From Syntrophomonadaceae bacterium (GTDB taxonomy: Bacteria; Bacillota; Dethiobacteria; DTU022): 64,000 nucleotides of DNA. Positions 1 to 64,000 of this stretch are shown here, in pieces. A program made the translations under genes and the position numbers. The notes under the pieces were generated by a model, which made no database searches, had not been told where the DNA came from, and saw only the letters and a list, made by a program, of their open reading frames with translations. The stretch spans positions 44,201 through 108,200 of the forward strand of contig PWYU01000122.1 in the NCBI GenBank assembly GCA_003567725.1. Reading direction: 5' to 3'. Position 1 is the first letter of the stretch. Each line of letters starts with the position of its first letter.

Positions 1-2
1 CG

Positions 3-380
3 GTGACCAACCAGGCTCCTCCTGACAAATGCAGGCTTCTGGAGGAAAAAGGAGTGGAAGTTCTTCTTCTGCCGGAAGTGGATGGCAGGGTGGACGTAAA
101 AGCTTTGATGAAAAAACTGGCTGAACGTGAAATCAGCATTGTTCTGGTTGAAGGTGGAGGGACCCTCAACTACAGTTTACTGGAACAATCGCTGGTTGAT
201 AAACTCTTTATCTTTATTGCTCCGCTGATTATAGGCGGAGCTAAAAGCCCCACTGCTTTTGCCGGAAGCGGCATAGCTTCGTTGAGCAAAGCCTGGGCAA
301 TTGAAGATATAGAGATGAAGCAGTTTGACCGGGATCTGCTTTTAATCGGTTACCCGGCATCAAGAGTGGCGGTTTCCTAA
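3..380 (+). CDS. ribD: Riboflavin biosynthesis protein RibD, C-terminal reductase domain (5'-partial, runs off window start)
   Basis: ORF open to the window edge. The translation (…LVEGGGTLNYSLLEQSLVDKLFIFIAPLIIGG…) matches the RibD_C reductase domain. It is followed by ribE-ribBA-ribH in canonical operon order. Confidence 0.8.
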   Translation: MTNQAPPDKCRLLEEKGVEVLLLPEVDGRVDVKALMKKLAEREISIVLVEGGGTLNYSLLEQSLVDKLFIFIAPLIIGGAKSPTAFAGSGIASLSKAWAIEDIEMKQFDRDLLLIGYPASRVAVS

Positions 381-462
381 AGCAGTGCTTTAAAACCTGT
401 ATTAATGCAATAGAAACCGGTCCGGTAGTAACAAAGTGACGGTTTTGTTTAATGAAATATGT

Positions 463-534
463 AACGACTCAGTCTATATTCTTTGCTTAATGATAACCGT
501 CCCCTGTGGCTTAGCGGGCCAGGCCTGAGTAGTT
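463..534 (+). repeat. Mosaic intergenic repeat, copy 1 (degenerate module A + C + D) between ribD and ribE
   Basis: aacgactcagtctatattctttgcttaatgataaccgtcccctgtggcttagcgggccaggcctgagtagtt. Confidence 0.75.
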
Positions 535-611
535 ACTGAAATATTTAGTTAGCCCGGTGGCTATTTTATTTAGCTATACTTAAATTATACTAACTGTTTG
601 GCGGTGAATTA

Positions 612-1268
612 TTGTTTACAGGCCTGATCGAAGAAAAAGGGCATCTCAAAAAAATTAACCCCGGCTCTGAAGGAGCGGGACTGATTATCGGCGCCCGTAA
701 AGTTTTATCTGACATAAAAACAGGGGATAGCATTGCCGTTAGCGGGCCTTGCTTGACTGTGACCGCTATGGATAGAGATAGTTTTACGGCCTGGGCTATG
801 CCTGAAACCTTGAAACGTTCTAACCTGGGGTCATTACAAGTTGGACAGCCGGTAAACTTAGAGCGGGCCCTGGCTCTGGGAGATCGCCTGGGCGGTCATC
901 TGGTAAGCGGGCACGTTGATGCCGTAGTGACCCTGACCGGTCGCCGCGAGCAGGGTGGGGCCTATATTTTAAATTTCGATTTGCCCGATTTCCTGGCAAA
1001 ATATATTGTAGCCAAGGGTTCGGTAGCTCTTGATGGAGTCAGCTTGACGGTAATCGAAGTTGAAAAAAACCATTTTTCGGTGGGTTTGATTCCCATTACC
1101 GCTGCCGAGACCACTTTAGGCCAAAAAGAGACCGGTTCACCCATCAACCTCGAGGTTGACATGATCGGTAAATATGTAGAAAAAATGCTTACACCTCACC
1201 TGCATGGAGAAAGTGATAAGAAAGAAACCATTACCCTTTCTTTTTTGCAAGAGCAGGGGTATCTTTAG
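612..1268 (+). CDS. ribE: Riboflavin synthase alpha subunit
   Basis: 218 aa with an [11 protein letters not shown]-terminus and the duplicated lumazine-binding repeat. TTG start. Sits in the rib operon. Confidence 0.9.
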
Positions 1269-1290
1269 ATAGAGACAGGAGTGATGCACA

Positions 1291-2499
1291 TTGAACTTTA
1301 ACACCATTGAAGAAGCGATAAAAGATTTACAGGCTGGGCGGATGATCGTGGTCGTTGATGACGAAGACCGGGAAAATGAAGGCGATGTAATAATGGCTGC
1401 TTCGAAAGTGACTCCGGAAGCGATAAACTTCATGATCCGTTATGCCCGGGGACTGGTTTGCGCGCCTCTGACTGCCGAGCGGGTTGAAGAACTCGATCTT
1501 CCTCAAATGGTAAGCAGAAATACCGATCCACACTGTACGGCCTTTACCGTATCGGTGGATGCCGGTTCTTGCACCACCGGAATTTCGGCTTTTGAGCGGG
1601 CTGAGACCATCAAGGCCCTGATTGATCCAAAGACGGAACCGGCTGATCTGAAGCGGCCTGGTCACGTGTTCCCCCTGGAAGCGAAGGATGGAGGAGTTCT
1701 GCGCCGGGCTGGCCACACCGAAGCGGCTGTGGATTTATCGGTTCTGGCTGAACTGGGCCCGGCAGGGGTAATTTGTGAGATTATCAACGAAGACGGCAGT
1801 ATGGCCCGTCTGCCCCAGTTAACCGAGTTTTGCCGGGAGCATGAGCTGAAGATAATCAGCATTGCCGATTTGATCAACTACCGTATTAAGATCGAAAAAT
1901 TGGTCTGGCGTGCGGCTACGGCTGAACTGCCTACAGCGTATGGTAATTTCAAATTGATTACTTATGAGAATAGTATTGACCACCTTGCGCATGTAGCCCT
2001 GGTGATGGGTGATATCGATCCCGAGGAGCCTACTTTGGTCAGGGTTCACTCTGAATGCCTGACCGGAGATGTTTTTTCATCTTTGCGTTGTGACTGCGGT
2101 AATCAGATGGGACAGGCTATGAAAACAATTGCCGAAAAAGGCAAGGGGATTATAGTCTACATGCGCCAGGAGGGCCGCGGGATCGGCCTGATCAACAAGA
2201 TCCGGGCTTATGAACTGCAGGACAGGGGTAAGGATACCGTGGAGGCCAATGAAGAACTGGGTTTTGGCGCTGACCTGCGGGATTACGGAGTGGGAGCGCA
2301 GATCCTGGTCGATCTGGGGTTAAAAAACATCCTGCTTTTAACCAATAATCCTCGTAAAATCAAAGGCCTTGAAGGGTATGGGCTCAATATTGTCGAAAGA
2401 ATACCCCTGGAAATCGAACCCTGCCAGTATAACTGTAGTTACCTGAATACCAAGAAAACCAAGCTGGGCCACTTATTAAATATGTCTGCAGAGCAGTAG
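1291..2499 (+). CDS. ribBA: Bifunctional 3,4-dihydroxy-2-butanone-4-phosphate synthase / GTP cyclohydrolase II
   Basis: 402 aa. The N-terminal DHBP synthase region has the RENEGD motif and the C-terminal GTP cyclohydrolase II region has CxC…C. TTG start. Confidence 0.93.
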
Positions 2500-2524
2500 T
2501 TATTATTTTTTAGGAGGGAAAAAT

Positions 2525-2992
2525 TTGAAAACATACGAAGGCAAGCTGATTGCCCGTGATTACAAATTTGCTATTATCGTCAGCCGTTTCAATGAATTCA
2601 TTTCCGGCCGCCTCTTAGAGGGCGCTTTGGATTGCCTTAAACGGCATGAAGCAAATGAAGATGGGATTGAGATTATCTGGGTTCCCGGTTCTTTTGAGAT
2701 CCCGTTGGCTGCTTTGAAGGCAGCCAAAAGCGAGCGCTACGATGCCGTAATCTGCCTTGGCGCGGTCATCCGCGGATCAACTCCTCATTTTGACTACGTT
2801 GCTTCAGAAGTGACCAAAGGGGTAGCAAGTGTAGGCCTGGACACAGACACTCCAGTAATATTTGGAGTAATCACTACCGATAATCTGGAACAGGCTATTG
2901 AAAGAGCCGGCAGCAAGGCTGGCAATAAAGGCTGGCAGGCCGCCGCCTCGGCAATAGAAATGGCCGATTTAAGTACACAGCTTAACTTTTAA
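2525..2992 (+). CDS. ribH: 6,7-dimethyl-8-ribityllumazine synthase
   Basis: 155 aa. The typical RibH N-terminus (…[13 protein letters not shown]…) is present and this is the last gene of the rib operon. Confidence 0.93.
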
Positions 2993-3004
2993 GGAGCCGG
3001 TTCA

Positions 3005-5683
3005 TTGGTTGCTTTATCAAAAGAAAACTTTGTTATAATTGACGGAAACAGCCTGCTTTACAGGGCATTCTATGCCCTGCCGCTACTGCAAAACCGCCGC
3101 GGTGAACATACCAACGCGGTTTATGGTTTTACCAATATGCTGTTTAAGCTCATTGATGAAGAAAAACCTGATTATCTAACTGTAGCTTTCGATCCCCCCA
3201 AACCTACCTTTCGGTCCCGCATTGATGAATCATATAAAGCGCAGCGGGAAAAAGCCCCGCCGGAGCTGGGAGAACAGATCCTGCGGGCCCATCAGATCTT
3301 ACAAGCAATGGGTATCCCTGTTTATGAAATTGAAGATTTTGAAGCAGATGATGTAATCGGGACACTGGCTGACCGTGTTGCCGAAAAAGGTCATCAGGTT
3401 ACCGTTGTTTCCGGTGATGCCGACCTTCTGCAGGTGATTGGTGCAGGAGTAACGGTGTTGCTTACCAAAAAAGGGATTACCAAAATGGAACGTTACGATC
3501 AAAAGCGCCTTAAGGAAGATTACGGCCTGGAACCCTGGCAGGTTATCGACTATAAAGCGCTTAAAGGTGATTCTTCGGATAATATCCCCGGAGTGCCGGG
3601 GATTGGCGAAAAAACCGCCCGCCGTTTAATCGAAGACTACGAAAACCTGGAGAATATCTATCATAATATTGATAATTTGAAAAAGAAAACCGGAGCCAAT
3701 CTTTTGGAATACCGCGATCAACTTTATACCGGCCGGGAGCTGGTTACCCTGCGCCGCGATGTGCCGCTTGAAATAGACTGGCAGCAATGCCGTTACGGTG
3801 ATTTTGATTATGACAGCCTGCTGGCTCATTTTAATGAACTTGAGTTTAAAAATTTGGCCAACAAGTTAAGATCTTCTGCTTCTGATCAGAACATCGTCAC
3901 AACGAAAATAGACTCCAGTTACAGGGCAGAGCAGGTTGAAAGCCCGGAACAGCTAAAGGCAATCCTGGATAGCTTAAAAGCCGGCGCTGACCTGGCCTTG
4001 CTTTTTGAAAGAGAGGTTGGCAGGCCCGCCTGGCAGCAGCCTATCCGGCTGCTGGCCCTGGCTTTAAATGAAAGCAAAAGCTATTATCTTGAACCCGGGT
4101 CTTTCAAAGATCGGGAATCTGAAATCTGGGAAAGCCTGGCTGCCTGTGAAGAGAAAGATTTAAATATCCTGGTCCATAATCTCAAGCAGTATTACCATCT
4201 TTTTGCCGAAAAAGGTTTTAGCTTTCCAGAATGCGCCTTCGATACTGAGCTGGCCGCTTACTTAACTGATCCGGCCCGGGGAGGGTACGACCTGCCTGCA
4301 CTACTCCAGTTCTACCTGGGCCTTGAAATTGAAGCAGGAGGCGCTAAAAAAGAAGCCTTCCAGCTTGAGCGGCGCGGTCCCGAGCTGGCAGCCCGGGCTG
4401 GTTTACTCTTTAATTTGCGCGATCTTCTGCAGCAAGAGTTATCAGAGCAGGGTTTAGTAGATCTTCTTTACGATCTGGAAATGCCCCTGGCTGCAGTGCT
4501 GAGCCGCATGGAACGCCGGGGCATGACTGTTGATCTGGACTACCTGCGGGATCTCTCTGCTGAAATAGGCAGGCGTCTTGTCGAACTGGAAGAAAAAATA
4601 CACAGCCTGGCCGGTGAAGAGTTTAACCTTAATTCGCCACAACAGCTTTCATCGATATTATTTGATAAGCTTCAACTGCCTGCAATTCGCAAAACTAAAA
4701 CCGGCCGTTCTACAGATGCCAGGGTTCTTGAAGAACTGGCCTATCAGCATGAAATAGCGGCCTTGCTGCTGCATTATCGTCAATTGAGCAAACTGCAGGG
4801 TACTTATCTCTCCGGTTTGATCGACCTGGTCGATGAAGATGAAAAGAAGTTATATACTAACTTTAACCAGACCGTCACTGCTACCGGGCGCCTGAGCAGC
4901 AGCGATCCAAACCTGCAGAATATTCCCGTTCGCCTTGAAGAAGGCAGGCGGATTAGAAAGGCTTTTATCGCTTCGGGCCATCAAAAAACCCTCTTTGCTG
5001 CCGACTATTCACAGGTGGAGCTGCGGATCCTGGCCCACCTCTCCCAGGATCCAATTTTGATTGAAGCTTTTAAAACCGGGCAGGATATTCATCTGCGTAC
5101 TGCTTCTGAAGTAAACAATACCCCCCTGGAAGAAGTCACTCCTGTCATGCGAGAAAAAGCCAAGGCGGTCAATTTTGGAATAATTTACGGTTCAAGTGAC
5201 TACGGCCTGGCTCAAAACTTGAAAATCTCCCGCGCTGAAGCTAAATCCTATATGGACAGTTACTTTGAACGTTACAGCGGAGTAAAAAAATACATGGAAG
5301 AAATTATCGAACAGGCCCGAGAACTCGGTTATGTAACCACTATTTATAACCGCCGGCGTTACCTGCCCGAGATTCGCTCATCTAATTTTAATCAGCGCAG
5401 TTTTGCAGAGCGTATGGCTTTAAATACACCCATTCAGGGATCTGCAGCTGATATTATTAAAGTGGCCATGCTAAAAATTGACAGAATTATTAGCGAAGGC
5501 GGTTTTAAAGCCGCTATGCTGCTTCAAATTCACGATGAGCTGTTGTTTGAAATTGAAGAAGATGAATTGAACTTTTTTGCGCCCATGGTCCAGCGTGAAA
5601 TGGAGCAGGCTTATAACCTGTCGGTTCCCCTGAAAGTAGATTTAAAATGGGGCGCCAGCTGGGAAGAATTAAAACAGTATTAA
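3005..5683 (+). CDS. polA: DNA polymerase I
   Basis: 892 aa. The 5'-3' exonuclease N-terminus is present. Polymerase motif A (DYSQVELRILAHLS) and motif C (QIHDELLFE) are present. SD AAGGAG lies 8 nt upstream of the TTG start. Confidence 0.95.
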   Translation: MVALSKENFVIIDGNSLLYRAFYALPLLQNRRGEHTNAVYGFTNMLFKLIDEEKPDYLTVAFDPPKPTFRSRIDESYKAQREKAPPELGEQILRAHQILQAMGIPVYEIEDFEADDVIGTLADRVAEKGHQVTVVSGDADLLQVIGAGVTVLLTKKGITKMERYDQKRLKEDYGLEPWQVIDYKALKGDSSDNIPGVPGIGEKTARRLIEDYENLENIYHNIDNLKKKTGANLLEYRDQLYTGRELVTLRRDVPLEIDWQQCRYGDFDYDSLLAHFNELEFKNLANKLRSSASDQNIVTTKIDSSYRAEQVESPEQLKAILDSLKAGADLALLFEREVGRPAWQQPIRLLALALNESKSYYLEPGSFKDRESEIWESLAACEEKDLNILVHNLKQYYHLFAEKGFSFPECAFDTELAAYLTDPARGGYDLPALLQFYLGLEIEAGGAKKEAFQLERRGPELAARAGLLFNLRDLLQQELSEQGLVDLLYDLEMPLAAVLSRMERRGMTVDLDYLRDLSAEIGRRLVELEEKIHSLAGEEFNLNSPQQLSSILFDKLQLPAIRKTKTGRSTDARVLEELAYQHEIAALLLHYRQLSKLQGTYLSGLIDLVDEDEKKLYTNFNQTVTATGRLSSSDPNLQNIPVRLEEGRRIRKAFIASGHQKTLFAADYSQVELRILAHLSQDPILIEAFKTGQDIHLRTASEVNNTPLEEVTPVMREKAKAVNFGIIYGSSDYGLAQNLKISRAEAKSYMDSYFERYSGVKKYMEEIIEQARELGYVTTIYNRRRYLPEIRSSNFNQRSFAERMALNTPIQGSAADIIKVAMLKIDRIISEGGFKAAMLLQIHDELLFEIEEDELNFFAPMVQREMEQAYNLSVPLKVDLKWGASWEELKQY

Positions 5684-5697
5684 TATCAAATAGGACA

Positions 5698-5810
5698 GTG
5701 AAAAGTAAGCAGTCCGGCTGAGCCCGCGGGGAGGCTCAATTGTCACCGCAGCAAACTAAGGACCGGCAGGGAAGACAATGGAACCGCCCTTCTGACGTGG
5801 TGATTTTTAA
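5698..5810 (+). repeat. ~113-nt structured intergenic element, homologous to the element at 45788-45906 and related to the mosaic repeat family; ends in a U-run
   Basis: Shared blocks are gaaaagtaagc(a/c)g at the 5' end and g(g/a)gaagac(a/g)at(g/t)gaacc(g/t)cc…tttttaa(g/t)aag at the 3' end. It lies between polA and mutM. Confidence 0.5.
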
Positions 5811-5846
5811 GTAAACTATCCTCATTATGAACCAGGAGAAAGAGCT

Positions 5847-6668
5847 ATGCCGGAATTGCCTGAAGTTGAAGTAATCCGCCGGGAATTGGAACCGCTGCTT
5901 AAGGGTAAAGTGTTTGCTGAACCAATGCTTCAGATGCCCTCCACCATCGAATATCCCAGCCCTGAATTATTTGCCGCCTCCCTGCCGGGACGTGAAATAA
6001 ATAATTTAAACCGTAGGGGTAAATACCTGATCATTAACCTTGATCGGGGAATACTGACGGTTCATTTACGTATGACCGGCAATTTGTTGTATGTTGATGA
6101 TGATACGGTCTCAGAAGAACGTTTTTTGCGGTTATCACTACCTTTTACCGATGGTTCGGCCCTGCATTATTTTGATATGCGCCGCTTTGGGCGGCTGTGG
6201 CTGACTGAAACACAGGCAGAATTAAAAGAAGTGGTTTTAAAACGCATCGGCCCTGATATCTTAAATGATCTATGCCGCGATGATTTCCTGGAGCTGCTTG
6301 GCAAGAGGGAGCGCAGCCGTATCAAAGCTTTACTCTTAGACCAGGGCTTTGCTGCTGGTATGGGCAATATCTATACTGACGAATGCCTCTACCGCAGCGG
6401 TATTGATCCCAAACGCCGGGTGCAGGATTTAAAAAAAGAAGAAGCAGAAAAACTATATCAATCAATTCTTGAAGTCCTCGCTGAAGGGATTAAATACGGA
6501 GGAACTACCTTTCGCGATTATCGCAATGCACGGGGGGCCCTGGGGGATTTTCAGAGCCGGCTCGCCGTATACGGCCGTAAAGATGCGCTCTGCCGCTGCG
6601 GGGCTTCCATAACAAAAGCAAAAGTAGCCGGAAGAGGGACTTACTATTGCCCCCGCTGCCAGAAATAA
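5847..6668 (+). CDS. mutM: Formamidopyrimidine-DNA glycosylase
   Basis: 273 aa. Begins MPELPEVE with the catalytic Pro2 and Glu3, and has a C-terminal C4 zinc finger (CxxC…CxxC). SD AGGAGA. Confidence 0.93.
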   Translation: MPELPEVEVIRRELEPLLKGKVFAEPMLQMPSTIEYPSPELFAASLPGREINNLNRRGKYLIINLDRGILTVHLRMTGNLLYVDDDTVSEERFLRLSLPFTDGSALHYFDMRRFGRLWLTETQAELKEVVLKRIGPDILNDLCRDDFLELLGKRERSRIKALLLDQGFAAGMGNIYTDECLYRSGIDPKRRVQDLKKEEAEKLYQSILEVLAEGIKYGGTTFRDYRNARGALGDFQSRLAVYGRKDALCRCGASITKAKVAGRGTYYCPRCQK

Positions 6669-6706
6669 AGTGTCCCAATCAACTGGAGCAAAGGATCTGA
6701 TCAAGA

Positions 6707-7297
6707 ATGTTTATCATCGGCCTAACCGGAGGTATCGCTTCGGGTAAAAGCACGGTGGCTGCAATGCTTGTGGAAAAAGGAGCTTATCTTTTGGATGCTG
6801 ATCAGCTTGCCCGGGAAGCAGTTGAACCGGATCGTCCGGCTTGGCGGAATATTGTGCACTGGTTGGGTGAATCGATTCTCTTACCCGATGGTCATCTTGA
6901 CCGGGCCAGGTTGGCGGAAATTGTTTTTAATGATCGGCATAAACTAAAAAAGCTAAACCAGATTGTCCACCCCTGGGTCGGTAATCGCTTTATGGAACTA
7001 TCTGAAGAGATCAAGACAAAGGATCCTGATGCGGTTGTAGTTTACGACATTCCTCTGCTCATCGAAGCGGGCATGCAGGAAATGGTTGATTTGATCCTGC
7101 TTGTCTATGTTCCCCGTGAGGTTCAAATAGCGCGATTGCAAAAGCGTGACGGAATCAGTTGCAGCGCTGCAGAAGCCAGGCTTAAGGCCCAAAAACCCTT
7201 AGCAGAGAAAAAAAAGCAGGCCGACGTTATTATCGATAACAGCGGTTCTGAAGCTGAAACCGCCCGCCAGGTTGATCAATTCTGGTCCAAACTATAA
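6707..7297 (+). CDS. coaE: Dephospho-CoA kinase
   Basis: 196 aa with the P-loop GLTGGIASGKST. Sits in the conserved polA-mutM-coaE neighbourhood. Confidence 0.9.
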   Translation: MFIIGLTGGIASGKSTVAAMLVEKGAYLLDADQLAREAVEPDRPAWRNIVHWLGESILLPDGHLDRARLAEIVFNDRHKLKKLNQIVHPWVGNRFMELSEEIKTKDPDAVVVYDIPLLIEAGMQEMVDLILLVYVPREVQIARLQKRDGISCSAAEARLKAQKPLAEKKKQADVIIDNSGSEAETARQVDQFWSKL

Positions 7298-7308
7298 CCT
7301 GGGACACG

Positions 7309-7397
7309 GGGACAGGTCCCTTGTCCCAGATTATGTCCACCCGTTGCACGTTGGGACACGGGGACAGGTCCCTTGTCCCAGATTATGTGAACTCGAT
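7309..7397. repeat. Tandem duplicated 37-bp GC-rich nested palindrome (tgggacacggggacaggtcccttgtcccagattatgt, 2 copies, 52-bp period)
   Basis: Identical copies occupy 7309-7345 and 7361-7397. The outer stem is tgggaca/tgtccca and the inner stem is gggac/gtccc. They lie between the convergent coaE and ybaK-like genes. No U-tract follows, so it is not a canonical terminator. Confidence 0.8.
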
Positions 7398-7489
7398 ATG
7401 TGAAATACTGCAAAAATACTTTAAAATGGGGATGTTGGGATATTCTTCATTTTCGATAAAGTTGTTTTACAGTTATTTTGGTTGTTTGG

Positions 7490-7975
7490 TTACTTTTTCT
7501 CAAGATCCACAAACTTACCCCCGGTTACTTTCGGGAGCTGTTGAGGCGAGATGGGAAGCAAGGAATGGGGAGTGCCGGCTGAAGTATAAACTGTCTCAAA
7601 ACGCATCATGGATTGATCAAGAAAGATTGGGATGTTGTCATTGATGTCAAAAGGACAGACCCCACCAACTGGATAGCCGGTAAGCTCTTTAACTTCTTCT
7701 GGTTTGGCAATTTTAGTTTTTCCACCACCAAGCAATGTTTTAACTTTTTTGTCACTAATTTTAATATCGCCTGCAGCCACAAAAAGCCCGTATCTATTTC
7801 CACAGCGGAAAAGAATTGACTTGGCAATCTGTCCTAACTCTACGTTTAAGGTTTCAGCAGCTTCTGCTGAGGTTTTGGTTGTTTTTTCATGTTCTACTGG
7901 ATCCAAGCTTAAATCAAATTGATCCAGGTATTGTTTGGCTCTTTCCAGATTTTGATTGTTGCTCACTCTTATCAC
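7490..7975 (-). CDS. YbaK/ProX-type aminoacyl-tRNA deacylase domain protein (Cys-tRNA(Pro) deacylase-like)
   Basis: 161 aa. The translation (…LGQIAKSILFRCGNRYGLFVAAGDIKISDKKVKTLLGGGKTKIAKPEEVKELTGYPVGGVCPF…) fits the YbaK/EbsC fold. GTG start. The gene is flanked on both sides by GACAGG…CCTGTC palindromes. Confidence 0.72.
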   Translation of the reverse strand: MIRVSNNQNLERAKQYLDQFDLSLDPVEHEKTTKTSAEAAETLNVELGQIAKSILFRCGNRYGLFVAAGDIKISDKKVKTLLGGGKTKIAKPEEVKELTGYPVGGVCPFDINDNIPIFLDQSMMRFETVYTSAGTPHSLLPISPQQLPKVTGGKFVDLEKK

Positions 7976-8024
7976 TCCATCATTGTTTTGCTTATAAGCA
8001 GAACAAGCTGCTATTTCTGTTATT

Positions 8025-8043
8025 GGGACAGGGGACCTGTCCC
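8025..8043. repeat. GC-rich palindrome gggacagg-gga-cctgtccc (third copy of the GACAGG/CCTGTC element)
   Basis: Perfect 8-bp stem immediately upstream of the ybaK-like gene. It is the same motif family as 7309-7397. Confidence 0.7.
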
Positions 8044-8227
8044 TGTGTTCCGGTTTACCTTATTCTTTTTCGCTTTATTTTCTTTAAAACCTTTTTTAAT
8101 TGGCTTTTTACTGATCCTCTAAGCCTTTTAAAGAGCGGTAATAAATGATAGATTAATTTGGTTACATTATCTTGACGTCCAAACTATAAACCCTTATAAT
8201 CTTAAAGGAACAAAGAAGTAATAATTA

Positions 8228-8312
8228 GTCGGGATGGCGGAATTGGCAGACGCGCACGGTTGAGGGCCGTGTGGTTAACACCATGGGGGTTCAAGTCCCC
8301 CTCCCGACACCA
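8228..8312 (+). tRNA. tRNA-Leu (anticodon GAG), with encoded CCA
   Basis: The gtcggga/tcccgac acceptor stem is present. The anticodon stem cacgg/ccgtg carries the loop ttGAGgg. There is a long variable arm (class II) and a T-arm ggttcaagtcc. The sequence ends in CCA. Confidence 0.85.
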
Positions 8313-8323
8313 CTTAAAATGCA

Positions 8324-8352
8324 ACGTGGAGTCTAATCTTCACGTTTTTTTA
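8324..8352 (+). terminator. Rho-independent terminator after tRNA-Leu
   Basis: Hairpin acgtgga-gtctaatc-ttcacgt followed by TTTTTTT. Confidence 0.7.
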
Positions 8353-8392
8353 TTGATCCTCTTGATTTTTCTTGGTTAAAAAGAACAAAAAA

Positions 8393-8420
8393 TTGACTTG
8401 CAGGGGCCTGTGTGTATAAT
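8393..8420 (+). promoter_or_regulatory. Sigma-A-type promoter (TTGACT -35, 16-nt spacer, extended -10 TGTGTATAAT)
   Basis: Near-consensus hexamers with TGn extended -10. It lies in an AT-rich ORF-free region upstream of a mini-ORF and terminator unit. Confidence 0.6.
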
Positions 8421-8503
8421 AAAAATCATGGAGCTTTACTTTAATCATCTACTGTATATTTGAAAAGCCTTTTGATAGAAGGTGGAGAAAGTAAAAAGGA
8501 GTT

Positions 8504-8536
8504 ATGTTTTTCTTTTTCAAACTTTATTTTATTTAA
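8504..8536 (+). CDS. Candidate leader mini-ORF MFFFFKLYFI (10 aa)
   Basis: SD AAAAAGGAG lies 4 nt upstream of ATG. Five of the ten codons encode Phe. It sits between the promoter at 8393 and the terminator at 8633. Confidence 0.35.
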   Translation: MFFFFKLYFI

Positions 8537-8632
8537 CAGTATTGATTATTCCAAAATGCTGGCTCAGAAAATATTCTCTTTTATTTGCTCTTACAATTAA
8601 TCAAAAGCATTTAGTTTTAATTGGATAGAGAG

Positions 8633-8676
8633 CTTCATTTTGTACGGTTGTACATAATGAAGTTTCTTTTTTATTA
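8633..8676 (+). terminator. Rho-independent terminator / attenuator candidate
   Basis: Hairpin cttcattttgtac-ggtt-gtacataatgaag followed by tttcttttttatt. Confidence 0.6.
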
Positions 8677-8848
8677 AACTGCTTTACCCGGCAATAAGAG
8701 TAATATCAGAATAAGAAAAGGTAGCTTAAGTTAAACCTACCGGTCTTTTTTGTTAACCAATGCAGCGGAGGTGAGAGTTTCATATAACATCAGGGTAGTA
8801 TAAATAATTTTTTTTATGCATTTATATTAAAAAAATGGAGGTAAAAAT

Positions 8849-10024
8849 ATGCCAGAACAATGGTACATTAGCAAAGACAATGATCAGCTAGGACCTTTTA
8901 ATTGGGAAGAGCTTAAGAAACTAGCGCAAAAAAGAGAGTTGAGCCACAGTAATTTCGTATGGACTGAAGGAATGAAAGAGTGGATTCCAGCAGGAAGTGT
9001 TGAAGGTCTTTTTCAGCAAGAAACTGCTTCTGGTCCTCCACCGTTACCCTCGACATCCGCCCATAATTATTCTTCGAATCAGCAGATGCAAAGCGGAACT
9101 ATGGGGGCACCAGTCCGTAAGAAGAAGAGCGCTTTAAAAATAGCAGGTATAGTCGGCGCTTCTATTATTGTTCTCATAATAGTTTTTGTAGTAATTGTTT
9201 TATCTTCTGTTCGTAGCACTCTACGCTCTTCTGATATCTATAATCAGGCCATGAATGTTCTTCGTGAAAACCCTAAAGCAATAGAGGTCTTAGGGCAACC
9301 AATTGAAGATGGAAAGGCAGTTAACGGTTCTATAGAAGTTGGGAACAGTAGTGGTGAAGCTGATATATCAATTCCGGTTTCAGGCCCAATTGGTAAAGGA
9401 GATCTTCAAGTTATCGGTACCAGAACCGGTGGGTTGTGGGATCTCAAATCTCTGATCCTCATAGCAGAAGGCGGGGAAATAATTAACTTGCTCGAACTCG
9501 TTTCAGAAGTAACCCCCGATACCGATCAAGACGGCCTGGTTAAAGATGACTCTTCTTTTTTTCAGAGTATGGAGACCTTTAGTGATCCCAGATACGGCTT
9601 TACCATGAAGTATCCTCAGGACTGGCAATATGAAATTAGTGATGATATAGTTTCTTTCTACGGGCCGGATGATAATACAATTGCTATAGTATTATTGCTT
9701 ACCGAAAAAAGCGGTGGTAAATATCCTAATCTCCAGGCATTATATGAGGATGTACGTCAAATCTATACCGATATTGGAGGAACTGTAGGAGATTATGAAT
9801 CCGGATTTGAAGATATTGGTGGTGTAGAATATCCCATTATCTATTATCCAGCAACTTACCCTGGTAATGATGGAAGAGATTACTTTGAATCAGTAATCGC
9901 TATAGAGTATAGCAGTGAAAACTTTTTACAAATAATATACACTCTTCCTTTAGAACATTTTCATACCTATCACGATATTGTTTTTGATGAGATTATTGCT
10001 ACTTTTAATTTTAACAATAACTAA
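8849..10024 (+). CDS. DUF4339 (GYF-like) domain membrane protein, hypothetical
   Basis: 391 aa. The N-terminus (WYISKDNDQLGPFNWEELKKL…W.EGMKEW) fits the DUF4339 pattern. One transmembrane helix is predicted at residues ~95-120, followed by an extracytoplasmic domain. SD GGAGGT. Confidence 0.7.
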   Translation: MPEQWYISKDNDQLGPFNWEELKKLAQKRELSHSNFVWTEGMKEWIPAGSVEGLFQQETASGPPPLPSTSAHNYSSNQQMQSGTMGAPVRKKKSALKIAGIVGASIIVLIIVFVVIVLSSVRSTLRSSDIYNQAMNVLRENPKAIEVLGQPIEDGKAVNGSIEVGNSSGEADISIPVSGPIGKGDLQVIGTRTGGLWDLKSLILIAEGGEIINLLELVSEVTPDTDQDGLVKDDSSFFQSMETFSDPRYGFTMKYPQDWQYEISDDIVSFYGPDDNTIAIVLLLTEKSGGKYPNLQALYEDVRQIYTDIGGTVGDYESGFEDIGGVEYPIIYYPATYPGNDGRDYFESVIAIEYSSENFLQIIYTLPLEHFHTYHDIVFDEIIATFNFNNN

Positions 10025-10186
10025 TCCAATAGATGGCCTTACATCCTAAAAAGATAAGTTCTTTTACTTTAATTAACCAGTGATCCTGATAACGAATATG
10101 GCAAACTTATTGGCTCTTCAAGTTTGTTTAACTCTATTCTGTTGGGTACTTTAGATTATTAAAAATAGTTATGTAAGGCCATTTGT

Positions 10187-10237
10187 AACTACTCAGGCTT
10201 AGCTTATCATTCAACAAGGGCAATAGGCTGAGTAGTT
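10187..10237 (-). repeat. Mosaic intergenic repeat, copy 2 (modules A+D only, inverted orientation)
   Basis: aactactcaggct-tagc-ttatcattcaacaagggcaataggctgagtagtt is the reverse complement of the 18464 copy, minus the central module. Confidence 0.75.
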
Positions 10238-10284
10238 ACGGCCATTTTAACTAATTCATTTTGTGTAAAGAATGAGGCAGTCCG

Positions 10285-10647
10285 CTAGAGGCTTCTGGTA
10301 GCGATAAGATCTGAACCTGTTCCGAGCAGGTCTTTTATCAGTATGTCACCGATTTTTACCGGGCCTATTACCTCTACTCTGGCAATCTCATCAAGGGCCT
10401 GAAAAACCAGATCTTTAGGAATTGGTTTGCTGGTTTTAACCGGCAAGCGCGGCAGAGGCGCCTTTTGAATAACTACCGTAGAGGTGACTGTTCGGGTCGG
10501 ATTGGCATATTCGTCGTAAGCATAATCAACACCGAGCTTGCACTGCTGGCCGCGCACCGAAAGTTCACCTGGCTGGTTTGTTTTTTCTTTTACCTGCATT
10601 TTGCAGCCCAGGGGGCAGAGTATGCAGATCATTTCTTTAGTTTCCAT
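10285..10647 (-). CDS. DUF1667 domain protein
   Basis: 120 aa with an N-terminal Cys cluster (CILCPLGC…C). It is translationally coupled (2-nt gap) to the upstream FAD oxidoreductase, as in Clostridial glpA-like trios. Confidence 0.75.
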   Translation of the reverse strand: METKEMICILCPLGCKMQVKEKTNQPGELSVRGQQCKLGVDYAYDEYANPTRTVTSTVVIQKAPLPRLPVKTSKPIPKDLVFQALDEIARVEVIGPVKIGDILIKDLLGTGSDLIATRSL

Positions 10648-10649
10648 GC

Positions 10650-13436
10650 TTATGCATCTCCTTTATCCAGCTCGACTGTCAGCTCTTTAAAGCTTTCTGA
10701 CGGCAGATCTTCCGGTTTGATTTTTAAAACAATCATTTCACCTGGAGTGAGGATTTTTTTCTTCATATTTTTAACCGTTTTACCACCTGCTTTAGCTATT
10801 AGGGCACTATTCTCATGGTGGCCGTCACAACGCATATATAGCTCGACACCATTATTCATCAAGGCGGTTCTAATCTGCTGGGGCACGATATAATTAATGC
10901 CTTTTCCCGGAGTGGTCTGAAAACTGAATCCTTCCTCGGGCACTTTGCCATAGCGCATGATATAATCAGCAGCCCCCCGCCCGGCCTTGTAGCTTTCCTC
11001 AGTAACCCAGTCCACCAGGTCGTGGACATGAACCACGTTGCCGCAGGCAAAAATACCTTCAACACTGGTTTCCATGGCTTCGTTAACTACCGGTCCGCCG
11101 GTAGCCGGATGAAGTGTAACCCCGGCGCTCATGGAGAGCTCATTTTCAGGAATTAAACCGCGCGAAAAAAGGATGGTATCGCATTGTAGTTCTCGTTCTG
11201 TTCCTCCAATTGGTTGTTTGTTCTGGTCGGTGTTGGCGATTGTAATGCTTTCAACCCTATCTTTACCTTTAATGTTGGTAATGGTGTGTTCAAGAAGCAT
11301 GGGAATGTTGTAATCTTCCACACATTGCACGTAGTTACGAACCAGGCCTTCAGAGTATGGTTTGCGTTCAATAACAGCTACCACTTCGCCGCCTTCCCAG
11401 ACGATGCGGCGGGCCATAATCAAGCCGATATCGCCCGATCCAAAAACGACCACTTTTCTACCAACCATATATCCTTCGATATTGACAAAGCGCTGGGCGG
11501 TGCCGGCTGAAAAGATTCCAGCCGGCCTGGTTCCCGGGGTACTGATAGCCCCGCGGGTTCTTTCCCGGCAACCCATGGCCAGCACAATCGCTCCAGCCTG
11601 CACTGCGCTCAAGCCGTCCTGGTTGTTAATAAAGGTAATGCGGCGGTTTTGGCCGACGGAGAGGACCATGGTATTTAACTTACAGCAGATCCCTTTATCT
11701 TCTAGTTGATCGATAAACCGCTCAGCGTATTCCGGTCCGGTTAGCTCTTCCCGGAATTGGTGCAGGCCAAAACCGTTATGAATACATTGCTGCAGGATTC
11801 CGCCCAGTTCATGGTCTCGCTCGATAATCAGAATGTCATCTATGCCTTTCTCCCTGGCGGCTATTGCTGCAGCCATCCCAGCCGGCCCGCCTCCAATAAT
11901 AACCAGGTCATAGTGATCTTTTCCGGCCTGGGCTTTTTTCAAGTCCCGGGACTCTGCCGGGCAGGTTTCTTTTGCAGCGCCTGATCTCTCCACCTTAAGC
12001 TGTTTTTCCTTGGTTAGCCCGGCAAGAATGTAGGAACCGGGATTGTTTTTGGTGATATCCTCCGGGTCCAGGTTAAGTTCCCGGGCCAGGATCTGGATCA
12101 CCCTGGGCCCGCAGAAACCGCCCTGGCAGCGCCCTCCACCCGGCCGGGTTCTCTTCTTAATGCCGTCTACTGTCCGTGCTCCCACCGGGCCTTTAATGGC
12201 CCTGACAATTTCACCTTCGGTGACGTTTTCGCAGCGGCAAATAATCCGGCCAAAGCGAGGGTCTTCCTTGATTAAGGCTGTTTTTTCCTGCTCGCTAAGG
12301 TTTATAAAAGCGCTGTGGCGCTTGCCAGCAGGGCAGTAATGATGATTTTTCTCCAGGGGCCCGGTCTTTTCTGTTAAAAGATCAGCTACGTATTCTGCTA
12401 TGGCCGGTGCTGAAACCAGTCCTGGTGACTCAATGCCCGCTACATTGATGAAGCCAGGGGTATGACTGTGTTCCTCGACAATAAAATCTCCCACGCTTGT
12501 TTTAGCCCTCAAGCCGCTGAATGAAGTGATGATCTTGTGTAAAGGCAGGCCGGCTTTAATCTTTTCGGCATTCTCACGGATGAAGGACAGGCCCTGTGCG
12601 GTTGTTTCTGTTGCTTCTTTGTTATCGACAGTTTCAGCATTGGGTCCGACGATTAAATTACCGTGCGCAGTGGGTGAAATCAGCACACCTTTGCCAAGCT
12701 TTGTGGGGCAGGGGAACAGAACATGCCTGGCAAAATGCCCGGCGTTTTTGTCTAAAAGAAAATATTCTCCCCTGGTCGGTTGAATCTGAAAATAAGCTGG
12801 ATTGACCATTGCATTGATCTGGTCGGAATAAAGACCGGCGGCGTTTATGACATGCCTGGCTTCGATTTCCTCACTGCCACAGTTTAATGTAAACTTTTCA
12901 CCGGTTTTTACGATGTCCGTAACAGCACTGTTGCACCTGATTTCAGTTCCGCTGTTAGCGGCGCTTTCTGCTAAGGCGATGGCGAGCAGGTAGGGATCAG
13001 TGACCCCGGCAGTTGGTGCATATAGTGCGCCTCTTGCTTCTTTGCTCAAACCGGGCTCCAGATCTTGCAGTTTTTCCTTACCCACTATTTCCAGGCCGGG
13101 GACACCCAGATGGCGTCCTCTTTCAGCAAGGTCATTTAAAGTAAGCATTTCCTCTTCGCTAAATGCAATCACCAGGGAACCGTTTTGTTTAAAAGCAACA
13201 TCAAGCTCCCGGCACAAAGCCTCAAACATCCGGTTGCCTGCAACATTAAATTTTGCTTTCAAGGTGCCTGGTTTAGGATCAAATCCGGCGTGGACAATGG
13301 CGCTGTTCGCTTTAGTAGTGCCGTTGGCTAGATCACTGTCTTTCTCAATTAATATTAATTGCAGGTTATATTGAGCCAGCTTTCTGGCTATGGCAGTGCC
13401 GATAATACCGGCACCAATAATGGCGACGTCAAACAT
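10650..13436 (-). CDS. Fused FAD-dependent oxidoreductase (GlpA-like, with BFD-like [2Fe-2S] domain) / NAD(P)-FAD-dependent pyridine-nucleotide-disulfide oxidoreductase
   Basis: A single 928-aa frame. The N-terminal half has GAGIIGTAIARKL followed by a CRCENVTEGE…C BFD-like segment. The C-terminal half carries a second dinucleotide motif, VIIGGGPAGMAAA, and a GSGDIG NAD motif. SD AGGAGG. Confidence 0.85.
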   Translation of the reverse strand: MFDVAIIGAGIIGTAIARKLAQYNLQLILIEKDSDLANGTTKANSAIVHAGFDPKPGTLKAKFNVAGNRMFEALCRELDVAFKQNGSLVIAFSEEEMLTLNDLAERGRHLGVPGLEIVGKEKLQDLEPGLSKEARGALYAPTAGVTDPYLLAIALAESAANSGTEIRCNSAVTDIVKTGEKFTLNCGSEEIEARHVINAAGLYSDQINAMVNPAYFQIQPTRGEYFLLDKNAGHFARHVLFPCPTKLGKGVLISPTAHGNLIVGPNAETVDNKEATETTAQGLSFIRENAEKIKAGLPLHKIITSFSGLRAKTSVGDFIVEEHSHTPGFINVAGIESPGLVSAPAIAEYVADLLTEKTGPLEKNHHYCPAGKRHSAFINLSEQEKTALIKEDPRFGRIICRCENVTEGEIVRAIKGPVGARTVDGIKKRTRPGGGRCQGGFCGPRVIQILARELNLDPEDITKNNPGSYILAGLTKEKQLKVERSGAAKETCPAESRDLKKAQAGKDHYDLVIIGGGPAGMAAAIAAREKGIDDILIIERDHELGGILQQCIHNGFGLHQFREELTGPEYAERFIDQLEDKGICCKLNTMVLSVGQNRRITFINNQDGLSAVQAGAIVLAMGCRERTRGAISTPGTRPAGIFSAGTAQRFVNIEGYMVGRKVVVFGSGDIGLIMARRIVWEGGEVVAVIERKPYSEGLVRNYVQCVEDYNIPMLLEHTITNIKGKDRVESITIANTDQNKQPIGGTERELQCDTILFSRGLIPENELSMSAGVTLHPATGGPVVNEAMETSVEGIFACGNVVHVHDLVDWVTEESYKAGRGAADYIMRYGKVPEEGFSFQTTPGKGINYIVPQQIRTALMNNGVELYMRCDGHHENSALIAKAGGKTVKNMKKKILTPGEMIVLKIKPEDLPSESFKELTVELDKGDA

Positions 13437-13458
13437 CTGTTACCTCCTGAGGTTAAGG

Positions 13459-14649
13459 TTATTGCAAGTCATTAACAAAAGCTTCGAGGCGATCAAGACC
13501 TTTAATAATATTATCCATTGATGTGGCAAAAGATAAACGGACATAATTAGGCGCTCCGAACCCGCTGCCCGGCACAATCGCCACTTTTCTGCTTTCCAGT
13601 AACTGGCCGGCAAAATCATCACAGCCTTCTAAGGTTTTACCCTGGAAAGATTTACCTATAACGCCGGATAAGTCAACGAATAGATAGAAGGTGCCCCTGG
13701 GCGTGAGTGCATCCAAACCCGGTATATTTTTTATCCGTTCACACATATATTTTCTGCGTTCATCAAACGCAACCAGCATTTCACCGACACATTTTTGACT
13801 TTCATCTAAAGCAGCCAGGGTTGCTTTTTGGGCTATTGAATTAGGATTTGATGCGGTATGGCTTTGGATAGCAGCCATTACTTTGGCGATTTCAGCAGTT
13901 GAAGCAGTATAACCAATCCGCCAACCGGTCATGGCATAACTTTTAGAAACACCGTTGACTACGATGGTCAGTTCTTTTATTTTTTCATTGAAGGAAGCGA
14001 TGCTATAATGGATCGCTTCATCGTAAAGCAGTTTTTCATATATTTCATCTGATACGACATAGATGTTATGTTCGCAGCAAACATCACAAATCGCTTTTAA
14101 TTCATCTTTGCTGTATACCTGCCCGGTAGGGTTGCTGGGACTGTTTAGAAGCAGTGCTTTGGTTTTTGCGCTTAAAGCATTTTTTAAATCACCTGCTGTA
14201 ACCTTTAAATTATTATCTTTACTGGCCTTGACAATGACTGGAATGCCGTCGTTTAACTTGACCAGTTCCGGATAACTAACCCAGTAAGGGGCTGGAATTA
14301 ATACTTCATCCCCAGGGTTTAAAAGGGCGGCCAGGCTATTAAAAAGTGAATGCTTGGCCCCGTTACTGACCACAATCTGGCTGGGATCATATTCTAAAGC
14401 GTTGTCAGTTTTAAGCTTGCGGCATATGGCTTGCTTTAGCTCTAAAGTTCCCGCAGCCGGGGTATAGCGAGTATGACCCTCATTAATGGCTTTGATAGCC
14501 GCTTCTTGAATATGTGAAGGGGTATCGAAATCGGGCTCACCGGCTCCAAAACCGATAACATCAAGACCCTGGCTGATCATTTCTTTTGCTTTTGCATCGA
14601 TAAGCATGGTTGGAGAAGGGCTAACACCCATTCCTTTCTTCGACAACAT
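13459..14649 (-). CDS. aspB: Aspartate aminotransferase (class I PLP-dependent aminotransferase)
   Basis: 396 aa with NPTG and the SKSYAMTGWRIGY PLP-lysine region. Confidence 0.88.
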   Translation of the reverse strand: MLSKKGMGVSPSPTMLIDAKAKEMISQGLDVIGFGAGEPDFDTPSHIQEAAIKAINEGHTRYTPAAGTLELKQAICRKLKTDNALEYDPSQIVVSNGAKHSLFNSLAALLNPGDEVLIPAPYWVSYPELVKLNDGIPVIVKASKDNNLKVTAGDLKNALSAKTKALLLNSPSNPTGQVYSKDELKAICDVCCEHNIYVVSDEIYEKLLYDEAIHYSIASFNEKIKELTIVVNGVSKSYAMTGWRIGYTASTAEIAKVMAAIQSHTASNPNSIAQKATLAALDESQKCVGEMLVAFDERRKYMCERIKNIPGLDALTPRGTFYLFVDLSGVIGKSFQGKTLEGCDDFAGQLLESRKVAIVPGSGFGAPNYVRLSFATSMDNIIKGLDRLEAFVNDLQ

Positions 14650-14753
14650 TAATTTTTCACTCCTTTTACAGCTATAATTTATTATTTTATCACGAAATAA
14701 GCCGGGATAGTTGGTTTGATGATAAAAAAGAAAGGGTCTTTATTACTAACTGC

Positions 14754-15758
14754 TCAATTCCCGGAGGATAACTTCTTTTGTACATATGCAGGAGGGATCC
14801 AGAGCAGATCATTGTCTATAAGCTGTTCTGGATTAACCGGTCTGCCATTAAGATTTACCTCCCAGTGCAAATGGGGGCCGGTGGCATAACCGGTCATTCC
14901 TAAAGTTCCTATAATCTCTTCCTGTTTAACAGCCTGGCCTTCACTAATTTTAATAGAATCCAGATGCATATAGGTGCTTGATAGACCAAGGCCGTGATCG
15001 ATAATCACGGTTTTTCCTCCTGAGAGGAGATCATCAGCCAACCTTACAATGCCGCTGTTCGGAGCACTGATGGGAGTGCCTGTTTCTTCAGCGATATCAA
15101 TCCCGGCATGCCGCCGCGGGGGGTTGTTGTTGATCACCCTGATAGCTCCGTATTCTGAGGTAACCCTTCCCTCAAGAGGTTGAATAAAAACATCTGTCCA
15201 CAGGGGGTAAGATTTGCTATTAGAACGGGCCTGCCTGACCTTTTCCCGGTCTTCAGCGAGACGTTCAGCCGTCCATCCTGCAGTTACCCGGGCAGGCATA
15301 GAGAACCTGGCCGTTTGAAATGTTTTTTCAGAAAGGTTAACGGTTGTTTCAAGGGTTCTGTTAGGGTTTTCTTGATCCTGGACTTGGATTCTCAGATCAT
15401 AACTGCCGGGGTCTGTTTCATAACTGACTCCGATTATAGTGTAAAGCAAATTACCAACCCGGTATAATTCAGAAACTGCTCCAGGGAAGTCAAAATCAAT
15501 ATTGATCTCAGCTTGCCCGCTAATTGGACTTGCCTCGAGTATCAGGAAATCGCCCGGTTTGGGATTTGCAGGATATATGATGATTTTCTCTTCTGCAGAG
15601 GGTTCATAGATCGAGATATATAAGGGAGGGGTTTCAGGTGAATAGTCAGATGCTGTAAATATCTTTTCAGGACCGTCCTGGATTAAGATCAGAGCGCTGG
15701 TAACCATAAAACAAGCGATAACCAGAAAGAAAAAACTCTGTCCTTCTTTAAATATCAT
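14754..15758 (-). CDS. M23 family metallopeptidase (LytM-like), secreted or membrane-anchored
   Basis: 334 aa with an N-terminal hydrophobic signal. The M23 catalytic motifs HAGIDIA and HLHWEV are present. Confidence 0.85.
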   Translation of the reverse strand: MIFKEGQSFFFLVIACFMVTSALILIQDGPEKIFTASDYSPETPPLYISIYEPSAEEKIIIYPANPKPGDFLILEASPISGQAEINIDFDFPGAVSELYRVGNLLYTIIGVSYETDPGSYDLRIQVQDQENPNRTLETTVNLSEKTFQTARFSMPARVTAGWTAERLAEDREKVRQARSNSKSYPLWTDVFIQPLEGRVTSEYGAIRVINNNPPRRHAGIDIAEETGTPISAPNSGIVRLADDLLSGGKTVIIDHGLGLSSTYMHLDSIKISEGQAVKQEEIIGTLGMTGYATGPHLHWEVNLNGRPVNPEQLIDNDLLWIPPAYVQKKLSSGN

Positions 15759-16040
15759 ACTAACCTCCGCGGTGATTTGACAGTGATGATCATAAACTAA
15801 TTTACCATAAAAAGCAGGAGAGGGGCACCCTTTGTAGAAAAGTTATTTATTCACAGATTACAGTTGGGTTTAACAATACGGCTTTTTAAAGAGTATGAGA
15901 AGAATTTGATTTACTAAAGCCAGTCAAAAAGAAGAGCTTAAATAACTATTCTAAAAGTGCGATTTACCATTTTCACCCATCTGATGGTAAGGGTAAGGGT
16001 TCATGGGGGTCTACTCTGCCTTTTGTCTTTGTTAAATGAC

Positions 16041-16150
16041 AACAGGCGCCACGGGGACGTTTCGAACGTCCCTTAAAACTTAGCTTTAAGGCCGAAGTAA
16101 AGATGATGGAATCGTTATCTGTGGCTTAGCGGCTAGGCTTGATTAGTTAT
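16041..16150 (+). repeat. Mosaic intergenic repeat, copy 3 (modules B-like, SD/ATG module, C/D-like)
   Basis: ggcgccacggggacg…cttaaggccgaag…gatgatggaatcg…ctgtggcttagcggctaggcttgattagtt. Confidence 0.65.
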
Positions 16151-16221
16151 GATCTTAAAAACTTATTAGTTCTTTGAAAGCTGTTTTAGCTTGCTTGCAG
16201 AAAACTGTTTTGGAGGTGCAC

Positions 16222-17325
16222 GTGGTGCTTGATTTATTAACCGCTTTTTGGACTTTTATTGTAAACCAGGATAACCACTGGTGGCAGATTTTGATAGCCG
16301 CCTTGATTATTATATTTACTTTTTTTGTGCGAGGTATTTTGACCCGTATTGTATTAAATATTATTATAAGACTAACCAAAAAAACAAGAACCGAACTTGA
16401 TCGTGTAATAATGCTGGCTTTTGAAGGACAGCTAAAAGTCTTGATCTTTATTATCGGTTTATTCCTGGCCTTTAACTACCTTCCTCTTTCTCCGGGCGTT
16501 ATGATCGTTTTAACCAGCCTGTTCCGCTCGGCGATCATCGTTTTAATTGCCTGGGGTTTATTTAATTTGGCGGGAAATGAGGCCTATAACCGTGTTAGTT
16601 ACTTAATGAAATTAGAGCAGGGCCTGGCTATTTTTGTTTCCAAAGGTCTGCGGGCGATCATTATTGCCCTGGCTTTTGTTATTGTTATCCAGGAATGGGG
16701 TTATGATGTGAGCGGCTTGATTGCCGGCCTTGGTATCGGTGGACTGGCCCTTTCTTTAGCGGCCAAAGATGCACTGGCCAATATCTTTGGCGGAGTAATG
16801 ATTATTCTTGACAAACCTTTTGCTGTGGGAGACTGGATCCTCACTCCCAGCGTTGAAGGGACCGTGGAAGAAATGAGCCTGCGCAGTACCAGGGTGCGTA
16901 CATTTGCCAATTCTTTAGTTACTGTCCCCAATGCGGTGCTGGCCAACGAAGCGATCACCAACTGGACAAGGATGCAAAAACGGCGGATTACTTTCCACCT
17001 GGGAGTAACTTATACAACTCCCCGGCATAAACTGCAAAACTGTGTTAACAAAATCAAGGATTTGCTAAAAAATCACCCCGACGTACACCCTGATCTGATC
17101 ATGGTGCACTTCGACCAGTTTGCCGGTAGCAGCCTGGATATTTTCATTTATTTTTTCACCAGGACCAAGGTTTGGACTGAATTCCTGGCTGTCAAGGAAG
17201 ATATTAATTTTAAGATTATGGAGATCCTTGAAAAAGAAGGAGTCTCTGTTGCCTTTCCAAGCCGCAGTATCTATTTTGAAAATAAACTGCAATCTGAAAG
17301 CAGCCTAAAAGATCCCAAAGTTTAG
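16222..17325 (+). CDS. Mechanosensitive ion channel, MscS family
   Basis: Multi-TM N-terminus followed by the MscS beta-domain. The track ORF begins at 16174 inside the repeat copy, but a GTG at 16222/16225 with SD GGAGGTG 5-8 nt upstream is the more likely start. Confidence 0.83.
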   Translation: MVLDLLTAFWTFIVNQDNHWWQILIAALIIIFTFFVRGILTRIVLNIIIRLTKKTRTELDRVIMLAFEGQLKVLIFIIGLFLAFNYLPLSPGVMIVLTSLFRSAIIVLIAWGLFNLAGNEAYNRVSYLMKLEQGLAIFVSKGLRAIIIALAFVIVIQEWGYDVSGLIAGLGIGGLALSLAAKDALANIFGGVMIILDKPFAVGDWILTPSVEGTVEEMSLRSTRVRTFANSLVTVPNAVLANEAITNWTRMQKRRITFHLGVTYTTPRHKLQNCVNKIKDLLKNHPDVHPDLIMVHFDQFAGSSLDIFIYFFTRTKVWTEFLAVKEDINFKIMEILEKEGVSVAFPSRSIYFENKLQSESSLKDPKV

Positions 17326-17457
17326 CCGCTTGCAGCCAAAACCAGGTTATAATGCTAAGATGCGTGAGCTATAAGCCTTGCTTTTAAGGCTTATCTTAAT
17401 TGAAAGGCTTTAGCCATTCCTTAACTGCAGCAGATCTTGTTAGCGCAGTACAATAAT

Positions 17458-17496
17458 ACCGCCTGAAAAAAACTCAGGCGGTAAGCTGTTCTTTTT
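17458..17496 (+). terminator. Rho-independent terminator after mscS
   Basis: Stem ccgcctga / tcaggcgg with an A-rich loop, followed by a T-rich tract. Confidence 0.6.
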
Positions 17497-17595
17497 ATCT
17501 GTAAAATGTTTAAGTTTTAAATCCTGTTTTACCGGGCTTTTAAAACCATTTTTACTTTCCCAAAATTTACTTTCCCCAAAGCCCGTAAACGCTCA

Positions 17596-18240
17596 TTAAC
17601 CTTGAGTTTTTTTCCAATCATTAAGAAACTTTTCAATCCCCAGGTCAGTCAGGGGATGTTTAAACATCTGTTCCAGCACCTTAAAAGGAACGGTAGCGAT
17701 GTGGGCACCCGCCAGTGCTACTGCCGAGACATGTTCAGGGTGACGGATGCTGGCGGCGATTACTTCAGTATCAAGATCGTGCAGATCGATCATGTCGACG
17801 ATATCGCGAACCAGATCTACCCCGGTTTGGCCGATGTCATCCAACCTTCCTAAAAAGGGACTAACATAGGCAGCACCGGCTCGAGCAGCCAGTAAAGCCT
17901 GGTTGACTGAAAAAACCAGGGTAACATTAACCTTGATGCCTTCAGAGGAGAGGGTTTTAACCGCCCGCAATCCTTCGGGCATAACCGGGACTTTAATGAC
18001 CACGTTTTTGTGAACTCCTGCCAGTTCACGGCCTTCTTTAACCATGCCTTCATAATCGAGCGATATAACTTCGGCACTAATCGGGCCGTCTACTATACAG
18101 CAGATAGCGGGCAGGATCTTAGAAAAGTCTTCATTTTCTTTAGCTGCCAAAGAGGGGTTGGTGGTGATTCCACTGATTACTCCCCAGCCGGCTGCTGTTT
18201 TTATTTCTTCCACATTGGCTGTATCCAGGTATAACTTCAT
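17596..18240 (-). CDS. tal: Transaldolase / fructose-6-phosphate aldolase family (short TalB-type)
   Basis: 214 aa from [18 protein letters not shown]. The track ORF is longer through an in-frame upstream extension with no RBS. Confidence 0.9.
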
Positions 18241-18463
18241 ATTCTTTACCTCCAGGTAAATAGTGATTAGAAGGGCCGAATAACACAGCTGCATTGGCGC
18301 TTTTTCCGGCCGCATTACAAGTATTCTCCTTACCAGTTTATTTTCCCTGCCATTGATAACCGCTATTTAAAAGATCAGCAGGTTAATTAAACCTGTGTTA
18401 ATCTTCCCTTAGACGATTCTCCAAACCGAAACTCGTTTTATTTGTTCTCAAGTAACTACTCAG

Positions 18464-18525
18464 CCTATTGCCCTTGTTGAATGATAACCGTCCCCTGTGG
18501 CTTAGCGGGCTAGACCTGAGTATTT
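18464..18525 (+). repeat. Mosaic intergenic repeat, copy 4 (modules A-C-D, full length)
   Basis: aactactcagcctattgcccttgttgaatgataaccgtcccctgtggcttagcgggctagacctgagtat. The termini are inverted-complementary. Confidence 0.8.
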
Positions 18526-18664
18526 ACGTTTTCAAGAATTTTCGAGCATAGACTTCTCAAAAACCGTACCCTTAAATAGCCGGTTCAGGTTGACTTTTCA
18601 GCTATTTTAGCCAGTTGCCAGGAAAGAAGGGGACTGATAAAATGAAGTGAAAGGATGGTGAACG

Positions 18665-20548
18665 GTGATAAAAGAACTTGAGGCAGCGCGAAAACAATAT
18701 CCCGATAAATTTGCTGATATGGATGATATTTTTTGCAAGGTCAGTCCGGGGGATCGTATTTATATTGCAACCGCCTGCGGCGAACCGCAGTACCTGGTGC
18801 ATAATTTCCTTGAATACGTGGAAGCAAATCCCAAGGCTTTTTTTGATACGGAAATCCTTCACGTCTGGACTTTGGGGGTTTCCCCTTATACTGATGAAAG
18901 GTTAAAAAATACTTTCCGGTCCAATTCTTTTTTTATCAGTCACAATATTCGCCAGGCAGTTAATGAAGGTCTGGCTGATTACACGCCCCTATTTTTAGCC
19001 GATATTCCTGCCTTGTTTCGCCGTCGCCAGGTAAAGGTCGATGTGGCTTTGGTTCAGGTCTCTGTGCCGGATGAACATGGTTATTGCAGCCTAGGGGTTA
19101 GCCTTGACATAACGAGAGCGGCAGTGGAAAACGCTGATCTGGTTATCGCCCAGGTTAATTCGCATATGCCCCGGGTGCACGGGGACACATTTATCCATCT
19201 TTCTAACTTTGATTATATTGTTCCGCATGATGAACCGCTCTTGGAATATAACCCCCCGCCGCCGGATAAAGAAATTGTTGAAGCTATCGGCAATTACGCC
19301 GCTCAAATTGTAGAAGATGGCGATACAATACAGGTTGGTTACGGATCCCTGCCTGACGCTATTTTATCTTGCTTTGGCGATAAACGCCATCTCGGTGTCC
19401 ATACCGAACTATTAAAAAATGGCCTGATAGATCTTGTCAAAAAGGGCGTAATCGATAATAGCATGAAAAGTAGCGATCGCGGCAAAGTGGTGGCCTCTTT
19501 CTGCATGGGAACTAAAGAAACCTATGCCTTTATTCATGATAACCCGCTTATTAAATTTAAAGAGATTGATTATACTAACAACCCTATGGTCATCGGCGGA
19601 CATGAGCATATGACGGCTATTAATACCGGTCTGGAAATTGATTTGAGCGGACAGGCCACGACTGAATCGATCGGCGATACGTTCTATAGCGGGATAGGTG
19701 GTTTGGCCAGTTTTATGCGCGGTTCTGCCATGGCGCCATATGGTAAAAATATTTTGGTCCTGCAGTCTACCTCCCGTGACGGAAAGTATTCAAGGATTGT
19801 GCCTGCATTGCAAGAGGGTGCAGGAGTAACCCTGACGCGAGGAGACCTATATTATGTAGTAACAGAGTATGGAATTGCCTTTTTGCATGGCAAAAATATC
19901 AGAGAAAGAGCGATGGCTTTAATTGCTATTGCCCATCCGAAATTTCGGCCCTGGTTGATAGAAGAAGCGAAGAAGAGGAAACTGATCTATAAAGACCAGG
20001 CCTTCATGCCGGGTGAAAAGGGTGAATATCCGGCTCATTTAGAGGCTTACCGGACTACCAAGCGTAATGTCCGGATATTCATGCGTCCGGTAAAAATCAG
20101 CGATGAAACTCTTATTAAGGATTTCTTTTACTCATTATCCGATAAAAGTATTTACCAGCGTTTTCTAACCGTCAGACGTCAGCTATCCCGTGAAGAGCTG
20201 CAAAAGCGGTTTGTTGTAATCGATTATACCCGTGAAATGGTTATCCTGGCTGTGAAAAGATATCTAGGCCAGGAAGTGATTACCGGTATCACCCAGTACT
20301 GCATGGGTGAAAATGACCTTTCAGCCGAGATTTCCATCGTGGTCCGTGACGATTTTCAAAGCAAAGGCATTGGATTTGAACTGCTTTCCTACTTGGTCAG
20401 GGTGGCAAAAAACCAGGGTTTGCATACCTTTACTGCCGATATCCTGCCCGATAATATTGCTGTTTTCAAGCTAATTGAAAAGCAAGGCCTGGAATTTGAC
20501 CGTAAATGGGATGGCGGCTTGATCCATATAAAGATTTATTTGAAATAA
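18665..20548 (+). CDS. Bifunctional acetyl-CoA hydrolase/transferase-family (4-hydroxybutyrate CoA-transferase-like) / GNAT acyltransferase fusion
   Basis: 627 aa. The first ~430 aa resemble CoA-transferase family I. The C-terminal ~190 aa form a GNAT fold (…ISIVVRDDFQSKGIGFELL…). GTG start with SD AAGGATGGTGA. Confidence 0.8.
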   Translation: MIKELEAARKQYPDKFADMDDIFCKVSPGDRIYIATACGEPQYLVHNFLEYVEANPKAFFDTEILHVWTLGVSPYTDERLKNTFRSNSFFISHNIRQAVNEGLADYTPLFLADIPALFRRRQVKVDVALVQVSVPDEHGYCSLGVSLDITRAAVENADLVIAQVNSHMPRVHGDTFIHLSNFDYIVPHDEPLLEYNPPPPDKEIVEAIGNYAAQIVEDGDTIQVGYGSLPDAILSCFGDKRHLGVHTELLKNGLIDLVKKGVIDNSMKSSDRGKVVASFCMGTKETYAFIHDNPLIKFKEIDYTNNPMVIGGHEHMTAINTGLEIDLSGQATTESIGDTFYSGIGGLASFMRGSAMAPYGKNILVLQSTSRDGKYSRIVPALQEGAGVTLTRGDLYYVVTEYGIAFLHGKNIRERAMALIAIAHPKFRPWLIEEAKKRKLIYKDQAFMPGEKGEYPAHLEAYRTTKRNVRIFMRPVKISDETLIKDFFYSLSDKSIYQRFLTVRRQLSREELQKRFVVIDYTREMVILAVKRYLGQEVITGITQYCMGENDLSAEISIVVRDDFQSKGIGFELLSYLVRVAKNQGLHTFTADILPDNIAVFKLIEKQGLEFDRKWDGGLIHIKIYLK

Positions 20549-20549
20549 G

Positions 20550-20598
20550 GGCTTAAGGCCGAAGGGAAGATGGTGGAACGGTCCCCTGTGGCTTACGG
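20550..20598 (+). repeat. Mosaic intergenic repeat, copy 5 (SD/ATG module + C module)
   Basis: gcttaaggccgaagggaagatggtggaacggtcccctgtggcttacgg. It sits between the CoA-transferase/GNAT gene and the FemAB-like gene and supplies an in-frame alternative start at 20570. Confidence 0.75.
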
Positions 20599-20608
20599 AG
20601 AATTTACT

Positions 20609-21592
20609 ATGGCTTTTGAACTTAAAGCAGAAACTATTTCTACTTTACAACAATATTATAAAAAAGAGGAGCTCGATCTGAACTGGCCCCATGTTTTTGT
20701 TCTGCCTGTCTGGCTGCAATCCTGGTGGGAAGCCTTTGGGCAGGAATATCGCTTATGGCTGCGCTCTATCTGGCAAGAGGGAGCCTTAATTGGCCTTGCT
20801 CCCTTGATGGTTAAAGGAGGGGAAGCACGCCTCATTGGCAGCGCCGATGTTTGTGATTACCTCGATTTCATCACCATTCCCGGCAGGGAAAAAGCTTTTT
20901 TCCAGGCTCTTGTACCAGCTTTGCAAAAAGCAGGTTTCAAAAACTTAATTTTAGAAGCTCAGCGCCCTGAAGCGGTTTTTTTTAAGGCTCTGGCAGAGAT
21001 TGAACATCACTCTTCTATACCGGCTAAAATTGATTTTATCCGGGAAAATGAAGCCTTTGAAGTTGCCCTCCCTCACACCTGGGAAGATTACCTGGCCCTG
21101 TTAAGCAAAAAACAACGTCACGAAGTAAAACGTAAACTTCGCCGCCTGGACAGGGAAGCACCGCATTACGGTTACCAGGTAATAGCAGAATCAGAAGAGG
21201 TGCAGAAATTTGTTCCCACATTTTTAACCCTTTTACAGGAACACCCGGATAAGGCCGAGTTTTTAACCCCGCAAATGGAACATTATTTCAAAGGCTTGAT
21301 CGATAATATGTCCCAGGCAGGCCTGGCCCGGTTCGGCCTGTTTAAAATTGATGGATTTAATGCCGCCGCTGTGCTGTACTTTGATTATGGGGGGCGGATC
21401 TATCTTTTCAACAGCGGCTACATTACCCGGTACCGACCCCTGAGCGCTGGTCTTATTTCCAAGCTGCTATTAATAAATGAGGCCATTTCCCAGGGTCGGC
21501 AGGTATACGACTTTTTAAAGGGGCGGGAAGTATATAAAAGCCGCCTGGGGGGAACGGGTATTCCTATTTTCAAAGTTGAACTTCAATTTTAA
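20609..21592 (+). CDS. GNAT-fold FemAB/BioF2-like (PF13480-type) acyl- or aminoacyl-transferase
   Basis: ~327 aa from MAFELKA. The C-terminal signature …YDFLKGREVYKSRLGG is typical of CelD/FemAB-related GNATs. The track start at 20570 lies inside the repeat copy, so I prefer the ATG at 20609. Confidence 0.68.
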   Translation: MAFELKAETISTLQQYYKKEELDLNWPHVFVLPVWLQSWWEAFGQEYRLWLRSIWQEGALIGLAPLMVKGGEARLIGSADVCDYLDFITIPGREKAFFQALVPALQKAGFKNLILEAQRPEAVFFKALAEIEHHSSIPAKIDFIRENEAFEVALPHTWEDYLALLSKKQRHEVKRKLRRLDREAPHYGYQVIAESEEVQKFVPTFLTLLQEHPDKAEFLTPQMEHYFKGLIDNMSQAGLARFGLFKIDGFNAAAVLYFDYGGRIYLFNSGYITRYRPLSAGLISKLLLINEAISQGRQVYDFLKGREVYKSRLGGTGIPIFKVELQF

Positions 21593-21630
21593 AGGTCTTT
21601 ACCCTAAATAAATGAGGTGGCTGTCAGAAC

Positions 21631-22827
21631 ATGCGCCTGGCGATTTTAAGTATTCACAGCTCTCCAATGGGCCGGGCCGGCTCCAAAGATACCGGTGGCA
21701 TGAGTACATACCTGCGCAGTCTGTCATCAGCCCTGGGCAGAAAGGGGCACCAGGTTGATCTTTACACCCGCAGGCCTAACTCCGGAAGAGAAAGGGTAGA
21801 AAACTTAGAAGCGAATGTGCGCCTTATTTATCCAGGCGACGGACTTGCTGAACTGGATAAAAACCACTTATTCTCCCATTGCCCTGCTGTGGCCGATAGC
21901 ATCGATCGCTTTAGCCGCCTTGAAAAAATCAATTATGATTTTATTTATAGCCATTACTGGTTATCTGGAATTTCCGGCCGCCTTCTTAAAAAGCGCTGGA
22001 ATAAACCTCACCTGATCATGTTTCACACTCTGGCCCGGGCTAAGAATGAATTATGTCCCGGTGAAAAAGAACCTCAGCTGCGTTTGGAAACCGAGGCGGA
22101 ATTGGCCCGGGATTGTGACCTGGTAGTAACTGCAGCTGAATCTGAAAAGAGACGGATCCTTAATTATTATAATCTTTCTATAAAAAAAACTGCGCTTATT
22201 CCCTGTGGTATAGAGCGCTCCGTATTTCACCCAATTAATGAAAAATGCCGCCTGGATTCAAAACTGCATAAGGGCGCGCAGGCTTCCGGAAAAACTATTT
22301 TAGCTGTAGGGCGAATTGAACCTGTAAAAGGCTTTGAACTTTTAATTGAAGCGGTTTCTTTACTACCTTCTGAAGATGATTTTAAGGTTGTGATCATCGG
22401 TGGAGAAGGAAGCGGCAGGGCCCCCTTAGCTGCCCTAAAAGACAAGGTTTTTGATCTTGGTTTAAGTGACCGGGTATTTTTCACCGGAGTAGTTGAGCAC
22501 AGCTGTCTGCCTTTTTATTATAACGCCGCCGACATCACCGTAATCCCCTCCTATTATGAAAGCTTTGGACTGGTGGCCCTGGAATCTATTGCCTGCGGCA
22601 CACCGGTGATCGCATCCCCGGTCGGAGGAGTACCGGAACTGGTTGGCCAAAACAACGCTTTCGGTTGCCTGGTAAAGGGACGTGATCCGGTTAGCTGGGC
22701 TGCTGCTATTCGCAAACTGTACACTAAAAGCAAGCCAATTCCGCACACCGCTCTTGAAACCGGCCTTACCCCGTACAGCTGGCCTGACGCAGCCGAAAAG
22801 CTGGAACTGGCTTTAAGCTCCCTTTAA
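21631..22827 (+). CDS. GT4 family glycosyltransferase, MshA-like (D-inositol-3-phosphate glycosyltransferase-type N-terminus)
   Basis: 398 aa. The N-terminus LSIHSSPMGRAGSKDTGGMSTY has the MshA-type HSSP/GGM signature that binds inositol phosphate. HSHYWLSG and a C-terminal E-x7-E-like region are also present. SD GAGGTGG. Confidence 0.78.
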   Translation: MRLAILSIHSSPMGRAGSKDTGGMSTYLRSLSSALGRKGHQVDLYTRRPNSGRERVENLEANVRLIYPGDGLAELDKNHLFSHCPAVADSIDRFSRLEKINYDFIYSHYWLSGISGRLLKKRWNKPHLIMFHTLARAKNELCPGEKEPQLRLETEAELARDCDLVVTAAESEKRRILNYYNLSIKKTALIPCGIERSVFHPINEKCRLDSKLHKGAQASGKTILAVGRIEPVKGFELLIEAVSLLPSEDDFKVVIIGGEGSGRAPLAALKDKVFDLGLSDRVFFTGVVEHSCLPFYYNAADITVIPSYYESFGLVALESIACGTPVIASPVGGVPELVGQNNAFGCLVKGRDPVSWAAAIRKLYTKSKPIPHTALETGLTPYSWPDAAEKLELALSSL

Positions 22828-22897
22828 GACATGAAAAATAGATTATGTTATAATGAGAACTGATTATTAAATCATTACAGGTTAGGATGAATTAAAA

Positions 22898-23704
22898 ATG
22901 GATTTGCAAATAATTCAAGACGCCTTGATCAGGTTCGGAACCCAAATTTTACTGGCTTTAATTGTTCTAATAATCGGTCTAAAGATCATCAATTTAATAG
23001 TTAGAGCAATATCCAAACGAATGGTCAAAGCGCACATGGATCCCTCGCCGCAGCCTTTTATAGCTTCACTGCTGCGGGTAACCCTGCAGATCCTCCTATT
23101 TATTTCTGTAGCTTCTATGATCGGCGTAGAAATGACTTCATTCATTGTCGTCATCGGAGCGATGGCTTTTGCCGTAGGCCTGGCCCTGCAGGGGAGCTTG
23201 GCCAACTTTGCGGGCGGAGTTTTAATTTTACTGCTCAAACCTTTTAAAGTGGGAGATTATATCCAGTCTGCCGGCCATGCCGGAACAATCAAAGAGATTC
23301 AGATCTTTTATACCCTGCTTGACACCCCTGATAACACCCGGGTGATAGTGCCCAATGCCTTATTATCAAACAGCAGTGCTATCAATTACAGCAAAAACCC
23401 GGTGCGCAGGCTTGATCTTACTTTCGGGGTCGGTTATGAGGCCAGTATTGACCAGGTCAGGGGTATTCTGCTGGATCTGGCTGACCGGCATGAGTTGATT
23501 TTTGATGATCCGCCACCCCAGGTTTTATTGGGAGAGCACGGAGATAACGCTGTTTTATTTTACCTGAGGATGTGGTGTAATGCTGGAGATTACTGGCCCC
23601 TTTACTTCGAATTTATGGAAACAGTTAAAAAAGCATTTGATGAAGCTGGCATCAATATCCCCTATCCACAGAAGGATGTTCATCTTATAAAAAACGAGGG
23701 GTAA
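22898..23704 (+). CDS. mscS: Small-conductance mechanosensitive channel, MscS family
   Basis: 268 aa with three TM helices then the MscS beta-domain (…GDYIQSAGHAGTIKEIQIFYT…). SD AGGATGA. Confidence 0.85.
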   Translation: MDLQIIQDALIRFGTQILLALIVLIIGLKIINLIVRAISKRMVKAHMDPSPQPFIASLLRVTLQILLFISVASMIGVEMTSFIVVIGAMAFAVGLALQGSLANFAGGVLILLLKPFKVGDYIQSAGHAGTIKEIQIFYTLLDTPDNTRVIVPNALLSNSSAINYSKNPVRRLDLTFGVGYEASIDQVRGILLDLADRHELIFDDPPPQVLLGEHGDNAVLFYLRMWCNAGDYWPLYFEFMETVKKAFDEAGINIPYPQKDVHLIKNEG

Positions 23705-23978
23705 ATAAGCTGCCTTGAAAGATTGCTACTGTAATTTTGCTACCTGGTGGCTGGATTTAAAAGACCTAACCTGGACGAGCCAGTTCTATAATAGTTGGTT
23801 TTAAAAATGAGTCCTTATACCCAGTGTATATTGGTGTTTTGGGAATGCTAAAAAAATGGTCTTACCAAATTTGTGCAGAAATTTAGTGTTAAGGGACTAA
23901 AGCAAATTTTGAAAAAATGACAGTAAGAACAGCTACTAAGCAATTTTATACAAGCACCCATAAAAGGCGGTTACAGAT

Positions 23979-24695
23979 ATGGAACAAAACAAAGCTATAG
24001 AAGCGGTAAAAGCAGATGTAATGGTGATTAGCCCCCCCCCCGACGATTCAGAGTTTGGAGTGGCCGGATCGGTGGCCCGCTGGGTCAACGAAGGCAAGGT
24101 AGTGGTCTATGTAATATGTACCAATGGCGAAAAAGGGACCAGTGATCCCGAGATCAACCCTGAAGCTTTGAAAGAAACCCGGCAAAAAGAACAAAAAGCA
24201 GCAGCCGAACTGCTCGGCGTGCGAGAAGTAATCTTTCTCGGTTACGAAGATCAGGGCTTGGAAGACACTCCTGAATTTCGCAAAGATCTCGTACGCTGGA
24301 TCCGTCACTTCAAACCGGACACCCTTGTTACCGCCGATCCCTACCGCCGCTATATCTGGCACCGTGATCATCGCATTGCCGGGCAAGTAGTCATGGACGC
24401 CGCCTTTCCCTATGCCCGGGACCATCTGGCCTATCCTGACCTTCTGGAAGAAGGGTTAAAACCTCATAAGGTCAAAGAAATTCTCACCTGGGCCAGTGAA
24501 GATCCCAACTATTATTCTGATATTACAGCAACTTTTGAAATCAAACTGGCGGCCCTGCGCTGTCACGATAGCCAGGTAGGCGCACATCACTTTCCTTCCC
24601 TTGAACAGTGGTTGCGAAAAAGGGCCGAAGACGCTGCCCGGGAGCAGGATTTTCTGCTGGCTGAAGCTTTTCACCGGGCTGAATTCTTCTGGTAG
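23979..24695 (+). CDS. PIG-L/LmbE family N-acetylglucosaminyl deacetylase (MshB/BshB-like); the conserved His of the HPDDE motif reads Pro inside a 10-C homopolymer
   Basis: 238 aa with the PIG-L fold. The motif reads VISPPPDDSE where the family has (A/P)HPDD(E). The run cccccccccc at 24032-24041 encodes the PPP. Confidence 0.78.
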   Translation: MEQNKAIEAVKADVMVISPPPDDSEFGVAGSVARWVNEGKVVVYVICTNGEKGTSDPEINPEALKETRQKEQKAAAELLGVREVIFLGYEDQGLEDTPEFRKDLVRWIRHFKPDTLVTADPYRRYIWHRDHRIAGQVVMDAAFPYARDHLAYPDLLEEGLKPHKVKEILTWASEDPNYYSDITATFEIKLAALRCHDSQVGAHHFPSLEQWLRKRAEDAAREQDFLLAEAFHRAEFFW

Positions 24696-24710
24696 AGTCA
24701 GCGGTTTTTT

Positions 24711-25373
24711 CTAAGTACTGCTCCTTAACCAGCTGACATCTCCACTCAGTTCAAAATCTTTTCTGGCGCTTTTGAATGCTTTAAACAATTCTCTTTCGGT
24801 TTTTAAGATGGTTTTTTCACCGTGTCCGGGCAGGATTACTGTCTCATCGGGCAGGATCATGATTTTTTCCTCTATTGAAGCCATAATTTGCTTAAAAGCT
24901 CCAGTTGAAGCAGTTTTGCCCGGCCCGCCCGGAAAGATGGTGTCTCCGGCAAGGAGATAGTCATCAACTTTAAAACAAAGGCTGCCGGGAGTATGTCCGG
25001 GAGTGTGCAGGACTTCCAGCTCAACGCTGCCACATTTGATTTGCTCGCCACCCTTTAAAAGCTGGTCGGCTTTTACCGGCAATTTTTCAGCATCGGCATT
25101 GTGCACGGCTAAAATTGCTTTCCAGTCATTATGGAGCGTTTTTAGATCGGTAACATGATCCATGTGTCCATGAGTCATGAGGATATATTTAACCCTGGTA
25201 TTTATAAGGCGTTCTTTGATTATTTCAGCGCTGCCTGGAGCATCAATTAATATGCTTTCGTTATTCTGCAGACAAATAATCATATAGGCATTGGTTCCAA
25301 ATGGTTTTGTTTCCAAACGCAGCAATGCTTTTTGATCGTCTTTCTTTATTTCTTGAATCCTGCTGGTCATCAC
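24711..25373 (-). CDS. MBL-fold metallo-hydrolase (glyoxalase II / hydroxyacyl-thiol hydrolase-like)
   Basis: 220 aa with THGHMDHV (HxHxDH) and downstream His/Asp ligands. Confidence 0.8.
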   Translation of the reverse strand: MMTSRIQEIKKDDQKALLRLETKPFGTNAYMIICLQNNESILIDAPGSAEIIKERLINTRVKYILMTHGHMDHVTDLKTLHNDWKAILAVHNADAEKLPVKADQLLKGGEQIKCGSVELEVLHTPGHTPGSLCFKVDDYLLAGDTIFPGGPGKTASTGAFKQIMASIEEKIMILPDETVILPGHGEKTILKTERELFKAFKSARKDFELSGDVSWLRSST

Positions 25374-25707
25374 GGTATCTCTCCCTTATAATAAATTTGT
25401 TTTGTTTTCCCTATACCTTAACTCTCTATCAGATCAAGACTCTAACATTATTATAACAGCCTTAACAACGCTTTACTTAAAAGTTTCTTCAGTGTTTATG
25501 AAGAATAATGATCTTGCCCCGTCAGCTGAACCGCTTAAAAAGAAATTTCACCGGGTCAGTTAGAGCTGCTGACGATTAACTGTAAATATTATCAATTTGC
25601 CTTCGGTTTATTAAGCTTGCAGCAGTTTTATTTCAGCCTATACTATTTCTTCTATCGCGTTATATTTTGCAGGACATTCTCCTTCGAAAACAGAAGTTAC
25701 CTTTGCT

Positions 25708-26979
25708 GTGCTTTTTAAATCGAAGGAAGTGCGATCGTTGAAGCAGTTAAAACAATTAAATCAGAACGGGCTCTTTACATTATTAATTGTTTTATCTGTC
25801 CCCTATCTTGCTTTAAGCCTTAACCAGCATGGTTTTATGGCCCTGCTGCCATTTATCCGGGAAGAATTTATACTGTCCAGGACCCAGGTGGGCCTTTATG
25901 CTACTTTTTATTTTTTAAGCTCTGCCTTGCTGGCGGTTTCCACTGGCAGCATTGTTGACAGGTTAGGCCCGAGAAAAGGTATACTGCTTGGCATCGGCTT
26001 TATGGGATCGGTATTTTTTTTGTACGGCTTTGCCCCTTCTTATGAAATATTACTGGGTTTGGCTTTTCTGGCAGGGCTCGGTTGGAGTATTATCACGCCT
26101 TCTGTTAATAAAGCCGTTTTGATGAATGCACCTGCCGACAAGCGGGCGGTTTCCATGGGTATTATGCAGTCCGGTGTAGGTATTGGCGGCCTAATGGGGG
26201 CCAGTCTTCTGCCGGTAATCAGTGTAGCTTTAGGTTGGCGCCCGGCAATTCAGATGGCGGCCGGCTTTTCCATAATCGTCTGGTTCCTGGTGCTTACCTT
26301 TTACCGTGAAAAAAAAGCTGGCATTGCTCAGGAAAAACCGGCAGCAAAAAACGGTAACCCTGGTTTTGTGCAAAGTTTAATTGACCTGACAAGGAATAAA
26401 GCCCTTCTCAATATATGTATACTCGGCCTGATGTTTGGAGTTGCCTGTGGGGCTGTAATTTCGCATTTTGTGGTTTATTTATCTGAAGATTTAAGTGTTA
26501 GCCGGGCTGTAGCCGGCCTGGGATTGGGATCATTTCAGATAGGAGGTATTGTAGGCAGGCCAATATGGGGGGTTATTTCCGATCGCTTTTTTAAAGGAAA
26601 GAGGGGAAAAGCCCTGATGGTATTAGGAATAGCAATTGGTATAAAATTTATAATAAGCGGGTTGTTATCTTTTGCTCCCCCGATCAGTACATATTTTGTA
26701 GTTATATTTGCTTTCATTTTAGGTTTTTCTGCCTTTGGTTGGCCGGGGGTGCACTTTGTTTCAATCGCAGAAAATGCCGGCGAAGATCAGGTGGGGATGG
26801 CCACCGGTTTATCGCTGCTATTCTTAAGAGCCGGATTGTTGGCCGGCCCACCGATATTTGGCTATCTGGCAGATATCCAGGAAAGCTATATCTTAAGCTG
26901 GATTAGCTTTGGAGCTATCATCACCTTACTTTATGTAACAGGGTTGCTAAAATCCAGCAAAGAGGCTGCTAAGCCTTGA
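25708..26979 (+). CDS. MFS transporter
   Basis: 423 aa with ~12 TM segments. GTG start at 25708, but a TTG at 25738 has the better SD (GAAGGAAG). Confidence 0.8.
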   Translation: MLFKSKEVRSLKQLKQLNQNGLFTLLIVLSVPYLALSLNQHGFMALLPFIREEFILSRTQVGLYATFYFLSSALLAVSTGSIVDRLGPRKGILLGIGFMGSVFFLYGFAPSYEILLGLAFLAGLGWSIITPSVNKAVLMNAPADKRAVSMGIMQSGVGIGGLMGASLLPVISVALGWRPAIQMAAGFSIIVWFLVLTFYREKKAGIAQEKPAAKNGNPGFVQSLIDLTRNKALLNICILGLMFGVACGAVISHFVVYLSEDLSVSRAVAGLGLGSFQIGGIVGRPIWGVISDRFFKGKRGKALMVLGIAIGIKFIISGLLSFAPPISTYFVVIFAFILGFSAFGWPGVHFVSIAENAGEDQVGMATGLSLLFLRAGLLAGPPIFGYLADIQESYILSWISFGAIITLLYVTGLLKSSKEAAKP

Positions 26980-27125
26980 TAACAAAGACTGGCGTTTTAT
27001 GGCTAATAGAAATTTCAATGAAAGTTAAGTGATCAGGTTTCCCTAAATATAGATAATCGGGTATAATAATTTTTGGGAATAATTCATAACCGACCATCAT
27101 TATAACAGGAAGAGGGATCTAGTAA

Positions 27126-28223
27126 ATGTCAAAGATTAAAGTTGCCATTGTTGGTGCTGGTAATTGCGCCAGCTCGTTAATCCAGGGGATTCATTATTAT
27201 AAAGATTTAAAAGAAGATGAAGCCATAGGGCTTCTGCACTGGAATGTAGGTGGATACCGGCCTTATGATATTGAGATCAGCGCAGCTTTTGATATTGATA
27301 AACGCAAAGTAGGTATGGATATAAACCAGGCGATTTTCGCACCCCCGAACTGCACCGTTAAATTAGCTCCCAACTTGCCTCCGGGTGGCCCAATCGTCCA
27401 CATGGGGCGGATTTTAGATGGTTTTTCTGAACATATGCTTGATTATGAAGATCAATATACTTTTATCAAAAGCAGCGCTCCTGAGCCGGTAAAAGAAGAT
27501 GTGGTTAAGGTTTTACGAGACTCGGGCACAGAGATCATGCTAAATTATCTGCCGGCCGGATCAGAGCAAGCTGCTCGCTTTTATGCTGAATGTGCTCTTG
27601 AAGCAGAAGTTGGGTTTGTAAATAATATTCCAGTTTTTATTGCCAGTGACCCGCAGTGGGCGGCTCGCTTTGCTGAAAAAAATGTGCCTATTATCGGTGA
27701 TGATATTAAATCGCAGATGGGGGCGACTATACTACACCGTGCCCTGGCTGATTTATTCAAAAATCGTGGAGTGAAGCTTGAACGTTCATACCAGCTCAAT
27801 ACCGGCGGCAACACCGATTTTCTGAATATGACAAACCAGAACCGTCTGGCCACCAAGCGTATTTCAAAAACGGAAGCGGTTCAGTCTGCTGCGGCCAAAA
27901 GGCTGCCCGATCGAGATATCCATATTGGCCCCAGCGATTACGTATCCTGGCAAAAAGATAATAAGGTCTGCTTTTTACGCATGGAAGGGCAGATATTCGG
28001 TAATGTGCCCATTAACCTGGAAATGCGTTTAAGCGTGGAAGATTCGCCCAACTCAGCCGGTATTGCCATCGATACTGTGCGTTGTTGCAAGCTTGCTCAA
28101 GATAGAAAGCAAGGGGGAGTTCTTGAAGGGCCATCTGCATATTTTTCAAAGCATCCTCCCCGGCAGTATCCGGACTACGAAGCTTACCGGCTCACAGAAG
28201 AATTTATCTGGGGCAAGTCATAA
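27126..28223 (+). CDS. ino1: myo-Inositol-1-phosphate synthase (bacterial/archaeal short form)
   Basis: 365 aa. The NAD-binding site KVAIVGAGNCASSLIQGI is present, and SYQLNTGGNTDF is characteristic of MIPS. Confidence 0.88.
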   Translation: MSKIKVAIVGAGNCASSLIQGIHYYKDLKEDEAIGLLHWNVGGYRPYDIEISAAFDIDKRKVGMDINQAIFAPPNCTVKLAPNLPPGGPIVHMGRILDGFSEHMLDYEDQYTFIKSSAPEPVKEDVVKVLRDSGTEIMLNYLPAGSEQAARFYAECALEAEVGFVNNIPVFIASDPQWAARFAEKNVPIIGDDIKSQMGATILHRALADLFKNRGVKLERSYQLNTGGNTDFLNMTNQNRLATKRISKTEAVQSAAAKRLPDRDIHIGPSDYVSWQKDNKVCFLRMEGQIFGNVPINLEMRLSVEDSPNSAGIAIDTVRCCKLAQDRKQGGVLEGPSAYFSKHPPRQYPDYEAYRLTEEFIWGKS

Positions 28224-28246
28224 TCCTTAGAAGGAGCGCTGGTCTA

Positions 28247-29215
28247 ATTAACTCTAAACTAAAACAACAAAAGCTTGGTAATACAGGTATTAAAGTAACC
28301 GAATTCTGTCTTGGATTGCTGCCGGTGGGCCCGCTGCAATCAGATTTGGGAGAAGAAAGGTGTTTAGAAATTATCACCAGGGCAGCTGAGCTTGGTGTTA
28401 ACTTTTTTGATACAGCAGAAGGTTACAAGACCCAACCGTACCTGGGTAAATATCTAAAAAACAAGCGCAGCGGCATTGTGGTCGCCACAAAATCTCATGC
28501 AAAAACTGATGATGAAATGGCAGTATCTGTGGAAAAATCTCTTTTAGAGCTGCAAACCGACTATATTGATATTTATCATCTGCACAGTGTGAGGGATTGC
28601 CCTAAAGTATTTGAGGAAAGAAAAGGTGCGCTGCGTAAGCTAAATCAGCTTAAACAAGAGCAAATTATCAAGGCAGTAGGTTTGGCTACCCATAACGTTA
28701 AAGTTGTCAATGCCGCAGCTGAGCGCGACGATGTTGACATTCTTTTTGTTCTAATTAATAAGGCAGGGATGGGTATTGTGGATGGAACTACTGCTGAAAT
28801 GGTGGAAGCAATTGAAAAAGCGGCCCATGCCGGTAAAGGACTATACGTCATGAAAGCGCTGGCCGGAGGAAATCTCTTGCCCGATTACCATGAAGCTTTG
28901 TCCTGGGCCCGCCGGTTAGAAGGGATCAGTTCTGTTGCAGTGGGAGTGGTATCAATTAAAGAACTACTGCAGAATCTGAAGCACTTTGGCCTTAAAACAC
29001 CAGAAACAGAAAATGTCAGCCCAGATATCACCATAAAAGAGAAAAAGCTGCATATACTAGAAAGATTATGTACAGGCTGTGCTACCTGTGTGGAAGCTTG
29101 CCCCAATAATGCCCTCTTTCTTGAAGGGGAAAAGGCTAAGATAAACCATGAAAACTGTATTCTTTGTGGTTACTGCTCTCCGCATTGCCCGCTGTTCTTA
29201 ATCAGGATGGTCTAG
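28247..29215 (+). CDS. Aldo/keto reductase fused to a C-terminal 2x[4Fe-4S] ferredoxin domain; no canonical start codon precedes the conserved N-terminus
   Basis: The conserved AKR N-terminus KLGNTGIKVTEFCLG is encoded at 28271-28315, in frame but upstream of the first ATG/GTG/TTG (28316). A perfect SD AAGGAG (28231-28236) is followed by in-frame CTA (28244) and ATT (28247). The C-terminus has two CxxCxxCxxxCP clusters. Confidence 0.65.
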   Translation: MNSKLKQQKLGNTGIKVTEFCLGLLPVGPLQSDLGEERCLEIITRAAELGVNFFDTAEGYKTQPYLGKYLKNKRSGIVVATKSHAKTDDEMAVSVEKSLLELQTDYIDIYHLHSVRDCPKVFEERKGALRKLNQLKQEQIIKAVGLATHNVKVVNAAAERDDVDILFVLINKAGMGIVDGTTAEMVEAIEKAAHAGKGLYVMKALAGGNLLPDYHEALSWARRLEGISSVAVGVVSIKELLQNLKHFGLKTPETENVSPDITIKEKKLHILERLCTGCATCVEACPNNALFLEGEKAKINHENCILCGYCSPHCPLFLIRMV

Positions 29216-29337
29216 TTAACCCGCCTGATTTAAAAGGATGAGCCCTTTTATAACTTCGGGCTTAAAGTGGGTCAGTTTTTTCCCAGCGATTGGATCACAT
29301 TTTTCTTGGCGATTGCACTTTGGAAGAACTCCGATCT

Positions 29338-31329
29338 TTAAAGCTTCAGCCCCAGGTCACAGCCTTCGCGCACTGCTTCAGTAATTTTTTGAGGTTTTAA
29401 GGCATCACCGATTAGGTAGAGCTCCTTTACTTCGCCCTCCAGTTTATAGTAAAGGTCATTATTAGCAATTGCCCCGATGGCCAGGCCAACAGTATCTGCA
29501 GGTATCAAACTTTCTTTACCCTCTTTAACTATTACTACCCCTGAAGGGTTAACTTCTTTAACCTGGTACTGGTCCAGCACCGTGATACCCAGGCGTCGGA
29601 TACACTTAATGGTAACCCAGCGGGTGCTAATGCCAATATCGCGGCCAATCCCTTTCTCCAGTTCGAGCAGGGTTACTTCCCTGGTGCCTTTATTTAAGAG
29701 TTTTTGCAACCTTTCCGGTGTTTCAGCTTCATTTTCCAAAAGGAATTTTAAGTTTTCTGCTGAAATTGTACCCATCCTGGCAACGCTAACAGCTGTTTCA
29801 CAACCCACCGATCCACCGCCGATTACTACCACTCTTTTACCCGGGACCACGGTGCCATCAAGAATTTGCAGGGAAGAGAAAACAGGGGCTCCTTCTTTTA
29901 CCGGGAAAGGAGGTGGCGTTCCGCGCCCGCCGGTGGCTATAACTACTACATCTGCCTCTTCAGCAATAATTTCTCCGGCTGAAGCTTCCCGGTTCAAGAC
30001 AATCTCAACCCCGTAGCGGGGCAGTACGTCTTCATAGTAATCCAGGAAAGTTATAAAATCATCTTTTCCAGGCGGCATAGCCGAGTAGCTTAAATGGCCT
30101 CCCAGGCGCTCATTTTTTTCCCAGATTTTAACCCTGTGGCCTCTTTGCGCAGCCACACGGGCAGTTTCCATGCCGGCCGGGCCTCCCCCAATGATTAAGA
30201 TGTTACGTTTTGTTTCTGCTGCTGTTATTTGCAATTCAAATTCCCGTCCTGCCAGGGGGTTAACCGTGCAGTGTACATCCTGTAAGCTAAAAACCCGGTC
30301 AAAACAGCCCTGGTTACAGGCGATACAGCGCCGGATCGAACTATACTTGCCGCCTGCAGCTTTCCTGGGCAGATCGGGATCGGCAATCAGCGGCCGGCCC
30401 ATGTTAACAAGGTCAGCCATGTCCGCTTTAAGAATATATTCGGCCGTGAAGGGATCATTGATCCGGTTGCTGGCTATAACCGGAATCTGGACCGCTTCCT
30501 TGATGCCCCTGGCCAGATAGGCAAACCCACCCCGGGGCAGCTCTCCGGTGATCTGGGGTACTCTTGATTCGTGCCAGCCGCCGGTTACGTTGATGCAGCT
30601 GATCCCGGCCGCTTCTAATTCTTGAGCAAACAGTGCTGCTTCCCGGCTGGAGTTGCTACCGGGGACAAAATCATGTCCGGAAATTCTCACCATCATGGTA
30701 TAATCATTTCCAACCGCTTCTTTAACCCGGTTTACCACTTCCAATCCAAAGCGTTTGCGGTTTTCCCAGGAGCCGCCGTACTGGTCTGTGCGTTGATTTG
30801 TAAGCGGTGATAAAAACTGGCAGATCAGATATCCGGCGCTGGCCAGGATTTCCACTGCGTCAAAACCTGCTGCTTTTGCTCTCAAAGAGGCTTGGACATA
30901 ATTTTCCTGAACTGTTTCAATATCTTCTAAAGTCATTTCTTGCGGAGTTCCTTTGGTCAGGCGGGAAGGCACAGCTGAAGGAGCAATCGGTTTCTGCCCG
31001 GTCATCAAGCTGTGGGTATAACGTCCGGCATGATAAAGCTGAGCAGCTGCTGCCGCCCCATTTTCTTTTATAGTCCGAACCAGTTTACCCAACCCTTCAA
31101 TAAATTGATCATCATGCAGGCCGATCATCATCGGCCCCTGGCCGAGGGTATCTATGCTACATCCACCTACAGTAATCAGTCCTGCTCCCCCGCGAGCCCT
31201 GGTTTCGTAGTACTTAATCAGCCTTTCATTAACAAAACCCTTCGGGGTGTAGCTGTGGTGGATAGCCGGCATGGCAATGCGGTTTTTTAACTCCATTTGC
31301 CCTACGCTAATTGGTTCAAATAATTTCAT
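29338..31329 (-). CDS. NADH:flavin oxidoreductase (OYE-like TIM barrel) fused to FAD/NAD(P)-binding oxidoreductase (2,4-dienoyl-CoA/enoate reductase family)
   Basis: 663 aa. The N-terminal OYE domain includes a Cys cluster (CIACNQGC). The C-terminal half has GGGPAGME and GGGSVG dinucleotide motifs. Confidence 0.85.
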   Translation of the reverse strand: MKLFEPISVGQMELKNRIAMPAIHHSYTPKGFVNERLIKYYETRARGGAGLITVGGCSIDTLGQGPMMIGLHDDQFIEGLGKLVRTIKENGAAAAAQLYHAGRYTHSLMTGQKPIAPSAVPSRLTKGTPQEMTLEDIETVQENYVQASLRAKAAGFDAVEILASAGYLICQFLSPLTNQRTDQYGGSWENRKRFGLEVVNRVKEAVGNDYTMMVRISGHDFVPGSNSSREAALFAQELEAAGISCINVTGGWHESRVPQITGELPRGGFAYLARGIKEAVQIPVIASNRINDPFTAEYILKADMADLVNMGRPLIADPDLPRKAAGGKYSSIRRCIACNQGCFDRVFSLQDVHCTVNPLAGREFELQITAAETKRNILIIGGGPAGMETARVAAQRGHRVKIWEKNERLGGHLSYSAMPPGKDDFITFLDYYEDVLPRYGVEIVLNREASAGEIIAEEADVVVIATGGRGTPPPFPVKEGAPVFSSLQILDGTVVPGKRVVVIGGGSVGCETAVSVARMGTISAENLKFLLENEAETPERLQKLLNKGTREVTLLELEKGIGRDIGISTRWVTIKCIRRLGITVLDQYQVKEVNPSGVVIVKEGKESLIPADTVGLAIGAIANNDLYYKLEGEVKELYLIGDALKPQKITEAVREGCDLGLKL

Positions 31330-31697
31330 GACCTGATAACTCCTTTAAAATCATAATCCATAATCATTAAATGCTGCCACTTATATATTCTACACCGGTT
31401 CATAAAGTGCCTTCTTGCTAATAAAAGTAGCTGATTAATAAACAAAAGATATCCCAAGTATGAGTGAGTAAAAAGAAAAGAAAGTTGCTCTTGTAACCTC
31501 TAATGCCTCTTAATAGCTGATAATCCTCATCAAATTTATTTCATCAGAAAAAAAGTACAGACCACTGGTGGCACAAACAGCTTAAAAAATTACGATTTTG
31601 CTTTGTTTTTTGTTATGATAAGTAAAGAGGTTTGTATTAAAGATGACCGGGTGCTGCTGACTGAGTGCTATGGATACATTTTAAGGGGGGCTTAAAA

Positions 31698-31985
31698 TTG
31701 GCTACGCTTGAAGTACTTGTTTTTGGCAAACTCTATTTTTTGTTCAAGGAAAGGGGCTGGCCTACCTCCATGACTGTAGATATGCAGGCTCCTTCCCTTA
31801 CAGCTCACGATCTACGTAAAAGATTGGCTATACCTGCTAATGATGTAGAAGTTGTTTTTATAAACCGTCTGATTAAACCGCTATCGACTAAGCTTAAACC
31901 CGGGGACAGGGTCGCGTTTGTTCCTCCCGGAGCTCCCACAATTCACCGTTTTAACCTTGGCTTTTATGATGTTAAAGAAGATTAG
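31698..31985 (+). CDS. Hypothetical small protein, possibly beta-grasp (ThiS/MoaD-like) without terminal Gly-Gly
   Basis: 95 aa from a TTG with SD AAGGGGGG. The stretch …VEVVFINRL…LKPGDRVAFVPP resembles a ThiS/MoaD core, but the chain continues 18 aa past the usual GG position. Confidence 0.4.
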   Translation: MATLEVLVFGKLYFLFKERGWPTSMTVDMQAPSLTAHDLRKRLAIPANDVEVVFINRLIKPLSTKLKPGDRVAFVPPGAPTIHRFNLGFYDVKED

Positions 31986-32258
31986 GGAGCAACTTCAAAC
32001 AAGAATTATTATGATTCTCAGTCTTTTTGGAATAACATTTCAGGCCTGAAGCGAAAACTGAGGCGAGCATCAAGTGAAGTTCCGGCAGAAAATAGTTATG
32101 GAGCCGCTCCTCCTGGCTATGGCGCTGTTTTGAAAAAAGCTGTATCTCGCTGTAGTGATAGTAACTTTTTATTTTAGATAGTTCAGGCAGCAGTCTGCCA
32201 GCTGCTTGAAAGAAGCCAGTAATCAATTAATCTGAACCAAAAACCGGGGGTAGATGCT

Positions 32259-32921
32259 ATGTGTGGAAGGTTTGCTCTGGCAACTGATAAAAAAATCTTA
32301 GAGATGCTTTATGATCTGGAGTTAAGGATAGAGCTTGACCAGCGCTATAATATTGCCCCCTCTCAGGAAGTTCTGGCTTTGCGTCAATCACAAGAAAACG
32401 GTGAAAAGGAGCCGGTATACCTTAAATGGGGCTTTGTTCCCTTCTGGGCCAATGATCCTGCAATGGGTAACCGTATGATTAACGCCAGAGCTGAAACGGC
32501 ACCTGAAAAGCCATCTTTTCGCAGCGCTTTTAAAAAAAGAAGGCTGCTTATTCCAGTCAGCGGTTTTTATGAATGGAAGCAGGAAAAAGAGGGCAAACAG
32601 CCTTACTTTATCTGCCATAAAGAGGGGCAGCCATTTTCTTTAGCCGGCTTGTGGGAACGCTGGGACAAGGGAGATCAACCCCTTGAAACTTGTACTATCC
32701 TAACGACTGAACCAAATGAGCTGGTGGCACCTTTACATAACCGAATGCCGGTGATTATCCCCCGGAATAGTTACGCAAGCTGGATTGATCTGGAAACGGA
32801 AAAATCTATCCTGGTGGAAATGCTTAAGCCTTACCCGCCAGAAGAGTTCACTGCTTATCCGGTCTCGCGCAAGGTAAATAGTCCCGGTAACGATGGCCCG
32901 GAGCTTATAAAACCTTTATAA
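32259..32921 (+). CDS. SOS response-associated peptidase (SRAP/YedK, abasic-site processing protein)
   Basis: 220 aa. N-terminal MCGRF with catalytic Cys2, and the SRAP core. SD GGGGGT. Confidence 0.88.
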   Translation: MCGRFALATDKKILEMLYDLELRIELDQRYNIAPSQEVLALRQSQENGEKEPVYLKWGFVPFWANDPAMGNRMINARAETAPEKPSFRSAFKKRRLLIPVSGFYEWKQEKEGKQPYFICHKEGQPFSLAGLWERWDKGDQPLETCTILTTEPNELVAPLHNRMPVIIPRNSYASWIDLETEKSILVEMLKPYPPEEFTAYPVSRKVNSPGNDGPELIKPL

Positions 32922-33056
32922 AAAACCTGTAAAGGTAAAGGTTTAGAGCTGTTTGTTTTACCAAAAAACTGATTTTACCGGCAAATACAATAATCTTAAT
33001 ATAAAAGCCCAATTTAAAATATTTGTAGTCTGCTCCTATCTGGCATTAAAGTGAGA

Positions 33057-33923
33057 TCATTCGGCTCCGCAAAAAAGACAGGGTCCGGTGGGCCGGTGGT
33101 AGCTGTGATTGGTCCAGATCCCACAATCAAAACGGTAGCCCCGGCTGCCCAGCTCTACCGGGCACTGTTCATACATCAGGTGATAACCCTCATATGTCTG
33201 GCAGCCATCACTGGTGCGGTTGCATTCTGTGCACACAAATTTTGGGGAATATGAGCCCCTGCCGTTATTTAAAAAGCCCAGGAATTTAACTTCACCATCA
33301 CAAACAAAACAGGCCGAACCATCAAGAGAAGCAAAATCAATATCATGGTAATGGACGTCACTTTCAATTACAGAGTTATCAAAAAAACCGGCCAGATCTT
33401 CAGGATGAAGGGTTAGGCTGGGCAGGTCTACCGGCAGTATGCTGGAGATAGCCTCAATCATTAACTCCGTATTACTGATAATATGAGGGGCAAAAGTGGA
33501 TTGGTCCACATAATCAAGGACCCCTCCAAAAATGGGAAAGGCAACTAAAAGGATTAAAAGGACACCGATTACGCCCACTCCGATTAGAAAGCCGGCCCCG
33601 CCCCCGCCTATTTTATCGAGCAGCTTAATCGGGCTAAATTCAGTTGCCACAGCTACAAGGGACCCAAGGATGTGAATCAGGATGGCGGTAATTGAAAAAA
33701 GCAAAATAAAGCTAACCGAATCAGCAATGACAGCAGGCAGATTAATAATACTCAAAATCTGATTGCTTCCGTCTACGTAATAAGAGATGGCTACACCTAA
33801 TCCGACAGCAATCCCGGCGATGGAAAAAATACTTTTCACTAATCCGGCTTTAATGCCCTGGATCAGGGATATTATCAAGAATAAAGCGATGATGATGTCA
33901 AGCCAGTGCAGTTCGTAGGGCAT
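33057..33923 (-). CDS. CvpA family membrane protein with C-terminal Cys-rich domain
   Basis: 288 aa. Four TM helices form a CvpA-like N-terminus. The C-terminal soluble part has many Cys (CFVCDG…CTECN…CLFCG). Confidence 0.7.
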   Translation of the reverse strand: MPYELHWLDIIIALFLIISLIQGIKAGLVKSIFSIAGIAVGLGVAISYYVDGSNQILSIINLPAVIADSVSFILLFSITAILIHILGSLVAVATEFSPIKLLDKIGGGGAGFLIGVGVIGVLLILLVAFPIFGGVLDYVDQSTFAPHIISNTELMIEAISSILPVDLPSLTLHPEDLAGFFDNSVIESDVHYHDIDFASLDGSACFVCDGEVKFLGFLNNGRGSYSPKFVCTECNRTSDGCQTYEGYHLMYEQCPVELGSRGYRFDCGIWTNHSYHRPTGPCLFCGAE

Positions 33924-34276
33924 TATTGTACCGCCTTTGGTTTATCCAGTTTTAAAGCCATTGAATAATTACAGTGTAATGGCAGAGCACAGCTTTTAAG
34001 CCGAAATTGCTAAACCAAACCATTTTATTGCTAAATATTATCCCGGCCTTGATTTCACTGGTTGGGTTGGCATATTTATTAATCTATTATAATTTAAATC
34101 TGCCTGAATGTGTATCTTAAAGATTTTTTAAGCAGGAAAAATAAATTAAAAAGGGAATGTTTTCTTAGCTAAAAGGTAAAACGTGCTTAGCAGAATATTT
34201 AAGCTAAAAAAGCTTAGCGGCTCAAAAAACTGCCGAAAACTAACTACCGGCCTATACTTCCTGGAGGTGCCTTGAA

Positions 34277-35017
34277 ATGCCTGTCTTGATTGGTGTGACC
34301 ACAGCCTGGAGCATAGAAACCTGGGGTGAGGAAGCCGATAAGCCGGGGGGGATTTTTTATAACCCGGTTCACTACACAAATGTCCTGTATGAAAACGGGG
34401 CTTTGCCATTTTTAGTTATACCGCCGGTTGAAATAAATAAGGATGAAGATTTGCAAGCGATGGCGGAATTGACTTTAGACTCTGTCGATGCCCTTTTCAT
34501 GAGCGGAGGAGGCGGCAACCGGCGCTTCAAGGCCCCTGATATGCCTGGCTTGAAAGAGCAGCAGCCGGTTCGCTACCGTTTTGAAACCATGTTATTAAAA
34601 GAAGCCTGGAAAAGGCGGCTGCCGGTAATCGGAGCCTGCCGCGGGCATCAGATGATGATTGAAGCGCTTGGCGGAACAATTAAAAAGGAAACGGTAACCG
34701 GGCATCAGTTTGACGATTACACAAAAACCGCTCATCCGGTACACATCGCTGAGAGATCAAGGTTGGGCTCGTTAGTGGGAACAGAGGATTGGCCGGTTAA
34801 TAGTATGCACTGCCAGGTAGCTGAAACAGTGCCGGATTTTTTAAAAGTGGCAGCGCGAAGTCCCGAAGGATATATTGAAGTAATCGAAGCCATTGATTCA
34901 GTTTTTTGGATGGGTTTTCAATTTCATCCTGAAATAATGTCCGTCTTTGATCCCAAAGCAAGAAAAATCATCAAAGCTTTTGTCCAGGAAGCGCAAGCAT
35001 ATGCCAAAAGCAAATGA
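34277..35017 (+). CDS. Class I glutamine amidotransferase-like / gamma-glutamyl hydrolase (peptidase C26, PuuD-like)
   Basis: 246 aa with the GACRGHQ catalytic Cys motif and a His near the C-terminus. SD GGAGGTG. Confidence 0.78.
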   Translation: MPVLIGVTTAWSIETWGEEADKPGGIFYNPVHYTNVLYENGALPFLVIPPVEINKDEDLQAMAELTLDSVDALFMSGGGGNRRFKAPDMPGLKEQQPVRYRFETMLLKEAWKRRLPVIGACRGHQMMIEALGGTIKKETVTGHQFDDYTKTAHPVHIAERSRLGSLVGTEDWPVNSMHCQVAETVPDFLKVAARSPEGYIEVIEAIDSVFWMGFQFHPEIMSVFDPKARKIIKAFVQEAQAYAKSK

Positions 35018-35124
35018 TCTAGAAGTAATAAAAAAGAGAGGGAGAGTATTTCTCTCCCTCAATAATAATGATGAGCTGATTAATATACCGTAATCAGCAG
35101 GAGGGAACATATCACCGGAGCTGC

Positions 35125-35451
35125 CTAATCCTTAACAGGGACATCAATACCCAGAAGAGGCGGATACTGTTGACTGCCAAAGGTATCGGCGTCTCCGGGG
35201 CTACCGCTTGGTTCTTTTCTGTAAATGGTATACTTGATGGCATAGGCAGGATCAAATTCCACAAAATCAGAGATGCGATCCTCTGTAATACCATACAATT
35301 TGGCAATGTTTTCTTTACTGATTACGCCGCTATTTTTAACCAGTTCATAATTGGCTTTTTCCCGAAATATGATATCAAAAGTTATCTTATCGGTCCCTGC
35401 ATTTTTGCTGCGGATTGTCTTGGCTAAATCGGTTAATTTAACTGTTTTCAT
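35125..35451 (-). CDS. DUF4387 domain protein
   Basis: 108 aa. Immediately downstream of, and 4-nt overlapping, the AtuA-family gene, which is the canonical AtuA/DUF4387 pair. Confidence 0.68.
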   Translation of the reverse strand: MKTVKLTDLAKTIRSKNAGTDKITFDIIFREKANYELVKNSGVISKENIAKLYGITEDRISDFVEFDPAYAIKYTIYRKEPSGSPGDADTFGSQQYPPLLGIDVPVKD

Positions 35452-36830
35452 TGGGTTTTGCCCTCCTTAACCTCAATCAAGCGCACATCAAAAAGTTCCA
35501 TGGGATCATCGACACTTACTGTATGGTTAATTGTCCACTTATAGCCTGCTGTTGCAGGAAGAACCTCTTCAAATCCAAAAGCTGCCGTTCCTGCCGTTCC
35601 TTTAACTTCCGGCAGCCGGGCATAAAAGATTTGGCGAGTTCCGGTCATGGTTATTTCCTCGGCCATTTCCTTGGTTTCTGCTATTCCCTGACAAACTATA
35701 CATAGTTCATGTGATTTACTTTCTTTAATCGGTTCCAGTTCGCCCATAACTCCGTTTTTGCCATATACATTGTAATAAAGCTCATAACCTTCTTCACCGA
35801 ATCTTTCCTTGACCTGTTCTCTCGCCCAGTCTAAAACCTTATCAATGTGTTTGATGGTATAGGGGTCCCTAATACCTGCTATGCCTACAAAACGTTCTCC
35901 TACTTTTCCGGAACCCTCAAGCTTCACCTTTATTTTTCCTTCAATTGGCACAAAAACAGGCCCTGTAACGCGGCAAGTTTTCTCATCATATTGTTCATAA
36001 TGGCAGTTAGTCATATCGATCATACCACCTGCCATATATTCAAAGTATGGATTTGAGCGTTCATACATGGCGTGGCCGGCTACCGAAGCGACAGTGCAGC
36101 GCTGGTAAGGGCTCATAGCGGTCACTTTTACATCTTCAGCCGTAATTTCACCGATAACAGATTCTTTAGCCCCGTAAGGCTCGGCACAGAAAGAGGCGCA
36201 CTCCAGGGTTTTACCCATGTAATAGGATAGGCCTTCGGGGAATCCGTCTTTAATAGCAGGGGCGGCAAAGATAGCAATATCGCTGCTGCGCCCGCCTATG
36301 ATTACGTCTGCGCCCATTTCGAGGGCTTTTATGTAAGGGTGAATACCGGCTACGGCAACGATGCGGTTTGTCTGTTCCAGCTCTTCTAAAGTTAGTTCTT
36401 TACGGCCATCCAGGCCTTCTATGGCTTCCCCCTGGTCCAATTTATTCTTCAGGTATTCTTTAGGAACGTCCGAATAAAAGTAGGCCAGCTTGAAGGGGGC
36501 CATCTTATGTTTGCGGGCCAGATCTTTAATTATTTGCACGTAAAGATCTACCCGGCTCCGGGTCCCAGTGTCACCCGCCGATCCAATAATCATAGGAGCG
36601 CCCTGTTTTCTGGCTGCAACCAGCATCATTTCCAAATCGTGTTTTTGCCACTCATAAGGGCTTACCGAATAATCTCCCCCCAGGGGCCCGGGGCCGATAT
36701 CGCTGCTTCCGGAATCGCAGCAATAAAAATCAGGCCTGGTTTTAGCTCCCAGATCAAAGCTTTCCCTTTTACTGGGCGCGAAACCCAGGTGCCCGTTGGG
36801 GCAGATAAATCTCATTGATTTATTGCTCAT
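35448..36830 (-). CDS. Acyclic terpene utilisation AtuA family protein (DUF1446)
   Basis: ~461 aa from MSNKSMRF, with SD AAGGAGG 8 nt upstream. The track ORF extends 18 codons further upstream without an RBS. Confidence 0.78.
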   Translation of the reverse strand: MSNKSMRFICPNGHLGFAPSKRESFDLGAKTRPDFYCCDSGSSDIGPGPLGGDYSVSPYEWQKHDLEMMLVAARKQGAPMIIGSAGDTGTRSRVDLYVQIIKDLARKHKMAPFKLAYFYSDVPKEYLKNKLDQGEAIEGLDGRKELTLEELEQTNRIVAVAGIHPYIKALEMGADVIIGGRSSDIAIFAAPAIKDGFPEGLSYYMGKTLECASFCAEPYGAKESVIGEITAEDVKVTAMSPYQRCTVASVAGHAMYERSNPYFEYMAGGMIDMTNCHYEQYDEKTCRVTGPVFVPIEGKIKVKLEGSGKVGERFVGIAGIRDPYTIKHIDKVLDWAREQVKERFGEEGYELYYNVYGKNGVMGELEPIKESKSHELCIVCQGIAETKEMAEEITMTGTRQIFYARLPEVKGTAGTAAFGFEEVLPATAGYKWTINHTVSVDDPMELFDVRLIEVKEGKTQ

Positions 36831-37083
36831 ATTTTCCTCCTTGTATAGCATGCAGCGTCTCTGCATTAAAATCATATTCAACAAAGCAGAGCAGCATTAC
36901 TGACTAATTACCAGAAATCTTTCTGGCCTGATCTGGTTATTGTAGATGTTTTGAAAAATATATACCAACAGGTTACTACCAGTGCTTCAAGAAGTCAAGC
37001 TTACCTTTTCAACCTCTTTTTACAAAACCTGCTTCCATAATGCTTTAGAAACCCTATAATCAAGAATAACTATTATAACTTAT

Positions 37084-38079
37084 TTAATCCTGATATAAAT
37101 GACACATGACCAGCCTGCCGCTTTCAACTTCCCTTAGACCCGGGATTTCAGTTTCACAGATTTCTCCAATTTTCTCCGGGCAGCGCGGGTTAAAAGGGCA
37201 TCCGGGCGGAACATCAATGGGACTGGGCACACTGCCTTCAAGAATAATCCGTTTACGTCTGGCGCTTTTATTAACAACCGGTATGGCCGAAAGCAGGGCC
37301 CGCGAATAAGGGTGAAGCGGCTGATCAAAAAGATCTTTGGTTGAGGCCACCTCTACTATTTTGCCCAGGTACATAACGGCAATCCGGTTACTGACATAGT
37401 AAATAACGCTCAGGTCGTGGGTAATAAATAAATAGGTAAGATTATATTCCTGCTGTAGTTCTTCCAGCAAATTAATAATTTGAGCCTGCACAGAAACATC
37501 AAGCGCAGACACCGGTTCATCGCAGACAATTAACGAAGGTTTCATGGCCAGGGCCCGGGCAATTCCAACACGCTGTCTTTGGCCGCCGCTGAACTGGTGG
37601 GGGTAGTTGTTGATATGATGCCCTGAAAGTCCCACCCGATTGAGTAAATCAAGGATATTTTCTTCCCGTTCAATCGGGCTTTGCATTCCTTTATGGGCCA
37701 GAGGCACCGCTATGATGTCCCGCACGGTTTTACGGGGGTTCAATGAAGAATACGGGTTTTGAAATATTATTTGTGCCTCTTCCCGGAATTTCAATAATTT
37801 GTTTTTATTGTAGGCGAGGATGTTTTCTCCTCTAAAGTTGACTTTTCCCTCAGTGGGGGAAATGATATTCAAGATCGCTCGGCCCAGGGTTGATTTGCCG
37901 CAGCCGCTTTCTCCGACCAGGCCGAGAGTTTCTCCTTCATTAATGCTTAAATCCACCCCGTCTACAGCCCGCACCAGCAGATCCTTTTGGCCTCCGATTG
38001 TCTTGGCTATGATGGAGCGTTTAATAGGAAAATATTTTTTTAACCCTGAAGATTCAAGGAGCGGATGATTGTTATTCAT
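37084..38079 (-). CDS. oppF: Oligopeptide/dipeptide ABC transporter ATP-binding protein (OppF/DppF type)
   Basis: 331 aa with Walker [10 protein letters not shown], the LSGGQ signature and the C-terminal oligopeptide-ABC extension. The start overlaps the oppD stop by 8 nt. Confidence 0.9.
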
Positions 38080-39076
38080 TACTGACCCCTCCTTGATCCT
38101 TATATTTTATACAGCGCACTTTTCTTCCGTCTTCCAAGGTCCTTAGGTCCTGGGGTTCTTTGCATTCTTCTACTGCGTATTCGCAGCGGGGCATAAAGTT
38201 ACAGCCCGGGGGTAGGTCGAGCAGGCTCGGCACGTTACCCGGGATAGGTTTTAAACGTGGCTTGTCGGGAACTATGTGCGGGATGGAACGCAGTAATCCC
38301 TGGGTATACGGGTGGAGTGGTTGTTCTATGATATCATCCGTCAACCCCTGCTCAACGATTTGTCCGGCATACATAACGGCAATGCGCTGGCAATACTCTG
38401 CAGCTACCCCCAGGTCGTGAGTTACAATGATAATGGCCATGCCGTGTGAGCGGTTGATTCTTTCCATAACACTCAAAATCTGGGCTTGAATGGTCACATC
38501 AAGAGCAGTTGTTGGCTCATCGGCCAGCAGGATTTTTGGTTCACAGGAAAGAGCAATGGCGATTACAGCGCGCTGCTGCATGCCACCGCTGAATTGATGG
38601 GGGTATTCATAGTAGCGGTCCATAGGGGAAGGGATGCCGACTTCCTCCATCAATTCAATGACTCTTTCTTTTTCCGCCTGGTACCTCTTTTTCCCGGCCC
38701 GGCGGGCATCCCGAAAATATCCGTGAATGGCCAGTGATTCACGGACCTGTTCTCCAACTTTGAAAACCGGGTTAAGTGAAGTCATGGGATCTTGGAAAAT
38801 CATGGCCATGTCTTTACCGCGCATGGCAGTCATTTCCCGGTTGCTTTTTTTAAGGAGATTTTTTCCTTCCAACAAAATCTCGCCTCCCACGACCTTTCCC
38901 GGAGTGGGAACTAAACGAAGCAAAGAAAGCAGGGTCATGCTTTTTCCGCAACCCGACTCTCCGACCAGGCCCATAATCTCTCCTTCGTTCAGATGAAAGC
39001 TTATACCATCTACCGCTTTCACTGTTCCTTTTGTTAATTGGAAATGTGTTTGTAAATTATTAACTTCAAGTAGCAA
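38072..39076 (-). CDS. oppD: Oligopeptide/dipeptide ABC transporter ATP-binding protein (OppD/DppD type)
   Basis: 334 aa with GESGCGKS, the FSGGMQQR signature and a Walker B motif. TTG start with SD AAGGAGG. Confidence 0.9.
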
Positions 39077-39089
39077 AATTGGGCCTCCT

Positions 39090-40028
39090 TTACTCTATGC
39101 GGCGCAGGCGGGGATCGAGAATATCCCGCAACCCTTCACCCAGCATGTTAATTGATAGCACCATAACCAGAATTGCTATGCCGGAAAAAGTGGAGATCCA
39201 CCATGCGCTGAGCATATAGTCCCTGCCGATATTAACCATCGAACCCCATGCTGGTTCCGGGTACTGGATACCCAGGCCCAGGAAGCTAAGTGAAGCTTCC
39301 ATGATAATCATAAAGCCCATGCGCAGGGTTCCTAAAACAATGATCGAGTTTAAAATATTGGGCATGATCTCCCGGGCCATAATTTTAAAGTTGTTTTGTC
39401 CCAGGGCCCGGGCTGCATCGACATACTCCTTGGTTTTTTCCGAAAGCACTTCGCCCCTTACCAGGCGGAAAAAGCCCACCCATCCTTTAAAAGTCAGAGC
39501 AAATACGAGGTTGTAAAATCCCGGCCCGATGACAGCCATGGTAAAAATGGCAAATATCAACCAGGGAAATGAAAGGAGCAAATCGGCAAAACGAGCCAGG
39601 ATGTTGTCCAGCACACCGCGGTAGTAACCGGCCAGCAATCCCAGTATGGTTCCAATGACTATGGAGATGCTTACGGTCAATACACCGATCATCAAAGAAA
39701 TCCTGGTGCCTACAATTATCCTGGAAAAAAGATCCATTCCCAGCTGATCTGTGCCCAGTATGTATTCTGTGCTTCCGCCTTCCATCCAGAAGGGGGGTAG
39801 CAATCTTTCAGTTAAGCTGATTTGCATCGGGTCTTTGGGGACAATGGACGGTCCGGCTATGGTTAGAAAAACGAAAAATAAGATAATAACCAAACCAATC
39901 ATTGCCGTAGGGTTGCGGCTTAATTTGCTCAAAAACTCTCTAAAGTTTCTACCGGTCAGGCGTAAACGGGTTAAGTAGTAATCGCGCAAACTCATTTTTT
40001 CAGGACTGATTGATTTTACCTGACTCAT
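39090..40028 (-). CDS. oppC: ABC transporter permease (OppC/DppC type)
   Basis: Start MSQVKS… at 40028 with SD AAGGGG. The track ORF runs to 40130 and overlaps oppB. EAA-like permease motif present. Confidence 0.83.
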   Translation of the reverse strand: MSQVKSISPEKMSLRDYYLTRLRLTGRNFREFLSKLSRNPTAMIGLVIILFFVFLTIAGPSIVPKDPMQISLTERLLPPFWMEGGSTEYILGTDQLGMDLFSRIIVGTRISLMIGVLTVSISIVIGTILGLLAGYYRGVLDNILARFADLLLSFPWLIFAIFTMAVIGPGFYNLVFALTFKGWVGFFRLVRGEVLSEKTKEYVDAARALGQNNFKIMAREIMPNILNSIIVLGTLRMGFMIIMEASLSFLGLGIQYPEPAWGSMVNIGRDYMLSAWWISTFSGIAILVMVLSINMLGEGLRDILDPRLRRIE

Positions 40029-40083
40029 CTGTACACCCCTTACAGCATTTCTATACCAGCGACCGAGCTGCCGGCCGGCTAAT

Positions 40084-41094
40084 TTACATAGAAATCTTCG
40101 GATTAATATAGGTATATAGAATATCAACAACTAAATTGGCAAATACAAAGGTAAAGGCATAAATCATAACTACACCCTGGACCAGGGGGTAATCGCGCAC
40201 AAAAATTGAGCTCACCACCAGGCGACCCAGCCCCGGCCAGCTAAAAACTGTTTCCACGATCATATTGCCGCCTAAAAGCATCCCCACCTCGAGTCCGATC
40301 ACAGTTACTGTGGGAATCATAGCGTTGCGCATGGCATGTTTGACAATAACGCTGAATTCATTGAGCCCTTTGGCCCGGGCCATAACCACGTAGTCATTGC
40401 GTAGTATTTCCAGCATGCTTGAGCGCATCACCCGGGCAACAATAGCAGCCATGGGAAAACCCAGGGTGATTGAAGGCAAAATCAGGTGTCTGATTGAGCT
40501 TTTTAGGGCCTCCCAGTTGCCGGTTAGAAGGGAATCGAGTATATAAAACCCGGTTATTCTTTGTAGATTGACATCGCTGCCGATTCGGCCATAAGTAGGC
40601 AAGAGATCCAGGTTGATGGAAAATATGATAATCAAAATAATACCCAGCCAAAATATGGGCATACAGATACCGAAAAACGCTCCGGCCATGCTGATTCTAT
40701 CAATTAAACTGTCCTGTTTAACTGCTGAAATAACTCCAATTGGGATGGAGATTGCCAGGGCAAAAAAAGCGGAAACCATGGCCAGTTCAATAGTGGCCGG
40801 CAACGCCTGCATAATCAAGGCCCAAACCGGCCTGCCCTTGGTAAAGGACATCCCCAGGTCGCCGCGAAGAAGATCTCCTAAAAAATGACCCAGCTGGACA
40901 ATTAAGGGCTCATCCAGATGCCATTGTTCTCGTAACAGCTCAACTTCTCTTTCCGATACATGCCCGGCCTGGCCCATCATTATATCTACAGGGTCGCCCG
41001 GGGTAAGGCGCATAATTAGGAATATAACGACGCCGATACCGAGTATGATCGGTATAGCTATAAGGATTCGTTCAATTATTCTGGCTGCCTGCAT
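40084..41094 (-). CDS. oppB: ABC transporter permease (OppB/DppB type)
   Basis: 336 aa with N-terminal …LTPGDP and the conserved …RSSMLEILRNDYVVMARAKGL… block. Confidence 0.88.
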   Translation of the reverse strand: MQAARIIERILIAIPIILGIGVVIFLIMRLTPGDPVDIMMGQAGHVSEREVELLREQWHLDEPLIVQLGHFLGDLLRGDLGMSFTKGRPVWALIMQALPATIELAMVSAFFALAISIPIGVISAVKQDSLIDRISMAGAFFGICMPIFWLGIILIIIFSINLDLLPTYGRIGSDVNLQRITGFYILDSLLTGNWEALKSSIRHLILPSITLGFPMAAIVARVMRSSMLEILRNDYVVMARAKGLNEFSVIVKHAMRNAMIPTVTVIGLEVGMLLGGNMIVETVFSWPGLGRLVVSSIFVRDYPLVQGVVMIYAFTFVFANLVVDILYTYINPKISM

Positions 41095-41175
41095 TAATTC
41101 ACCACCCTAAGATGCACTTGGTAATGGCTTGCTGCAAGCAATAAAGCTTGCAGCAAGCTTCAAGTTCAACGATTC

Positions 41176-42786
41176 TTATTCCAGTCCTACGCGGTGCAGG
41201 TTGATCCTGCTGTCCGTGCTTGGTTCCCAGTTAACCACATCGTCTCTGCAGGCTTCAATTTCCAGGCCCACATAACCGAAAACCCAGGGGGCATCTTCAT
41301 AAATTATTTCCTGTGCTTTTATATAGAGTTCTTCTCTTTCGTCCCGATCTACTGCAATTTCAGCTGCATCCAGTAATTCATCAAGCTCAGGGTTGGCATA
41401 TTGTGAGTAATTGCCCCTGTCGTTGCTTCTAAGTTTCGGCACCAGCAGGTCGCTGGGGTCAAGGGTGGAGTTGCCCCAGTTGCCGAAATTCATCATCCGT
41501 TCTCCTTCGATCAACTGGTCGCGCAGTACGCCCCAGTCCCAGATCCGAACAGAAGCTTCAATGCCTATATCACTTAGCATGCTGGCGGCGGCATAGGCAA
41601 CATCTTTCAGGACATCTTCTGTATCGATAACCAATTCAAATCCGTCTTCGTAGCCGGCATCAGCTAAAAGCTCAACTGCTTTGTCCGGATCGTAGCCGTA
41701 AGGTTCAAGGTCCGGGTGGAGTGCAAAACCATGCGGCAGAAGCGGGCCGGCGACAGTGGTTCCGTATCCAAGCAATACGGTGTCCACGATAGTGTCGATA
41801 TCAATGGCATAATTAATGGCCTGCCTAACCCTGGCATCATCAAAGGGAGCCCGGTCGACGTTCATTTCAAACATGTGCATCCTGGTGCCATCAACAGTTT
41901 TTACCTCTACACCAGGGTCTGCTTCCAGGGTTTCGACCATATCCGGGGGGACGTTATGGACAATGTGAACATCGCCGGCCTGGATAGCGGCAATACGGGT
42001 TGAAACTTCGGGCATGAACTCAAAGATAATCCTGGCTGCCGGTGCTGGTCCCACAGGCGGGATCTCTGGAGAACCGCCGTAATAATCATCAAACCGTTCA
42101 AGAACAATACGATCGTCTATCGAACCTTCGACAAACTTAAACGGTCCTGCTCCCATCGGTTGAGTGGCTATATCAGAACCTACTTCTTCCAGGTGAGCCT
42201 GGGAAACAACCTGCTGATGGGGTAGCATTGCTGTGAGAATGGGCCACGGTTCTTCCAGGATGAAACGAACCGTGTTGTCATCAATAATCTCTACATCGGT
42301 AAGCGGGCCAAGCAAGCCTTTCCGGGGTGAAGTTTCCCCTTCCATGGCTTCTTCTTGAATAACACGGTCAAAAGTGAATTTAACATCTTCTACCGTTAAA
42401 TCTGAGCCGTCATGAAATTTAACATCGTCGCGGATTGTGAACTCCCAGATGGTTGGTTCTGGGTTGTCCCAGGACTCGGCGATTTCCGGAACCACAGTCC
42501 CATCGGGGGTGCGGGTAACCAATCCGTCGTACAGGTTGCGGATGACAGTTTCAGTAACCCGGTCACGGTGATTGGCCGGATCCAGGGTTAAAATAGTTTG
42601 TGAAAGGCCAACCACTATTGTATACTCGTCATCAACTGCTTCTTCTTCCTCTGCTTCCTCTTCGTCATCAACTTCCGGATCTTCGGGTTCTTCTACTTCT
42701 TCTGCCGGCTGACAGCCCAGTGCCAGTGAAAAGCTAAAAACAAGCACTAACGAAAAAACTAACAAAAGCCAGATAGACCTTTTCAA
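41176..42786 (-). CDS. ABC transporter substrate-binding lipoprotein, family 5 (peptide/nickel/opine type) with polyacidic linker
   Basis: Start MKRSIWLLL… (TTG; SD AAGGAGGGG at 7 nt) with lipobox LALGC. A linker EEVEEPEDPEVDDEEEAEEEEAVDDE precedes the SBP_bac_5 fold. Confidence 0.86.
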   Translation of the reverse strand: MKRSIWLLLVFSLVLVFSFSLALGCQPAEEVEEPEDPEVDDEEEAEEEEAVDDEYTIVVGLSQTILTLDPANHRDRVTETVIRNLYDGLVTRTPDGTVVPEIAESWDNPEPTIWEFTIRDDVKFHDGSDLTVEDVKFTFDRVIQEEAMEGETSPRKGLLGPLTDVEIIDDNTVRFILEEPWPILTAMLPHQQVVSQAHLEEVGSDIATQPMGAGPFKFVEGSIDDRIVLERFDDYYGGSPEIPPVGPAPAARIIFEFMPEVSTRIAAIQAGDVHIVHNVPPDMVETLEADPGVEVKTVDGTRMHMFEMNVDRAPFDDARVRQAINYAIDIDTIVDTVLLGYGTTVAGPLLPHGFALHPDLEPYGYDPDKAVELLADAGYEDGFELVIDTEDVLKDVAYAAASMLSDIGIEASVRIWDWGVLRDQLIEGERMMNFGNWGNSTLDPSDLLVPKLRSNDRGNYSQYANPELDELLDAAEIAVDRDEREELYIKAQEIIYEDAPWVFGYVGLEIEACRDDVVNWEPSTDSRINLHRVGLE

Positions 42787-43132
42787 CAGAATTCCCCTCC
42801 TTAAAATTAAATCCCCCAAATTCCTCCTACCCTGCCAGAGATAAACGTTTAATCACCTCCCCCTGGAAGTTCAGCAGTTTTTAAGCATCATAAAAGCGGC
42901 CATGACAATCAACAAGCTTTGATGATTAGATTGTTGGATCAACCCGGTAAGTGATAGTAACATGTAATTACCAGATGATGCCTTAAAAAAGCTGATTAGA
43001 AATAAAACCTAATTAGCTGCATTAATTAGAATTTTAAAATGTTCTCATACCTGTATCATACCATTGTTAATAAATTATTCTTCCTTAATTGAAATATTCC
43101 TCCTTGTCTAATAAAATTTTATAAAAAAAATT

Positions 43133-43885
43133 TTAACTAACTACTTCGCGGCTGATATTAAACTTGTAACGATCTCCACGATAGTAGGCATGGCGCAATT
43201 CAATGGGGTTTTCTTCGCGGGTATTAATTATAGAAGTAACTTTGAAAAGGGCGCTACCAGTTGCCAGCTGCATAATTTTAGACTGATCATGGTTAGCGAC
43301 TGCAGCTTCAAATGTTTGCCTGGCTACTCCCAGTTCAATTTTTTTATGCTCTCTAAAATAGCGGGTAAAAGAAAACCATCCTTGTTTTGCTTCGAAATCA
43401 TAGATCAGGGAAAGGGCTTCTTTACCTATTTCTACAGGCATGTAATAATAAAACAAAACTAATGGAGTATTGTTGGCAATGCCCAGGAGCTTAAAGCTGG
43501 CAATGTCGGCCCCCAGGGGAAGATTAAGCAAAGCGGTAATGTGAACATCAGCGGTGGTGAGTTGTGCTTCCAGGACTTTCATCGAAGGGGTCAAGCCACG
43601 TCCCAGGACAGTTTCTTCAAATCCGGTCAGGCTAATCAAACCTTGATTAATTTTTTGCTCTGCTACAAAAGTGCCTTTACCTTGAATGCGGTAGAGCAAG
43701 CCTTCACTTACTGCCAGGCTAATCCCCTGCCTTACAGTGGTGCGGCTTAAATTATACTTTTCGCAAAGTTCACGCTCAGAAGGTATTTTATCATGGGGAG
43801 ATAGTTTCTGCTCTTTGATTTCCTGAGTAAGCAGTTCTTTTAATTGAACATACAGGCTTACTGGAGAATGGTTGGTTATTTCCAC
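43133..43885 (-). CDS. GntR family transcriptional regulator (HutC/UTRA subfamily)
   Basis: 250 aa with an N-terminal wHTH (…SERELCEKYNLSRTTVRQGI…) and a UTRA effector domain. GTG start with SD AAGGAG. Confidence 0.85.
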   Translation of the reverse strand: MEITNHSPVSLYVQLKELLTQEIKEQKLSPHDKIPSERELCEKYNLSRTTVRQGISLAVSEGLLYRIQGKGTFVAEQKINQGLISLTGFEETVLGRGLTPSMKVLEAQLTTADVHITALLNLPLGADIASFKLLGIANNTPLVLFYYYMPVEIGKEALSLIYDFEAKQGWFSFTRYFREHKKIELGVARQTFEAAVANHDQSKIMQLATGSALFKVTSIINTREENPIELRHAYYRGDRYKFNISREVVS

Positions 43886-44205
43886 AGGCGTTCTCCTTTA
43901 TGAATTGGCCTACAATAGCGTAAACTAAACAGGGAAGAACTATGAACAATAAAAAAAACCATAACAATTATGTGATATTTCATTCCGCTTATCCTGATTC
44001 GATTAATTCGACAAATATATTAATACTCCTTTCGGTCGAGGCTGGGTTTTTTCTAAAAGTTGCGGTTAGGAGTTATTTTTGCTAATCTTTTATAACATCA
44101 TATATATTTGGAAATAACAGCTGAACGCGGGTAAAAAATATTATAATCAGGAGCAGAAAATGACTTTTTTTACAAACGGCAAAGATTACTGCAGGGGCAA
44201 TTCGG

Positions 44206-45303
44206 TTGATTGAGATTGCCCCCGTACTGACGGCATGTTTAATGCTCGCCCTCGGGGTGGGCGGGGCGCTGGTCTTTAGTGTGCTAAAGATGCCGGCTCC
44301 GTATATTATCGGACCGATGGTGGCACTCAGTTTAGGCAACATTCTTGAACTGCCTCTTCCCATGCTGCCCGGCTGGTTTGAAAGTATCGCCCAGATTATT
44401 CTAGGTTTTTATTTAGGCATCGGGATAACCAGAAAGAACCTGAAGCAATTAAAATCCGCTTCTTTTCCTGCTGCGGTAATTGCTGTTTGGTCATTGTTTA
44501 TCACATTTGCCCTCGGCTTCTTCCTCTACCGCACCACTCAGTTCAGCCTGGCCACCGCGGTTTTAAGCTCCAGTCCCGGCGGGGCTCCTGAAGTCAGCAT
44601 TGTAGCTGTGGCGATTAATGCGGATGTGGCCACGGTGACCATAATGCAGATGGCCAGGTTGCTGGCCATACTTATGCTGGCCCCCTTGTTAAGCTACGTC
44701 ATGCGCTCCCATAGGAAATCTGTATCGCCTGCTTGCTTTTATGATCACTTTAATCCGGAGGCTGCGGAAGAAACTTCCTCCACTCCCTTTTCCGGCAACC
44801 GGGTTCGAACTTTTTTCAGGCGGCTTTTAAACCCCGGCCTGGCTATCGCTGCAGCCGGCGGCCTTGCCTTTCACCATATCGGTATACCGGCAGGTTATTT
44901 GATCGGAGCCATGGTAGCGGTCGGGGCGGTTTCTCTTTATGGTTTAAAAATAAACCTGCCGCCGGAACAGCTCAGGTCAGGATCCTATATCGGTATCGGC
45001 CTTTTGATCGGACAATTTTTTACCCGGGAAGCCTTTATTGGGATTATAGAGATCTATCCGGTTGTATTGTTATTAACTGCGCTGATGCTTTTATCATGCG
45101 CCGCGCTTGGTCTGGTTATTTCAAAAATTACGGGCTGGCAGTTGAGCGTTTGCCTGCTGGCCACAGCGCCCGGCGGTTTGATCACCATGATTGCTTTGGC
45201 TGCTGAGATGGATGCAGATCCTTTTGTTGTCAGCCTGATGCATCTGTCCCGCCTGATCACGGTCAAACTAACCCTACCCCTGGTAATTCTAATCATTTCA
45301 TAA
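44206..45303 (+). CDS. AbrB-family (AmoA-like duplicated) integral membrane protein
   Basis: 365 aa, highly hydrophobic, with internal duplication typical of the AbrB duplication family. Confidence 0.65.
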   Translation: MIEIAPVLTACLMLALGVGGALVFSVLKMPAPYIIGPMVALSLGNILELPLPMLPGWFESIAQIILGFYLGIGITRKNLKQLKSASFPAAVIAVWSLFITFALGFFLYRTTQFSLATAVLSSSPGGAPEVSIVAVAINADVATVTIMQMARLLAILMLAPLLSYVMRSHRKSVSPACFYDHFNPEAAEETSSTPFSGNRVRTFFRRLLNPGLAIAAAGGLAFHHIGIPAGYLIGAMVAVGAVSLYGLKINLPPEQLRSGSYIGIGLLIGQFFTREAFIGIIEIYPVVLLLTALMLLSCAALGLVISKITGWQLSVCLLATAPGGLITMIALAAEMDADPFVVSLMHLSRLITVKLTLPLVILIIS

Positions 45304-45568
45304 TAAAATTAACCCTGGGCTTAAGCAGTGATCTATGGGGTTACAATTGTTTTCCTTATATGTGTAACAATGATCTTGTGAATGATTAATTAAATTAATG
45401 AAACTCGATATGGAATTGATGTTTTTTTGTTAAAATTTTTAGAATAACAGTTGCCAGATATTATCACCGGTGAATGCTTCATCAAAACATCATTTTATGA
45501 TCGACTTACCTGATTATCTCTGTATTGAGTTTAAAGGGCATAGTAAAAATTTTTTTGCTCTACTTTTT

Positions 45569-45643
45569 AACTGCTCAGCCTATTGCCCCTGTTGAATAAT
45601 AAGCGGCGCCATGGAGACGGTGGAACCGTCCCCTGTGGCTTTT
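45569..45643 (+). repeat. Mosaic intergenic repeat, copy 6 (modules A-B-C)
   Basis: aactgctcagcctattgcccctgttgaataataagcggcgccatggagacggtggaaccgtcccctgtggctttt. Confidence 0.78.
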
Positions 45644-45787
45644 AACTTCCTCAAAGAATAGCCGTGAAACTGATTGCGGTTCTTAACCTGCCGTTATTAT
45701 ACAGTGTGTATAGTTATGAGGCCATATTTTTGTATCCACCTGCTATGGTGTTAGCTATTTAAATCTGTTATAAATACAAGTACTATA

Positions 45788-45906
45788 GCGAAAAGTAAGC
45801 CGTGAAGCAGTGCCTGCGCACAAAATTAGATTTGATTATCACCCTGGAAAAGCGCAAGTTCGTCAGAGAAGACGATTGAACCTCCTCCCGGCATGGCGTT
45901 TTTTAA
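45788..45906 (+). repeat. ~118-nt structured element homologous to 5698-5810, ending in a U-run
   Basis: It shares 5' gaaaagtaagc and a 3' gagaagacgattgaacctcc…gcgttttttaataag block with the polA-mutM element. It lies in the 940-bp intergenic region upstream of kamA. Confidence 0.5.
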
Positions 45907-46243
45907 TAAGCTAAACTTCGCTTTAGGGCTAGAATGACAGATAAGCTATCCGGTTTAAGCTTTCCAGCTAGCTTTTAATTAATGCAGGCACCTGTAATTT
46001 TTCATGAAGAGGTTTGAGTTAACTGTAATAATTGTAATACCCGGGCCCGGGTAATTCTTGAGCCGGTAAATAAGTACCGCTCAAAAGTTTTCGAATCGCT
46101 CTATATCTGTTACAATAAAAATGACGGCAAAACAGGAATATTTAAAACCTTAATAACCTGCAATAAAGCTGATTGCTATTGCCCTTGATTAGCAGGCAGG
46201 GCAATATTAAGCATATAACTGCAACCGGAAAGGAGTTTTTAAA

Positions 46244-47485
46244 ATGCTAGGCTACAAAGAAATAGCGCTGTGGCAAGATGTTAGCCCGGAGGATTGGAAC
46301 GACTGGCGCTGGCAGGTCCGTAACCGGATCAGTTCGCTTGATCAGCTCAAGCAGGTAATAGATCTAAACTCAGAGGAAGAAAAGGGTGTAGAACAGTGTT
46401 TGCAGAGTTTCCGCATGGCCATTACCCCTTACTATGCCTCGCTGATGGATCCTGAAGATCGCAACTGCCCGATTCGCAAGCAGGCCGTACCCACGGGGTT
46501 GGAAGTGCGTTATTCTGATTCCGACATGGCCGATCCCCTGCATGAAGATGTTGATTCGCCCGTAGAGGGCCTGACCCACCGCTACCCGGACCGGGTGCTG
46601 CTGCTGGTGACCGATCAGTGCTCTATGTACTGCCGCCATTGTACCAGGCGCCGGATGGCAGGAGGGACCGATAAACCCCGGAGCAAAGAACAGATTGAAG
46701 CAGCCATCGATTATGTGCGCCGCACTCCTAAAGTCCGCGATGTTCTTATCTCCGGTGGTGATGGTCTTTTAATAGGCGATGATTTAATTGAGTATATCTT
46801 AAAAGAGCTGAAAGCAATCGAGCATGTTGAGCTAATCCGTTTCGGCACCCGCACTCCTGTAGTTATGCCTCAGCGGATTACTGATGAACTGTGCGAAATG
46901 CTTTCCCGTTACCACCCGATCTTTTTAAACACTCATTTCAACCACCCGAAAGAAATTAACGAAGAATCGGCTGCTGCCTGTGATCGACTGTCCAATGCCG
47001 GCATTCCGCTCGGCAACCAGTCCGTCCTCCTGGCCGGCGTAAATGATTGCCCCGATGTCCTTAAAAAATTGAGCCATGAACTTTTAAAAATCAGAGTGCG
47101 ACCTTACTATATTTACCAGTGCGATCTTTCTCAAGGCATAGAACATTTCCGGACCTCTGTCGGAGCAGGCATTGAAGCCATTGAAAACCTGCGCGGACAT
47201 ACCACTGGATTGGGCGTGCCCACTTTTGTTGTTGATGCTCCCGGTGGCGGCGGTAAAATACCGGTTATGCCCCAGTATTTAATCAGCCAGTCTTCCACCA
47301 AGGTAGTATTGCGTAACTTTGAAGGCGGTATTTACGCCTATTCTGAACCTAAGAGAGAGGTTGACCCCTCAAAAACCTGCTCACTGTGCGGTGGAAGCCA
47401 TAATCACTATGATGTAGGCGTTGCTTCCCTGCTTAACGGCCAGGGTGTGGCTATGGAACCAACCGTGAAAAAAGATAAAAATTGA
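46244..47485 (+). CDS. kamA: L-lysine 2,3-aminomutase (radical SAM, PLP-dependent)
   Basis: 413 aa with the CSMYCRHCTRRR radical-SAM cluster and a full-length KamA C-terminal extension (longer than EpmB). SD AAAGGAG. Confidence 0.9.
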   Translation: MLGYKEIALWQDVSPEDWNDWRWQVRNRISSLDQLKQVIDLNSEEEKGVEQCLQSFRMAITPYYASLMDPEDRNCPIRKQAVPTGLEVRYSDSDMADPLHEDVDSPVEGLTHRYPDRVLLLVTDQCSMYCRHCTRRRMAGGTDKPRSKEQIEAAIDYVRRTPKVRDVLISGGDGLLIGDDLIEYILKELKAIEHVELIRFGTRTPVVMPQRITDELCEMLSRYHPIFLNTHFNHPKEINEESAAACDRLSNAGIPLGNQSVLLAGVNDCPDVLKKLSHELLKIRVRPYYIYQCDLSQGIEHFRTSVGAGIEAIENLRGHTTGLGVPTFVVDAPGGGGKIPVMPQYLISQSSTKVVLRNFEGGIYAYSEPKREVDPSKTCSLCGGSHNHYDVGVASLLNGQGVAMEPTVKKDKN

Positions 47486-47650
47486 TCTGAAATTAATTGA
47501 TTGAAAAAAACTCAATAAAAATGCACCCGGAAAAATTCCCGGGCGCAAATCAGGTAACTCCGGTGCCTGTGTGAACAGCAGCAATGGATGCAGCCCGCAA
47601 AGCAGCTAACATTTTGAATTATTTCACGCAGGCACTGTTATTATAGGCTT

Positions 47651-48964
47651 TTAAAGATCTTCTTTTTCCTTTTCTACAACCCGCCTGGCTTTACCGGTGG
47701 TGCGTTCTAAAGATCCCGGTTCCAGTAGAGTAATGCGGGGCCCGAGCGAAAGCGTAGAGCGCAGGCTCTGTTTAATGCGGCGCTCCAGGGCTTCGAGCTC
47801 TTTGTAGCGGTCGGTAAATCCTTCCGGGGTTAGCTCAACCTGCACTTCCAGATCTTTAATTGTGTCCCTGGTTTTATGTAAGATCAGCTGGTAATGGGGT
47901 GATACCTCTTTGAAACCGGTCAGGACCTCTTCGATCTGGGAAGGGAAGATATTGACTCCTTTAATAATAATCATATCATCGCTGCGCCCGGTAATGTAAT
48001 CCATCCGGCGGATGGTCCTGCCGCAGGAGCATTTTTCAGCTTTCAATCGGGTAATGTCGCCGGTGCGATAGCGCAGCACAGGAAAGCCTTCTTTTAGAAA
48101 GGGGGTAAGCACCAGTTCCCCGGTAGCGCCGTCGGGTAATACTGTCCCGCTGTTTGGATCGATAATTTCCGGGTAGTAAAGATCTTCTAAGATATGCATA
48201 CCTGCCTTATGCGGACATTCACCGGCCACTCCCGGTCCCACTACTTCTGTTAAACCATAGTTCACAGTAGCTGTTAAGCCCCATTTTCCTTCAATTTCTT
48301 CCCGCATCGCTTCCGAGCAGGGCTCACCTCCGAATAAACCGATCCTAAGCTTGAATTCAAGCGGATCATAACCCAACCCGGCGGCAGCCTCGGCCATATA
48401 AAGGGCAAATGAAGGGGTGCTGACCAGGACAGTGGTCTTAAAATCTTTCATCAGCGCCAGCTGTCTTTCCGTATTGCCGCTGGAAAAAGGAACCACAGTG
48501 GCTCCCAATCTTTCCAGCCCGTAATGCAGGCCAAAACCGCCTGTAAAAAGGCCGTAACCGAACGAGACCTGGGCGATATCTTTTACAGTTACCCCGGCCA
48601 TGACGCAGATCCTGGCCACCGCTTCTGACCACCAGTTCAAATCAGCCCTGGTGTAACCGGCGACGATCGGTTTGCCTGTAGTTCCGGAAGAGGCGTGGAT
48701 GCGCAGGATTTTTTCTAGAGGCACTGCTGTCATCCCGTAAGGATAAGCCTGGCGTAAATCTTTTTTTGTGGTAAAGGGGATAAGGTTATAATTGGCTTTT
48801 CCCTCAATCCTTTCTGGATCTAAACCGGATTTTTCAAAAAGCTGCCGGTAAAAAGGGCTGTTAGCACAGGCATGGCGGACCGCTTTTTTTAATCCTTTTG
48901 CTTGAATTTCCTCAAGTTCTTCCCTGTTCCAGTGGTCCTTTAAATGTTGCTCTTGCAGTTTCAA
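47651..48964 (-). CDS. Phenylacetate-CoA ligase family adenylate-forming enzyme (PaaK-like)
   Basis: ~437 aa with the AMP-binding SSGTTGKP motif. I prefer the TTG at 48964 (SD AGGAG, 9-nt spacer) over the track TTG at 48973. Confidence 0.83.
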   Translation of the reverse strand: MKLQEQHLKDHWNREELEEIQAKGLKKAVRHACANSPFYRQLFEKSGLDPERIEGKANYNLIPFTTKKDLRQAYPYGMTAVPLEKILRIHASSGTTGKPIVAGYTRADLNWWSEAVARICVMAGVTVKDIAQVSFGYGLFTGGFGLHYGLERLGATVVPFSSGNTERQLALMKDFKTTVLVSTPSFALYMAEAAAGLGYDPLEFKLRIGLFGGEPCSEAMREEIEGKWGLTATVNYGLTEVVGPGVAGECPHKAGMHILEDLYYPEIIDPNSGTVLPDGATGELVLTPFLKEGFPVLRYRTGDITRLKAEKCSCGRTIRRMDYITGRSDDMIIIKGVNIFPSQIEEVLTGFKEVSPHYQLILHKTRDTIKDLEVQVELTPEGFTDRYKELEALERRIKQSLRSTLSLGPRITLLEPGSLERTTGKARRVVEKEKEDL

Positions 48965-48997
48965 CGGCTTCAACTCCTAACAGATTAAAGGCTGTGA

Positions 48998-49426
48998 TTA
49001 AAAAGTGTATACCCGGTCGCTTGATACGATGGGAATCTGGTTTTTCTTTAAAACTTCCAGGGCTTCAGCAATTTTTTCTACACGCATCATAATGATGGCG
49101 TTGGTGGTTGATTTTTCGATAAAAGAGTAAAGATACTCAATATTAATATCTGCTTCCTGCAGGTATTCCAGCACCCGGGCCAATCCGCCCGGCGTATCGG
49201 GCACCTCCATGGCGATCACATCGGTAGCTGTGGCCATAATTCCTTTATCTTTTAAAATCTCGATGGTTTTCTCCGGTTGATCCACGATCATCCTCAAGAT
49301 CCCGAAATCGGAAGTGTCGGCAATAGACAGGCCGCGGATATTGATCCCGGCTTCCCCGAGAACCTGGGTTACCCGTACCAGGCGACCCGATTTGTTTTCC
49401 AGAAATACTGAAATTTGTTTGATCAT
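48998..49426 (-). CDS. Tandem ACT-domain protein (PaaK-associated)
   Basis: 142 aa from MIKQISVF with two ACT repeats. SD AGGAGG. The track ORF includes 10 extra upstream codons. Confidence 0.8.
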   Translation of the reverse strand: MIKQISVFLENKSGRLVRVTQVLGEAGINIRGLSIADTSDFGILRMIVDQPEKTIEILKDKGIMATATDVIAMEVPDTPGGLARVLEYLQEADINIEYLYSFIEKSTTNAIIMMRVEKIAEALEVLKKNQIPIVSSDRVYTF

Positions 49427-49597
49427 AACTGTTTCCTCCTCTTTTTCTCCGGGCATAAGAGCACATATTCAATCTGCGTATCCATTTTTCCTGCCTGATA
49501 GTACAATAAATAGATAGTTAAGATTTACGGCAGGATTTTACCCCCATATCAAGAAAAACATCCATAACAGATAACAGCGCCAGGGAGGTAACCTCCA

Positions 49598-50515
49598 ATG
49601 CCCGGAGATGATCAAAAATTTCTTCCTGCTTACCTGAAATTGAGCGCAGAAGAACGGTCTGAAAAAGTAAAGCGCTTTAATCAAATTATGCACAGCTGTA
49701 CTTTTTGCCCCCGCAGCTGCCGGGTTGACCGCCTGCAGGGCGAGAGGGGACAGTGTGGAGTGTCGGCAGATCTTTACATCAGCAGTGCCGGCCCTCACTT
49801 TGGGGAAGAACGAGAACTGGTGGGCGGTGGTGGCTCAGGGACCATTTTTTTTTCTAACTGTAACCTGGCCTGTATATTTTGTCAGAACTGGACCATCAGC
49901 CGGGGAATGGATACAGACAGTCCAGGCAGTGTGGAAGAGCTGGCCAAAATGATGCTTAATTTACAGAAAAGAGGCTGCAGTAATATTAACCTGGTTACTC
50001 CAACCCCTTACCTTTACCACATTACAGCTGCTATTGACCGGGCTGCCGGTGCTGGCCTGAGTTTACCGGTAGTCTATAACTGTGGCGGTTATGAAAGCGC
50101 AGAAACACTTAAGCTGCTGGAAGGATTTATCGATATCTATATGCCCGACGCCAAATACGGATCTGACCGGAGGGGAGAGACTTACTCCGGGGTCAAGGAT
50201 TACTTCAGCCGCCTGAAAGAAGCATTAAAGGAAATGCAGCGTCAGGTTGGCGACTTAAAAATAGGTTCAGGTGGCCTTGCTTATCAGGGCCTTTTAATCC
50301 GCCACCTGGTTTTACCTGACAACCTCTCTGAAAGCGAGATCATCGCCCGTATTATAAAAGAAGAGATATCTCCTCATTGTGCCGTTAATGTTATGGCTCA
50401 ATACTACCCGGCATACCAGGCTTCAAAATTTCCGCCCTTGAACCGGCGCTTAAGCTCGCTCGAATATAGCACAGCCAGGGAAGCATTTCAAAAAGCCGGG
50501 TTGCGGGTGCTTTAA
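49598..50515 (+). CDS. Radical SAM protein, PflX-like (COG1313) activating-enzyme family
   Basis: 305 aa with an N-terminal CxxCxxxC…C cluster and CNLACIFCQN (CX3CX2C). SD GGGAGGT. Confidence 0.75.
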   Translation: MPGDDQKFLPAYLKLSAEERSEKVKRFNQIMHSCTFCPRSCRVDRLQGERGQCGVSADLYISSAGPHFGEERELVGGGGSGTIFFSNCNLACIFCQNWTISRGMDTDSPGSVEELAKMMLNLQKRGCSNINLVTPTPYLYHITAAIDRAAGAGLSLPVVYNCGGYESAETLKLLEGFIDIYMPDAKYGSDRRGETYSGVKDYFSRLKEALKEMQRQVGDLKIGSGGLAYQGLLIRHLVLPDNLSESEIIARIIKEEISPHCAVNVMAQYYPAYQASKFPPLNRRLSSLEYSTAREAFQKAGLRVL

Positions 50516-50653
50516 AGACCTGATTTTGGTTGACCCATTTTGCCGTGCTGGTGTAGAATGATAATAAATAAGAATAAGATCTATTTATGAACAGGGTTTT
50601 GTTTATAGAAACCAAAAGTTTGTTAGCAGATTATTTTTAAGGAGGAATTATCG

Positions 50654-50980
50654 ATGGCAGGAGCAGTAAAAGAAATTAAAGAAAACCAATTTGATACGGA
50701 GGTTATGAAGGAATCGCTTCCGGTGCTGGTTGATTTTTGGGCCCCCTGGTGCGGACCCTGTAAAATGCTGGGTCCGATTTTAGAAGATGTAGCGGCCAAC
50801 AATGAAGGCCGCCTGAAAGTGGTTAAAGTTAATGTAGATGAAAACCAGGAACTGGCCCAGAAATATGAAGTAATGAGTATTCCCACCATGTTCCTTTTTA
50901 AAAACGGCGAAGTGGTGGACAGCTTCATGGGGGCCATGAATAAGCAGGCTTTAACTGAAAAAGTGGAACAGCACCTTTAA
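50654..50980 (+). CDS. trxA: Thioredoxin
   Basis: 108 aa with the WCGPC active site. SD AAGGAGG. Confidence 0.93.
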   Translation: MAGAVKEIKENQFDTEVMKESLPVLVDFWAPWCGPCKMLGPILEDVAANNEGRLKVVKVNVDENQELAQKYEVMSIPTMFLFKNGEVVDSFMGAMNKQALTEKVEQHL

Positions 50981-51222
50981 TTTTATTTTCTGGCAGGATG
51001 TTAAAAAAGCCTCCTATCTGCTCAGCACCAGCCAGCCCTTTTCAGGCCTTGCTTTAAGAGCAAATTTAAGCTTTCCTTTGATGGTCGCCTGAGTTTTAAT
51101 TCAGGCTGTCCCGGTAATCAAAAAAAAGTTGAGCAGGCACAGGTTTCCTTTTGAAGTAACTTTTCTACTATACTGCTGCTAAAAAAGGTTTTTATAAAAT
51201 CAAGCAGGAAAGAACGTTCCAA

Positions 51223-51531
51223 TTGGCGAATAACATTAAAAATATTCCGAAAGGATGTGTTCTAGCCATGGAACGACAGGCGATCGGCCAGGTGACCCAT
51301 TACTATGGGAAAATAGGGGTGGCCATCCTCGAACTTGATGCCCCGTTGTCGGTAGGAGACACTATAGCCATAGTCGGAGCAACCAGTGATTTGGAACAAG
51401 ACGTTAAATCAATGCAGGTGGAACACCACAACATTGAACAGGCAGCAGCGGGTGACCTGGTCGGTCTCAAAGTTAAAGACAAAGTTCGGGAAGGCGATGC
51501 AGTATTTAAATTAATTACTTCGGACCAGTGA
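51223..51531 (+). CDS. Hypothetical small protein resembling an EF-Tu domain-2-type beta-barrel
   Basis: ~87-102 aa. The stretch …GQVTHYYGKIGVAILELDAPLSVGDTIAIVG… resembles translation-factor domain II. The start is ambiguous between TTG 51223 and ATG 51268. Confidence 0.4.
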   Translation: MANNIKNIPKGCVLAMERQAIGQVTHYYGKIGVAILELDAPLSVGDTIAIVGATSDLEQDVKSMQVEHHNIEQAAAGDLVGLKVKDKVREGDAVFKLITSDQ

Positions 51532-51668
51532 GCGTGAAACATTGGTCCGTTTATAGTCTGACTGTAAACAGCCTTCTTTTTACAAGTAATTTTAAGTACT
51601 CACTGCCGGCCAGTGCTTTGATCTGGCGGCTAATGGAGATTATTTGTTTTACAACAGGTGATCAGTAG

Positions 51669-52439
51669 TTGACTGCGCAGAACAAAGAAAAGCAGCGCTC
51701 TTTTTTAAAGTTTGCAAATCAAGAGTCTGCAGACCATAATCTTTTTAACCAAGCCCTGGCCGGAATGGCCAGGGCTGTTCCGATCATTCTCGGCTACCTA
51801 CCCATCGGTCTTGCCTTTGGAGTATTGGCTTCTACAGCGGGGCTTAGTATTTACAGTGCCGCAGCCATGTCGGTATTTGTTTTTGCCGGCTCTGCTCAAC
51901 TAATCGCTGTCGGCTTGATCGATACCGGGGCCACTATTGCTACGATCACAATGACCGTCTTTCTGGTTAACCTTCGGCACCTGCTTATGAGCGCTTACCT
52001 GGCCCCTCATCTTTGCCACTTAAAACCCTGGCAGCAGGCCCTGTTTAGCTATGAAATTACCGATGAATCTTTTGCCCTTCATGCAGCCAGTTTTCGAAAA
52101 AAAGCCCGCCCTGCCGCAGCGGAGCTTTTTGCACTTAACCACTCAGCACACCTGGCCTGGATTACCGGTACCCTGCTTGGGGCCTGGGTAGGAGTGCGCC
52201 TTACCTTTGATACAGCAGTTTTTGGGATTGATTATGCCTTACCGGCTATGTTTATCGCTTTGCTGGTAATGCAGATTGAACATTACAGGCATGCTGTTAT
52301 CGCTATAATATCTGCCGGGCTGGGACTTATTTTTTATCTTAACGGTATGAGCCAGCTTTACATCATCCTGGCAACTGTAATTGCCGCTACTATTGGCTCC
52401 CTCTGGAAACAAAAAAAGCAATCGGGTTTTTCCGGATAA
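51669..52439 (+). CDS. azlC: AzlC family branched-chain amino acid permease
   Basis: 256 aa with an AzlC membrane topology. TTG start with SD AGGTGA. Confidence 0.8.
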   Translation: MTAQNKEKQRSFLKFANQESADHNLFNQALAGMARAVPIILGYLPIGLAFGVLASTAGLSIYSAAAMSVFVFAGSAQLIAVGLIDTGATIATITMTVFLVNLRHLLMSAYLAPHLCHLKPWQQALFSYEITDESFALHAASFRKKARPAAAELFALNHSAHLAWITGTLLGAWVGVRLTFDTAVFGIDYALPAMFIALLVMQIEHYRHAVIAIISAGLGLIFYLNGMSQLYIILATVIAATIGSLWKQKKQSGFSG

Positions 52440-52461
52440 AAAGAAAAGAGGACGGGAGGAG

Positions 52462-52806
52462 ATGGTTATGCCTGAGCTGAACCTATCTGAAATAATTATC
52501 CTGATTGCCCTGATGTCTGTAGTAACCTACCTGCCCAGGGTCTTTCCGGTTCTAATTCTATCACGGCGCAGCCTGCCCGAACCGGTGGAACGCTGGCTTT
52601 CCTATGTTCCTGTAGCCGTCCTGGCCGCACTTTTAGCGCCGGCCCTGTTTGCCCCGCAGGGAACCCTCGATTTTGCTGTAACCTCCAATCCCGTTTTTTG
52701 GGTTTCCATCCCGGTATTTGCGTTAGCTTTCTTGACCAAAAATCTTTTTGCCACAGTCCTTTTTGGCATGACCATGATCGCCCTCTTCAGGTACATCGTG
52801 TCCTGA
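52462..52806 (+). CDS. azlD: AzlD family branched-chain amino acid transport protein
   Basis: 114 aa from MVMPELN with SD GGGAGGA. Small hydrophobic partner gene of azlC. Confidence 0.75.
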   Translation: MVMPELNLSEIIILIALMSVVTYLPRVFPVLILSRRSLPEPVERWLSYVPVAVLAALLAPALFAPQGTLDFAVTSNPVFWVSIPVFALAFLTKNLFATVLFGMTMIALFRYIVS

Positions 52807-53139
52807 TAAAATCTGTATTCACTTCCGTAAAACAATTTTCTTCCAAGGCTATATAAATGATGAAAACCAGCGCTTTTTTCCTGATTTACAGGCAAAATCA
52901 GCTCGTAGCGATAGCCATTCTTAGTTGACAGAAAAAAAATTATTATGGTATTATATTTACAGGAAATCTATAAGAAAATTGATATATAGATGCTGCTTCA
53001 GATTAATATTTTTCTTTAGTAATTCACAAGTGAACGTTTTAATTATTTAGCTTTCAACTTATCTGTAGAAAATACTGTCAAATAGCTTAAAAGCAGCTTA
53101 ATATATCATAATTAACATTATTTTAAAGGAGGATCTAGA

Positions 53140-54879
53140 ATGGCTAAACTGGTTCGTATCAATATGTCTACCAAGAAAGTAACAGTAGAACCATTACCGG
53201 AGAAGTATAAGGGTAAGGGCGGGCGCTGGCTCTCTTCTCTCATTGTCAGTGATGAAGTCCCTGCTGACTGCCATCCCCTGGGCCCGAACAACAAGCTTGT
53301 TATCGCTCCCGGTATTTTATCGGGAACCCGTGCCCCGAACTCCGGCCGTGTTTCAGTAGGGGGCAAATCACCCCTTACGGGTGGAATTAAAGAAGCAAAT
53401 GCCGGATCACCTTTTCCGCAGAACCTGGCCCGCATGGGCTATGCGGCCCTGGTTATTGAAGGGCTGGTTGAAGATGGTTCACAGTGGCTGTTAAAGGTGG
53501 ATGTTAACGGTGGGGAACTAATTCCCGCAGATGACCTGGCCGGCAAGGGAGCCTATGAAACCGGCCATAAGATTTGGGAAAAATATGAAGATAAGCCGGC
53601 TTTCGTGGTCAATGGACCTGCCGGTGAAGCAAAAATGACCATGGCCGGTATGGCTTTTAGTGACCCGGAAGGCCGTGCTGCTCGCTATGCCGGACGAGGC
53701 GGTCTGGGTGCTGTCATGGGCAGCAAGGGCTTAAAGGCAATTGTCCTCGATCACAAAGATGCTCCTGGCATTAAGCCTGCCGATCAAGAACTGCTTAAAA
53801 CGGGGCAGAAGAAATTGGCCGATGCCATCCTCTCTCATGATGTGACCAAGAAGGGCGGCGCCCTGAACAGTTACGGTACTGCTGTTCTGATCAACATTCT
53901 CAATGAAGCCGGAGGGCTTCCTACCAACAACTTCCGCTCGGGTGTTTTCGAAGGAGCCCAGAAAATCAGCGGCGAAGCGGTGGCTGAAGCAGCCCAGAAA
54001 CGCGGCGGAGCGGGTACAATGGGCCATCGCTGCCATCCGGGTTGTGTTATCAACTGTTCAACAGTCTATGCCAACGAAGACGGCAGCGAACACGTCTCCA
54101 GCGTGGAATATGAATCGCTCTGGTCTTTAGGCGCCAACTGCGGTATTGACAATCTAGATCATGTAGCCGAACTGATCTGGCAGTGCAACGATCTCGGCAT
54201 TGACACCATCGAAGCCGGCTGTACCATCGGTGTTGCTATGGAAGCGGGCCTGGCTGAATTCGGGGACGGGGAAGCGGCCATTAAAATGATGGAAGAAATC
54301 CGCAACCGCACTCCACTGGGTCATATTCTCGGTCAGGGAACGCAGTTTACCGGTGAGGCTTACGGGGTAACCCGTATCCCGACTGTAAAGCGTCAGGGTA
54401 TGCCGGCCTATGAACCGCGCGCTGTTAAGGGTATCGGTGTTACCTACGCCACTTCGACTATGGGCGCAGACCACACCGCTGGTTACACTATCGCCCCGGA
54501 AATCCTTTCGGTAGGTGGTACGTCTGAACCGCTGTCCAAAAAAGATAAAATCGGCCTTTCCAAGGCCTTCCAGGACACCACCGCATTTCTCGATGCGGCC
54601 GGTTACTGCATCTTCATCGCCTTCCCTATCCTTGATATTGAAAGCGGGTTTGAAGGCGTAATCGAAACTGTAAACGGTATGCTCGGTACCAGCTATAAGG
54701 CTGATGATGTGACCAGGATCGGCGATGAAATCCTGCGCCTGGAAAGAAACTTCAACTTAAAGGCCGGTATCGGCAAAGAACAGGACCGGATGCCTGAATT
54801 CATGAAATATGAAAAACTGCCGCCTCATAACCATGTCTGGGATATTGAAGACGACGAATTAGACTCTTTCTGGGATTAA
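53140..54879 (+). CDS. aor: Aldehyde:ferredoxin oxidoreductase family (tungstopterin enzyme)
   Basis: 579 aa with an AOR N-terminal domain and Cys ligands for the [4Fe-4S] cluster. SD AAGGAGGA. Confidence 0.9.
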   Translation: MAKLVRINMSTKKVTVEPLPEKYKGKGGRWLSSLIVSDEVPADCHPLGPNNKLVIAPGILSGTRAPNSGRVSVGGKSPLTGGIKEANAGSPFPQNLARMGYAALVIEGLVEDGSQWLLKVDVNGGELIPADDLAGKGAYETGHKIWEKYEDKPAFVVNGPAGEAKMTMAGMAFSDPEGRAARYAGRGGLGAVMGSKGLKAIVLDHKDAPGIKPADQELLKTGQKKLADAILSHDVTKKGGALNSYGTAVLINILNEAGGLPTNNFRSGVFEGAQKISGEAVAEAAQKRGGAGTMGHRCHPGCVINCSTVYANEDGSEHVSSVEYESLWSLGANCGIDNLDHVAELIWQCNDLGIDTIEAGCTIGVAMEAGLAEFGDGEAAIKMMEEIRNRTPLGHILGQGTQFTGEAYGVTRIPTVKRQGMPAYEPRAVKGIGVTYATSTMGADHTAGYTIAPEILSVGGTSEPLSKKDKIGLSKAFQDTTAFLDAAGYCIFIAFPILDIESGFEGVIETVNGMLGTSYKADDVTRIGDEILRLERNFNLKAGIGKEQDRMPEFMKYEKLPPHNHVWDIEDDELDSFWD

Positions 54880-54891
54880 TAGGAGCCATAA

Positions 54892-55131
54892 ATGAAAGTA
54901 ACAGTAACCTTATATGCAACTTTAACTAAATACCATCCCGAAGGCAAAGGCAGCGCGGACTTCAATGTAGAATTGCCTCCGGGCTCTAAAATCAAAGATC
55001 TCTTTGATCATCTGGGCATTGGAGAAGGGGAAGCAAAACAGGTTTTTATCAAGCATAAAAGCCGGCCCGAAGATTATACCCTGGAAGAGGGAGAACGGGT
55101 GGCTATCTTCCCACCGGTGGCCGGAGGTTAG
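54892..55131 (+). CDS. MoaD/ThiS-family small sulfur-carrier-like protein (C-terminal GG)
   Basis: 79 aa ending …FPPVAGG. Immediately downstream of aor. Confidence 0.75.
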   Translation: MKVTVTLYATLTKYHPEGKGSADFNVELPPGSKIKDLFDHLGIGEGEAKQVFIKHKSRPEDYTLEEGERVAIFPPVAGG

Positions 55132-55170
55132 CTGAAAGAAACTGGAATGTTTTGCTGAAGAAAGACTAAA

Positions 55171-55197
55171 GCGCGGAGTTTTAACTCCGCGCTTTTC
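55171..55197 (+). terminator. Rho-independent terminator (possibly bidirectional) after the aor-moaD unit
   Basis: Stem gcgcggag / ctccgcgc with a 6-nt ttttaa loop (10 bp, gcgcggagtt/aactccgcgc, if the loop is 2 nt), followed by TTTT. Confidence 0.7.
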
Positions 55198-55276
55198 AAT
55201 TCAGGGGCAGCGGACGAAACCCTTGCGACCAGAGGCAGCCGTCGCAGGGCGTGAGACGCATTTGGTTTAGAAAGTT

Positions 55277-55504
55277 TTAGGCCGAGTAGTGCCCCTGTTT
55301 TTCAGCAATCCAAAATTTAATCACAGCCTGCCGGGAAACCCGCAGGTTTTTTGCTTCCTCATCTAAAGCCTGGATCATCCAGTGCGGAAAATCGATGTTT
55401 ATCCTTTGCAGCGCCTCCCCCGGCCGGACTGTTTTGGAAATATCCAGGTACCCGGTTATATCCTGTCCATCGTCAAATTTTTTATCAAAGTGATCCGCTT
55501 TCAT
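55277..55504 (-). CDS. CopG/RHH-type BrnA-like antitoxin, solitary
   Basis: 75 aa. The segment …RINIDFPHWMIQALDEEAKNLRVSRQAVIKFWIAEK… matches the BrnA/CopG antitoxin pattern. SD GGAGGAGG. No adjacent toxin ORF of 60 aa or more. Confidence 0.55.
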   Translation of the reverse strand: MKADHFDKKFDDGQDITGYLDISKTVRPGEALQRINIDFPHWMIQALDEEAKNLRVSRQAVIKFWIAEKQGHYSA

Positions 55505-55659
55505 ACATCTTGACCTCCTCCGGATGAGCGCGGCGCATAGATATAATCCTTAAACTATCATTTCTGATCGTAAATATTGCTGACCAGTGCCTGAAAGCTA
55601 GAATAAAACACCCTTTTACGGTTGTCAAAGTTAGTAAGGATAAGAATACACCAGTTTCT

Positions 55660-55677
55660 GACAGGGGCTAACCTGTC
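55660..55677. repeat. GACAGG-ggctaa-CCTGTC palindrome (fourth member of the GACAGG/CCTGTC element family)
   Basis: tgacaggggctaacctgtcc lies in the ORF-free region between the brnA-like gene and the MATE gene. Confidence 0.5.
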
Positions 55678-55863
55678 CTATGCGTGGGGGCTATTAGAAG
55701 AAGATTTATAATAGAAGCAGGAAAAGAGAGACCTGCTCCTGTTGTGGACAGAAAGGATTGAATATGTTAAATTCATTACCGATAGCAAGCATAATATTTG
55801 CATTTTCTGTTAAACCGGTTTTAGTAACAGCTAATTTACTACTGGGCCTGGGAGTGAACATTT

Positions 55864-57231
55864 TTGCAGGATAACCATAAAGCAATGGGCACAGAAAGCA
55901 TCACCAGGCTTTTGTTCCAGTATTCCCTGCCGGGCACAGTAGGCATGGTTGTGGCTGCCACCTACAATGTGGTCGATACTATATTCATCGGGCGACTGGG
56001 CAGCGAAGCCATTGCCGCCCTTTCGGTGGCATTTCCCATTCAGATGATCTTAGCAGCTATCGGGGTCGGGACCGGGGTTGGCGCTGCCTCCCTGATATCC
56101 CGCTCTTTAGGGGCCGGGAAAATAAGTGATGCTGAAAAAGCTGTGGGGCAGGTAGTGACGCTGGCCCTATTTTTCGGTCTGGTTATTGCTATTGGATCTT
56201 TATATTACCTGCGGCCTTTGCTGATCCTGGTCGGAGCTTCGCCGGAGATTATCAGTTATACTGAAGAATATGCATCTGTCATTACAACCTGGTCGATAAT
56301 GTTCTTTATGATCATGAGCTTAAACAGCGTGGTCCGCTCAGAAGGCAGCCCCCTTTTCTCCATGAAAGTGATGATCTTTTCCTCACTGCTTAATATTGCT
56401 CTTGATCCAATCTTTATTTTCACACTGGATATGGGAATCAGAGGCGCCGCTGTTGCCACCATTTTAGCCAAAGGCACGGGAGCGTTTATCCTGCTTGGCC
56501 ATTTCATCAGCGGTAGAAGCAATGTTCAGCTGATGGCAAAGAACTTAAGGCCTGACTTTGGGATCATAATAAATATTTACAAGATCGGTTTTCCCAGCAT
56601 GGTGCGCCTGTTCTCCAAGAATTTATCACTGGCCATTACAAATATTATTTTAGCCGGTTTTGGTCATATTCCCATTGCCGCTATGGGCCTTTTCTTCCGC
56701 CTTCAGATATTCATTGTCTTACCTGTAATCGGCTTTTCCCAGGGCCTTTTGCCGGTAATCGGCTATAACTATGGAGCCAAACAGCCCGACCGGATCCGTG
56801 AAGCGGTGATTAAGGGCTTTGTCATCAGTACCGCCTTTATTACTGTACTGGCGTTGATCATCTATATCAGCCCAGCCACTTTCTTAAAATTTTTTACCTC
56901 TGATCAGGAGCTTTTGGCCATGGGAACCTATGCCATGCGGATTATGATGGTCATGATGCCTTTAATCGGAATCCAGATTGTCTCAACCGTCTTTTTCCAG
57001 GCTGTAGGTAAGGCAGCTCCTTCACTGTTCCTTTCTTTGCTGCGTGAAGTAATGCTTTTCATTCCCCTGCTTCTTATCCTGACCAATCTTACCGGTTTGA
57101 TCGGGGTCTGGATAGCCCGCCCGGTAAGCGATCTCTTAGCTTTCATCATTACCTTTGTTATGATTAACCGGGAGCTTAATAACCAAAATATCCCCTTACG
57201 CCCCTCTTTATATTACGAAAAAGCGGTCTGA
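55864..57231 (+). CDS. MATE family efflux transporter
   Basis: 455 aa with 12 TM helices and MATE conserved N-terminal segments. TTG start with SD GGGAGTGA. Confidence 0.85.
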   Translation: MQDNHKAMGTESITRLLFQYSLPGTVGMVVAATYNVVDTIFIGRLGSEAIAALSVAFPIQMILAAIGVGTGVGAASLISRSLGAGKISDAEKAVGQVVTLALFFGLVIAIGSLYYLRPLLILVGASPEIISYTEEYASVITTWSIMFFMIMSLNSVVRSEGSPLFSMKVMIFSSLLNIALDPIFIFTLDMGIRGAAVATILAKGTGAFILLGHFISGRSNVQLMAKNLRPDFGIIINIYKIGFPSMVRLFSKNLSLAITNIILAGFGHIPIAAMGLFFRLQIFIVLPVIGFSQGLLPVIGYNYGAKQPDRIREAVIKGFVISTAFITVLALIIYISPATFLKFFTSDQELLAMGTYAMRIMMVMMPLIGIQIVSTVFFQAVGKAAPSLFLSLLREVMLFIPLLLILTNLTGLIGVWIARPVSDLLAFIITFVMINRELNNQNIPLRPSLYYEKAV

Positions 57232-57615
57232 AAGTATTTAACCTCTTTTAAAAAGATAAACAGGCAGGCCCTTACCTCTGAAAACCTCTGCAAAAGTGGT
57301 AGGAAATTTTAAACGCTATCGCAACCGCCGATAAATTTTGAGTTTAGAAAAGGTCATTTTGAAAACCAATTTGTTTTGGCACCGGTCTTGTCCGGGTTAG
57401 GGGCATTACAAATGAATTTCGAAGAAACCCATATGTATTATGGCTTAAAGGGTGTTTTTGGATTTGCTGACGTAGAATCTAATTTATAAATATCCAGTAG
57501 ACTATATAAGTGCAAAATATTATAATATTAATTGTATTAAAAGCAGAAAAGGGGGAAAGGGGAACCTGTATTTTTATAAATCAAAACCATTTTTAATTAT
57601 GAAGAGGGGTTTGTT

Positions 57616-59214
57616 TTGAAGAAGAGTCTTTTTATATTACTATGCTTGCTGATGGTAAGTGTACTGGTTATTGGCTGTGAAGCACCGGCCGAGTCGGATG
57701 AGGAAGAGGTTGATGAACCAGAAGAGCCGGTTGATGAGGAAAAAATGTTAGTCAGGGACGACCTGGTAGTAGCCCAGGGGTCTGATGTTGAGGATCTTGA
57801 TCCACATTTAATGGCCTCCATCCCGGCAGCTATCATTACAGAACATATCTTTGACACCCTGGTTACCCTGGACGAGGATTTTAACATCGTCCCCAGGTTG
57901 GCCGAAGACTGGACAATCAGCGACGACGGGTTGGAGTACACTTTTGAACTTAGAGATGATGTTGTCTTTACCGACGGCACGTCTTTCAATGCTGAAGTCG
58001 TCAAGTATAATATTGAGCGTTTGCTCGATCCGGGTACTCTTGCTTTGCTGCGCAGCTACATTGAAATGGCGGAAAGCGCTGAAGTAATTGATGAATATAC
58101 TGTAAAAATTAATCTCAAGTACCCTCATGCGCCTTTCCTAAGCCGTCTTACCGCTGCCAGCAACGCTATGGTAAGCCCGGAAGCGGTTGAAGAATACGGC
58201 GATAATTTTTCCCGCAACCCCGTTGGATCTAGCGCTTTCAAACTGGCAGAATGGGTGCCCGGCACTGAGCTGGTCCTGGAGCGCAACCCTGATTACTGGG
58301 GCGAAGAACCCGGTTTTGAAACGATAACTTTTGTACCCGTACCTGAAGATAGTACCCGCATGGCTATGCTCGAAGCCGGAGATGTGGATATTATTGTCAG
58401 GGTCCCCCCGCTTGATGCCGACCGTCTTGATGCCGAGGAGCATATCGATGTTATAAATGCCCCCAGCACCAGGGCTATCTATGCCGGCTTAAATGTTACC
58501 TTTGAGCCGCTTTCTGATCCAAGGGTTCGCCAGGCCTTAAACTACGCGGTTGATAAAGAAGAAATCACCGAAACCATTTTATATGGCGCCGGACGCCCCC
58601 TGGATTCACCGCTCTTGCCGGAGATGTTCCCCCACCGCCAGGTAGGACCTTATGAGTTTGATCCTGACAAAGCTAAAGAACTGCTTGCAGAAGCGGGTTA
58701 TGAAGACGGATTTGAAATGACTTTCCATCACCCCGAAGGAAGGTACCTGATGGACAGGCGTATTGCCGAAGCTATTCAAGGTTACCTTGCCGATGTTGGG
58801 GTTGATGTGGAAATGGAAACCATGGAATGGGCTGCCTATTTAGAATTTATCAGGAAACCCATTGAAGAAACAGAATCCAATATGTATCTATTAGGTTGGG
58901 GCCCATGGATCCTGGACGGAGATCAGATGCTATATCCTATGTTCTTAAGTGAGCAGGCTCCGCCGACCGGATCAAACTACGGTTTTTACGAAAATCCGGA
59001 GGTAGATGAATATTTGATCCAGGGCACATCTACCACTGATGAAGAGGAACGCATTGAAGCATATGGCAAAGCTCAAGAAATAATCTGGGAAGAGGCACCG
59101 TGGGTTTTCCTGCATGCTGAAGAACAGATTATTGCCAAGCATACTAATCTTGAAGATGTCTTGATCCTACCCATCGAACAGCTGCGTTTCCATAATGCCT
59201 ACTGGGGGCAGTAA
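57616..59214 (+). CDS. ABC transporter substrate-binding lipoprotein, family 5, with polyacidic linker (paralog of 41176-42786)
   Basis: 532 aa. Lipobox VIGC, then ESDEEEVDEPEEPVDEE, then the SBP_bac_5 fold. Confidence 0.85.
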   Translation: MKKSLFILLCLLMVSVLVIGCEAPAESDEEEVDEPEEPVDEEKMLVRDDLVVAQGSDVEDLDPHLMASIPAAIITEHIFDTLVTLDEDFNIVPRLAEDWTISDDGLEYTFELRDDVVFTDGTSFNAEVVKYNIERLLDPGTLALLRSYIEMAESAEVIDEYTVKINLKYPHAPFLSRLTAASNAMVSPEAVEEYGDNFSRNPVGSSAFKLAEWVPGTELVLERNPDYWGEEPGFETITFVPVPEDSTRMAMLEAGDVDIIVRVPPLDADRLDAEEHIDVINAPSTRAIYAGLNVTFEPLSDPRVRQALNYAVDKEEITETILYGAGRPLDSPLLPEMFPHRQVGPYEFDPDKAKELLAEAGYEDGFEMTFHHPEGRYLMDRRIAEAIQGYLADVGVDVEMETMEWAAYLEFIRKPIEETESNMYLLGWGPWILDGDQMLYPMFLSEQAPPTGSNYGFYENPEVDEYLIQGTSTTDEEERIEAYGKAQEIIWEEAPWVFLHAEEQIIAKHTNLEDVLILPIEQLRFHNAYWGQ

Positions 59215-59297
59215 CTATCGTCTTTAAAGTGAATAACTAGTTTAATCATTAGGCCCCTCAAACCCGGCTGGGTCACGGGGGGCCTAATAATCCTGAG

Positions 59298-59773
59298 GTG
59301 TTAACAGGCATAACTACTTACATAATAAAAAGGATCATGCTGGCCGTACCGGTGCTGATTGGCGTAATTGTACTGGTATTTTTCACGGTCCGTCTTACCC
59401 CTGGCCATGCTGCTTGCTCTCATCGGCACCTCCATCCCCGTATTCAAAATGAGTTTAATGATGATGATTATCTTTTCAGTAAACCCGGGCTGGTTTCCCG
59501 CTGCCGGCTCCGGGACCTGGTCGCATCTGCTATTATCCTATATTGCCCTTGCTACCGTGCCAACGGCCGTTTATCAACCGCATGACCCGCTCCGGTGTTT
59601 TTGAGGTCTTGAGGCAGGATTATATCCGCACGGCGAGATCAAAAGGGCTGCGCGAAAGAACGGTAATTATTTCCCATCCGGTTATAACCGTGACAGGGCT
59701 CCAGGCAGGCACCCTGATGGGAGGAGCAGTTTTGACCGGGTCAGTTTTTAACTGGGCCGGGCCAATGCCATAA
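59298..59773 (+). pseudogene. Degraded DppB/OppB-type permease remnant (frameshifts plus internal deletions)
   Basis: Three short overlapping frames encode recognisable DppB pieces: N-terminal …KRIMLAVPVLIGVIVLVFFTVRLTPG, middle …GWFPAAGSG…, and …MTRSGVFEVLRQDYIRTARSKGLRERTVIISHPVITVTGLQ…. The total span is ~475 bp against ~1 kb for an intact gene. No downstream dppC/D/F genes follow. Confidence 0.72.
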
Positions 59774-59954
59774 TTGCTAGCGGGGTGGTTTTTGTGCTCA
59801 TATATGCCCACCTGGTGCGCAGGTCAACTTTGATCATTAAAGAAATTAATTTTGTGCAGGCCTCCAGGACAAAAGTTTTAACCTGTTTGACTTTGCAGAT
59901 TCCTGGTGGTTTAAAAGTATTGTCGCCAGTATTGATAAAGACAGTTCTTTACCT

Positions 59955-61280
59955 TCAGATTGTGGAATTATTTCTGAAAAAAGGAGATCCGCCGGAACAG
60001 GGCATTGTGCTGCCTCCGTTAGGCATTAGATATGCCGGCGGAATACTGCCGTGTTTCTTTTTGATGAAGGCCATTGCTTCTTCAAGGGTTTTAATCGGGA
60101 TCATGCCCATCTGTTCCACCTGGTCGTCTGAAAGTCCTGATAAAACGAGAACATCATTTTCTTCAGCCACGACCGCACTATGGTAACCCATTTGACCGCC
60201 GATAGTATATTCTTGCCGCAATGCTGCTTCACGCTGATCATTGTTTGCGTAATCAGTGAAAACCGAGAAAAAGTCATCACTGCCAATTCCTTCACGGCTT
60301 TCGCTGACCAGCAGCAATGTGCCTCCTTTTTCAAGGGCAAAGTGAGCGTTATAGATTGTCTTGTAGGTTTGGTAAAAGTTTATATCTTTTGGGTATCCGC
60401 CGCATGAGGCAATAACCAGCTCGGAACGATCGGGGAGATTTACCCCGAAGTGTTCAGAAACCAGGTCACACCCTTTTCTGAATGCAGTGATATAATTACC
60501 GGCTACAACATAGGCAATTTGGTGAGTATCTTCGTTGATTATACTGTTAACCATAAACACCGGAGCAACCAGGCTGGCACCCTGGACCATATCGTCACTG
60601 CAGGGATTATCATCAATTTTTCCGGCGCAAACATCAGGGTTAAGCCCTCTGCCTTTTTCAGAACAGAAGGCTAGAGAGTGGTTTTTCATAATTGTTTCGT
60701 AGGATGATACCCCGGGAATAATTGCTTTTTTACCTCCACCCCAACCGGCGAGGAAGTGATAGACAATACCTCCGGTTAGAATAACCCTGTCTGCATCGGC
60801 CACCCGCTTGTTAATACTAACGGGGGTTCCGTAACTGGTTGTTCCTAAAAAGATCATTTCTTCTTTGTTGCGAGCCCGGTGGTCAACAACTTCTACCCTG
60901 CGATAAGCTTCTTCTCCCACCAGCAATTTATGCTCTTTTTCAGTTTGTTCGCGGTGGTCTCCTGTCGCTGAAATGATCATTATATTATTGTCTGCAATAC
61001 CACCCTTGTTAAGTTCATCAAGCAAAGGAGGAATTATAACATGGTGGCGCACCCAGGAGCGGGTCATATCGCTAATTATAATACAGGCTCTTTCTCCATT
61101 GTTAACCAGTTCTGAAAGGGACGCTGAATCGATTGGTTGTGCCAGTGCAGCTTTGACCAGTTTTTCTTCCGATTCAGGGACAGGCAGAGGTTTTGCTTCA
61201 AGCAGATGTTTTACCCGATCGTCCGGCAACTCTAAGGGTAAGGATTTATCACCGTAAAAAAGGTCTATTTTAATAATCAA
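59955..61280 (-). CDS. larA: Nickel-pincer-cofactor-dependent racemase/epimerase, LarA family
   Basis: 441 aa with an N-terminal DUF2088-type region and the …GGIVYHFLAGWGGGKKAI… core. The start is TTG, or ATT 3 nt later, next to SD GAGGAGG. Confidence 0.83.
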   Translation of the reverse strand: MIIKIDLFYGDKSLPLELPDDRVKHLLEAKPLPVPESEEKLVKAALAQPIDSASLSELVNNGERACIIISDMTRSWVRHHVIIPPLLDELNKGGIADNNIMIISATGDHREQTEKEHKLLVGEEAYRRVEVVDHRARNKEEMIFLGTTSYGTPVSINKRVADADRVILTGGIVYHFLAGWGGGKKAIIPGVSSYETIMKNHSLAFCSEKGRGLNPDVCAGKIDDNPCSDDMVQGASLVAPVFMVNSIINEDTHQIAYVVAGNYITAFRKGCDLVSEHFGVNLPDRSELVIASCGGYPKDINFYQTYKTIYNAHFALEKGGTLLLVSESREGIGSDDFFSVFTDYANNDQREAALRQEYTIGGQMGYHSAVVAEENDVLVLSGLSDDQVEQMGMIPIKTLEEAMAFIKKKHGSIPPAYLMPNGGSTMPCSGGSPFFRNNSTI

Positions 61281-61807
61281 AAGCCTCCTCGTTCACCGCT
61301 AATTGTGCCTCTTAACTCTCTGTCAACTGTATAGAGGCCTGCTAAGGCAGCGGGCCGGGTTTTCTTCCAGTTTTTCGTGCTTTCTTCAGGCTTTTTAACT
61401 AAAGTTGTATGCATATTCTGATCACCAGCATGTCTGTAGCTGGGAATAATTACAATACCCTGGTAGCAATATCTTTAAAAAGTTGTTTCTGTCAAAGTTG
61501 AGCACCCGGTTCACCCGCTCAGTCGAAAGCAATATCAGCCAAAGATAATAATTCACTTGCTTGCTGGGATTATAATACTACACTATTCTTATGCAGATCA
61601 AGCTAACCCGATCCTAAAACAGGCATTTTATCGATCTGATTTGACCTAACGCTATTTAAAGCAGCTAATAATGTTATGACTGGCCTAAAGAATAAAACTA
61701 AGGCCTATTCTATCTTTCCACAACACCGCAGATTTATGGTATGATAAAAAGTGTGTGAGTAATTAAAAGAACAGAAAGCTATTATAATTCGTTCGAGGAG
61801 GTATAGC

Positions 61808-62503
61808 ATGCAGTTAACTGAAAAACTATACTGGTATCCCTGGCAGGGCCGGGCCAACAACTGTAACAGCTACCTGTACAAAGGAGAGCAGTTGATTTTG
61901 TTTGACCCCGGCCACATCAACAATGAACTTAACGAGAACTGTCTGGAGATGCTCAGTTCCCAGGTAGCGGCCGACGGCTTTAACTTAAAAGATGTTGATT
62001 TGATTTTATGTACCCACGCGCACCCCGATCACATCGAAGCGGTAGGTGTAGTCCGCGAGCAAAGTGGGGCCCGCTCCGGGGTTCACCGGGAAGATGAGTT
62101 TATCATTGAGGCCATTAGCAGACATTACACCGAACAGGATGCAGAAAAGCCTCCATCACTTAAACCCGACTTTTATTTGGAAGAAGGCGACCTTGAACCG
62201 GGTTCAAACACCGGTAGTGGTGACGGGATAAAAGTTTTTCATACCCCCGGCCATTCGCCCGGTTGCGTCTGCTTTTATCTGCCTTTAGAAAAAGCGCTGA
62301 TCAGCGGAGACACTGTATTTGAAAGCAGTATTGGACGCGCCGATCTGCCCGGTGGAGATATGCAAACCCTGGGTCAGAGTGTAGAAAAGCTTTCTCGCTT
62401 AGAAGATGTAGAAATGCTTTTACCGGGTCACATGGGGTATGTGTCGGGCGCTTCAGCTGTCAAGCGCAACTTTGATCAGATCAAGCGTTTCTTTTTTGCT
62501 TAA
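61808..62503 (+). CDS. MBL-fold metallo-hydrolase
   Basis: 231 aa with HAHPDH and HTPGHSPG ligand motifs. SD GAGGAGGT. Confidence 0.8.
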   Translation: MQLTEKLYWYPWQGRANNCNSYLYKGEQLILFDPGHINNELNENCLEMLSSQVAADGFNLKDVDLILCTHAHPDHIEAVGVVREQSGARSGVHREDEFIIEAISRHYTEQDAEKPPSLKPDFYLEEGDLEPGSNTGSGDGIKVFHTPGHSPGCVCFYLPLEKALISGDTVFESSIGRADLPGGDMQTLGQSVEKLSRLEDVEMLLPGHMGYVSGASAVKRNFDQIKRFFFA

Positions 62504-62752
62504 ATATAAAGATCTCCGTTGATGTCTTGAGCGATATTGACCAGTCAAAGCTTAGTTTGTTTTTTAAGTTAGGGCTTGATTATAGAATCTTTCTTTGAAA
62601 TTGACTTTGCTTGCAGGCAGGAAAGATCTTAACTTTAGCGAATAGTTGAATTATTAAAACTGGTAAAATTTAAGCTTTCTGGCTCTAAACCTGATTGCGG
62701 GAAGCATAGCTATCTATGACCAGCTCATAAATTTATTAAAGGAGTCATGTTA

Positions 62753-63724
62753 ATGATTTATCACAACCATCAACGCCCGAACATCACTTTTGAACGTTAC
62801 AAGGGCAACCCGGTTTTAGAACCGGATCGCTGGCCTTACCCGGCCAATGCTACATTCAACCCGGGAGCAATCCGCCATAACGGCGAAACAATGCTCCTGG
62901 TCCGCGTGGAGGATATGCGCGGGTTTTCCCATTTAACTTTTGCCCGCAGCAAAGATGGCAAAACTAACTGGCAGATCGATGAAAAGCCTACCCTGATGCC
63001 CGAGCCCGAGTTTCACGAAGAACGGTGGGGGATAGAAGATCCGCGTATCGTCTGGCTTGAGGAATTGCAGAAATACGCCGTTACCTATGTTTCTTTTTCT
63101 AAAGATGGGCCCATGGTTTCGCTGGCCTTATCTGAAGACCTGCATCATTTTGAACGCCGGGGAGCTATGCTGCCACCTGAAGACAAAGATGCTTCGCTTT
63201 TTCCGCGCAAAATTAATGGAAAATACACCCTCATTCACCGCCCTATTATTCGCGGTGAAGCCCATATCTGGGTTTCCTGCTCACCAGATCTGGAGCACTG
63301 GGGCAACCACCAGATCCTGCTACCTGTTCGTCCGGGCTGGTGGGACACTACCCGGGTCGGTTTAGGTCCGCCACCTATCGAAACCGCTGAGGGCTGGCTG
63401 ATAATTTACCATGGGGTTAGAAATACCGTTTCTGGAAGCCTTTACCGGGTGGGCCTGGCTTTGCTCGACTTAGATGACCCCCGGAAAATTAAAAAGCGCT
63501 GCGATCAGTGGGTCTTTGGGCCGCATGAAGCTTATGAGAGGGTCGGAGATGTCCCCGGGGTTACTTTTCCCACCGGTACTGTGCATGATCCTGAAACCGA
63601 TGATCTGATCATGTATTACGGGGCTGCTGACTCTTATGTATGCCTGGCCATGGCCAAACTGCAGGATTTAGTCGATCATATTATAAGCTGCAATGATTCT
63701 GAAGAGGAAGGATTCTGCTATTAA
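62753..63724 (+). CDS. Glycoside hydrolase family 130 (beta-mannoside / glycoside phosphorylase-like)
   Basis: ~323 aa with a GH130 5-bladed propeller signature (…NPGAIRHNGETMLLVRVED…IEDPRIVW…). ATG at 62753 with a 9-nt SD spacing is preferred over 62747. Confidence 0.78.
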   Translation: MIYHNHQRPNITFERYKGNPVLEPDRWPYPANATFNPGAIRHNGETMLLVRVEDMRGFSHLTFARSKDGKTNWQIDEKPTLMPEPEFHEERWGIEDPRIVWLEELQKYAVTYVSFSKDGPMVSLALSEDLHHFERRGAMLPPEDKDASLFPRKINGKYTLIHRPIIRGEAHIWVSCSPDLEHWGNHQILLPVRPGWWDTTRVGLGPPPIETAEGWLIIYHGVRNTVSGSLYRVGLALLDLDDPRKIKKRCDQWVFGPHEAYERVGDVPGVTFPTGTVHDPETDDLIMYYGAADSYVCLAMAKLQDLVDHIISCNDSEEEGFCY

Positions 63725-63726
63725 GA

Positions 63727-64000
63727 TGAGAATTGCCATGCTCGCCCCCATATCCTGGCGCACGCCACCCCGTCATTACGGACCCTGGGAGTGGGTAGTC
63801 AGTATGCTCACTGAAGGCCTGGTCAAGCGCGGCGTGGAAGTCACCCTGTACGCCACCGGTGATTCTATTACCGGCGCTAACCTGCGCTCTGTGGCTCCCA
63901 GGCCCTGGTCTGAAGACGAAGAGTTGGAACCCAAGGTCTGGGAATGCCTGCATATCTCCAATGTTTTTGAAGAAGCAGCCTCTTATCAGCTTATCCATAA
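63727..64000 (+). CDS. GT4 family glycosyltransferase (3'-partial, runs off window end)
   Basis: The MRIAMLAPISWRTPPRHYGPWE…TLYATGDS N-terminus is typical of GT4 retaining glycosyltransferases. The start overlaps the GH130 stop. Confidence 0.7.

Follow-up and report, generated by a model that had tools for sequence, protein, structure and literature searches.

The window, by which we mean the whole 64-kb stretch of DNA analysed here, contains six copies of one previously undescribed repeat family (family A), which consists of non-coding miniature inverted-repeat transposable elements (MITEs) with IS-type ends. Copy c1 (461-536, + strand) lies in the spacer between ribD-C and ribE and is a 76-nt element, in which the left arm is followed by the last 17 nt of the core and the right arm. 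It is bounded by a perfect 8-bp target-site duplication (TSD), TGAAATAT, at 453-460 and 537-544. The same 76-nt deletion form is seen in c2 (18452-18527, + strand), situated between a transaldolase gene (- strand) and an acetyl-CoA hydrolase/GNAT gene (+ strand), with a TSD at 18444-18451 and 18528-18535 that matches at 7 of 8 positions (GTTCTCAA/GTTTTCAA). Copy c3 (10185-10239, - strand), located between convergent genes, is a minimal 55-nt element made of the two arms only, whose 12-bp terminal inverted repeats (TIRs) and 8-bp TSD (GGCCATTT, at 10177-10184 and 10240-10247) are both perfect; the 36 nt that c2 and c3 have in common are 100% identical.

The sole near full-length copy in the window is c4 (16008-16150, + strand, 143 nt, type I), flanked by an M23 peptidase gene (- strand) and an MscS gene (+ strand). 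Degeneration affects both its TIRs and its core, and no TSD can be recognised. The degenerate left arm had been overlooked in the initial annotation, which placed the start of this copy at 16041. Copy c5 (45567-45641, + strand) is right-truncated: it retains the left arm and a core that has lost an internal segment between GAGACGG repeats, terminates at ...CCCCTGTGGCTT, and has neither right arm nor TSD. Finally, c6 (20552-20595, + strand) is an armless 44-nt remnant derived from the core's 3' half (positions 79-127 of the model). The preceding stop codon (20548) is separated from the probable true start of the next gene (20609) by a 60-nt spacer, most of which is taken up by c6.

A family-A profile built from relatives in other genomes together with c4 recovered the other five window copies with E-values of 1e-11 to 2e-6 (7e-11 for c6), while nothing beyond these copies was found in the whole 64 kb at E < 1. 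The repeat family proposed in the initial annotation is therefore real, and all six copies were found again with small coordinate corrections. The copies are all intergenic, as had been claimed; none is located within an ORF, nor is any of them spanned by an ORF of 20 or more codons, the elements being 55-164 nt long.

Architecture of family A and its sister family

The family-A TIRs are 13-14 bp long (GTAACTACTCAGCC) and are laid out as GTAACTACTCAG(CC) / (GG)CTGAGTAGTTAC, with 12 of 12 positions matching in c3 and zero to one mismatches in c1 and c2; in these three copies they measure 12-13 bp. The modules A, B, C and D into which the repeats had initially been divided are correct; D is the reverse complement of the start of A, and A and D together constitute the TIRs. 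The TSD length of the family is 8 bp, with matches of 8/8 in c1 and c3 and 7/8 in c2. Elsewhere, 8/8 matches flank the copies L017 and L014, and 7/8 matches flank L021, L046, L028 and L030. Under a fixed boundary rule, the mean flank match was 6.3/8 compared with 2.1/8 for mismatched pairs, and a match of at least 6/8 was obtained for 8 of 9 copies compared with 0% of mismatched pairs. The flanking 8-mers differ between copies and are not one constant 8-mer. Since the TSDs of c1 and c2 differ, the 76-nt form has itself transposed.

The full-length family-A element measures 141-164 nt. Its interior is a long imperfect palindrome, so that the element can fold as one hairpin, either as ssDNA or as RNA. 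The predicted fold of the full-length copies agrees with the long hairpin that had been proposed, with energies of -62 to -69 kcal/mol (z = -4.6 to -5.8); even the 55-nt c3 has a predicted hairpin of -19 kcal/mol (z = -5.0). The window copies are mostly 55- and 76-nt internal-deletion derivatives or are truncated, and the modular appearance of the family arises mostly from internal deletions of a palindromic element of ~145 nt. The breakpoint of c5 recurs in five independent copies of other genomes, giving six independent truncations at the same base.

At least eight copies had been counted initially. While six of them belong to family A, the two described as longer relatives are degenerate members of a sister family, B. 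X1 (approximately 5691-5823, + strand) takes up most of the polA-mutM spacer, and its left (TAGGACAGTGAAA) and right (GTAAACTATCCTC) ends are similar to the family-B TIR, TACTACAGCGAAA, and to its complement, respectively. X2 (45781-45928, + strand) lies upstream of a lysine-2,3-aminomutase gene, ends with CTTCGCTTTAGGG and starts with TACTATAGCGAAA, 12 of whose 13 bases are identical to TACTACAGCGAAA, the terminus of MITE family B in related MAGs. The two copies are related to each other (local score of 33 vs 14 +/- 2 for shuffles) and neither matches the family-A profile (E = 1.6 for one, no hit for the other). X1 carries a 33-nt stretch resembling the family-A core (score of 27 vs 15 +/- 2 for shuffles). 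The two families have only part of this inner core in common: family B possesses TACTACAGCGAAA ends and 4-bp NTAA TSDs, whereas family A possesses ISBst12-type ends and 8-bp TSDs.

Dispersal and variation among relatives

Approximately 45 further distinct hits were obtained for families A and B together, comprising 13 genome loci and ~30 metagenome loci. All hits outside the window came from soda-lake Syntrophomonadaceae/Dethiobacteria MAGs and metagenomes, and the flanks are unrelated from copy to copy. Recent spread is indicated by the copies L026 and L031, which occupy different loci and differ by ~1 nt per 100.

Comparison of orthologous spacers revealed presence/absence variation for four of the window copies (c1, c2, c4 and c6), in relatives whose flanking proteins are 77-95% identical. 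Copy c1 is also present on a metagenome contig (L065, 99.8% identical) and is missing in relatives with RibE identities of 83% and 77%. L055, L056 and L060 (95% aa identity) lack c2 in their orthologous spacers, c4 is missing from L055 and L056, whose orthologous spacers are shorter, and c6 is missing from L055, L056, L058 and L060. In the reverse case, L056 carries a copy in a spacer whose counterparts in the window and in L055 are 22 and 26 nt long, respectively. Empty sites, which the initial annotation had suggested looking for in related strains, thus exist, but they are not clean empty alleles: because the orthologous spacers have diverged, no single-copy TSD allele is seen.

Termini, transposition and alternative explanations

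The family-A ends and the TSD length match those of single-ORF IS66-family elements of the ISBst12 group, i.e., a known IS terminal repeat. For ISDge4, a member of this group, TIRs of GTGACTACTCAGCA/GTAACTGCTCAGCA and an 8-bp direct repeat, CCTCGATG, have been described (PMC12898284). A second element, the IS of Geobacillus kaustophilus plasmid pHTA426 (L061, 14107-15741), has TIRs of GTATCTATTCAGCC/GTAACTATTCAGCC, is flanked on both sides by GACGAGTT as its 8-bp TSD, and encodes a transposase matching PF03050 DDE_Tnp_IS66 (1.9e-64). GTAACTACTCAGCC is identical to the pHTA426 IS end GTAACTATTCAGCC at 13 of 14 positions and to each ISDge4 end at 12 of 14, and the end of one family-A copy (L028) is exactly GTAACTATTCAGCC. 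The family-A ends also start with 5'-GTAA, as expected of termini from the ISBst12 group. These ISs (ISBst12, ISDge4 and the pHTA426 element) share with family A the terminal sequence and the 8-bp target duplication; however, they are ~1.6 kb long and encode a DDE_Tnp_IS66 protein of 449-485 aa, whereas family-A elements are far shorter and contain no transposase gene. Past the 14 terminal bases, no similarity to the pHTA426 IS was detected.

The repeats are thus, in all likelihood, a family of MITEs, i.e., non-coding and non-autonomous DNA transposons with ISBst12-type ends. The mobile-element reading, one of several offered in the initial annotation, is backed by the TIRs, the 8-bp TSDs (perfect at two window copies), the dispersal over several genomes and the presence/absence in syntenic relatives, and we regard the elements as explained because their termini match ISBst12-group insertion sequences. 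A search of the window and of ~0.5 Mb of related DNA revealed neither an IS66/ISBst12-type transposase nor TIRs paired at an IS-like distance, and tblastn with the pHTA426 transposase returned nothing from the window or the 64 loci; therefore, we infer that the elements are mobilised in trans. An ISBst12-type DDE transposase encoded elsewhere in the genome would bind both element ends, make an 8-bp staggered cut and insert the element into AT-rich intergenic DNA. Repair of the cut would then leave the 8-bp direct duplications, which are themselves observed, and deletions within the palindrome have yielded the 55-nt, 76-nt and truncated derivatives.

The clustering of six copies within 45 kb might suggest remnants of local segmental duplication or recombination rather than transposition. 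We give this hardly any credence, as the flanks of the copies are unrelated, every copy has its own TSD, and dozens of copies occur in unrelated contexts of other genomes, so that the family is not confined to one region. The palindromic, intergenic and orientation-biased nature of the elements also recalls REP/BIME-like units moved by a Y1 (RAYT, IS200-like) transposase instead of a DDE enzyme, and a Y1_Tnp (PF01797) ORF does occur in L053 (2021-2782), ~1.5 kb from a truncated copy (518-552) and ~5 kb from a full copy (7955-8095). However, this ORF has no flanking copies, family-A elements are 3-4 times longer than REPs, and their termini match an IS66-family DDE element instead. Y1 transposition makes no target duplication, and the presence of 8-bp TSDs at most intact copies largely refutes this origin, which we consider very improbable. 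It is likewise highly unlikely that the elements act as mobile translation-start or leader-peptide cassettes, providing a mini-ORF (M-E-P-S-P-V-A-stop) or alternative starts. This possibility stems from the AAGGCCGAAG...ATG arrangement in c4 and c6, the ATG of c6 at 20570 sharing the reading frame of the gene that follows. The SD plus ATG module described initially is, however, not conserved in the family: only c4 and c6 have ATG at that position, which reads gACGGTGG in c5, in most full-length relatives and in most copies of other genomes; in type-III copies and in L004, ACGATGG occurs one codon later. The proposed alternative start at 20570 does not hold either, since orthologues of 327-328 aa fit the start at 20609, which has its own GGAG eight nt upstream, and the candidate start falls within the strongest hairpin stem. 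The SD-ATG module is a lineage-specific accident.

Three features go beyond a plain MITE model, namely a 28:8 bias towards the sense orientation, the shared truncation point and the core common to two families. Copies occupy spacers between cistrons as well as 5' UTRs, for the most part in the sense orientation, and are therefore probably co-transcribed as stable stem-loops. This raises the question of whether the inner palindrome is a functional RNA module, such as a small RNA or a stem-loop involved in mRNA stabilisation or processing, which is under RNA-level selection and merely spread by transposon ends. The co-orientation with flanking genes (p = 0.0012) points in this direction, although it rests on crude ORF calls and could track replication direction instead. 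The sense fold is more stable than the antisense fold in 13 of 15 full-length copies, and across the 19 copies tested the sense strand has a mean advantage of ~5 kcal/mol (Wilcoxon p = 0.005), although this test is pseudo-replicated because the copies are related by descent. Furthermore, the core is common to two MITE families that differ in their termini and in TSD length, the hairpin is kept by all three different apical sequences, and in many sense copies the end of the element is followed by a start codon at a distance of 25-80 nt. Against this, no Rfam family was matched: the copies gave no hit at the gathering threshold or, with the whole window searched, at E <= 5, and two full-length copies searched at E <= 10 gave only far-below-threshold chance hits, chiefly miRNA-precursor hairpins. 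Covariation, proposed earlier as a check, did not exceed that of controls (the values observed were attained by 72/500 and 225/500 shuffles), and RNAalifold gave no favourable covariation term. Diverged copies (c4, L040 and L027) decay without compensation, and no promoter or terminator consensus was found inside the copies. From these results, the terminator and small-RNA readings of the initial annotation gain no positive support, and we judge selection on an RNA module to be improbable. A related proposal, that the ~100-nt inner palindrome (AAGCGGYGCCAYGGGGACGG ... CCGTCCCCTGTGGCTTAGCGG) is a strand-specific functional module spread by two transposition systems, appears doubtful; such a module could serve as an RNA stem-loop for mRNA stability, processing or translation, or as a protein-binding site. 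If true, it would account for the sense bias and the more stable sense fold, as well as for the recurrent breakpoint exactly at the core edge.

Significance and comparison with known repeat systems

As MITEs, the family-A repeats are an ordinary kind of element and leave the understanding of how such elements work unchanged. As far as the searched literature shows, no MITE had previously been linked to the single-ORF ISBst12 elements of the IS66 family, a little-studied branch whose active transposition was reported only in 2026. Families A and B, with a shared core but other ends and TSD lengths, provide a neat case of terminal-module exchange. In this uncultured haloalkaliphilic lineage, intergenic regions are marked and fragmented by the MITEs, which also give rise to false alternative start codons, such as that at 20570, and can break MAG assemblies, because many copies lie at contig ends. 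They are also handy markers of strain-level variation.

Long-hairpin MITEs are known from other bacteria, including Correia/NEMIS in Neisseria, ERIC/IRU in enterobacteria, RUP in Streptococcus pneumoniae and bcr1 in the Bacillus cereus group. Like family A, these elements are small, non-coding, intergenic and multi-copy, possess TIRs and TSDs, and occur in internal-deletion size classes; their stem-loops are co-transcribed with neighbouring genes. Family A shares no sequence similarity with Correia, ERIC, RUP or bcr1. Its termini and TSDs also differ from those of these elements; in Correia and RUP, the duplicated target is TA and the relationship is to other IS families. Unlike in all four, one inner core is here combined with two sets of termini and two TSD lengths. 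The REP/BIME units associated with RAYT resemble family A as intergenic palindromes with an orientation bias, but REPs are ~35 nt long, are moved by Y1 enzymes and lack TSDs, in contrast to the 8-bp TSDs and IS66-type ends of family A. The likeness to BOX and RUP drawn in the initial annotation is fair as an analogy, although the mode of modularity differs. In BOX of Streptococcus pneumoniae (boxA-boxB-boxC), copies also carry differing subsets of recognisable modules; these are, however, reshuffled or repeated units without the TIR/TSD signature of a transposon, whereas the subsets in family A result from deletion or truncation of one palindromic element with IS-type ends.

Copies in the window and the full element

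Six copies of one repeat family (family A) are borne out in the window by direct reading, repeat finding and a profile HMM, which confirms the family proposed in the initial annotation with corrected coordinates. Copies c1 (461-536, +) and c2 (18452-18527, +) share a 76-nt form composed of the left arm, the last 17 nt of the core and the right arm, and c3 (10185-10239, -) is a 55-nt form with arms only. Copy c4 (16008-16150, +) is full but decayed, c6 (20552-20595, +) is a core fragment, and c5 (45567-45641, +) has lost an internal segment between GAGACGG repeats and is without the right arm. Repeat finding grouped 461-536 with 18452-18527 (76 nt, 86% identical), gave a 36-nt complementary match of 100% between 10204-10239 and 18452-18487, and joined the c4, c6 and c5 sites (given as 16008-16150, 20553-20595 and 45568-45642) to the same repeat families as c1, c2 and c3. 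The profile HMM, built from full-length copies of other genomes plus c4, recovered c5 (E = 9.5e-12), c6 (6.9e-11), c1 (3.4e-8), c2 (9.1e-8) and c3 (1.6e-6), with no further match in the window at E < 1; module searches of the whole window allowing mismatches likewise yielded no copies beyond the known sites. All copies are intergenic, as originally described, and the ORFs on either side of them have clear Pfam identities.

In related genomes, most family-A copies measure 141-164 nt, as exemplified by locus L001, GTAACTACACAGCATATTGTCCTTGTTGAATGATAAGCGGCGCCATGGGGACGGTTCGAACGTCCCTTAAAGCGTAGCTTTAAGGCCGAAGGGGGGAGACGGTGGAACCGTCCCCTGTGGCTTAGCGGGATATGCCTGAGTAGTTAC. The modules A, B, SD, C and D distinguished in the initial annotation are consecutive parts of this one element, and its three variants (types I, II and III) are distinguished by the apical 25-45 nt alone. 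The 76-nt form of c1 and c2 is also present at the related loci L028 and L002. The window copies are derivatives of the full element. Six independent family-A copies end at the same base, right after ...CCCCTGTGGCTT(A), where the inner palindrome ends on its 3' side (c5 45567-45641; related loci L006 2737-2861, L008 457-581, L029 264-386, L045 109-227 and L051 8027-8152). The right-truncated copies have no target-site duplication (TSD) except L045, with 7/8 at offset 1, and AGCGG occurs on both sides of the core. The shared truncation reflects either a deletion hotspot or a core that has its own end.

An SD-ATG module, with c6 supplying an alternative start for the downstream gene, had also been suggested; neither is confirmed. 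An ATG occupies the module position in c4 and c6 only; c5 and most full-length relatives have gACGGTGG there, and type-III copies and locus L004 have ACGATGG. Orthologues of the gene after c6 are 327-328 aa long and start with MAxEL, MAFDL or MSFEL, a length and N-terminus matched by a start at 20609 with GGAG eight nt upstream. Similarly, MscS orthologues of 367-369 aa place the gene start near 16221, about 70 nt past c4. The restriction of ATG to c4 and c6, together with these orthologue-based starts, indicates that the SD-ATG module is no functional trait of the family. The 60-nt intercistronic spacer at 20548-20609 consists almost entirely of the remnant c6, and since the GGAG (about 20597-20600) stands at the element-consensus GCGGGC, the ribosome-binding site of the downstream gene may derive from the remnant. 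As to the start of the acetyl-CoA hydrolase/GNAT fusion protein (region 18665-18719), the nearest homologues have 609 aa compared with 627 aa for the longest ORF, so that the true start is probably 18 codons downstream, near 18719.

Target-site duplications, insertion sites and host range

The ends of family A are the inverted repeats GTAACTACTCAG / CTGAGTAGTTAC. Exact 8-bp TSDs flank c1 (TGAAATAT), c3 (GGCCATTT) and the copies at the related loci L017 (CTTCTTTT) and L014 (TAATGTTT) on both sides; the c2 flanks are GTTCTCAA / GTTTTCAA, and 7/8 positions agree at L021, L046, L028 and L030. When the boundaries were placed by a fixed rule, the flanks of nine copies matched at a mean of 6.3/8 positions, compared with 2.1/8 for mismatched left/right pairs, and a match of at least 6/8 was reached by 8/9 copies and no mismatched pair. 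The copy flanks are 69% A+T. Nearly identical copies reside at two different loci, L026 and L031.

Homologues of the acetyl-CoA hydrolase/GNAT protein and of RibE led to the syntenic contigs compared here. The copy is absent at the c2 site in L055 (89% aa), L056 (86%) and L060 (95%), at the c6 site in L055, L056, L058 and L060, and at the c4 site in L055 and L056. At the c1 site it is absent from L066/L067 (83%) and L068 (77%), where the spacers measure 115 and 71 nt compared with 231 nt in the window. Conversely, L056 has its own copy (2285-2375) between oxidoreductase and aminotransferase genes, a spacer of 22 nt in the window and 26 nt in L055. Relatives lacking the copies thus exist for c1, c2, c4 and c6, but the compared spacers have diverged, so no site is a clean empty allele. 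The inverted-repeat ends, the 8-bp TSDs and this presence/absence in syntenic relatives uphold the earlier proposal of a mobile MITE.

The exact 18-mer AACCGTCCCCTGTGGCTT was found at 13 genome loci, every one in a soda-lake 'Syntrophomonadaceae bacterium' MAG, and at 34 metagenome loci, most of them in samples from these lakes; seven other scattered matches outside those MAGs are compatible in number with chance. The copy-bearing MAGs include PUKV01, PWSG01, SKZS01, SLHT01, SLIX01, CAYWIY01 and CAYYWR01. Window 1-1311, c1 included, is matched at 99.8% identity by a JGI contig (L065, SL_9KL_010_SED) from sediment of a Kulunda soda lake, and remoter homologues of one window protein carry the name Dethiobacteria. 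An exact-protein search with the MutM of the window gave no record. Two pattern scans of viral contigs gave chance coding matches only. Outside the soda-lake lineage, at L003 5113-5190 (Butyrivibrio sp. FCS014) and L043 1699-1744, the 18-mer belongs to a long perfect hairpin, AAGCCCACAGGGGACGGTTCTCTCCGG...CCGGAGAGAACCGTCCCCTGTGGCTTTTT, of which it makes up one arm, with extra bases common to both loci; these loci are probably chance matches to a terminator-like hairpin. In another MAG, a family-A copy (L020 1180-1327) lies directly upstream of a lysine-2,3-aminomutase homologue, 11 nt from the called ORF, and in the window c5 likewise lies directly upstream of the lysine-2,3-aminomutase gene (region 45567-46244). 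The L020 copy is oriented opposite to c5, indicating that the two insertions near this gene were independent.

Folding and a possible RNA-level role

The initial annotation also considered a terminator or small-RNA role and predicted a long hairpin for full copies. Full-length copies of all three types do each form one long hairpin (-62 to -69 kcal/mol, z = -4.6 to -5.8), and c3 folds with z = -5.0, but c1 and c6 fold no better than shuffles. Pairing covers 84% of cells in the long-range helices of 15 full-length copies, compared with 31-46% with partners slid; covariation by pair counting was not above shuffles (72/500, 225/500), and the RNAalifold covariation term was unfavourable. All 15 were retrieved through an exact 18-mer within the stem, which makes the pairing and covariation tests biased and weak either way. 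The sense fold was stabler than the antisense in 13/15 full-length copies (Wilcoxon p = 0.005 over 19 copies tested), although the copies are related by descent and hence not independent. Relative to flanking genes, 28 copies are co-oriented and 8 opposed (binomial p = 0.0012; crude ORF calls), and for copies with both flanks known the ratio of 12:5 is not significant. Scans inside the copies found no promoter or terminator consensus, and Rfam searches of the window and two full-length copies, at gathering and permissive thresholds, returned only chance matches far below threshold, chiefly miRNA-precursor hairpins. These scans and searches lend no support to the terminator or small-RNA role. 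A tRNA-like origin, considered because the GGTTCGAA loop is T-arm-like, was rejected, as ARAGORN finds only the tRNA-Leu at 8228.

Other palindromes also occur in the window. A distinct palindromic repeat, TGGGACACGGGGACAGGTCCCTTGTCCCAGATTATGT (7295-7395 and 8024-8057), has two copies in tandem (52-nt period) and one inverted; the three bracket a tRNA_edit-domain ORF (7490-7975, -) that lies a short way upstream of tRNA-Leu (8228-8312). The repeat has CACGGGGAC(N)GGT in common with the MITE core and is not detected by the family-A profile. A near-perfect palindrome, GCTTGCTGCAAGC ... GCTTGCAGCAAGC (41116-41166), lies between two minus-strand genes and gave only a spurious sub-threshold miRNA-precursor match in Rfam on both strands.

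A sister family and relation to IS66-type elements

Two 'longer relatives' named in the initial annotation, X1 (about 5691-5823) and X2 (45781-45928), are indeed related, but as degenerate members of a sister family (family B) rather than of family A, whose profile matches neither. X1 and X2 resemble each other (score 33 compared with 14 +/- 2 for shuffles), and X1 has a 33-nt stretch in common with the family-A core (27 compared with 15 +/- 2). X2 starts with TACTATAGCGAAA and ends with CTTCGCTTTAGGG, a close match to the family-B terminus TACTACAGCGAAA. Family B is known intact at three loci on related MAG contigs: L006 1319-1483 (terminal inverted repeats, TIRs, TACTACAGCGAAA / TTTCGCTGTAGTA; TSD CTAA), L011 550-737 (TTAA) and L010 about 1760-1930 (ATAA). 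The inner core is nearly the same in both families (L006 1319-1483 compared with L017 3061-3224), whereas the outer 20-25 nt and the TSD length (4 bp in family B) differ. In the L011 and L010 copies, core segments are partially duplicated in tandem. A plain MITE model would not by itself predict this single core under two sets of ends, nor the orientation bias or the truncation point shared by six copies.

We take an 8-bp TSD and ends starting with GTAA to indicate the IS66 family. No TIR pairs at 300-4000 bp spacing were present in the window or fetched loci, no recurrent large ORF across loci emerged as a parent IS candidate, and tblastn of the window and fetched loci with the IS66-type transposase of Geobacillus kaustophilus pHTA426 gave no match. 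With neither such a transposase nor an IS-sized TIR pair in the window and fetched loci, we infer that family A is mobilised in trans by a partner transposase. Locus L053 encodes a 253-aa IS200-like Y1 transposase-family ORF (2021-2782, -; PF01797, 5.8e-11). A truncated family-A copy (518-552) lies about 1.5 kb away and a full one (7955-8095) about 5 kb away; the copies do not flank the ORF.

ISDge4 of Deinococcus geothermalis, an IS66-family element of the ISBst12 group with a single 449-aa transposase, has TIRs GTGACTACTCAGCA and GTAACTGCTCAGCA and the 8-bp direct repeat CCTCGATG (PMC12898284). One ISBst12-group IS is listed for pHTA426 (PMC8024623); in the plasmid record it spans 14107-15741, with ends GTATCTATTCAGCC and GTAACTATTCAGCC, GACGAGTT flanking both sides, and a 485-aa protein with PF03050 DDE_Tnp_IS66 (1.9e-64) and zf-IS66 domains. 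The end of the pHTA426 IS is identical to the family-A terminus GTAACTACTCAGCC at 13/14 positions and to the terminus of the L028 copy at every one, with no similarity to the MITE past 14 nt. The repeats are real and make up a MITE family specific to this lineage, with 8-bp TSDs and ends of the ISBst12 type (IS66 family), and X1 and X2 are two decayed sister-family copies; the element type is already well known, and the family itself is new.

Follow-up and report, generated by a model that had tools for sequence, protein, structure and literature searches.

Protein lysine acetyltransferases of the Pat kind occur in bacteria and archaea with five domain types, and in the classical case they modify the catalytic lysine of an AMP-forming acyl-CoA synthetase, Acs for example. 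The regulatory domains that have been described for these enzymes are ACD-like (i.e. like ADP-forming acyl-CoA synthetase) in types I and II, and cAMP, ACT or NADP-binding in type III, a domain of the CoA-transferase type not being among those given (PMC8556138, PMC12184503). Here, we have analysed a window of 64,000 nucleotides from a Syntrophomonadaceae bacterium, in which a single ORF joins a CoA-transferase domain to a GNAT domain, an architecture that occurs in none of the five types; since the partner domain is a CoA-transferase, the fusion is a member of no described Pat type. No description of a CoA-transferase-GNAT protein has been found in the literature searched, absence there not being proof of absence, and the fusion represents a strongly conserved, large, uncharacterised family of anaerobes. 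Judging from sequence and predicted structure, we consider it rather probable that this family is an undescribed variant of Pat, in which a probably active CoA-transferase stands in place of the inactive synthetase-like domain, and which we propose to act at the acetate/acetyl-CoA node.

The fusion ORF is a real gene and by no means a chance reading frame, as the sequence-only reading had supposed when it described a CoA-transferase joined to a C-terminal GNAT: both parts have Pfam and PDB matches, the full-length homologs form more than 120 clusters at 61-95% identity, and an identical 627-aa protein is already on record at NCBI. Because the 18 N-terminal residues (YPxKF) are kept in distant homologs, the GTG start is the right one, and the 609-aa calls in close relatives are too short. 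The HMM mapping of the domain boundaries, which the same reading had called for, yields the three consecutive segments that are listed in Table 1. Sigma-70-like matches, such as the one listed ahead of the ORF, are no more numerous in the region than in shuffles, and an Rfam scan of positions 15700-29300 has returned no RNA family at E<=0.1. The full-length protein has been modelled (AlphaFold) with pLDDT 78.7 and pTM 0.75.

Table 1. Positions, within the window, of the fusion gene, its domains and motifs, and its neighbours.
Feature	Position	Strand	Basis or remark
Sigma-70-like promoter match, TTGCCA-17-TAAAAT with TG	18615..18643	+	Upstream of the fusion; consensus match only
Fusion ORF, 627 aa	18665..20548	+	GTG start; AGGA RBS at 18652-18655, 9 nt upstream
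Class-I (AbfT/Cat1/RipA-type) CoA-transferase domain, aa 3-441	18671..19987	+	Pfam, PDB and Foldseek matches
Codon of Glu248	19406..19408	+	Aligned with active-site Glu238 of AbfT; HSE/HTE motif
SGIGG loop (GXGG)	19688..19702	+	Followed by L347-A-S349-F in the window protein; family consensus Q-A-D-F
Interdomain linker, aa 442-453	19988..20023	+	Separates the CoA-transferase alignments from those of the Pat module; lower pLDDT
Pat-type GNAT module, aa 454-624	20024..20536	+	PDB, profile, Foldseek and NCBIfam matches
YPxHLE lead-in	20027-20044	+	Within the Pat-type GNAT module
Segment aligned to the PatZ gating motif	20129-20179	+	Within the Pat-type GNAT module
Codon of Glu555	20327..20329	+	Aligned opposite catalytic Glu809 of PatZ (9it0 numbering)
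Acyl-CoA pyrophosphate-binding loop, Q565-S-K-G568-I-G570	20357..20374	+	Q/R-x-x-G-x-G/A motif of GNATs
Acetyltransf_6	20570-21592	+	Neighbour of the fusion
MshA-like GT4	21631-22827	+	Neighbour of the fusion
MscS	22898-23704	+	Neighbour of the fusion
PIG-L deacetylase	23979-24695	+	Neighbour of the fusion
MBL	24711-25373	-	Neighbour of the fusion
MFS	25708-26979	+	Neighbour of the fusion
Myo-inositol-1-phosphate synthase (Ino1)	27126-28223	+	Neighbour of the fusion

The comparison of the N-terminal domain with solved class-I CoA-transferases bears out the earlier suggestion that it resembles 4-hydroxybutyrate CoA-transferase. The Pfam families AcetylCoA_hydro (PF02550; aa 3-190, E=1.9e-46) and AcetylCoA_hyd_C (PF13336; aa 282-435, E=1.4e-56) both far exceed their gathering thresholds, the PDB sequence matches 3eh7 (E=8e-113) and 3gk7 (E=2e-105) extend the end of the domain to about residue 441, and Foldseek places the predicted CoA-transferase fold at TM 0.85-0.91 to 3eh7, 3gk7, 2oas and RipA; the NCBIfam equivalog for butyryl-CoA:acetate CoA-transferase scores 251 bits, below its cutoff of 675 and thus too low to assign a substrate specificity. 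In class-I CoA-transferases, an active-site glutamate forms the thioester of enzyme and CoA; it is E249 in RipA and E238 in AbfT (PMC11659651), and the position aligned with the latter, Glu248, is occupied in 81 family sequences by E (74), D (4) or S (3): the serine is found in three Methanothrix-type members, which still keep their GNAT motifs, and E248D is found in L006 and L007, of the window clade. The CoA is contacted in AbfT by Gln337 of the GXGG loop (PMC11659651); in the window protein, Leu347 and Ser349 stand where AbfT has Gln337 and Asp339, while most of the family has QADF. The QxGhG loop (Q223-V-G-Y-G227) and the glycines G343, G345 and G346 are present in the window protein, and the motifs that are conserved in this domain across the family are QxGhG, N320/EIDLxGQ, SGxGG and TEYG. 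We regard the N-terminal CoA-transferase as probably active; because of the non-canonical CoA-contact loop of the window clade, the E248D substitution and the Methanothrix-type serine, CoA transfer may be altered or dispensable in some lineages.

At the other end of the protein, the Pfam match to Acetyltransf_3/1 (aa 470-609, E=1e-10) is widened to residues 454-624 by the PDB matches. The best solved relatives, in a single-sequence phmmer search against the PDB, are PatZ (9it0/9isq, E=5e-19), the GNAT of SlPatA (4nxy), MsPat (4oll), Rv0998 (4ava) and Sulfolobus Pat (3f8k), with the PatZ alignment spanning from the YPxxLE lead-in to the C-terminus; when the family profile is searched instead, the nine top matches are all Pat-family protein lysine acetyltransferases (E=7e-29 to 3e-10), and the first GNAT matches of Foldseek are PatZ, the SlPatA GNAT-Acs complex (4u5y, TM 0.83) and Rv0998. 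The NCBIfam Pat model ranks first in 17 of the 17 members tested (E 5e-27), at scores of 61-65 bits that are far under its equivalog cutoff of 460. PatZ, SlPatA and Sulfolobus Pat align with the module throughout (profile positions ~6-28 to ~173-179), the mycobacterial Pats cover positions 22-170, and most other GNATs of the PDB match the core only, from position ~90-110 onward.

The residues of the GNAT active site are likewise in place. Mutation of E809 or R754 lowers the activity of PatZ (PMC12184503); the aligned residues of the fusion are R499 and E555, the latter being conserved in the majority of the 81 sequences, with D, Q or N instead in 6. The catalytic glutamate of SlPatA that corresponds to E809 is E123. 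The acyl-CoA loop, whose motif has been defined in GNATs (PMC8556138), is the feature on which the sequence-only reading had staked its assignment beforehand, and both the loop and E555 are present: the 14- and 54-sequence alignments show no variation at Q565, G568 and G570, nor at Y455, P456, E460, S492, R499 and F500, and the 81 sequences show few substitutions in the loop (Q to H in 4, G568 to E in 1, G570 to A or S in 3). By these comparisons, the module predicts a protein lysine as the acceptor.

Relatives of the fusion are encoded by no fewer than 569 species genomes, from anaerobic bacteria and archaea; the best 80 of these relatives are all near-full-length, and come from Bacillota, Dehalococcoidia, Desulfobacterota, Nitrospirota, Thermotogae, Methanothrix and Thermoplasmata. 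The 150 nearest GNAT representatives include 52 CoA-transferase-GNAT proteins, 12 with the ACD-GNAT order of type I Pat and one with the GNAT-ACD order of type II, and two stand-alone GNAT relatives (P0126, P0134) have no CoA-transferase, ACD or Acs nearby, so that their context is uninformative. An ACD gene lies directly downstream of the fusion, on the same strand, in 34 of the 65 loci that have room downstream, the fusion being there the first gene of an operon, and an AAA_26/DRTGG protein is encoded in 31 of the 65; the phosphohistidine loop is kept in 31 of the 34 ACDs, and the operonic ACD is apparently active. Acs is located within a few kb of the fusion in 9 of 80 loci, and one locus (L085), the one with a sirtuin nearby, has the gene order SIR2, Topo, fusion, ACD, DRTGG, Acs; a tblastn search of the 80 loci with one divergent archaeal SIR2 gave 0 matches, a weak result from a single query. 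Acetate-node partners are absent within 10 kb in about half of the loci, and the neighbours in one Methanothrix-type locus with Ser at the nucleophile (L033) are CobQ, MoeA, PhoU/Pst and a tRNA synthetase, an uninformative context. Three Bacillota relatives (L081, L083, L087) have an ACD in the syntenic backbone, at 3-8 kb, which has not been counted as the same linkage because its identity to the operonic ACD of other phyla is only 30%.

In the window itself, the neighbours are those that the sequence-only reading had described, i.e. the gene is directly upstream of Acetyltransf_6 and the MshA-like GT4, with the PIG-L deacetylase near. No Acs, ACD, DRTGG or deacetylase gene of the acetate-node context is found in the window, and the stretch from the OYE reductase to the ThiS-like ORF holds no ACD remnant. 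A PDB sequence search with the Acetyltransf_6 neighbour has given no match. Since the gap between the fusion and Acetyltransf_6 is 21 nt and holds no terminator, the fusion, Acetyltransf_6 and the GT4 are probably co-transcribed in this genome. From such an arrangement it had been proposed that the CoA-transferase makes a non-acetyl acyl-CoA from acetyl-CoA and a carboxylic acid, and that the GNAT puts the acyl group on an amine, which could be the GlcN made by the neighbouring deacetylase. With the GT4, PIG-L and Ino1 taken together, the acceptor would be the amino group of a GlcN-inositol-type intermediate, and the two intact catalytic centres and the lack of an obvious MshD-like capping acetyltransferase in the cassette lend some weight to this, together with the order fusion, Acetyltransf_6, GT4, PIG-L, which is held in at least ten loci of the clade even as the neighbours have diverged to 41-65% identity. 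We nevertheless find this acceptor very unlikely: the GNAT is of the Pat type and keeps the same Pat-specific motifs in the window protein as in family members that lack the cassette, the fusion is matched by no MshD model at E<=0.01, no MshD or aminosugar GNAT model scores comparably to Pat, and the sole aminosugar model that does match, PseH, is weak (best E ~1e-5, in 13 of 17 members). The co-occurrence with MshA-like and PIG-L genes, for which the sequence-only reading had asked in other genomes, is confined to one clade: linkage of the fusion to the sugar/inositol genes is seen in 6 species-level loci out of 80, which all belong to the closest Bacillota clade, and the genes are absent from 74. 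Loci that share the syntenic backbone can have the fusion alone (L083/L084, L087) or the cassette alone (L090); the fusion stands without the cassette in L088 as well. Being linked only in this clade and separable both ways, the neighbouring genes (20570..28223) are judged not to be required partners of the fusion, and the aminosugar reading, which the local gene order suggests, should not be propagated in annotation. The logic by which an acyl-CoA is made and then used stays chemically possible, because the nucleophile E248 is present.

What remains to be weighed is the division of labour between the two domains. The CoA-transferase domain could be an acyl-CoA-binding sensor or scaffold only, without CoA transfer, the protein being then a Pat with a different regulatory domain; the regulatory domains of type I and II Pat are indeed inactive enzyme relics that bind acetyl-CoA (PMC8556138, PMC12184503), and the serine and aspartate variants of the nucleophile and the non-canonical loop of the window clade point in the same direction. 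Set against this, the CoA-transferase domain is better conserved than the GNAT (64% vs 48% median identity to 73 distant members; columns conserved at >=90%, 43% vs 29%) and keeps, besides the nucleophile in 74 of 81 sequences, every motif common to the solved class-I CoA-transferases, a degree of conservation that is unusual in a decayed enzyme domain, so that we hold a role in sensing alone to be rather unlikely. The very strong conservation of this half would suit a protein that is primarily a metabolic CoA-transferase of short-chain acids, with a GNAT that acts on the protein itself, on a protein N-terminus or on a small metabolite and regulates no other enzyme, and so would the operon with an apparently active ACD, a typical partner for energy conservation from acyl-CoA; such a function seems highly doubtful to us, given that the Pat-specific module is retained in full, with its lead-in and its gating segment, which in PatZ and SlPatA give the site for the protein substrate its shape, and that Acs and a sirtuin are located near the fusion in some loci. 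Unlikely, on our estimate, is also a self-supplying lysine acyltransferase that writes non-acetyl marks, in which the CoA-transferase domain would convert a free short-chain acid (e.g. butyrate, crotonate, 4- or 3-hydroxybutyrate) and acetyl-CoA to an acyl-CoA that is passed to the fused Pat-type GNAT, and from there to metabolic enzymes; in a related form, the fusion and the ACD of the next gene would make up a "split Pat" complex, similar to the ancestor of the type I and type II Pats.

In the variant of Pat that we favour, the C-terminal GNAT would acylate a lysine of another protein, and the CoA-transferase domain would sit where type I Pat/PatZ has its inactive ADP-forming acyl-CoA-synthetase-like regulatory domain. 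This domain would bind, and probably interconvert, short-chain acyl-CoA and free acid at the acetate/acetyl-CoA node, and would in this way govern how much acyl-CoA reaches the attached GNAT, or how far it is activated. The substrates of the GNAT would be enzymes of the same node, Acs being the likeliest target and the co-operonic ADP-forming synthetase a possible one; a benefit could be, for example, that acetate-forming and acetate-activating enzymes do not run in a futile cycle. The domain architecture, the intact motifs of the two domains, the affinity of the GNAT to the Pat family, the broad distribution and the recurring operon with ACD and the AAA_26/DRTGG protein are observed; we infer a protein lysine as the acceptor, the identity of the target (Acs or ACD), and the role of the CoA-transferase as enzyme, sensor or both. 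The gene of the window would have lost the ACD/DRTGG operon context; a cassette of the GlcN-inositol type, inserted or retained in no clade but that of the window gene, would now follow it in the transcript.

The fusion is present in hundreds of strict-anaerobe species, among them syntrophs, sulfate reducers, Dehalococcoidia, Methanothrix and Thermoplasmata. Should the GNAT half acylate enzymes of the Acs type, enzymatic control of the acetate/acetyl-CoA node would rest mainly with this family in organisms near the thermodynamic limit, to which futile cycling between acetate formation and acetate activation is costly. Unlike in Pat, the partner domain is seemingly a working enzyme, so that a connection of CoA-transfer chemistry with protein acylation is open to direct test. 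Non-enzymatic chemistry is currently taken to be the source of the rich acyl-lysine proteomes of syntrophs; the fusion bears on whether these marks have an enzymatic or a non-enzymatic origin, and would, if it supplied its own acyl-CoA, provide an enzymatic writer for them.

Compared with the known systems, the N-terminal domain is like AbfT/Cat2 and RipA (3gk7, 3eh7, 3qli) in its ~40% identity over the whole domain, its fold, its catalytic Glu, its QxGhG loop and the glycines of its GXGG loop; those enzymes are stand-alone proteins of ~430-450 aa, whereas the window protein adds the C-terminal GNAT and has Leu/Ser for Gln337/Asp339 of AbfT. With type I Pat/PatZ of Salmonella enterica and E. 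coli (9it0/9isq), the fusion has in common the YPxxLE lead-in, the gating segment, the catalytic Glu, the P-loop and, at the N-terminus, a large domain with its origin in an enzyme that handles acyl-CoA. That domain, however, is ACD-like, ~700 aa long and without the catalytic His in type I, while it is a CoA-transferase of ~440 aa with an intact nucleophile in the fusion; the identity between the two GNATs is only ~30-35%, and in most lineages the gene next to the fusion encodes a separate, apparently active ACD, which again differs from type I. The GNAT of type II Pat, Streptomyces lividans PatA (4nxy, 4u5y), shows homology along the entire module (family profile E=9e-27; TM 0.83), and its GNAT-ACD domain order is mirrored by the common gene order of the fusion family, in which the GNAT is followed by the ACD; PatA itself carries its GNAT at the N-terminus, joined covalently to an inactive ACD-like domain, and has no CoA-transferase domain. 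Type III Pat, the cAMP-regulated MsPat/Rv0998 of Mycobacterium (4oll, 4ava), provides the best NCBIfam model for the fusion, below the equivalog cutoff, and has the same order of a regulatory domain followed by a C-terminal Pat-type GNAT, but its regulatory domain is a small cyclic-nucleotide-binding one.

The open reading frame that the sequence-only reading had described, a CoA-transferase domain followed by a C-terminal GNAT domain, does exist, and both of its halves are recognised by Pfam: AcetylCoA_hydro at residues 3-190 (E=1.9e-46), AcetylCoA_hyd_C at residues 282-435 (E=1.4e-56) and GNAT at residues 470-609 (E=1e-10); alignments with PDB structures place the CoA-transferase at residues 3-441, a linker at 442-453 and the GNAT module at 454-624. 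Residues 1-18 are conserved across phyla and can be aligned to the N-terminal ends of distant homologs, so the GTG start is correct; many gene calls of close relatives (P0001 and others; 609 aa) begin at the methionine that matches M19 (window position 18719), and are therefore probably truncated. The neighbours that had been named, an Acetyltransf_6 protein, an MshA-like GT4 and a PIG-L deacetylase, are also present.

Positions of the features discussed, in the window unless a locus is named
Feature	Position	Strand	Remarks
MscS-type mechanosensitive channel genes flanking the fusion	16174-17325; 22898-23704		
Promoter-like site	18615-18643		
CoA-transferase-GNAT fusion, 627 codons	18665-20548	+	GTG start; AGGA ribosome-binding site 9 nt upstream
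Acetyltransf_6	20570-21592	+	no NCBIfam or PDB sequence match
MshA-like GT4	21631-22827	+	268 bits, below the cutoff of 462
PIG-L deacetylase	23979-24695	+	
MFS transporter and inositol-1-phosphate synthase	25708-28223	+	synthase 427 bits, below 638
Conserved fusion-ACD-DRTGG operon, example	L076:10001-15100		from ORF clustering of loci

The fusion is neither rare nor specific to the window, but belongs to an uncharacterised family that is both widespread and strongly conserved: the architecture occurs in more than 120 protein clusters (61-95% identity) and in at least 569 species-representative genomes, in the best 80 of which the fusion is near-full-length (57-86% identity). These 80 genomes come from Syntrophomonadaceae (the closest), other Bacillota, Dehalococcoidia, Desulfobacterota/Syntrophales, Nitrospirota, Thermotogae, Bipolaricaulota, Spirochaetes, Acidobacteria, Methanothrix, Thermoplasmata and others. 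Databases name the family 'GNAT family N-acetyltransferase' or 'acyl-CoA hydrolase/GNAT' and nothing else, and our full-text literature search has found no description of the fusion. One member, P0197 (967 aa), carries an extra N-terminal region with weak Fer4 matches ahead of the two domains.

In a PDB sequence search, every one of the solved structures nearest to the GNAT half belongs to the Pat family of protein lysine acetyltransferases: E. coli PatZ (9it0/9isq, E=5e-19), the S. lividans PatA GNAT (4nxy/4u5y), M. smegmatis Pat, M. tuberculosis Rv0998 and Sulfolobus Pat. A profile built from 17 diverse family members finds the same Pat-type structures as its nine best PDB entries (E=7e-29 to 3e-10), and these matches cover most or all of the GNAT module, while most other GNATs match the generic core only; 'acetyltransferase Pat' is the top NCBIfam model for all 17 members, and 4u5y resembles the predicted model of the fusion with a TM score of 0.83 (Foldseek). 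The acyl-CoA loop on which the sequence-only reading depended is found as Q565-x-x-G568-x-G570; Glu555 and Arg499 are aligned opposite Glu809 and Arg754 of PatZ, where mutation of either residue lowers activity (PMC12184503), and the catalytic glutamate and the P-loop are retained almost everywhere among 81 family sequences. The GNAT module alone, searched against 1.84 billion representatives, gives 1842 matches at E<=1e-10; the best 150 comprise 52 CoA-transferase-GNAT fusions, 12 ACD-GNAT proteins (type I Pat; ACD, ADP-forming acyl-CoA synthetase), one GNAT-ACD protein (type II), 81 stand-alone GNATs and four others. Three representatives from this search, P0258 (Usp-Usp-GNAT, 485 aa), P0256 (GNAT-Peptidase_C39_2, 545 aa) and P0197 mentioned above, have Pat-type GNAT architectures that the five-type scheme does not cover.

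Solved 4-hydroxybutyrate CoA-transferases share about 40% identity with the N-terminal domain (3eh7, E=8e-113; AbfT 3gk7, E=2e-105), and the AlphaFold model of the fusion (pLDDT 78.7, pTM 0.75) matches these enzymes and RipA with TM scores of 0.85-0.91 (Foldseek). Glu248 is aligned opposite Glu238 of AbfT, named as the active-site residue (PMC11659651), and the QxGhG loop (Q223-G227), N320/EIDLxGQ, SGxGG and TEYG motifs are kept. This half is under stronger constraint than the GNAT: 73 distant members share a median identity of 64% with it versus 48% with the GNAT, and 43% versus 29% of the columns are at least 90% conserved. The CoA-contact loop of the window protein (19688-19711, residues 342-349) differs from that of AbfT: Leu347 and Ser349 stand in place of the CoA-contacting Gln337 and of Asp339 of AbfT; the canonical E...GGQxDF combination occurs in none of eight sequences from the Bacillota clade, versus 30 of 34 ACD-linked members. 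This non-canonical loop, together with a Glu-to-Asp change in sister lineages, suggests that CoA transfer may be altered in the window clade. Among the 81 sequences, the nucleophile is Glu in 74, Asp in four and Ser in three; in the latter, of the Methanothrix type (L032, L033 and L045, fusion gene at about 10001-11850), HTS replaces HTE with the GNAT catalytic Glu and P-loop retained, and their neighbours (CobQ, MoeA, PhoU/Pst) offer no functional hint.

By clustering the ORFs of the 80 loci, we have obtained an unbiased view of the genomic context. Of the 65 loci with enough room, 34 encode a protein of about 708 aa directly downstream of the fusion on the same strand (spacing from an overlap to +107 nt), and in 31 loci one of about 346 aa comes next. 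The former is an ACD (CoA_binding_2, Succ_CoA_lig, Ligase_CoA_2 and ATP-grasp_5 domains), nearest to 8wzu, an ADP-forming 4-hydroxybutyrate-CoA ligase (E=5e-149); it is apparently active, the SHTG(S/A)LAG phosphohistidine loop being retained in 31 of 34. The latter combines AAA_26 and DRTGG domains and resembles the N-terminal half of long Pta; DVU3031, a comparable stand-alone gene with no assigned role, lies within the acetyl-CoA-to-acetate operon of Desulfovibrio (PMC4481167). A bona fide Acs (1039 bits versus a cutoff of 657) occurs within a few kb of the fusion in nine loci, and a Thermoplasmata locus (L085, 6650-17354) encodes SIR2, topoisomerase, fusion, ACD, DRTGG protein and Acs in order. 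The window contains none of the ACD, DRTGG, Acs or sirtuin partners: an ACD of about 710 aa lies between an OYE-type reductase and ThiS-like/SRAP genes in L081, L086, L089, L083 and L087, and the corresponding 370 bp or so of the window (31329-31698, OYE reductase to ThiS-like ORF) hold no ACD remnant. At 46244-48973, 53140-54879 and 59955-61280 of the window, a lysine 2,3-aminomutase adjoins a PaaK-like AMP-forming ligase (-), with an aldehyde:ferredoxin oxidoreductase and a LarA-like lactate racemase farther on; the window has no AMP-binding enzyme other than this ligase, which is about 27 kb from the fusion.

The acceptor proposed from sequence alone was an aminosugar made by the neighbouring genes, and co-transcription with the Acetyltransf_6 and GT4 genes is likely in the window, given the promoter-like site, the 21-nt gap and the lack of a terminator. 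These genes (20570-28223) form a mycothiol-like 'GlcN-inositol' set in an anaerobic, Syntrophomonadaceae-like Bacillota genome, including MscS and MBL hydrolase (-) genes, in which we have seen no MshC or MshD homologs. The linkage is real locally, but clade-specific: among the 80 loci, tblastn matches to Acetyltransf_6, GT4 and PIG-L are confined to the six nearest Bacillota loci (L001 and L003-L007), while annotated contigs add L081, L086, L089 and L091, so that the cassette is conserved in at least ten related loci (L081 and L086, fetched by a fusion homolog, carry fusions 73-75% identical to that of the window). On a shared backbone (DAO-type oxidoreductase, AspAT, M23 peptidase, MscS, FSA, fusion, then ACD, ThiS, SRAP), the fusion occurs without the cassette in L087 (68% identity) and in L083/L084 (Dethiobacteria, 67%), and in L090 AspAT, M23 and FSA are followed after 249 bp by Acetyltransf_6, GT4, PIG-L and MBL with the fusion gene absent; the two are therefore separable both ways at one chromosomal position, and the cassette behaves as a mobile or losable unit. 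It is also absent from L088 (fusion 66% identical). With the Pat-type relatives of the GNAT and no match of its family to MshD models (NCBIfam), the aminosugar acceptor is very unlikely, although the two domains of the earlier proposal both appear functional from their intact catalytic motifs; that proposal is supported in part. The second MscS gene interrupts the cassette both in the window and in L001, and L091 has a different MS-channel gene there, on the opposite strand; these channel genes hint at an osmolyte as the possible product of the cassette.

Published work shows that Pat-type GNATs acetylate AMP-forming acyl-CoA synthetases on their catalytic lysine, and that the large partner domains of Pat, which bind acetyl-CoA, exert control over the GNAT (PMC8556138, PMC12184503). 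From this work, the Pat-type GNAT, the constrained CoA-transferase, the recurrent operon with ACD and the Pta-like protein, and the occasional adjacency of Acs and sirtuin, we infer, as for every functional claim on the family, that the fusion is somewhat more probably than otherwise a Pat-like protein lysine acyltransferase. The partner domain would be a CoA-transferase of the acetate/acyl-CoA node that is still active or was so until recently, linking acyl-CoA availability to acylation of node enzymes by the GNAT, with Acs as the likeliest target; which acceptor is modified, which acyl group is donated and whether CoA transfer serves supply or sensing are likewise inferred. That the CoA-transferase domain acts as a sensor only is unlikely, and a purely metabolic enzyme, with another acceptor for its GNAT, is more doubtful still.

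By fold and nucleophile, the fusion belongs to the class-I CoA-transferase superfamily, but it scores below equivalog level for every characterised specificity (NCBIfam). Along its whole length, the partner ACD is homologous to the regulatory domain of PatZ (E=7e-84), and the GNAT-then-ACD domain order of type II Pat is mirrored by the gene order of the operon. The family would extend the Pat classification, and it allows the enzymatic writing of acyl-lysine in syntrophic anaerobes to be put to a concrete test. The fusion would work as Pat does, yet fits no Pat type described so far: an ACD-like domain is needed for types I and II, in place of which Pfam finds a CoA-transferase, and type III requires a cAMP, ACT or NADP-binding domain, which the fusion lacks.

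Follow-up and report, generated by a model that had tools for sequence, protein, structure and literature searches.

The window, by which we mean the whole 64,000-nucleotide stretch of DNA that was analysed, carries on its plus strand a gene of 717 bp (23979 to 24695) whose 238-residue product is assigned to the LmbE/PIG-L family (CE14-like) of metal-dependent de-N-acetylases. The product matched PF02585 (PIG-L) with 103.2 bits against a gathering cut-off of 28.2 (E = 1.9e-29, model positions 1 to 128 of 129), which places it in the PIG-L superfamily by Pfam gathering score. Close to the 5' end of this gene, the plus strand from 24030 to 24047 reads agc ccc ccc ccc gac gat, so codons 18 to 23 specify S-P-P-P-D-D and ten consecutive C residues occupy 24032 to 24041 (ORF nucleotides 54 to 63). 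Both the family assignment and the C10 run within an S-P-P-P-D-D motif had been proposed in a first-pass annotation and are borne out here, with its range of 24029 to 24044 bracketing the exact run. No other homopolymer in the 64 kb is as long, and no other C or G run exceeds 7 bases, the second-longest C run being 6. Because only 0.016 (independent-base model) or 0.12 (first-order model) C runs of at least 10 are expected in 64 kb, it is an outlier. By computation, a tract of C9 would truncate the product at 40 amino acids and a tract of C11 at 55, and the in-frame lengths C7, C10 and C13 all lack the zinc-ligand histidine of the family. No LmbE paralogue able to compensate was found within the 64-kb window. 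Transcriptional or translational slippage at the tract was also considered and dropped, as the gene is already in frame and conspecific assemblies do not have the tract.

In the LmbE family, the conserved motif is H-X-D1-D2 together with a distal His, of which both His residues and D2 bind the metal and D1 is the general base; the metal triads are His13/Asp16/His147 in MshB, His12/Asp15/His113 in BshB and His10/Asp13/His111 in TT1542 (PMC4101496). The nearest solved structures to the window protein are the archaeal diacetylchitobiose deacetylases (Dac, CE14) 8bgn (E = 3.2e-39), 3wl4 and 3we7, aligned with E values of 3e-39 to 4e-32 over residues 13 to 220. Query residues 19 to 23 (P-H-P-D-D in the His version of the protein) pair with 39 to 43 of the 8bgn chain, and query residues 128 to 132 (H-R-D-H-R) pair with H-P-D-H-R at 148 to 152, so that the P-H-P-D-D and H-x-D-H-R motifs are shared. 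The published zinc triad of Pch-Dac, His40-Asp43-His151 (PMC9779004), maps to positions 20, 23 and 131. On the strength of this alignment and of the published triad and motif, residue 20 is the first metal ligand, equivalent to His40 of 8bgn, and the window protein has Pro there, encoded by CCC at codon 20 (24036 to 24038), a loss that rests on one possibly erroneous base. The first-pass annotation was thus right that a motif His is replaced, and the residue concerned is the first metal ligand of H-X-D-D + H, not the general base. The remainder of the site is intact. Codons 22 and 23 (24042 to 24047) encode Asp22 and Asp23, which align with Asp42 and Asp43 of the Dac structures and correspond to D1 (general base) and D2 (second metal ligand), and codon 131 (24369 to 24371) is CAT, encoding the third metal ligand, His131, which aligns with His151 of Dac. 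With a significant domain score and three of the four catalytic-site residues in place, the product is, as far as its sequence tells, a member of the LmbE-like superfamily.

Against the NCBIfam models for BshB1 (TIGR04001), BshB2 (TIGR04000), MshB (TIGR03445) and Mca (TIGR03446), the product scored 98.8, 88.7, 35.4 and 66.7 bits, and the respective cut-offs are 182.5, 195.25, 224.35 and 277.15. Since these scores are well under the cut-offs, the gene is not, by these models, an equivalog of any of the four. It shares with MshB and BshB the PIG-L domain and the HXDD + H metal motif (PMC4101496), and its neighbours, an MshA-like GT4 glycosyltransferase, Ino1 and GNAT genes, recall mycothiol synthesis; however, the window locus has a FemAB-like protein and no MshC or BshC homologue among the genes called there. 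The Dac enzymes are the best solved relatives, but the window copy differs from them in having Pro in place of His40, and its context looks biosynthetic (GT4, FemAB-like protein, Ino1) rather than devoted to chitin catabolism.

The gene lies in a conserved cassette that spans 18719 to 28223 of the window. Upstream on the plus strand are a FemAB-like Acetyltransf_6 protein (20570 to 21592; PF13480, with no NCBIfam match) and the MshA-like GT4 glycosyltransferase (21631 to 22827; Pfam GT4 domains, with 268 bits against TIGR03449 MshA, whose cut-off is 462.5). Convergent with the LmbE gene on the minus strand is a glyoxalase-II-like hydrolase of the metallo-beta-lactamase fold (24711 to 25370; PF00753, with 90 bits against TIGR03413 GSH_gloB, below its cut-off), and further downstream on the plus strand is a myo-inositol-phosphate synthase, Ino1 (27126 to 28223; PF01658, with 427 bits against TIGR03450, below 638). 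The conservation of these genes was counted in the 36 related loci that are 12 kb or longer, drawn from loci L005 to L164 and originating from Bacillota, Dehalococcoidia, Desulfobacterota and Atribacterota. The glyoxalase-II-like gene was present in 35 of the 36, the GT4 gene in 27, the FemAB-like gene in 26, Ino1 in 12 and a CoA-transferase/GNAT fusion in 7; among the loci printed, Ino1 was confined to those labelled Bacillota/Syntrophomonadaceae, and the fusion occurred in some of those so labelled. The LmbE protein itself is 65–70% identical across phyla. From its gene content, the cassette looks like an uncharacterised pathway in the style of mycothiol or bacillithiol synthesis. The GT4 enzyme is probably the upstream step that makes a GlcNAc-glycoside, and the order of reactions would be glycosylation, deacetylation, aminoacylation of the freed amine and N-acylation, in which the FemAB-like enzyme might take the place of MshC or BshC. 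A search of the literature on a cassette of GT4, LmbE, FemAB-like and glyoxalase-II-like genes returned nothing relevant.

Conservation of the first ligand was examined well beyond the species. Among the best 120 database homologues, 119 have P-H-P-D-D, and P-P-P-D-D occurs only in the window's own protein. In 160 related loci from GTDB genomes and JGI metagenomes, comprising soda-lake 'Syntrophomonadaceae', other Bacillota, Dehalococcoidia, Desulfobacterota and Atribacterota, the column of residue 20 is His in 160 of 160, and so is that of residue 131; the Asp-Asp pair is likewise unvaried (160/160). These loci come from a protein-seeded search with best matches 84–87% identical, and so inform conservation and not allele frequency. 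Both CAT and CAC are used for His20, and the flanking Pro codons vary, with all four (CCA, CCC, CCG and CCT) seen. As the His is invariant while the His and Pro codons vary freely, the alignment shows strong purifying selection on residue 20, acting on the amino acid rather than on the DNA. The first-pass annotation had considered that Pro might be a lineage-specific variant of the motif, in which case orthologues in relatives would carry it as well. None does: His is found in 119 of 119 homologues, 160 of 160 related loci and 6 of 6 conspecific assemblies, which refutes that explanation. Pro as a lineage feature or as a new LmbE motif was accordingly rejected, every other copy examined having kept His.

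The closest comparison is provided by six independent assemblies of the same species, GCA_007135065.1, ERZ27301263, ERZ27301261, GCA_003560055.1, GCA_007117995.1 and GCA_003563265.1 (L001–L004, L176 and L177), which are 99.4–99.8% identical to the window at the nucleotide level over 5–12.7 kb, with no indels. The first four are the sources of DNA for proteins P0121 and P0124 and align at 99.70–99.80% over 5.7–12.7 kb with zero gaps; GCA_007117995.1 and GCA_003563265.1 were found through a look-up of the Ino1 protein and are not the window's strain. All six have A at 24037 and read AGCCCCCACCCCGAC (C5-A-C4), so that codon 20 is CAC (His) in every conspecific assembly. In L001–L003, the 717-bp gene differs from that of the window at 24037 only, with A there and C in the window. 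The suggestion of the first-pass annotation that a single cac to ccc change had made the run was therefore verified directly, and the C10 is, in terms of sequence, fully explained by the C-rich Pro-His-Pro codons plus one substitution. Protein records gave the same picture. Clustered at 90% identity, the window protein groups with five others, all of which have His, and one of these, P0121, is identical to it except for H20. In a collection of 15 billion proteins, the Pro version appears once, on one NCBI contig, and the otherwise identical His version is on four contigs. No second assembly of the window's own strain was on record by exact look-up of three proteins, namely the Pro20 protein, the FemAB-like protein with its private H238 and an MFS protein with private E199 and N205. 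An exact-pattern scan of GTDB genomes and JGI metagenomes for ATTAGCCCC N{0,5} CCCGACGATTCAGAG, in which the middle of the tract was left variable, gave no match, and these collections apparently lack the species' copy of the LmbE gene or have it masked.

Besides the base at 24037, the conspecific sequences hold a diverged patch in this gene. In L177, 17 of the 55 nt at 23972 to 24026, which encode the N-terminal 16 residues of LmbE, differ from the window, and the sequence downstream is near-identical; the alternative N-terminus is also found in P0125 and P0002. This pattern looks like a recombination mosaic whose boundary falls some 6 nt before the C run.

How far the window can be trusted at a single base was assessed from its private variation. 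Fifteen conspecific contig pieces cover 56.7 kb of the window, and private SNPs were scored in the 40.6 kb where at least two comparators overlap. In total, 42 window-private SNPs were found (about 0.10%), with a transition-to-transversion ratio of 26:16 (1.6); 19 were synonymous and at most 14 nonsynonymous. The SNP at 27315, counted among the 42, later proved to be shared with L176 and L177. No private difference in homopolymer length was seen across 46 runs of at least 7 bases when compared with the conspecific pieces. Judged by these comparisons, the window is from a genuinely distinct strain and its assembly is otherwise clean, which increases the prior probability of any private SNP being real; a priori, a private SNP at 24037 would be far likelier real than erroneous. 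This SNP is nevertheless peculiar among the 42, being the only one by which two runs join into a long homopolymer. An assembly-wide pattern of homopolymer-filling errors was not found among the 42 private SNPs, which give no signature either way. The private nonsynonymous changes checked in neighbouring cluster genes (S210, H238 and M64) fall in variable columns, and H20P alone hits an invariant site. No stops or frameshifts that would mark decay were seen in the LmbE gene or the surrounding cluster.

Several other places in the window were recorded during this comparison. The only other site with a single base between C or G runs of four or more is CCCCGCCCCC at 33596 to 33605, which is not filled in and over which no conspecific contig extends. 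At 34327 to 34352, inside the ORF 34277 to 35017, a diverged patch lies by a G7 run (34345 to 34351) and has four window-private SNPs; compared with L168 and L169, it also has a 1-nt insertion and a 1-nt deletion that compensate each other, and the G7 plus A of the window corresponds to G8 in the relatives. Three private SNPs fall within 5 intergenic nucleotides at 35150 to 35154, and an AAT insertion of 3 nt is present in L170 at 35060. An intergenic A8 at 43123 to 43130 is A7 in L172 and A8 in L167, the sole homopolymer-length difference in the 56.7 kb compared. Near the start of the ORF 16174 to 17325, an adjacent double substitution is present at 16235 to 16236 (AT in relatives, TA in the window).

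Two functional explanations of the tract can be set aside with some confidence. Phase-variable contingency loci built on poly-G/C tracts are known in Neisseria, Haemophilus and Campylobacter, and the first-pass annotation had raised the possibility that slippage to C9 or C11 might likewise switch the deacetylase and its pathway. The window C10 resembles those tracts in lying near the 5' end of an ORF, in being long enough to slip and in yielding truncated products of 40 and 55 amino acids after the loss or gain of one base. However, it is not kept in conspecifics, all six of which have the interrupted C5-A-C4 form with no length variant among them, and no long C run occurs at the site in about 160 related loci. 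Furthermore, since every in-frame length lacks the zinc ligand, the 'ON' state would be without it and there is no active state to toggle. With no other G/C run above 7 in its 64 kb, the window gives no sign of a set of contingency loci, and the gene encodes a cytoplasmic enzyme of biosynthetic type instead of a surface or restriction-modification protein. The phase-variation claim is thus unsupported and, on this comparison, an evolved switch is effectively excluded; the tract, if real, would be merely slippage-prone, and we regard a functional contingency role as highly improbable. We give still less credence to Pro20 as a genuine altered-function variant of the LmbE fold that has an altered metal site or serves in non-catalytic binding and is kept by selection. 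The intact Asp22, Asp23 and His131, that is, the other ligands and the general base, would be in keeping with it. Against it, Pro stands at position 20 in no other sequence examined, the closest allele differs at one base, leaving no time for compensatory change and no sign of it, and His2-Asp ligation is used by all LmbE-like enzymes characterised up to a 2014 review (PMC4101496).

The choice is therefore mainly between a real private mutation and an error. If the A to C change is real, it would be a recent, strain-private missense mutation that removes the first zinc ligand and leaves the deacetylase inactivated or crippled. In natural or enrichment populations, accessory pathways do acquire loss-of-function alleles. 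Transient-misalignment (dislocation) mutagenesis in the C-rich stretch could plausibly have made the change, and the C10 would then be an incidental slippage-prone tract that probably hastens pseudogenisation. The distinctness of the strain argues for this explanation, as a private SNP density of about 0.1%, a ratio of transitions to transversions of 1.6 and a synonymous excess indicate that most private differences are real, and no private homopolymer indels point to sloppy assembly. H20P would be expected to be a loss of function, because the activity of the equivalent-ligand mutant of rat PIG-L, H49A, is significantly altered (PMC4101496). On the other side, the change is present in one assembly only, with no independent assembly of the same strain on record, and it hits a residue that is invariant in about 280 sequences. 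Relaxed selection is not indicated either, because the gene otherwise matches the L001–L003 alleles base for base and its neighbours in the cluster are intact. Moreover, the altered base falls precisely in a motif known for sequencing errors. We consider a real loss-of-function mutation a tenable but doubtful explanation. The more specific version, in which a real and newly born C10 arose by one dislocation-type A to C change that both lost the zinc ligand and created a hypermutable homopolymer, seems to us very improbable.

We favour, with a rough probability of 0.55, the reading that the C10 is a single base-call or consensus error in one assembly and not a biological feature of the organism. 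The true sequence would then encode an intact, ordinary zinc deacetylase, in which the A between C5 and C4 was miscalled as C; on the minus strand, GGGGT would have been called GGGGG, turning CAC (His20) into CCC (Pro). Meacham et al. (2011; PMC3295828) describe GGT T>G as by far the most frequent systematic error of Illumina sequencing, one that is strand-specific and recurs between runs. On the minus strand, the conspecifics have GTCGGGGTGGGGGCT and the window has G10, a T>G change after G's that matches this error type. Such errors, on the other hand, usually affect one read direction, and for this reason they seldom dominate the consensus at good coverage. The 121-kb contig suggests decent coverage, which counts against an artefact, as would the clean assembly, the private SNPs with the signature of real variation and the unfilled site at 33596. 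In a rough weighing, the private A>C rate was taken as about 1e-4 per A site, lowered by selection and possibly raised by dislocation mutagenesis, and the context-specific probability of a consensus error as about 1e-4 to 1e-2, depending on coverage. These rates yield a modest preference for the artefact, and the sequence context likewise favours an error, not decisively. What is observed at 24037 is a difference of one base, private to one assembly, that strikes an invariant ligand within an error motif in a gene without decay; from this combination we infer a wrong base and not a mutation.

The consequences differ with the reading. An erroneous base would mean that the H20P in the public protein record is false and that the record is unfit as evidence for a variant LmbE motif. 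A more general lesson is that a base sandwiched in a G/C run (GGGGT/ACCCC) is a reason to distrust a single assembly. If the change is real, it would represent a private knock-out of an enzyme in an accessory pathway, and the tract has little biological weight either way. Should the tract be real and newly born, it would record pathway loss at its first step, or the birth of a contingency locus, in a natural population of a soda-lake syntroph. For the biology of these organisms, the cassette around the gene, which is kept across several anaerobic phyla, is a more promising lead than the C10 tract.
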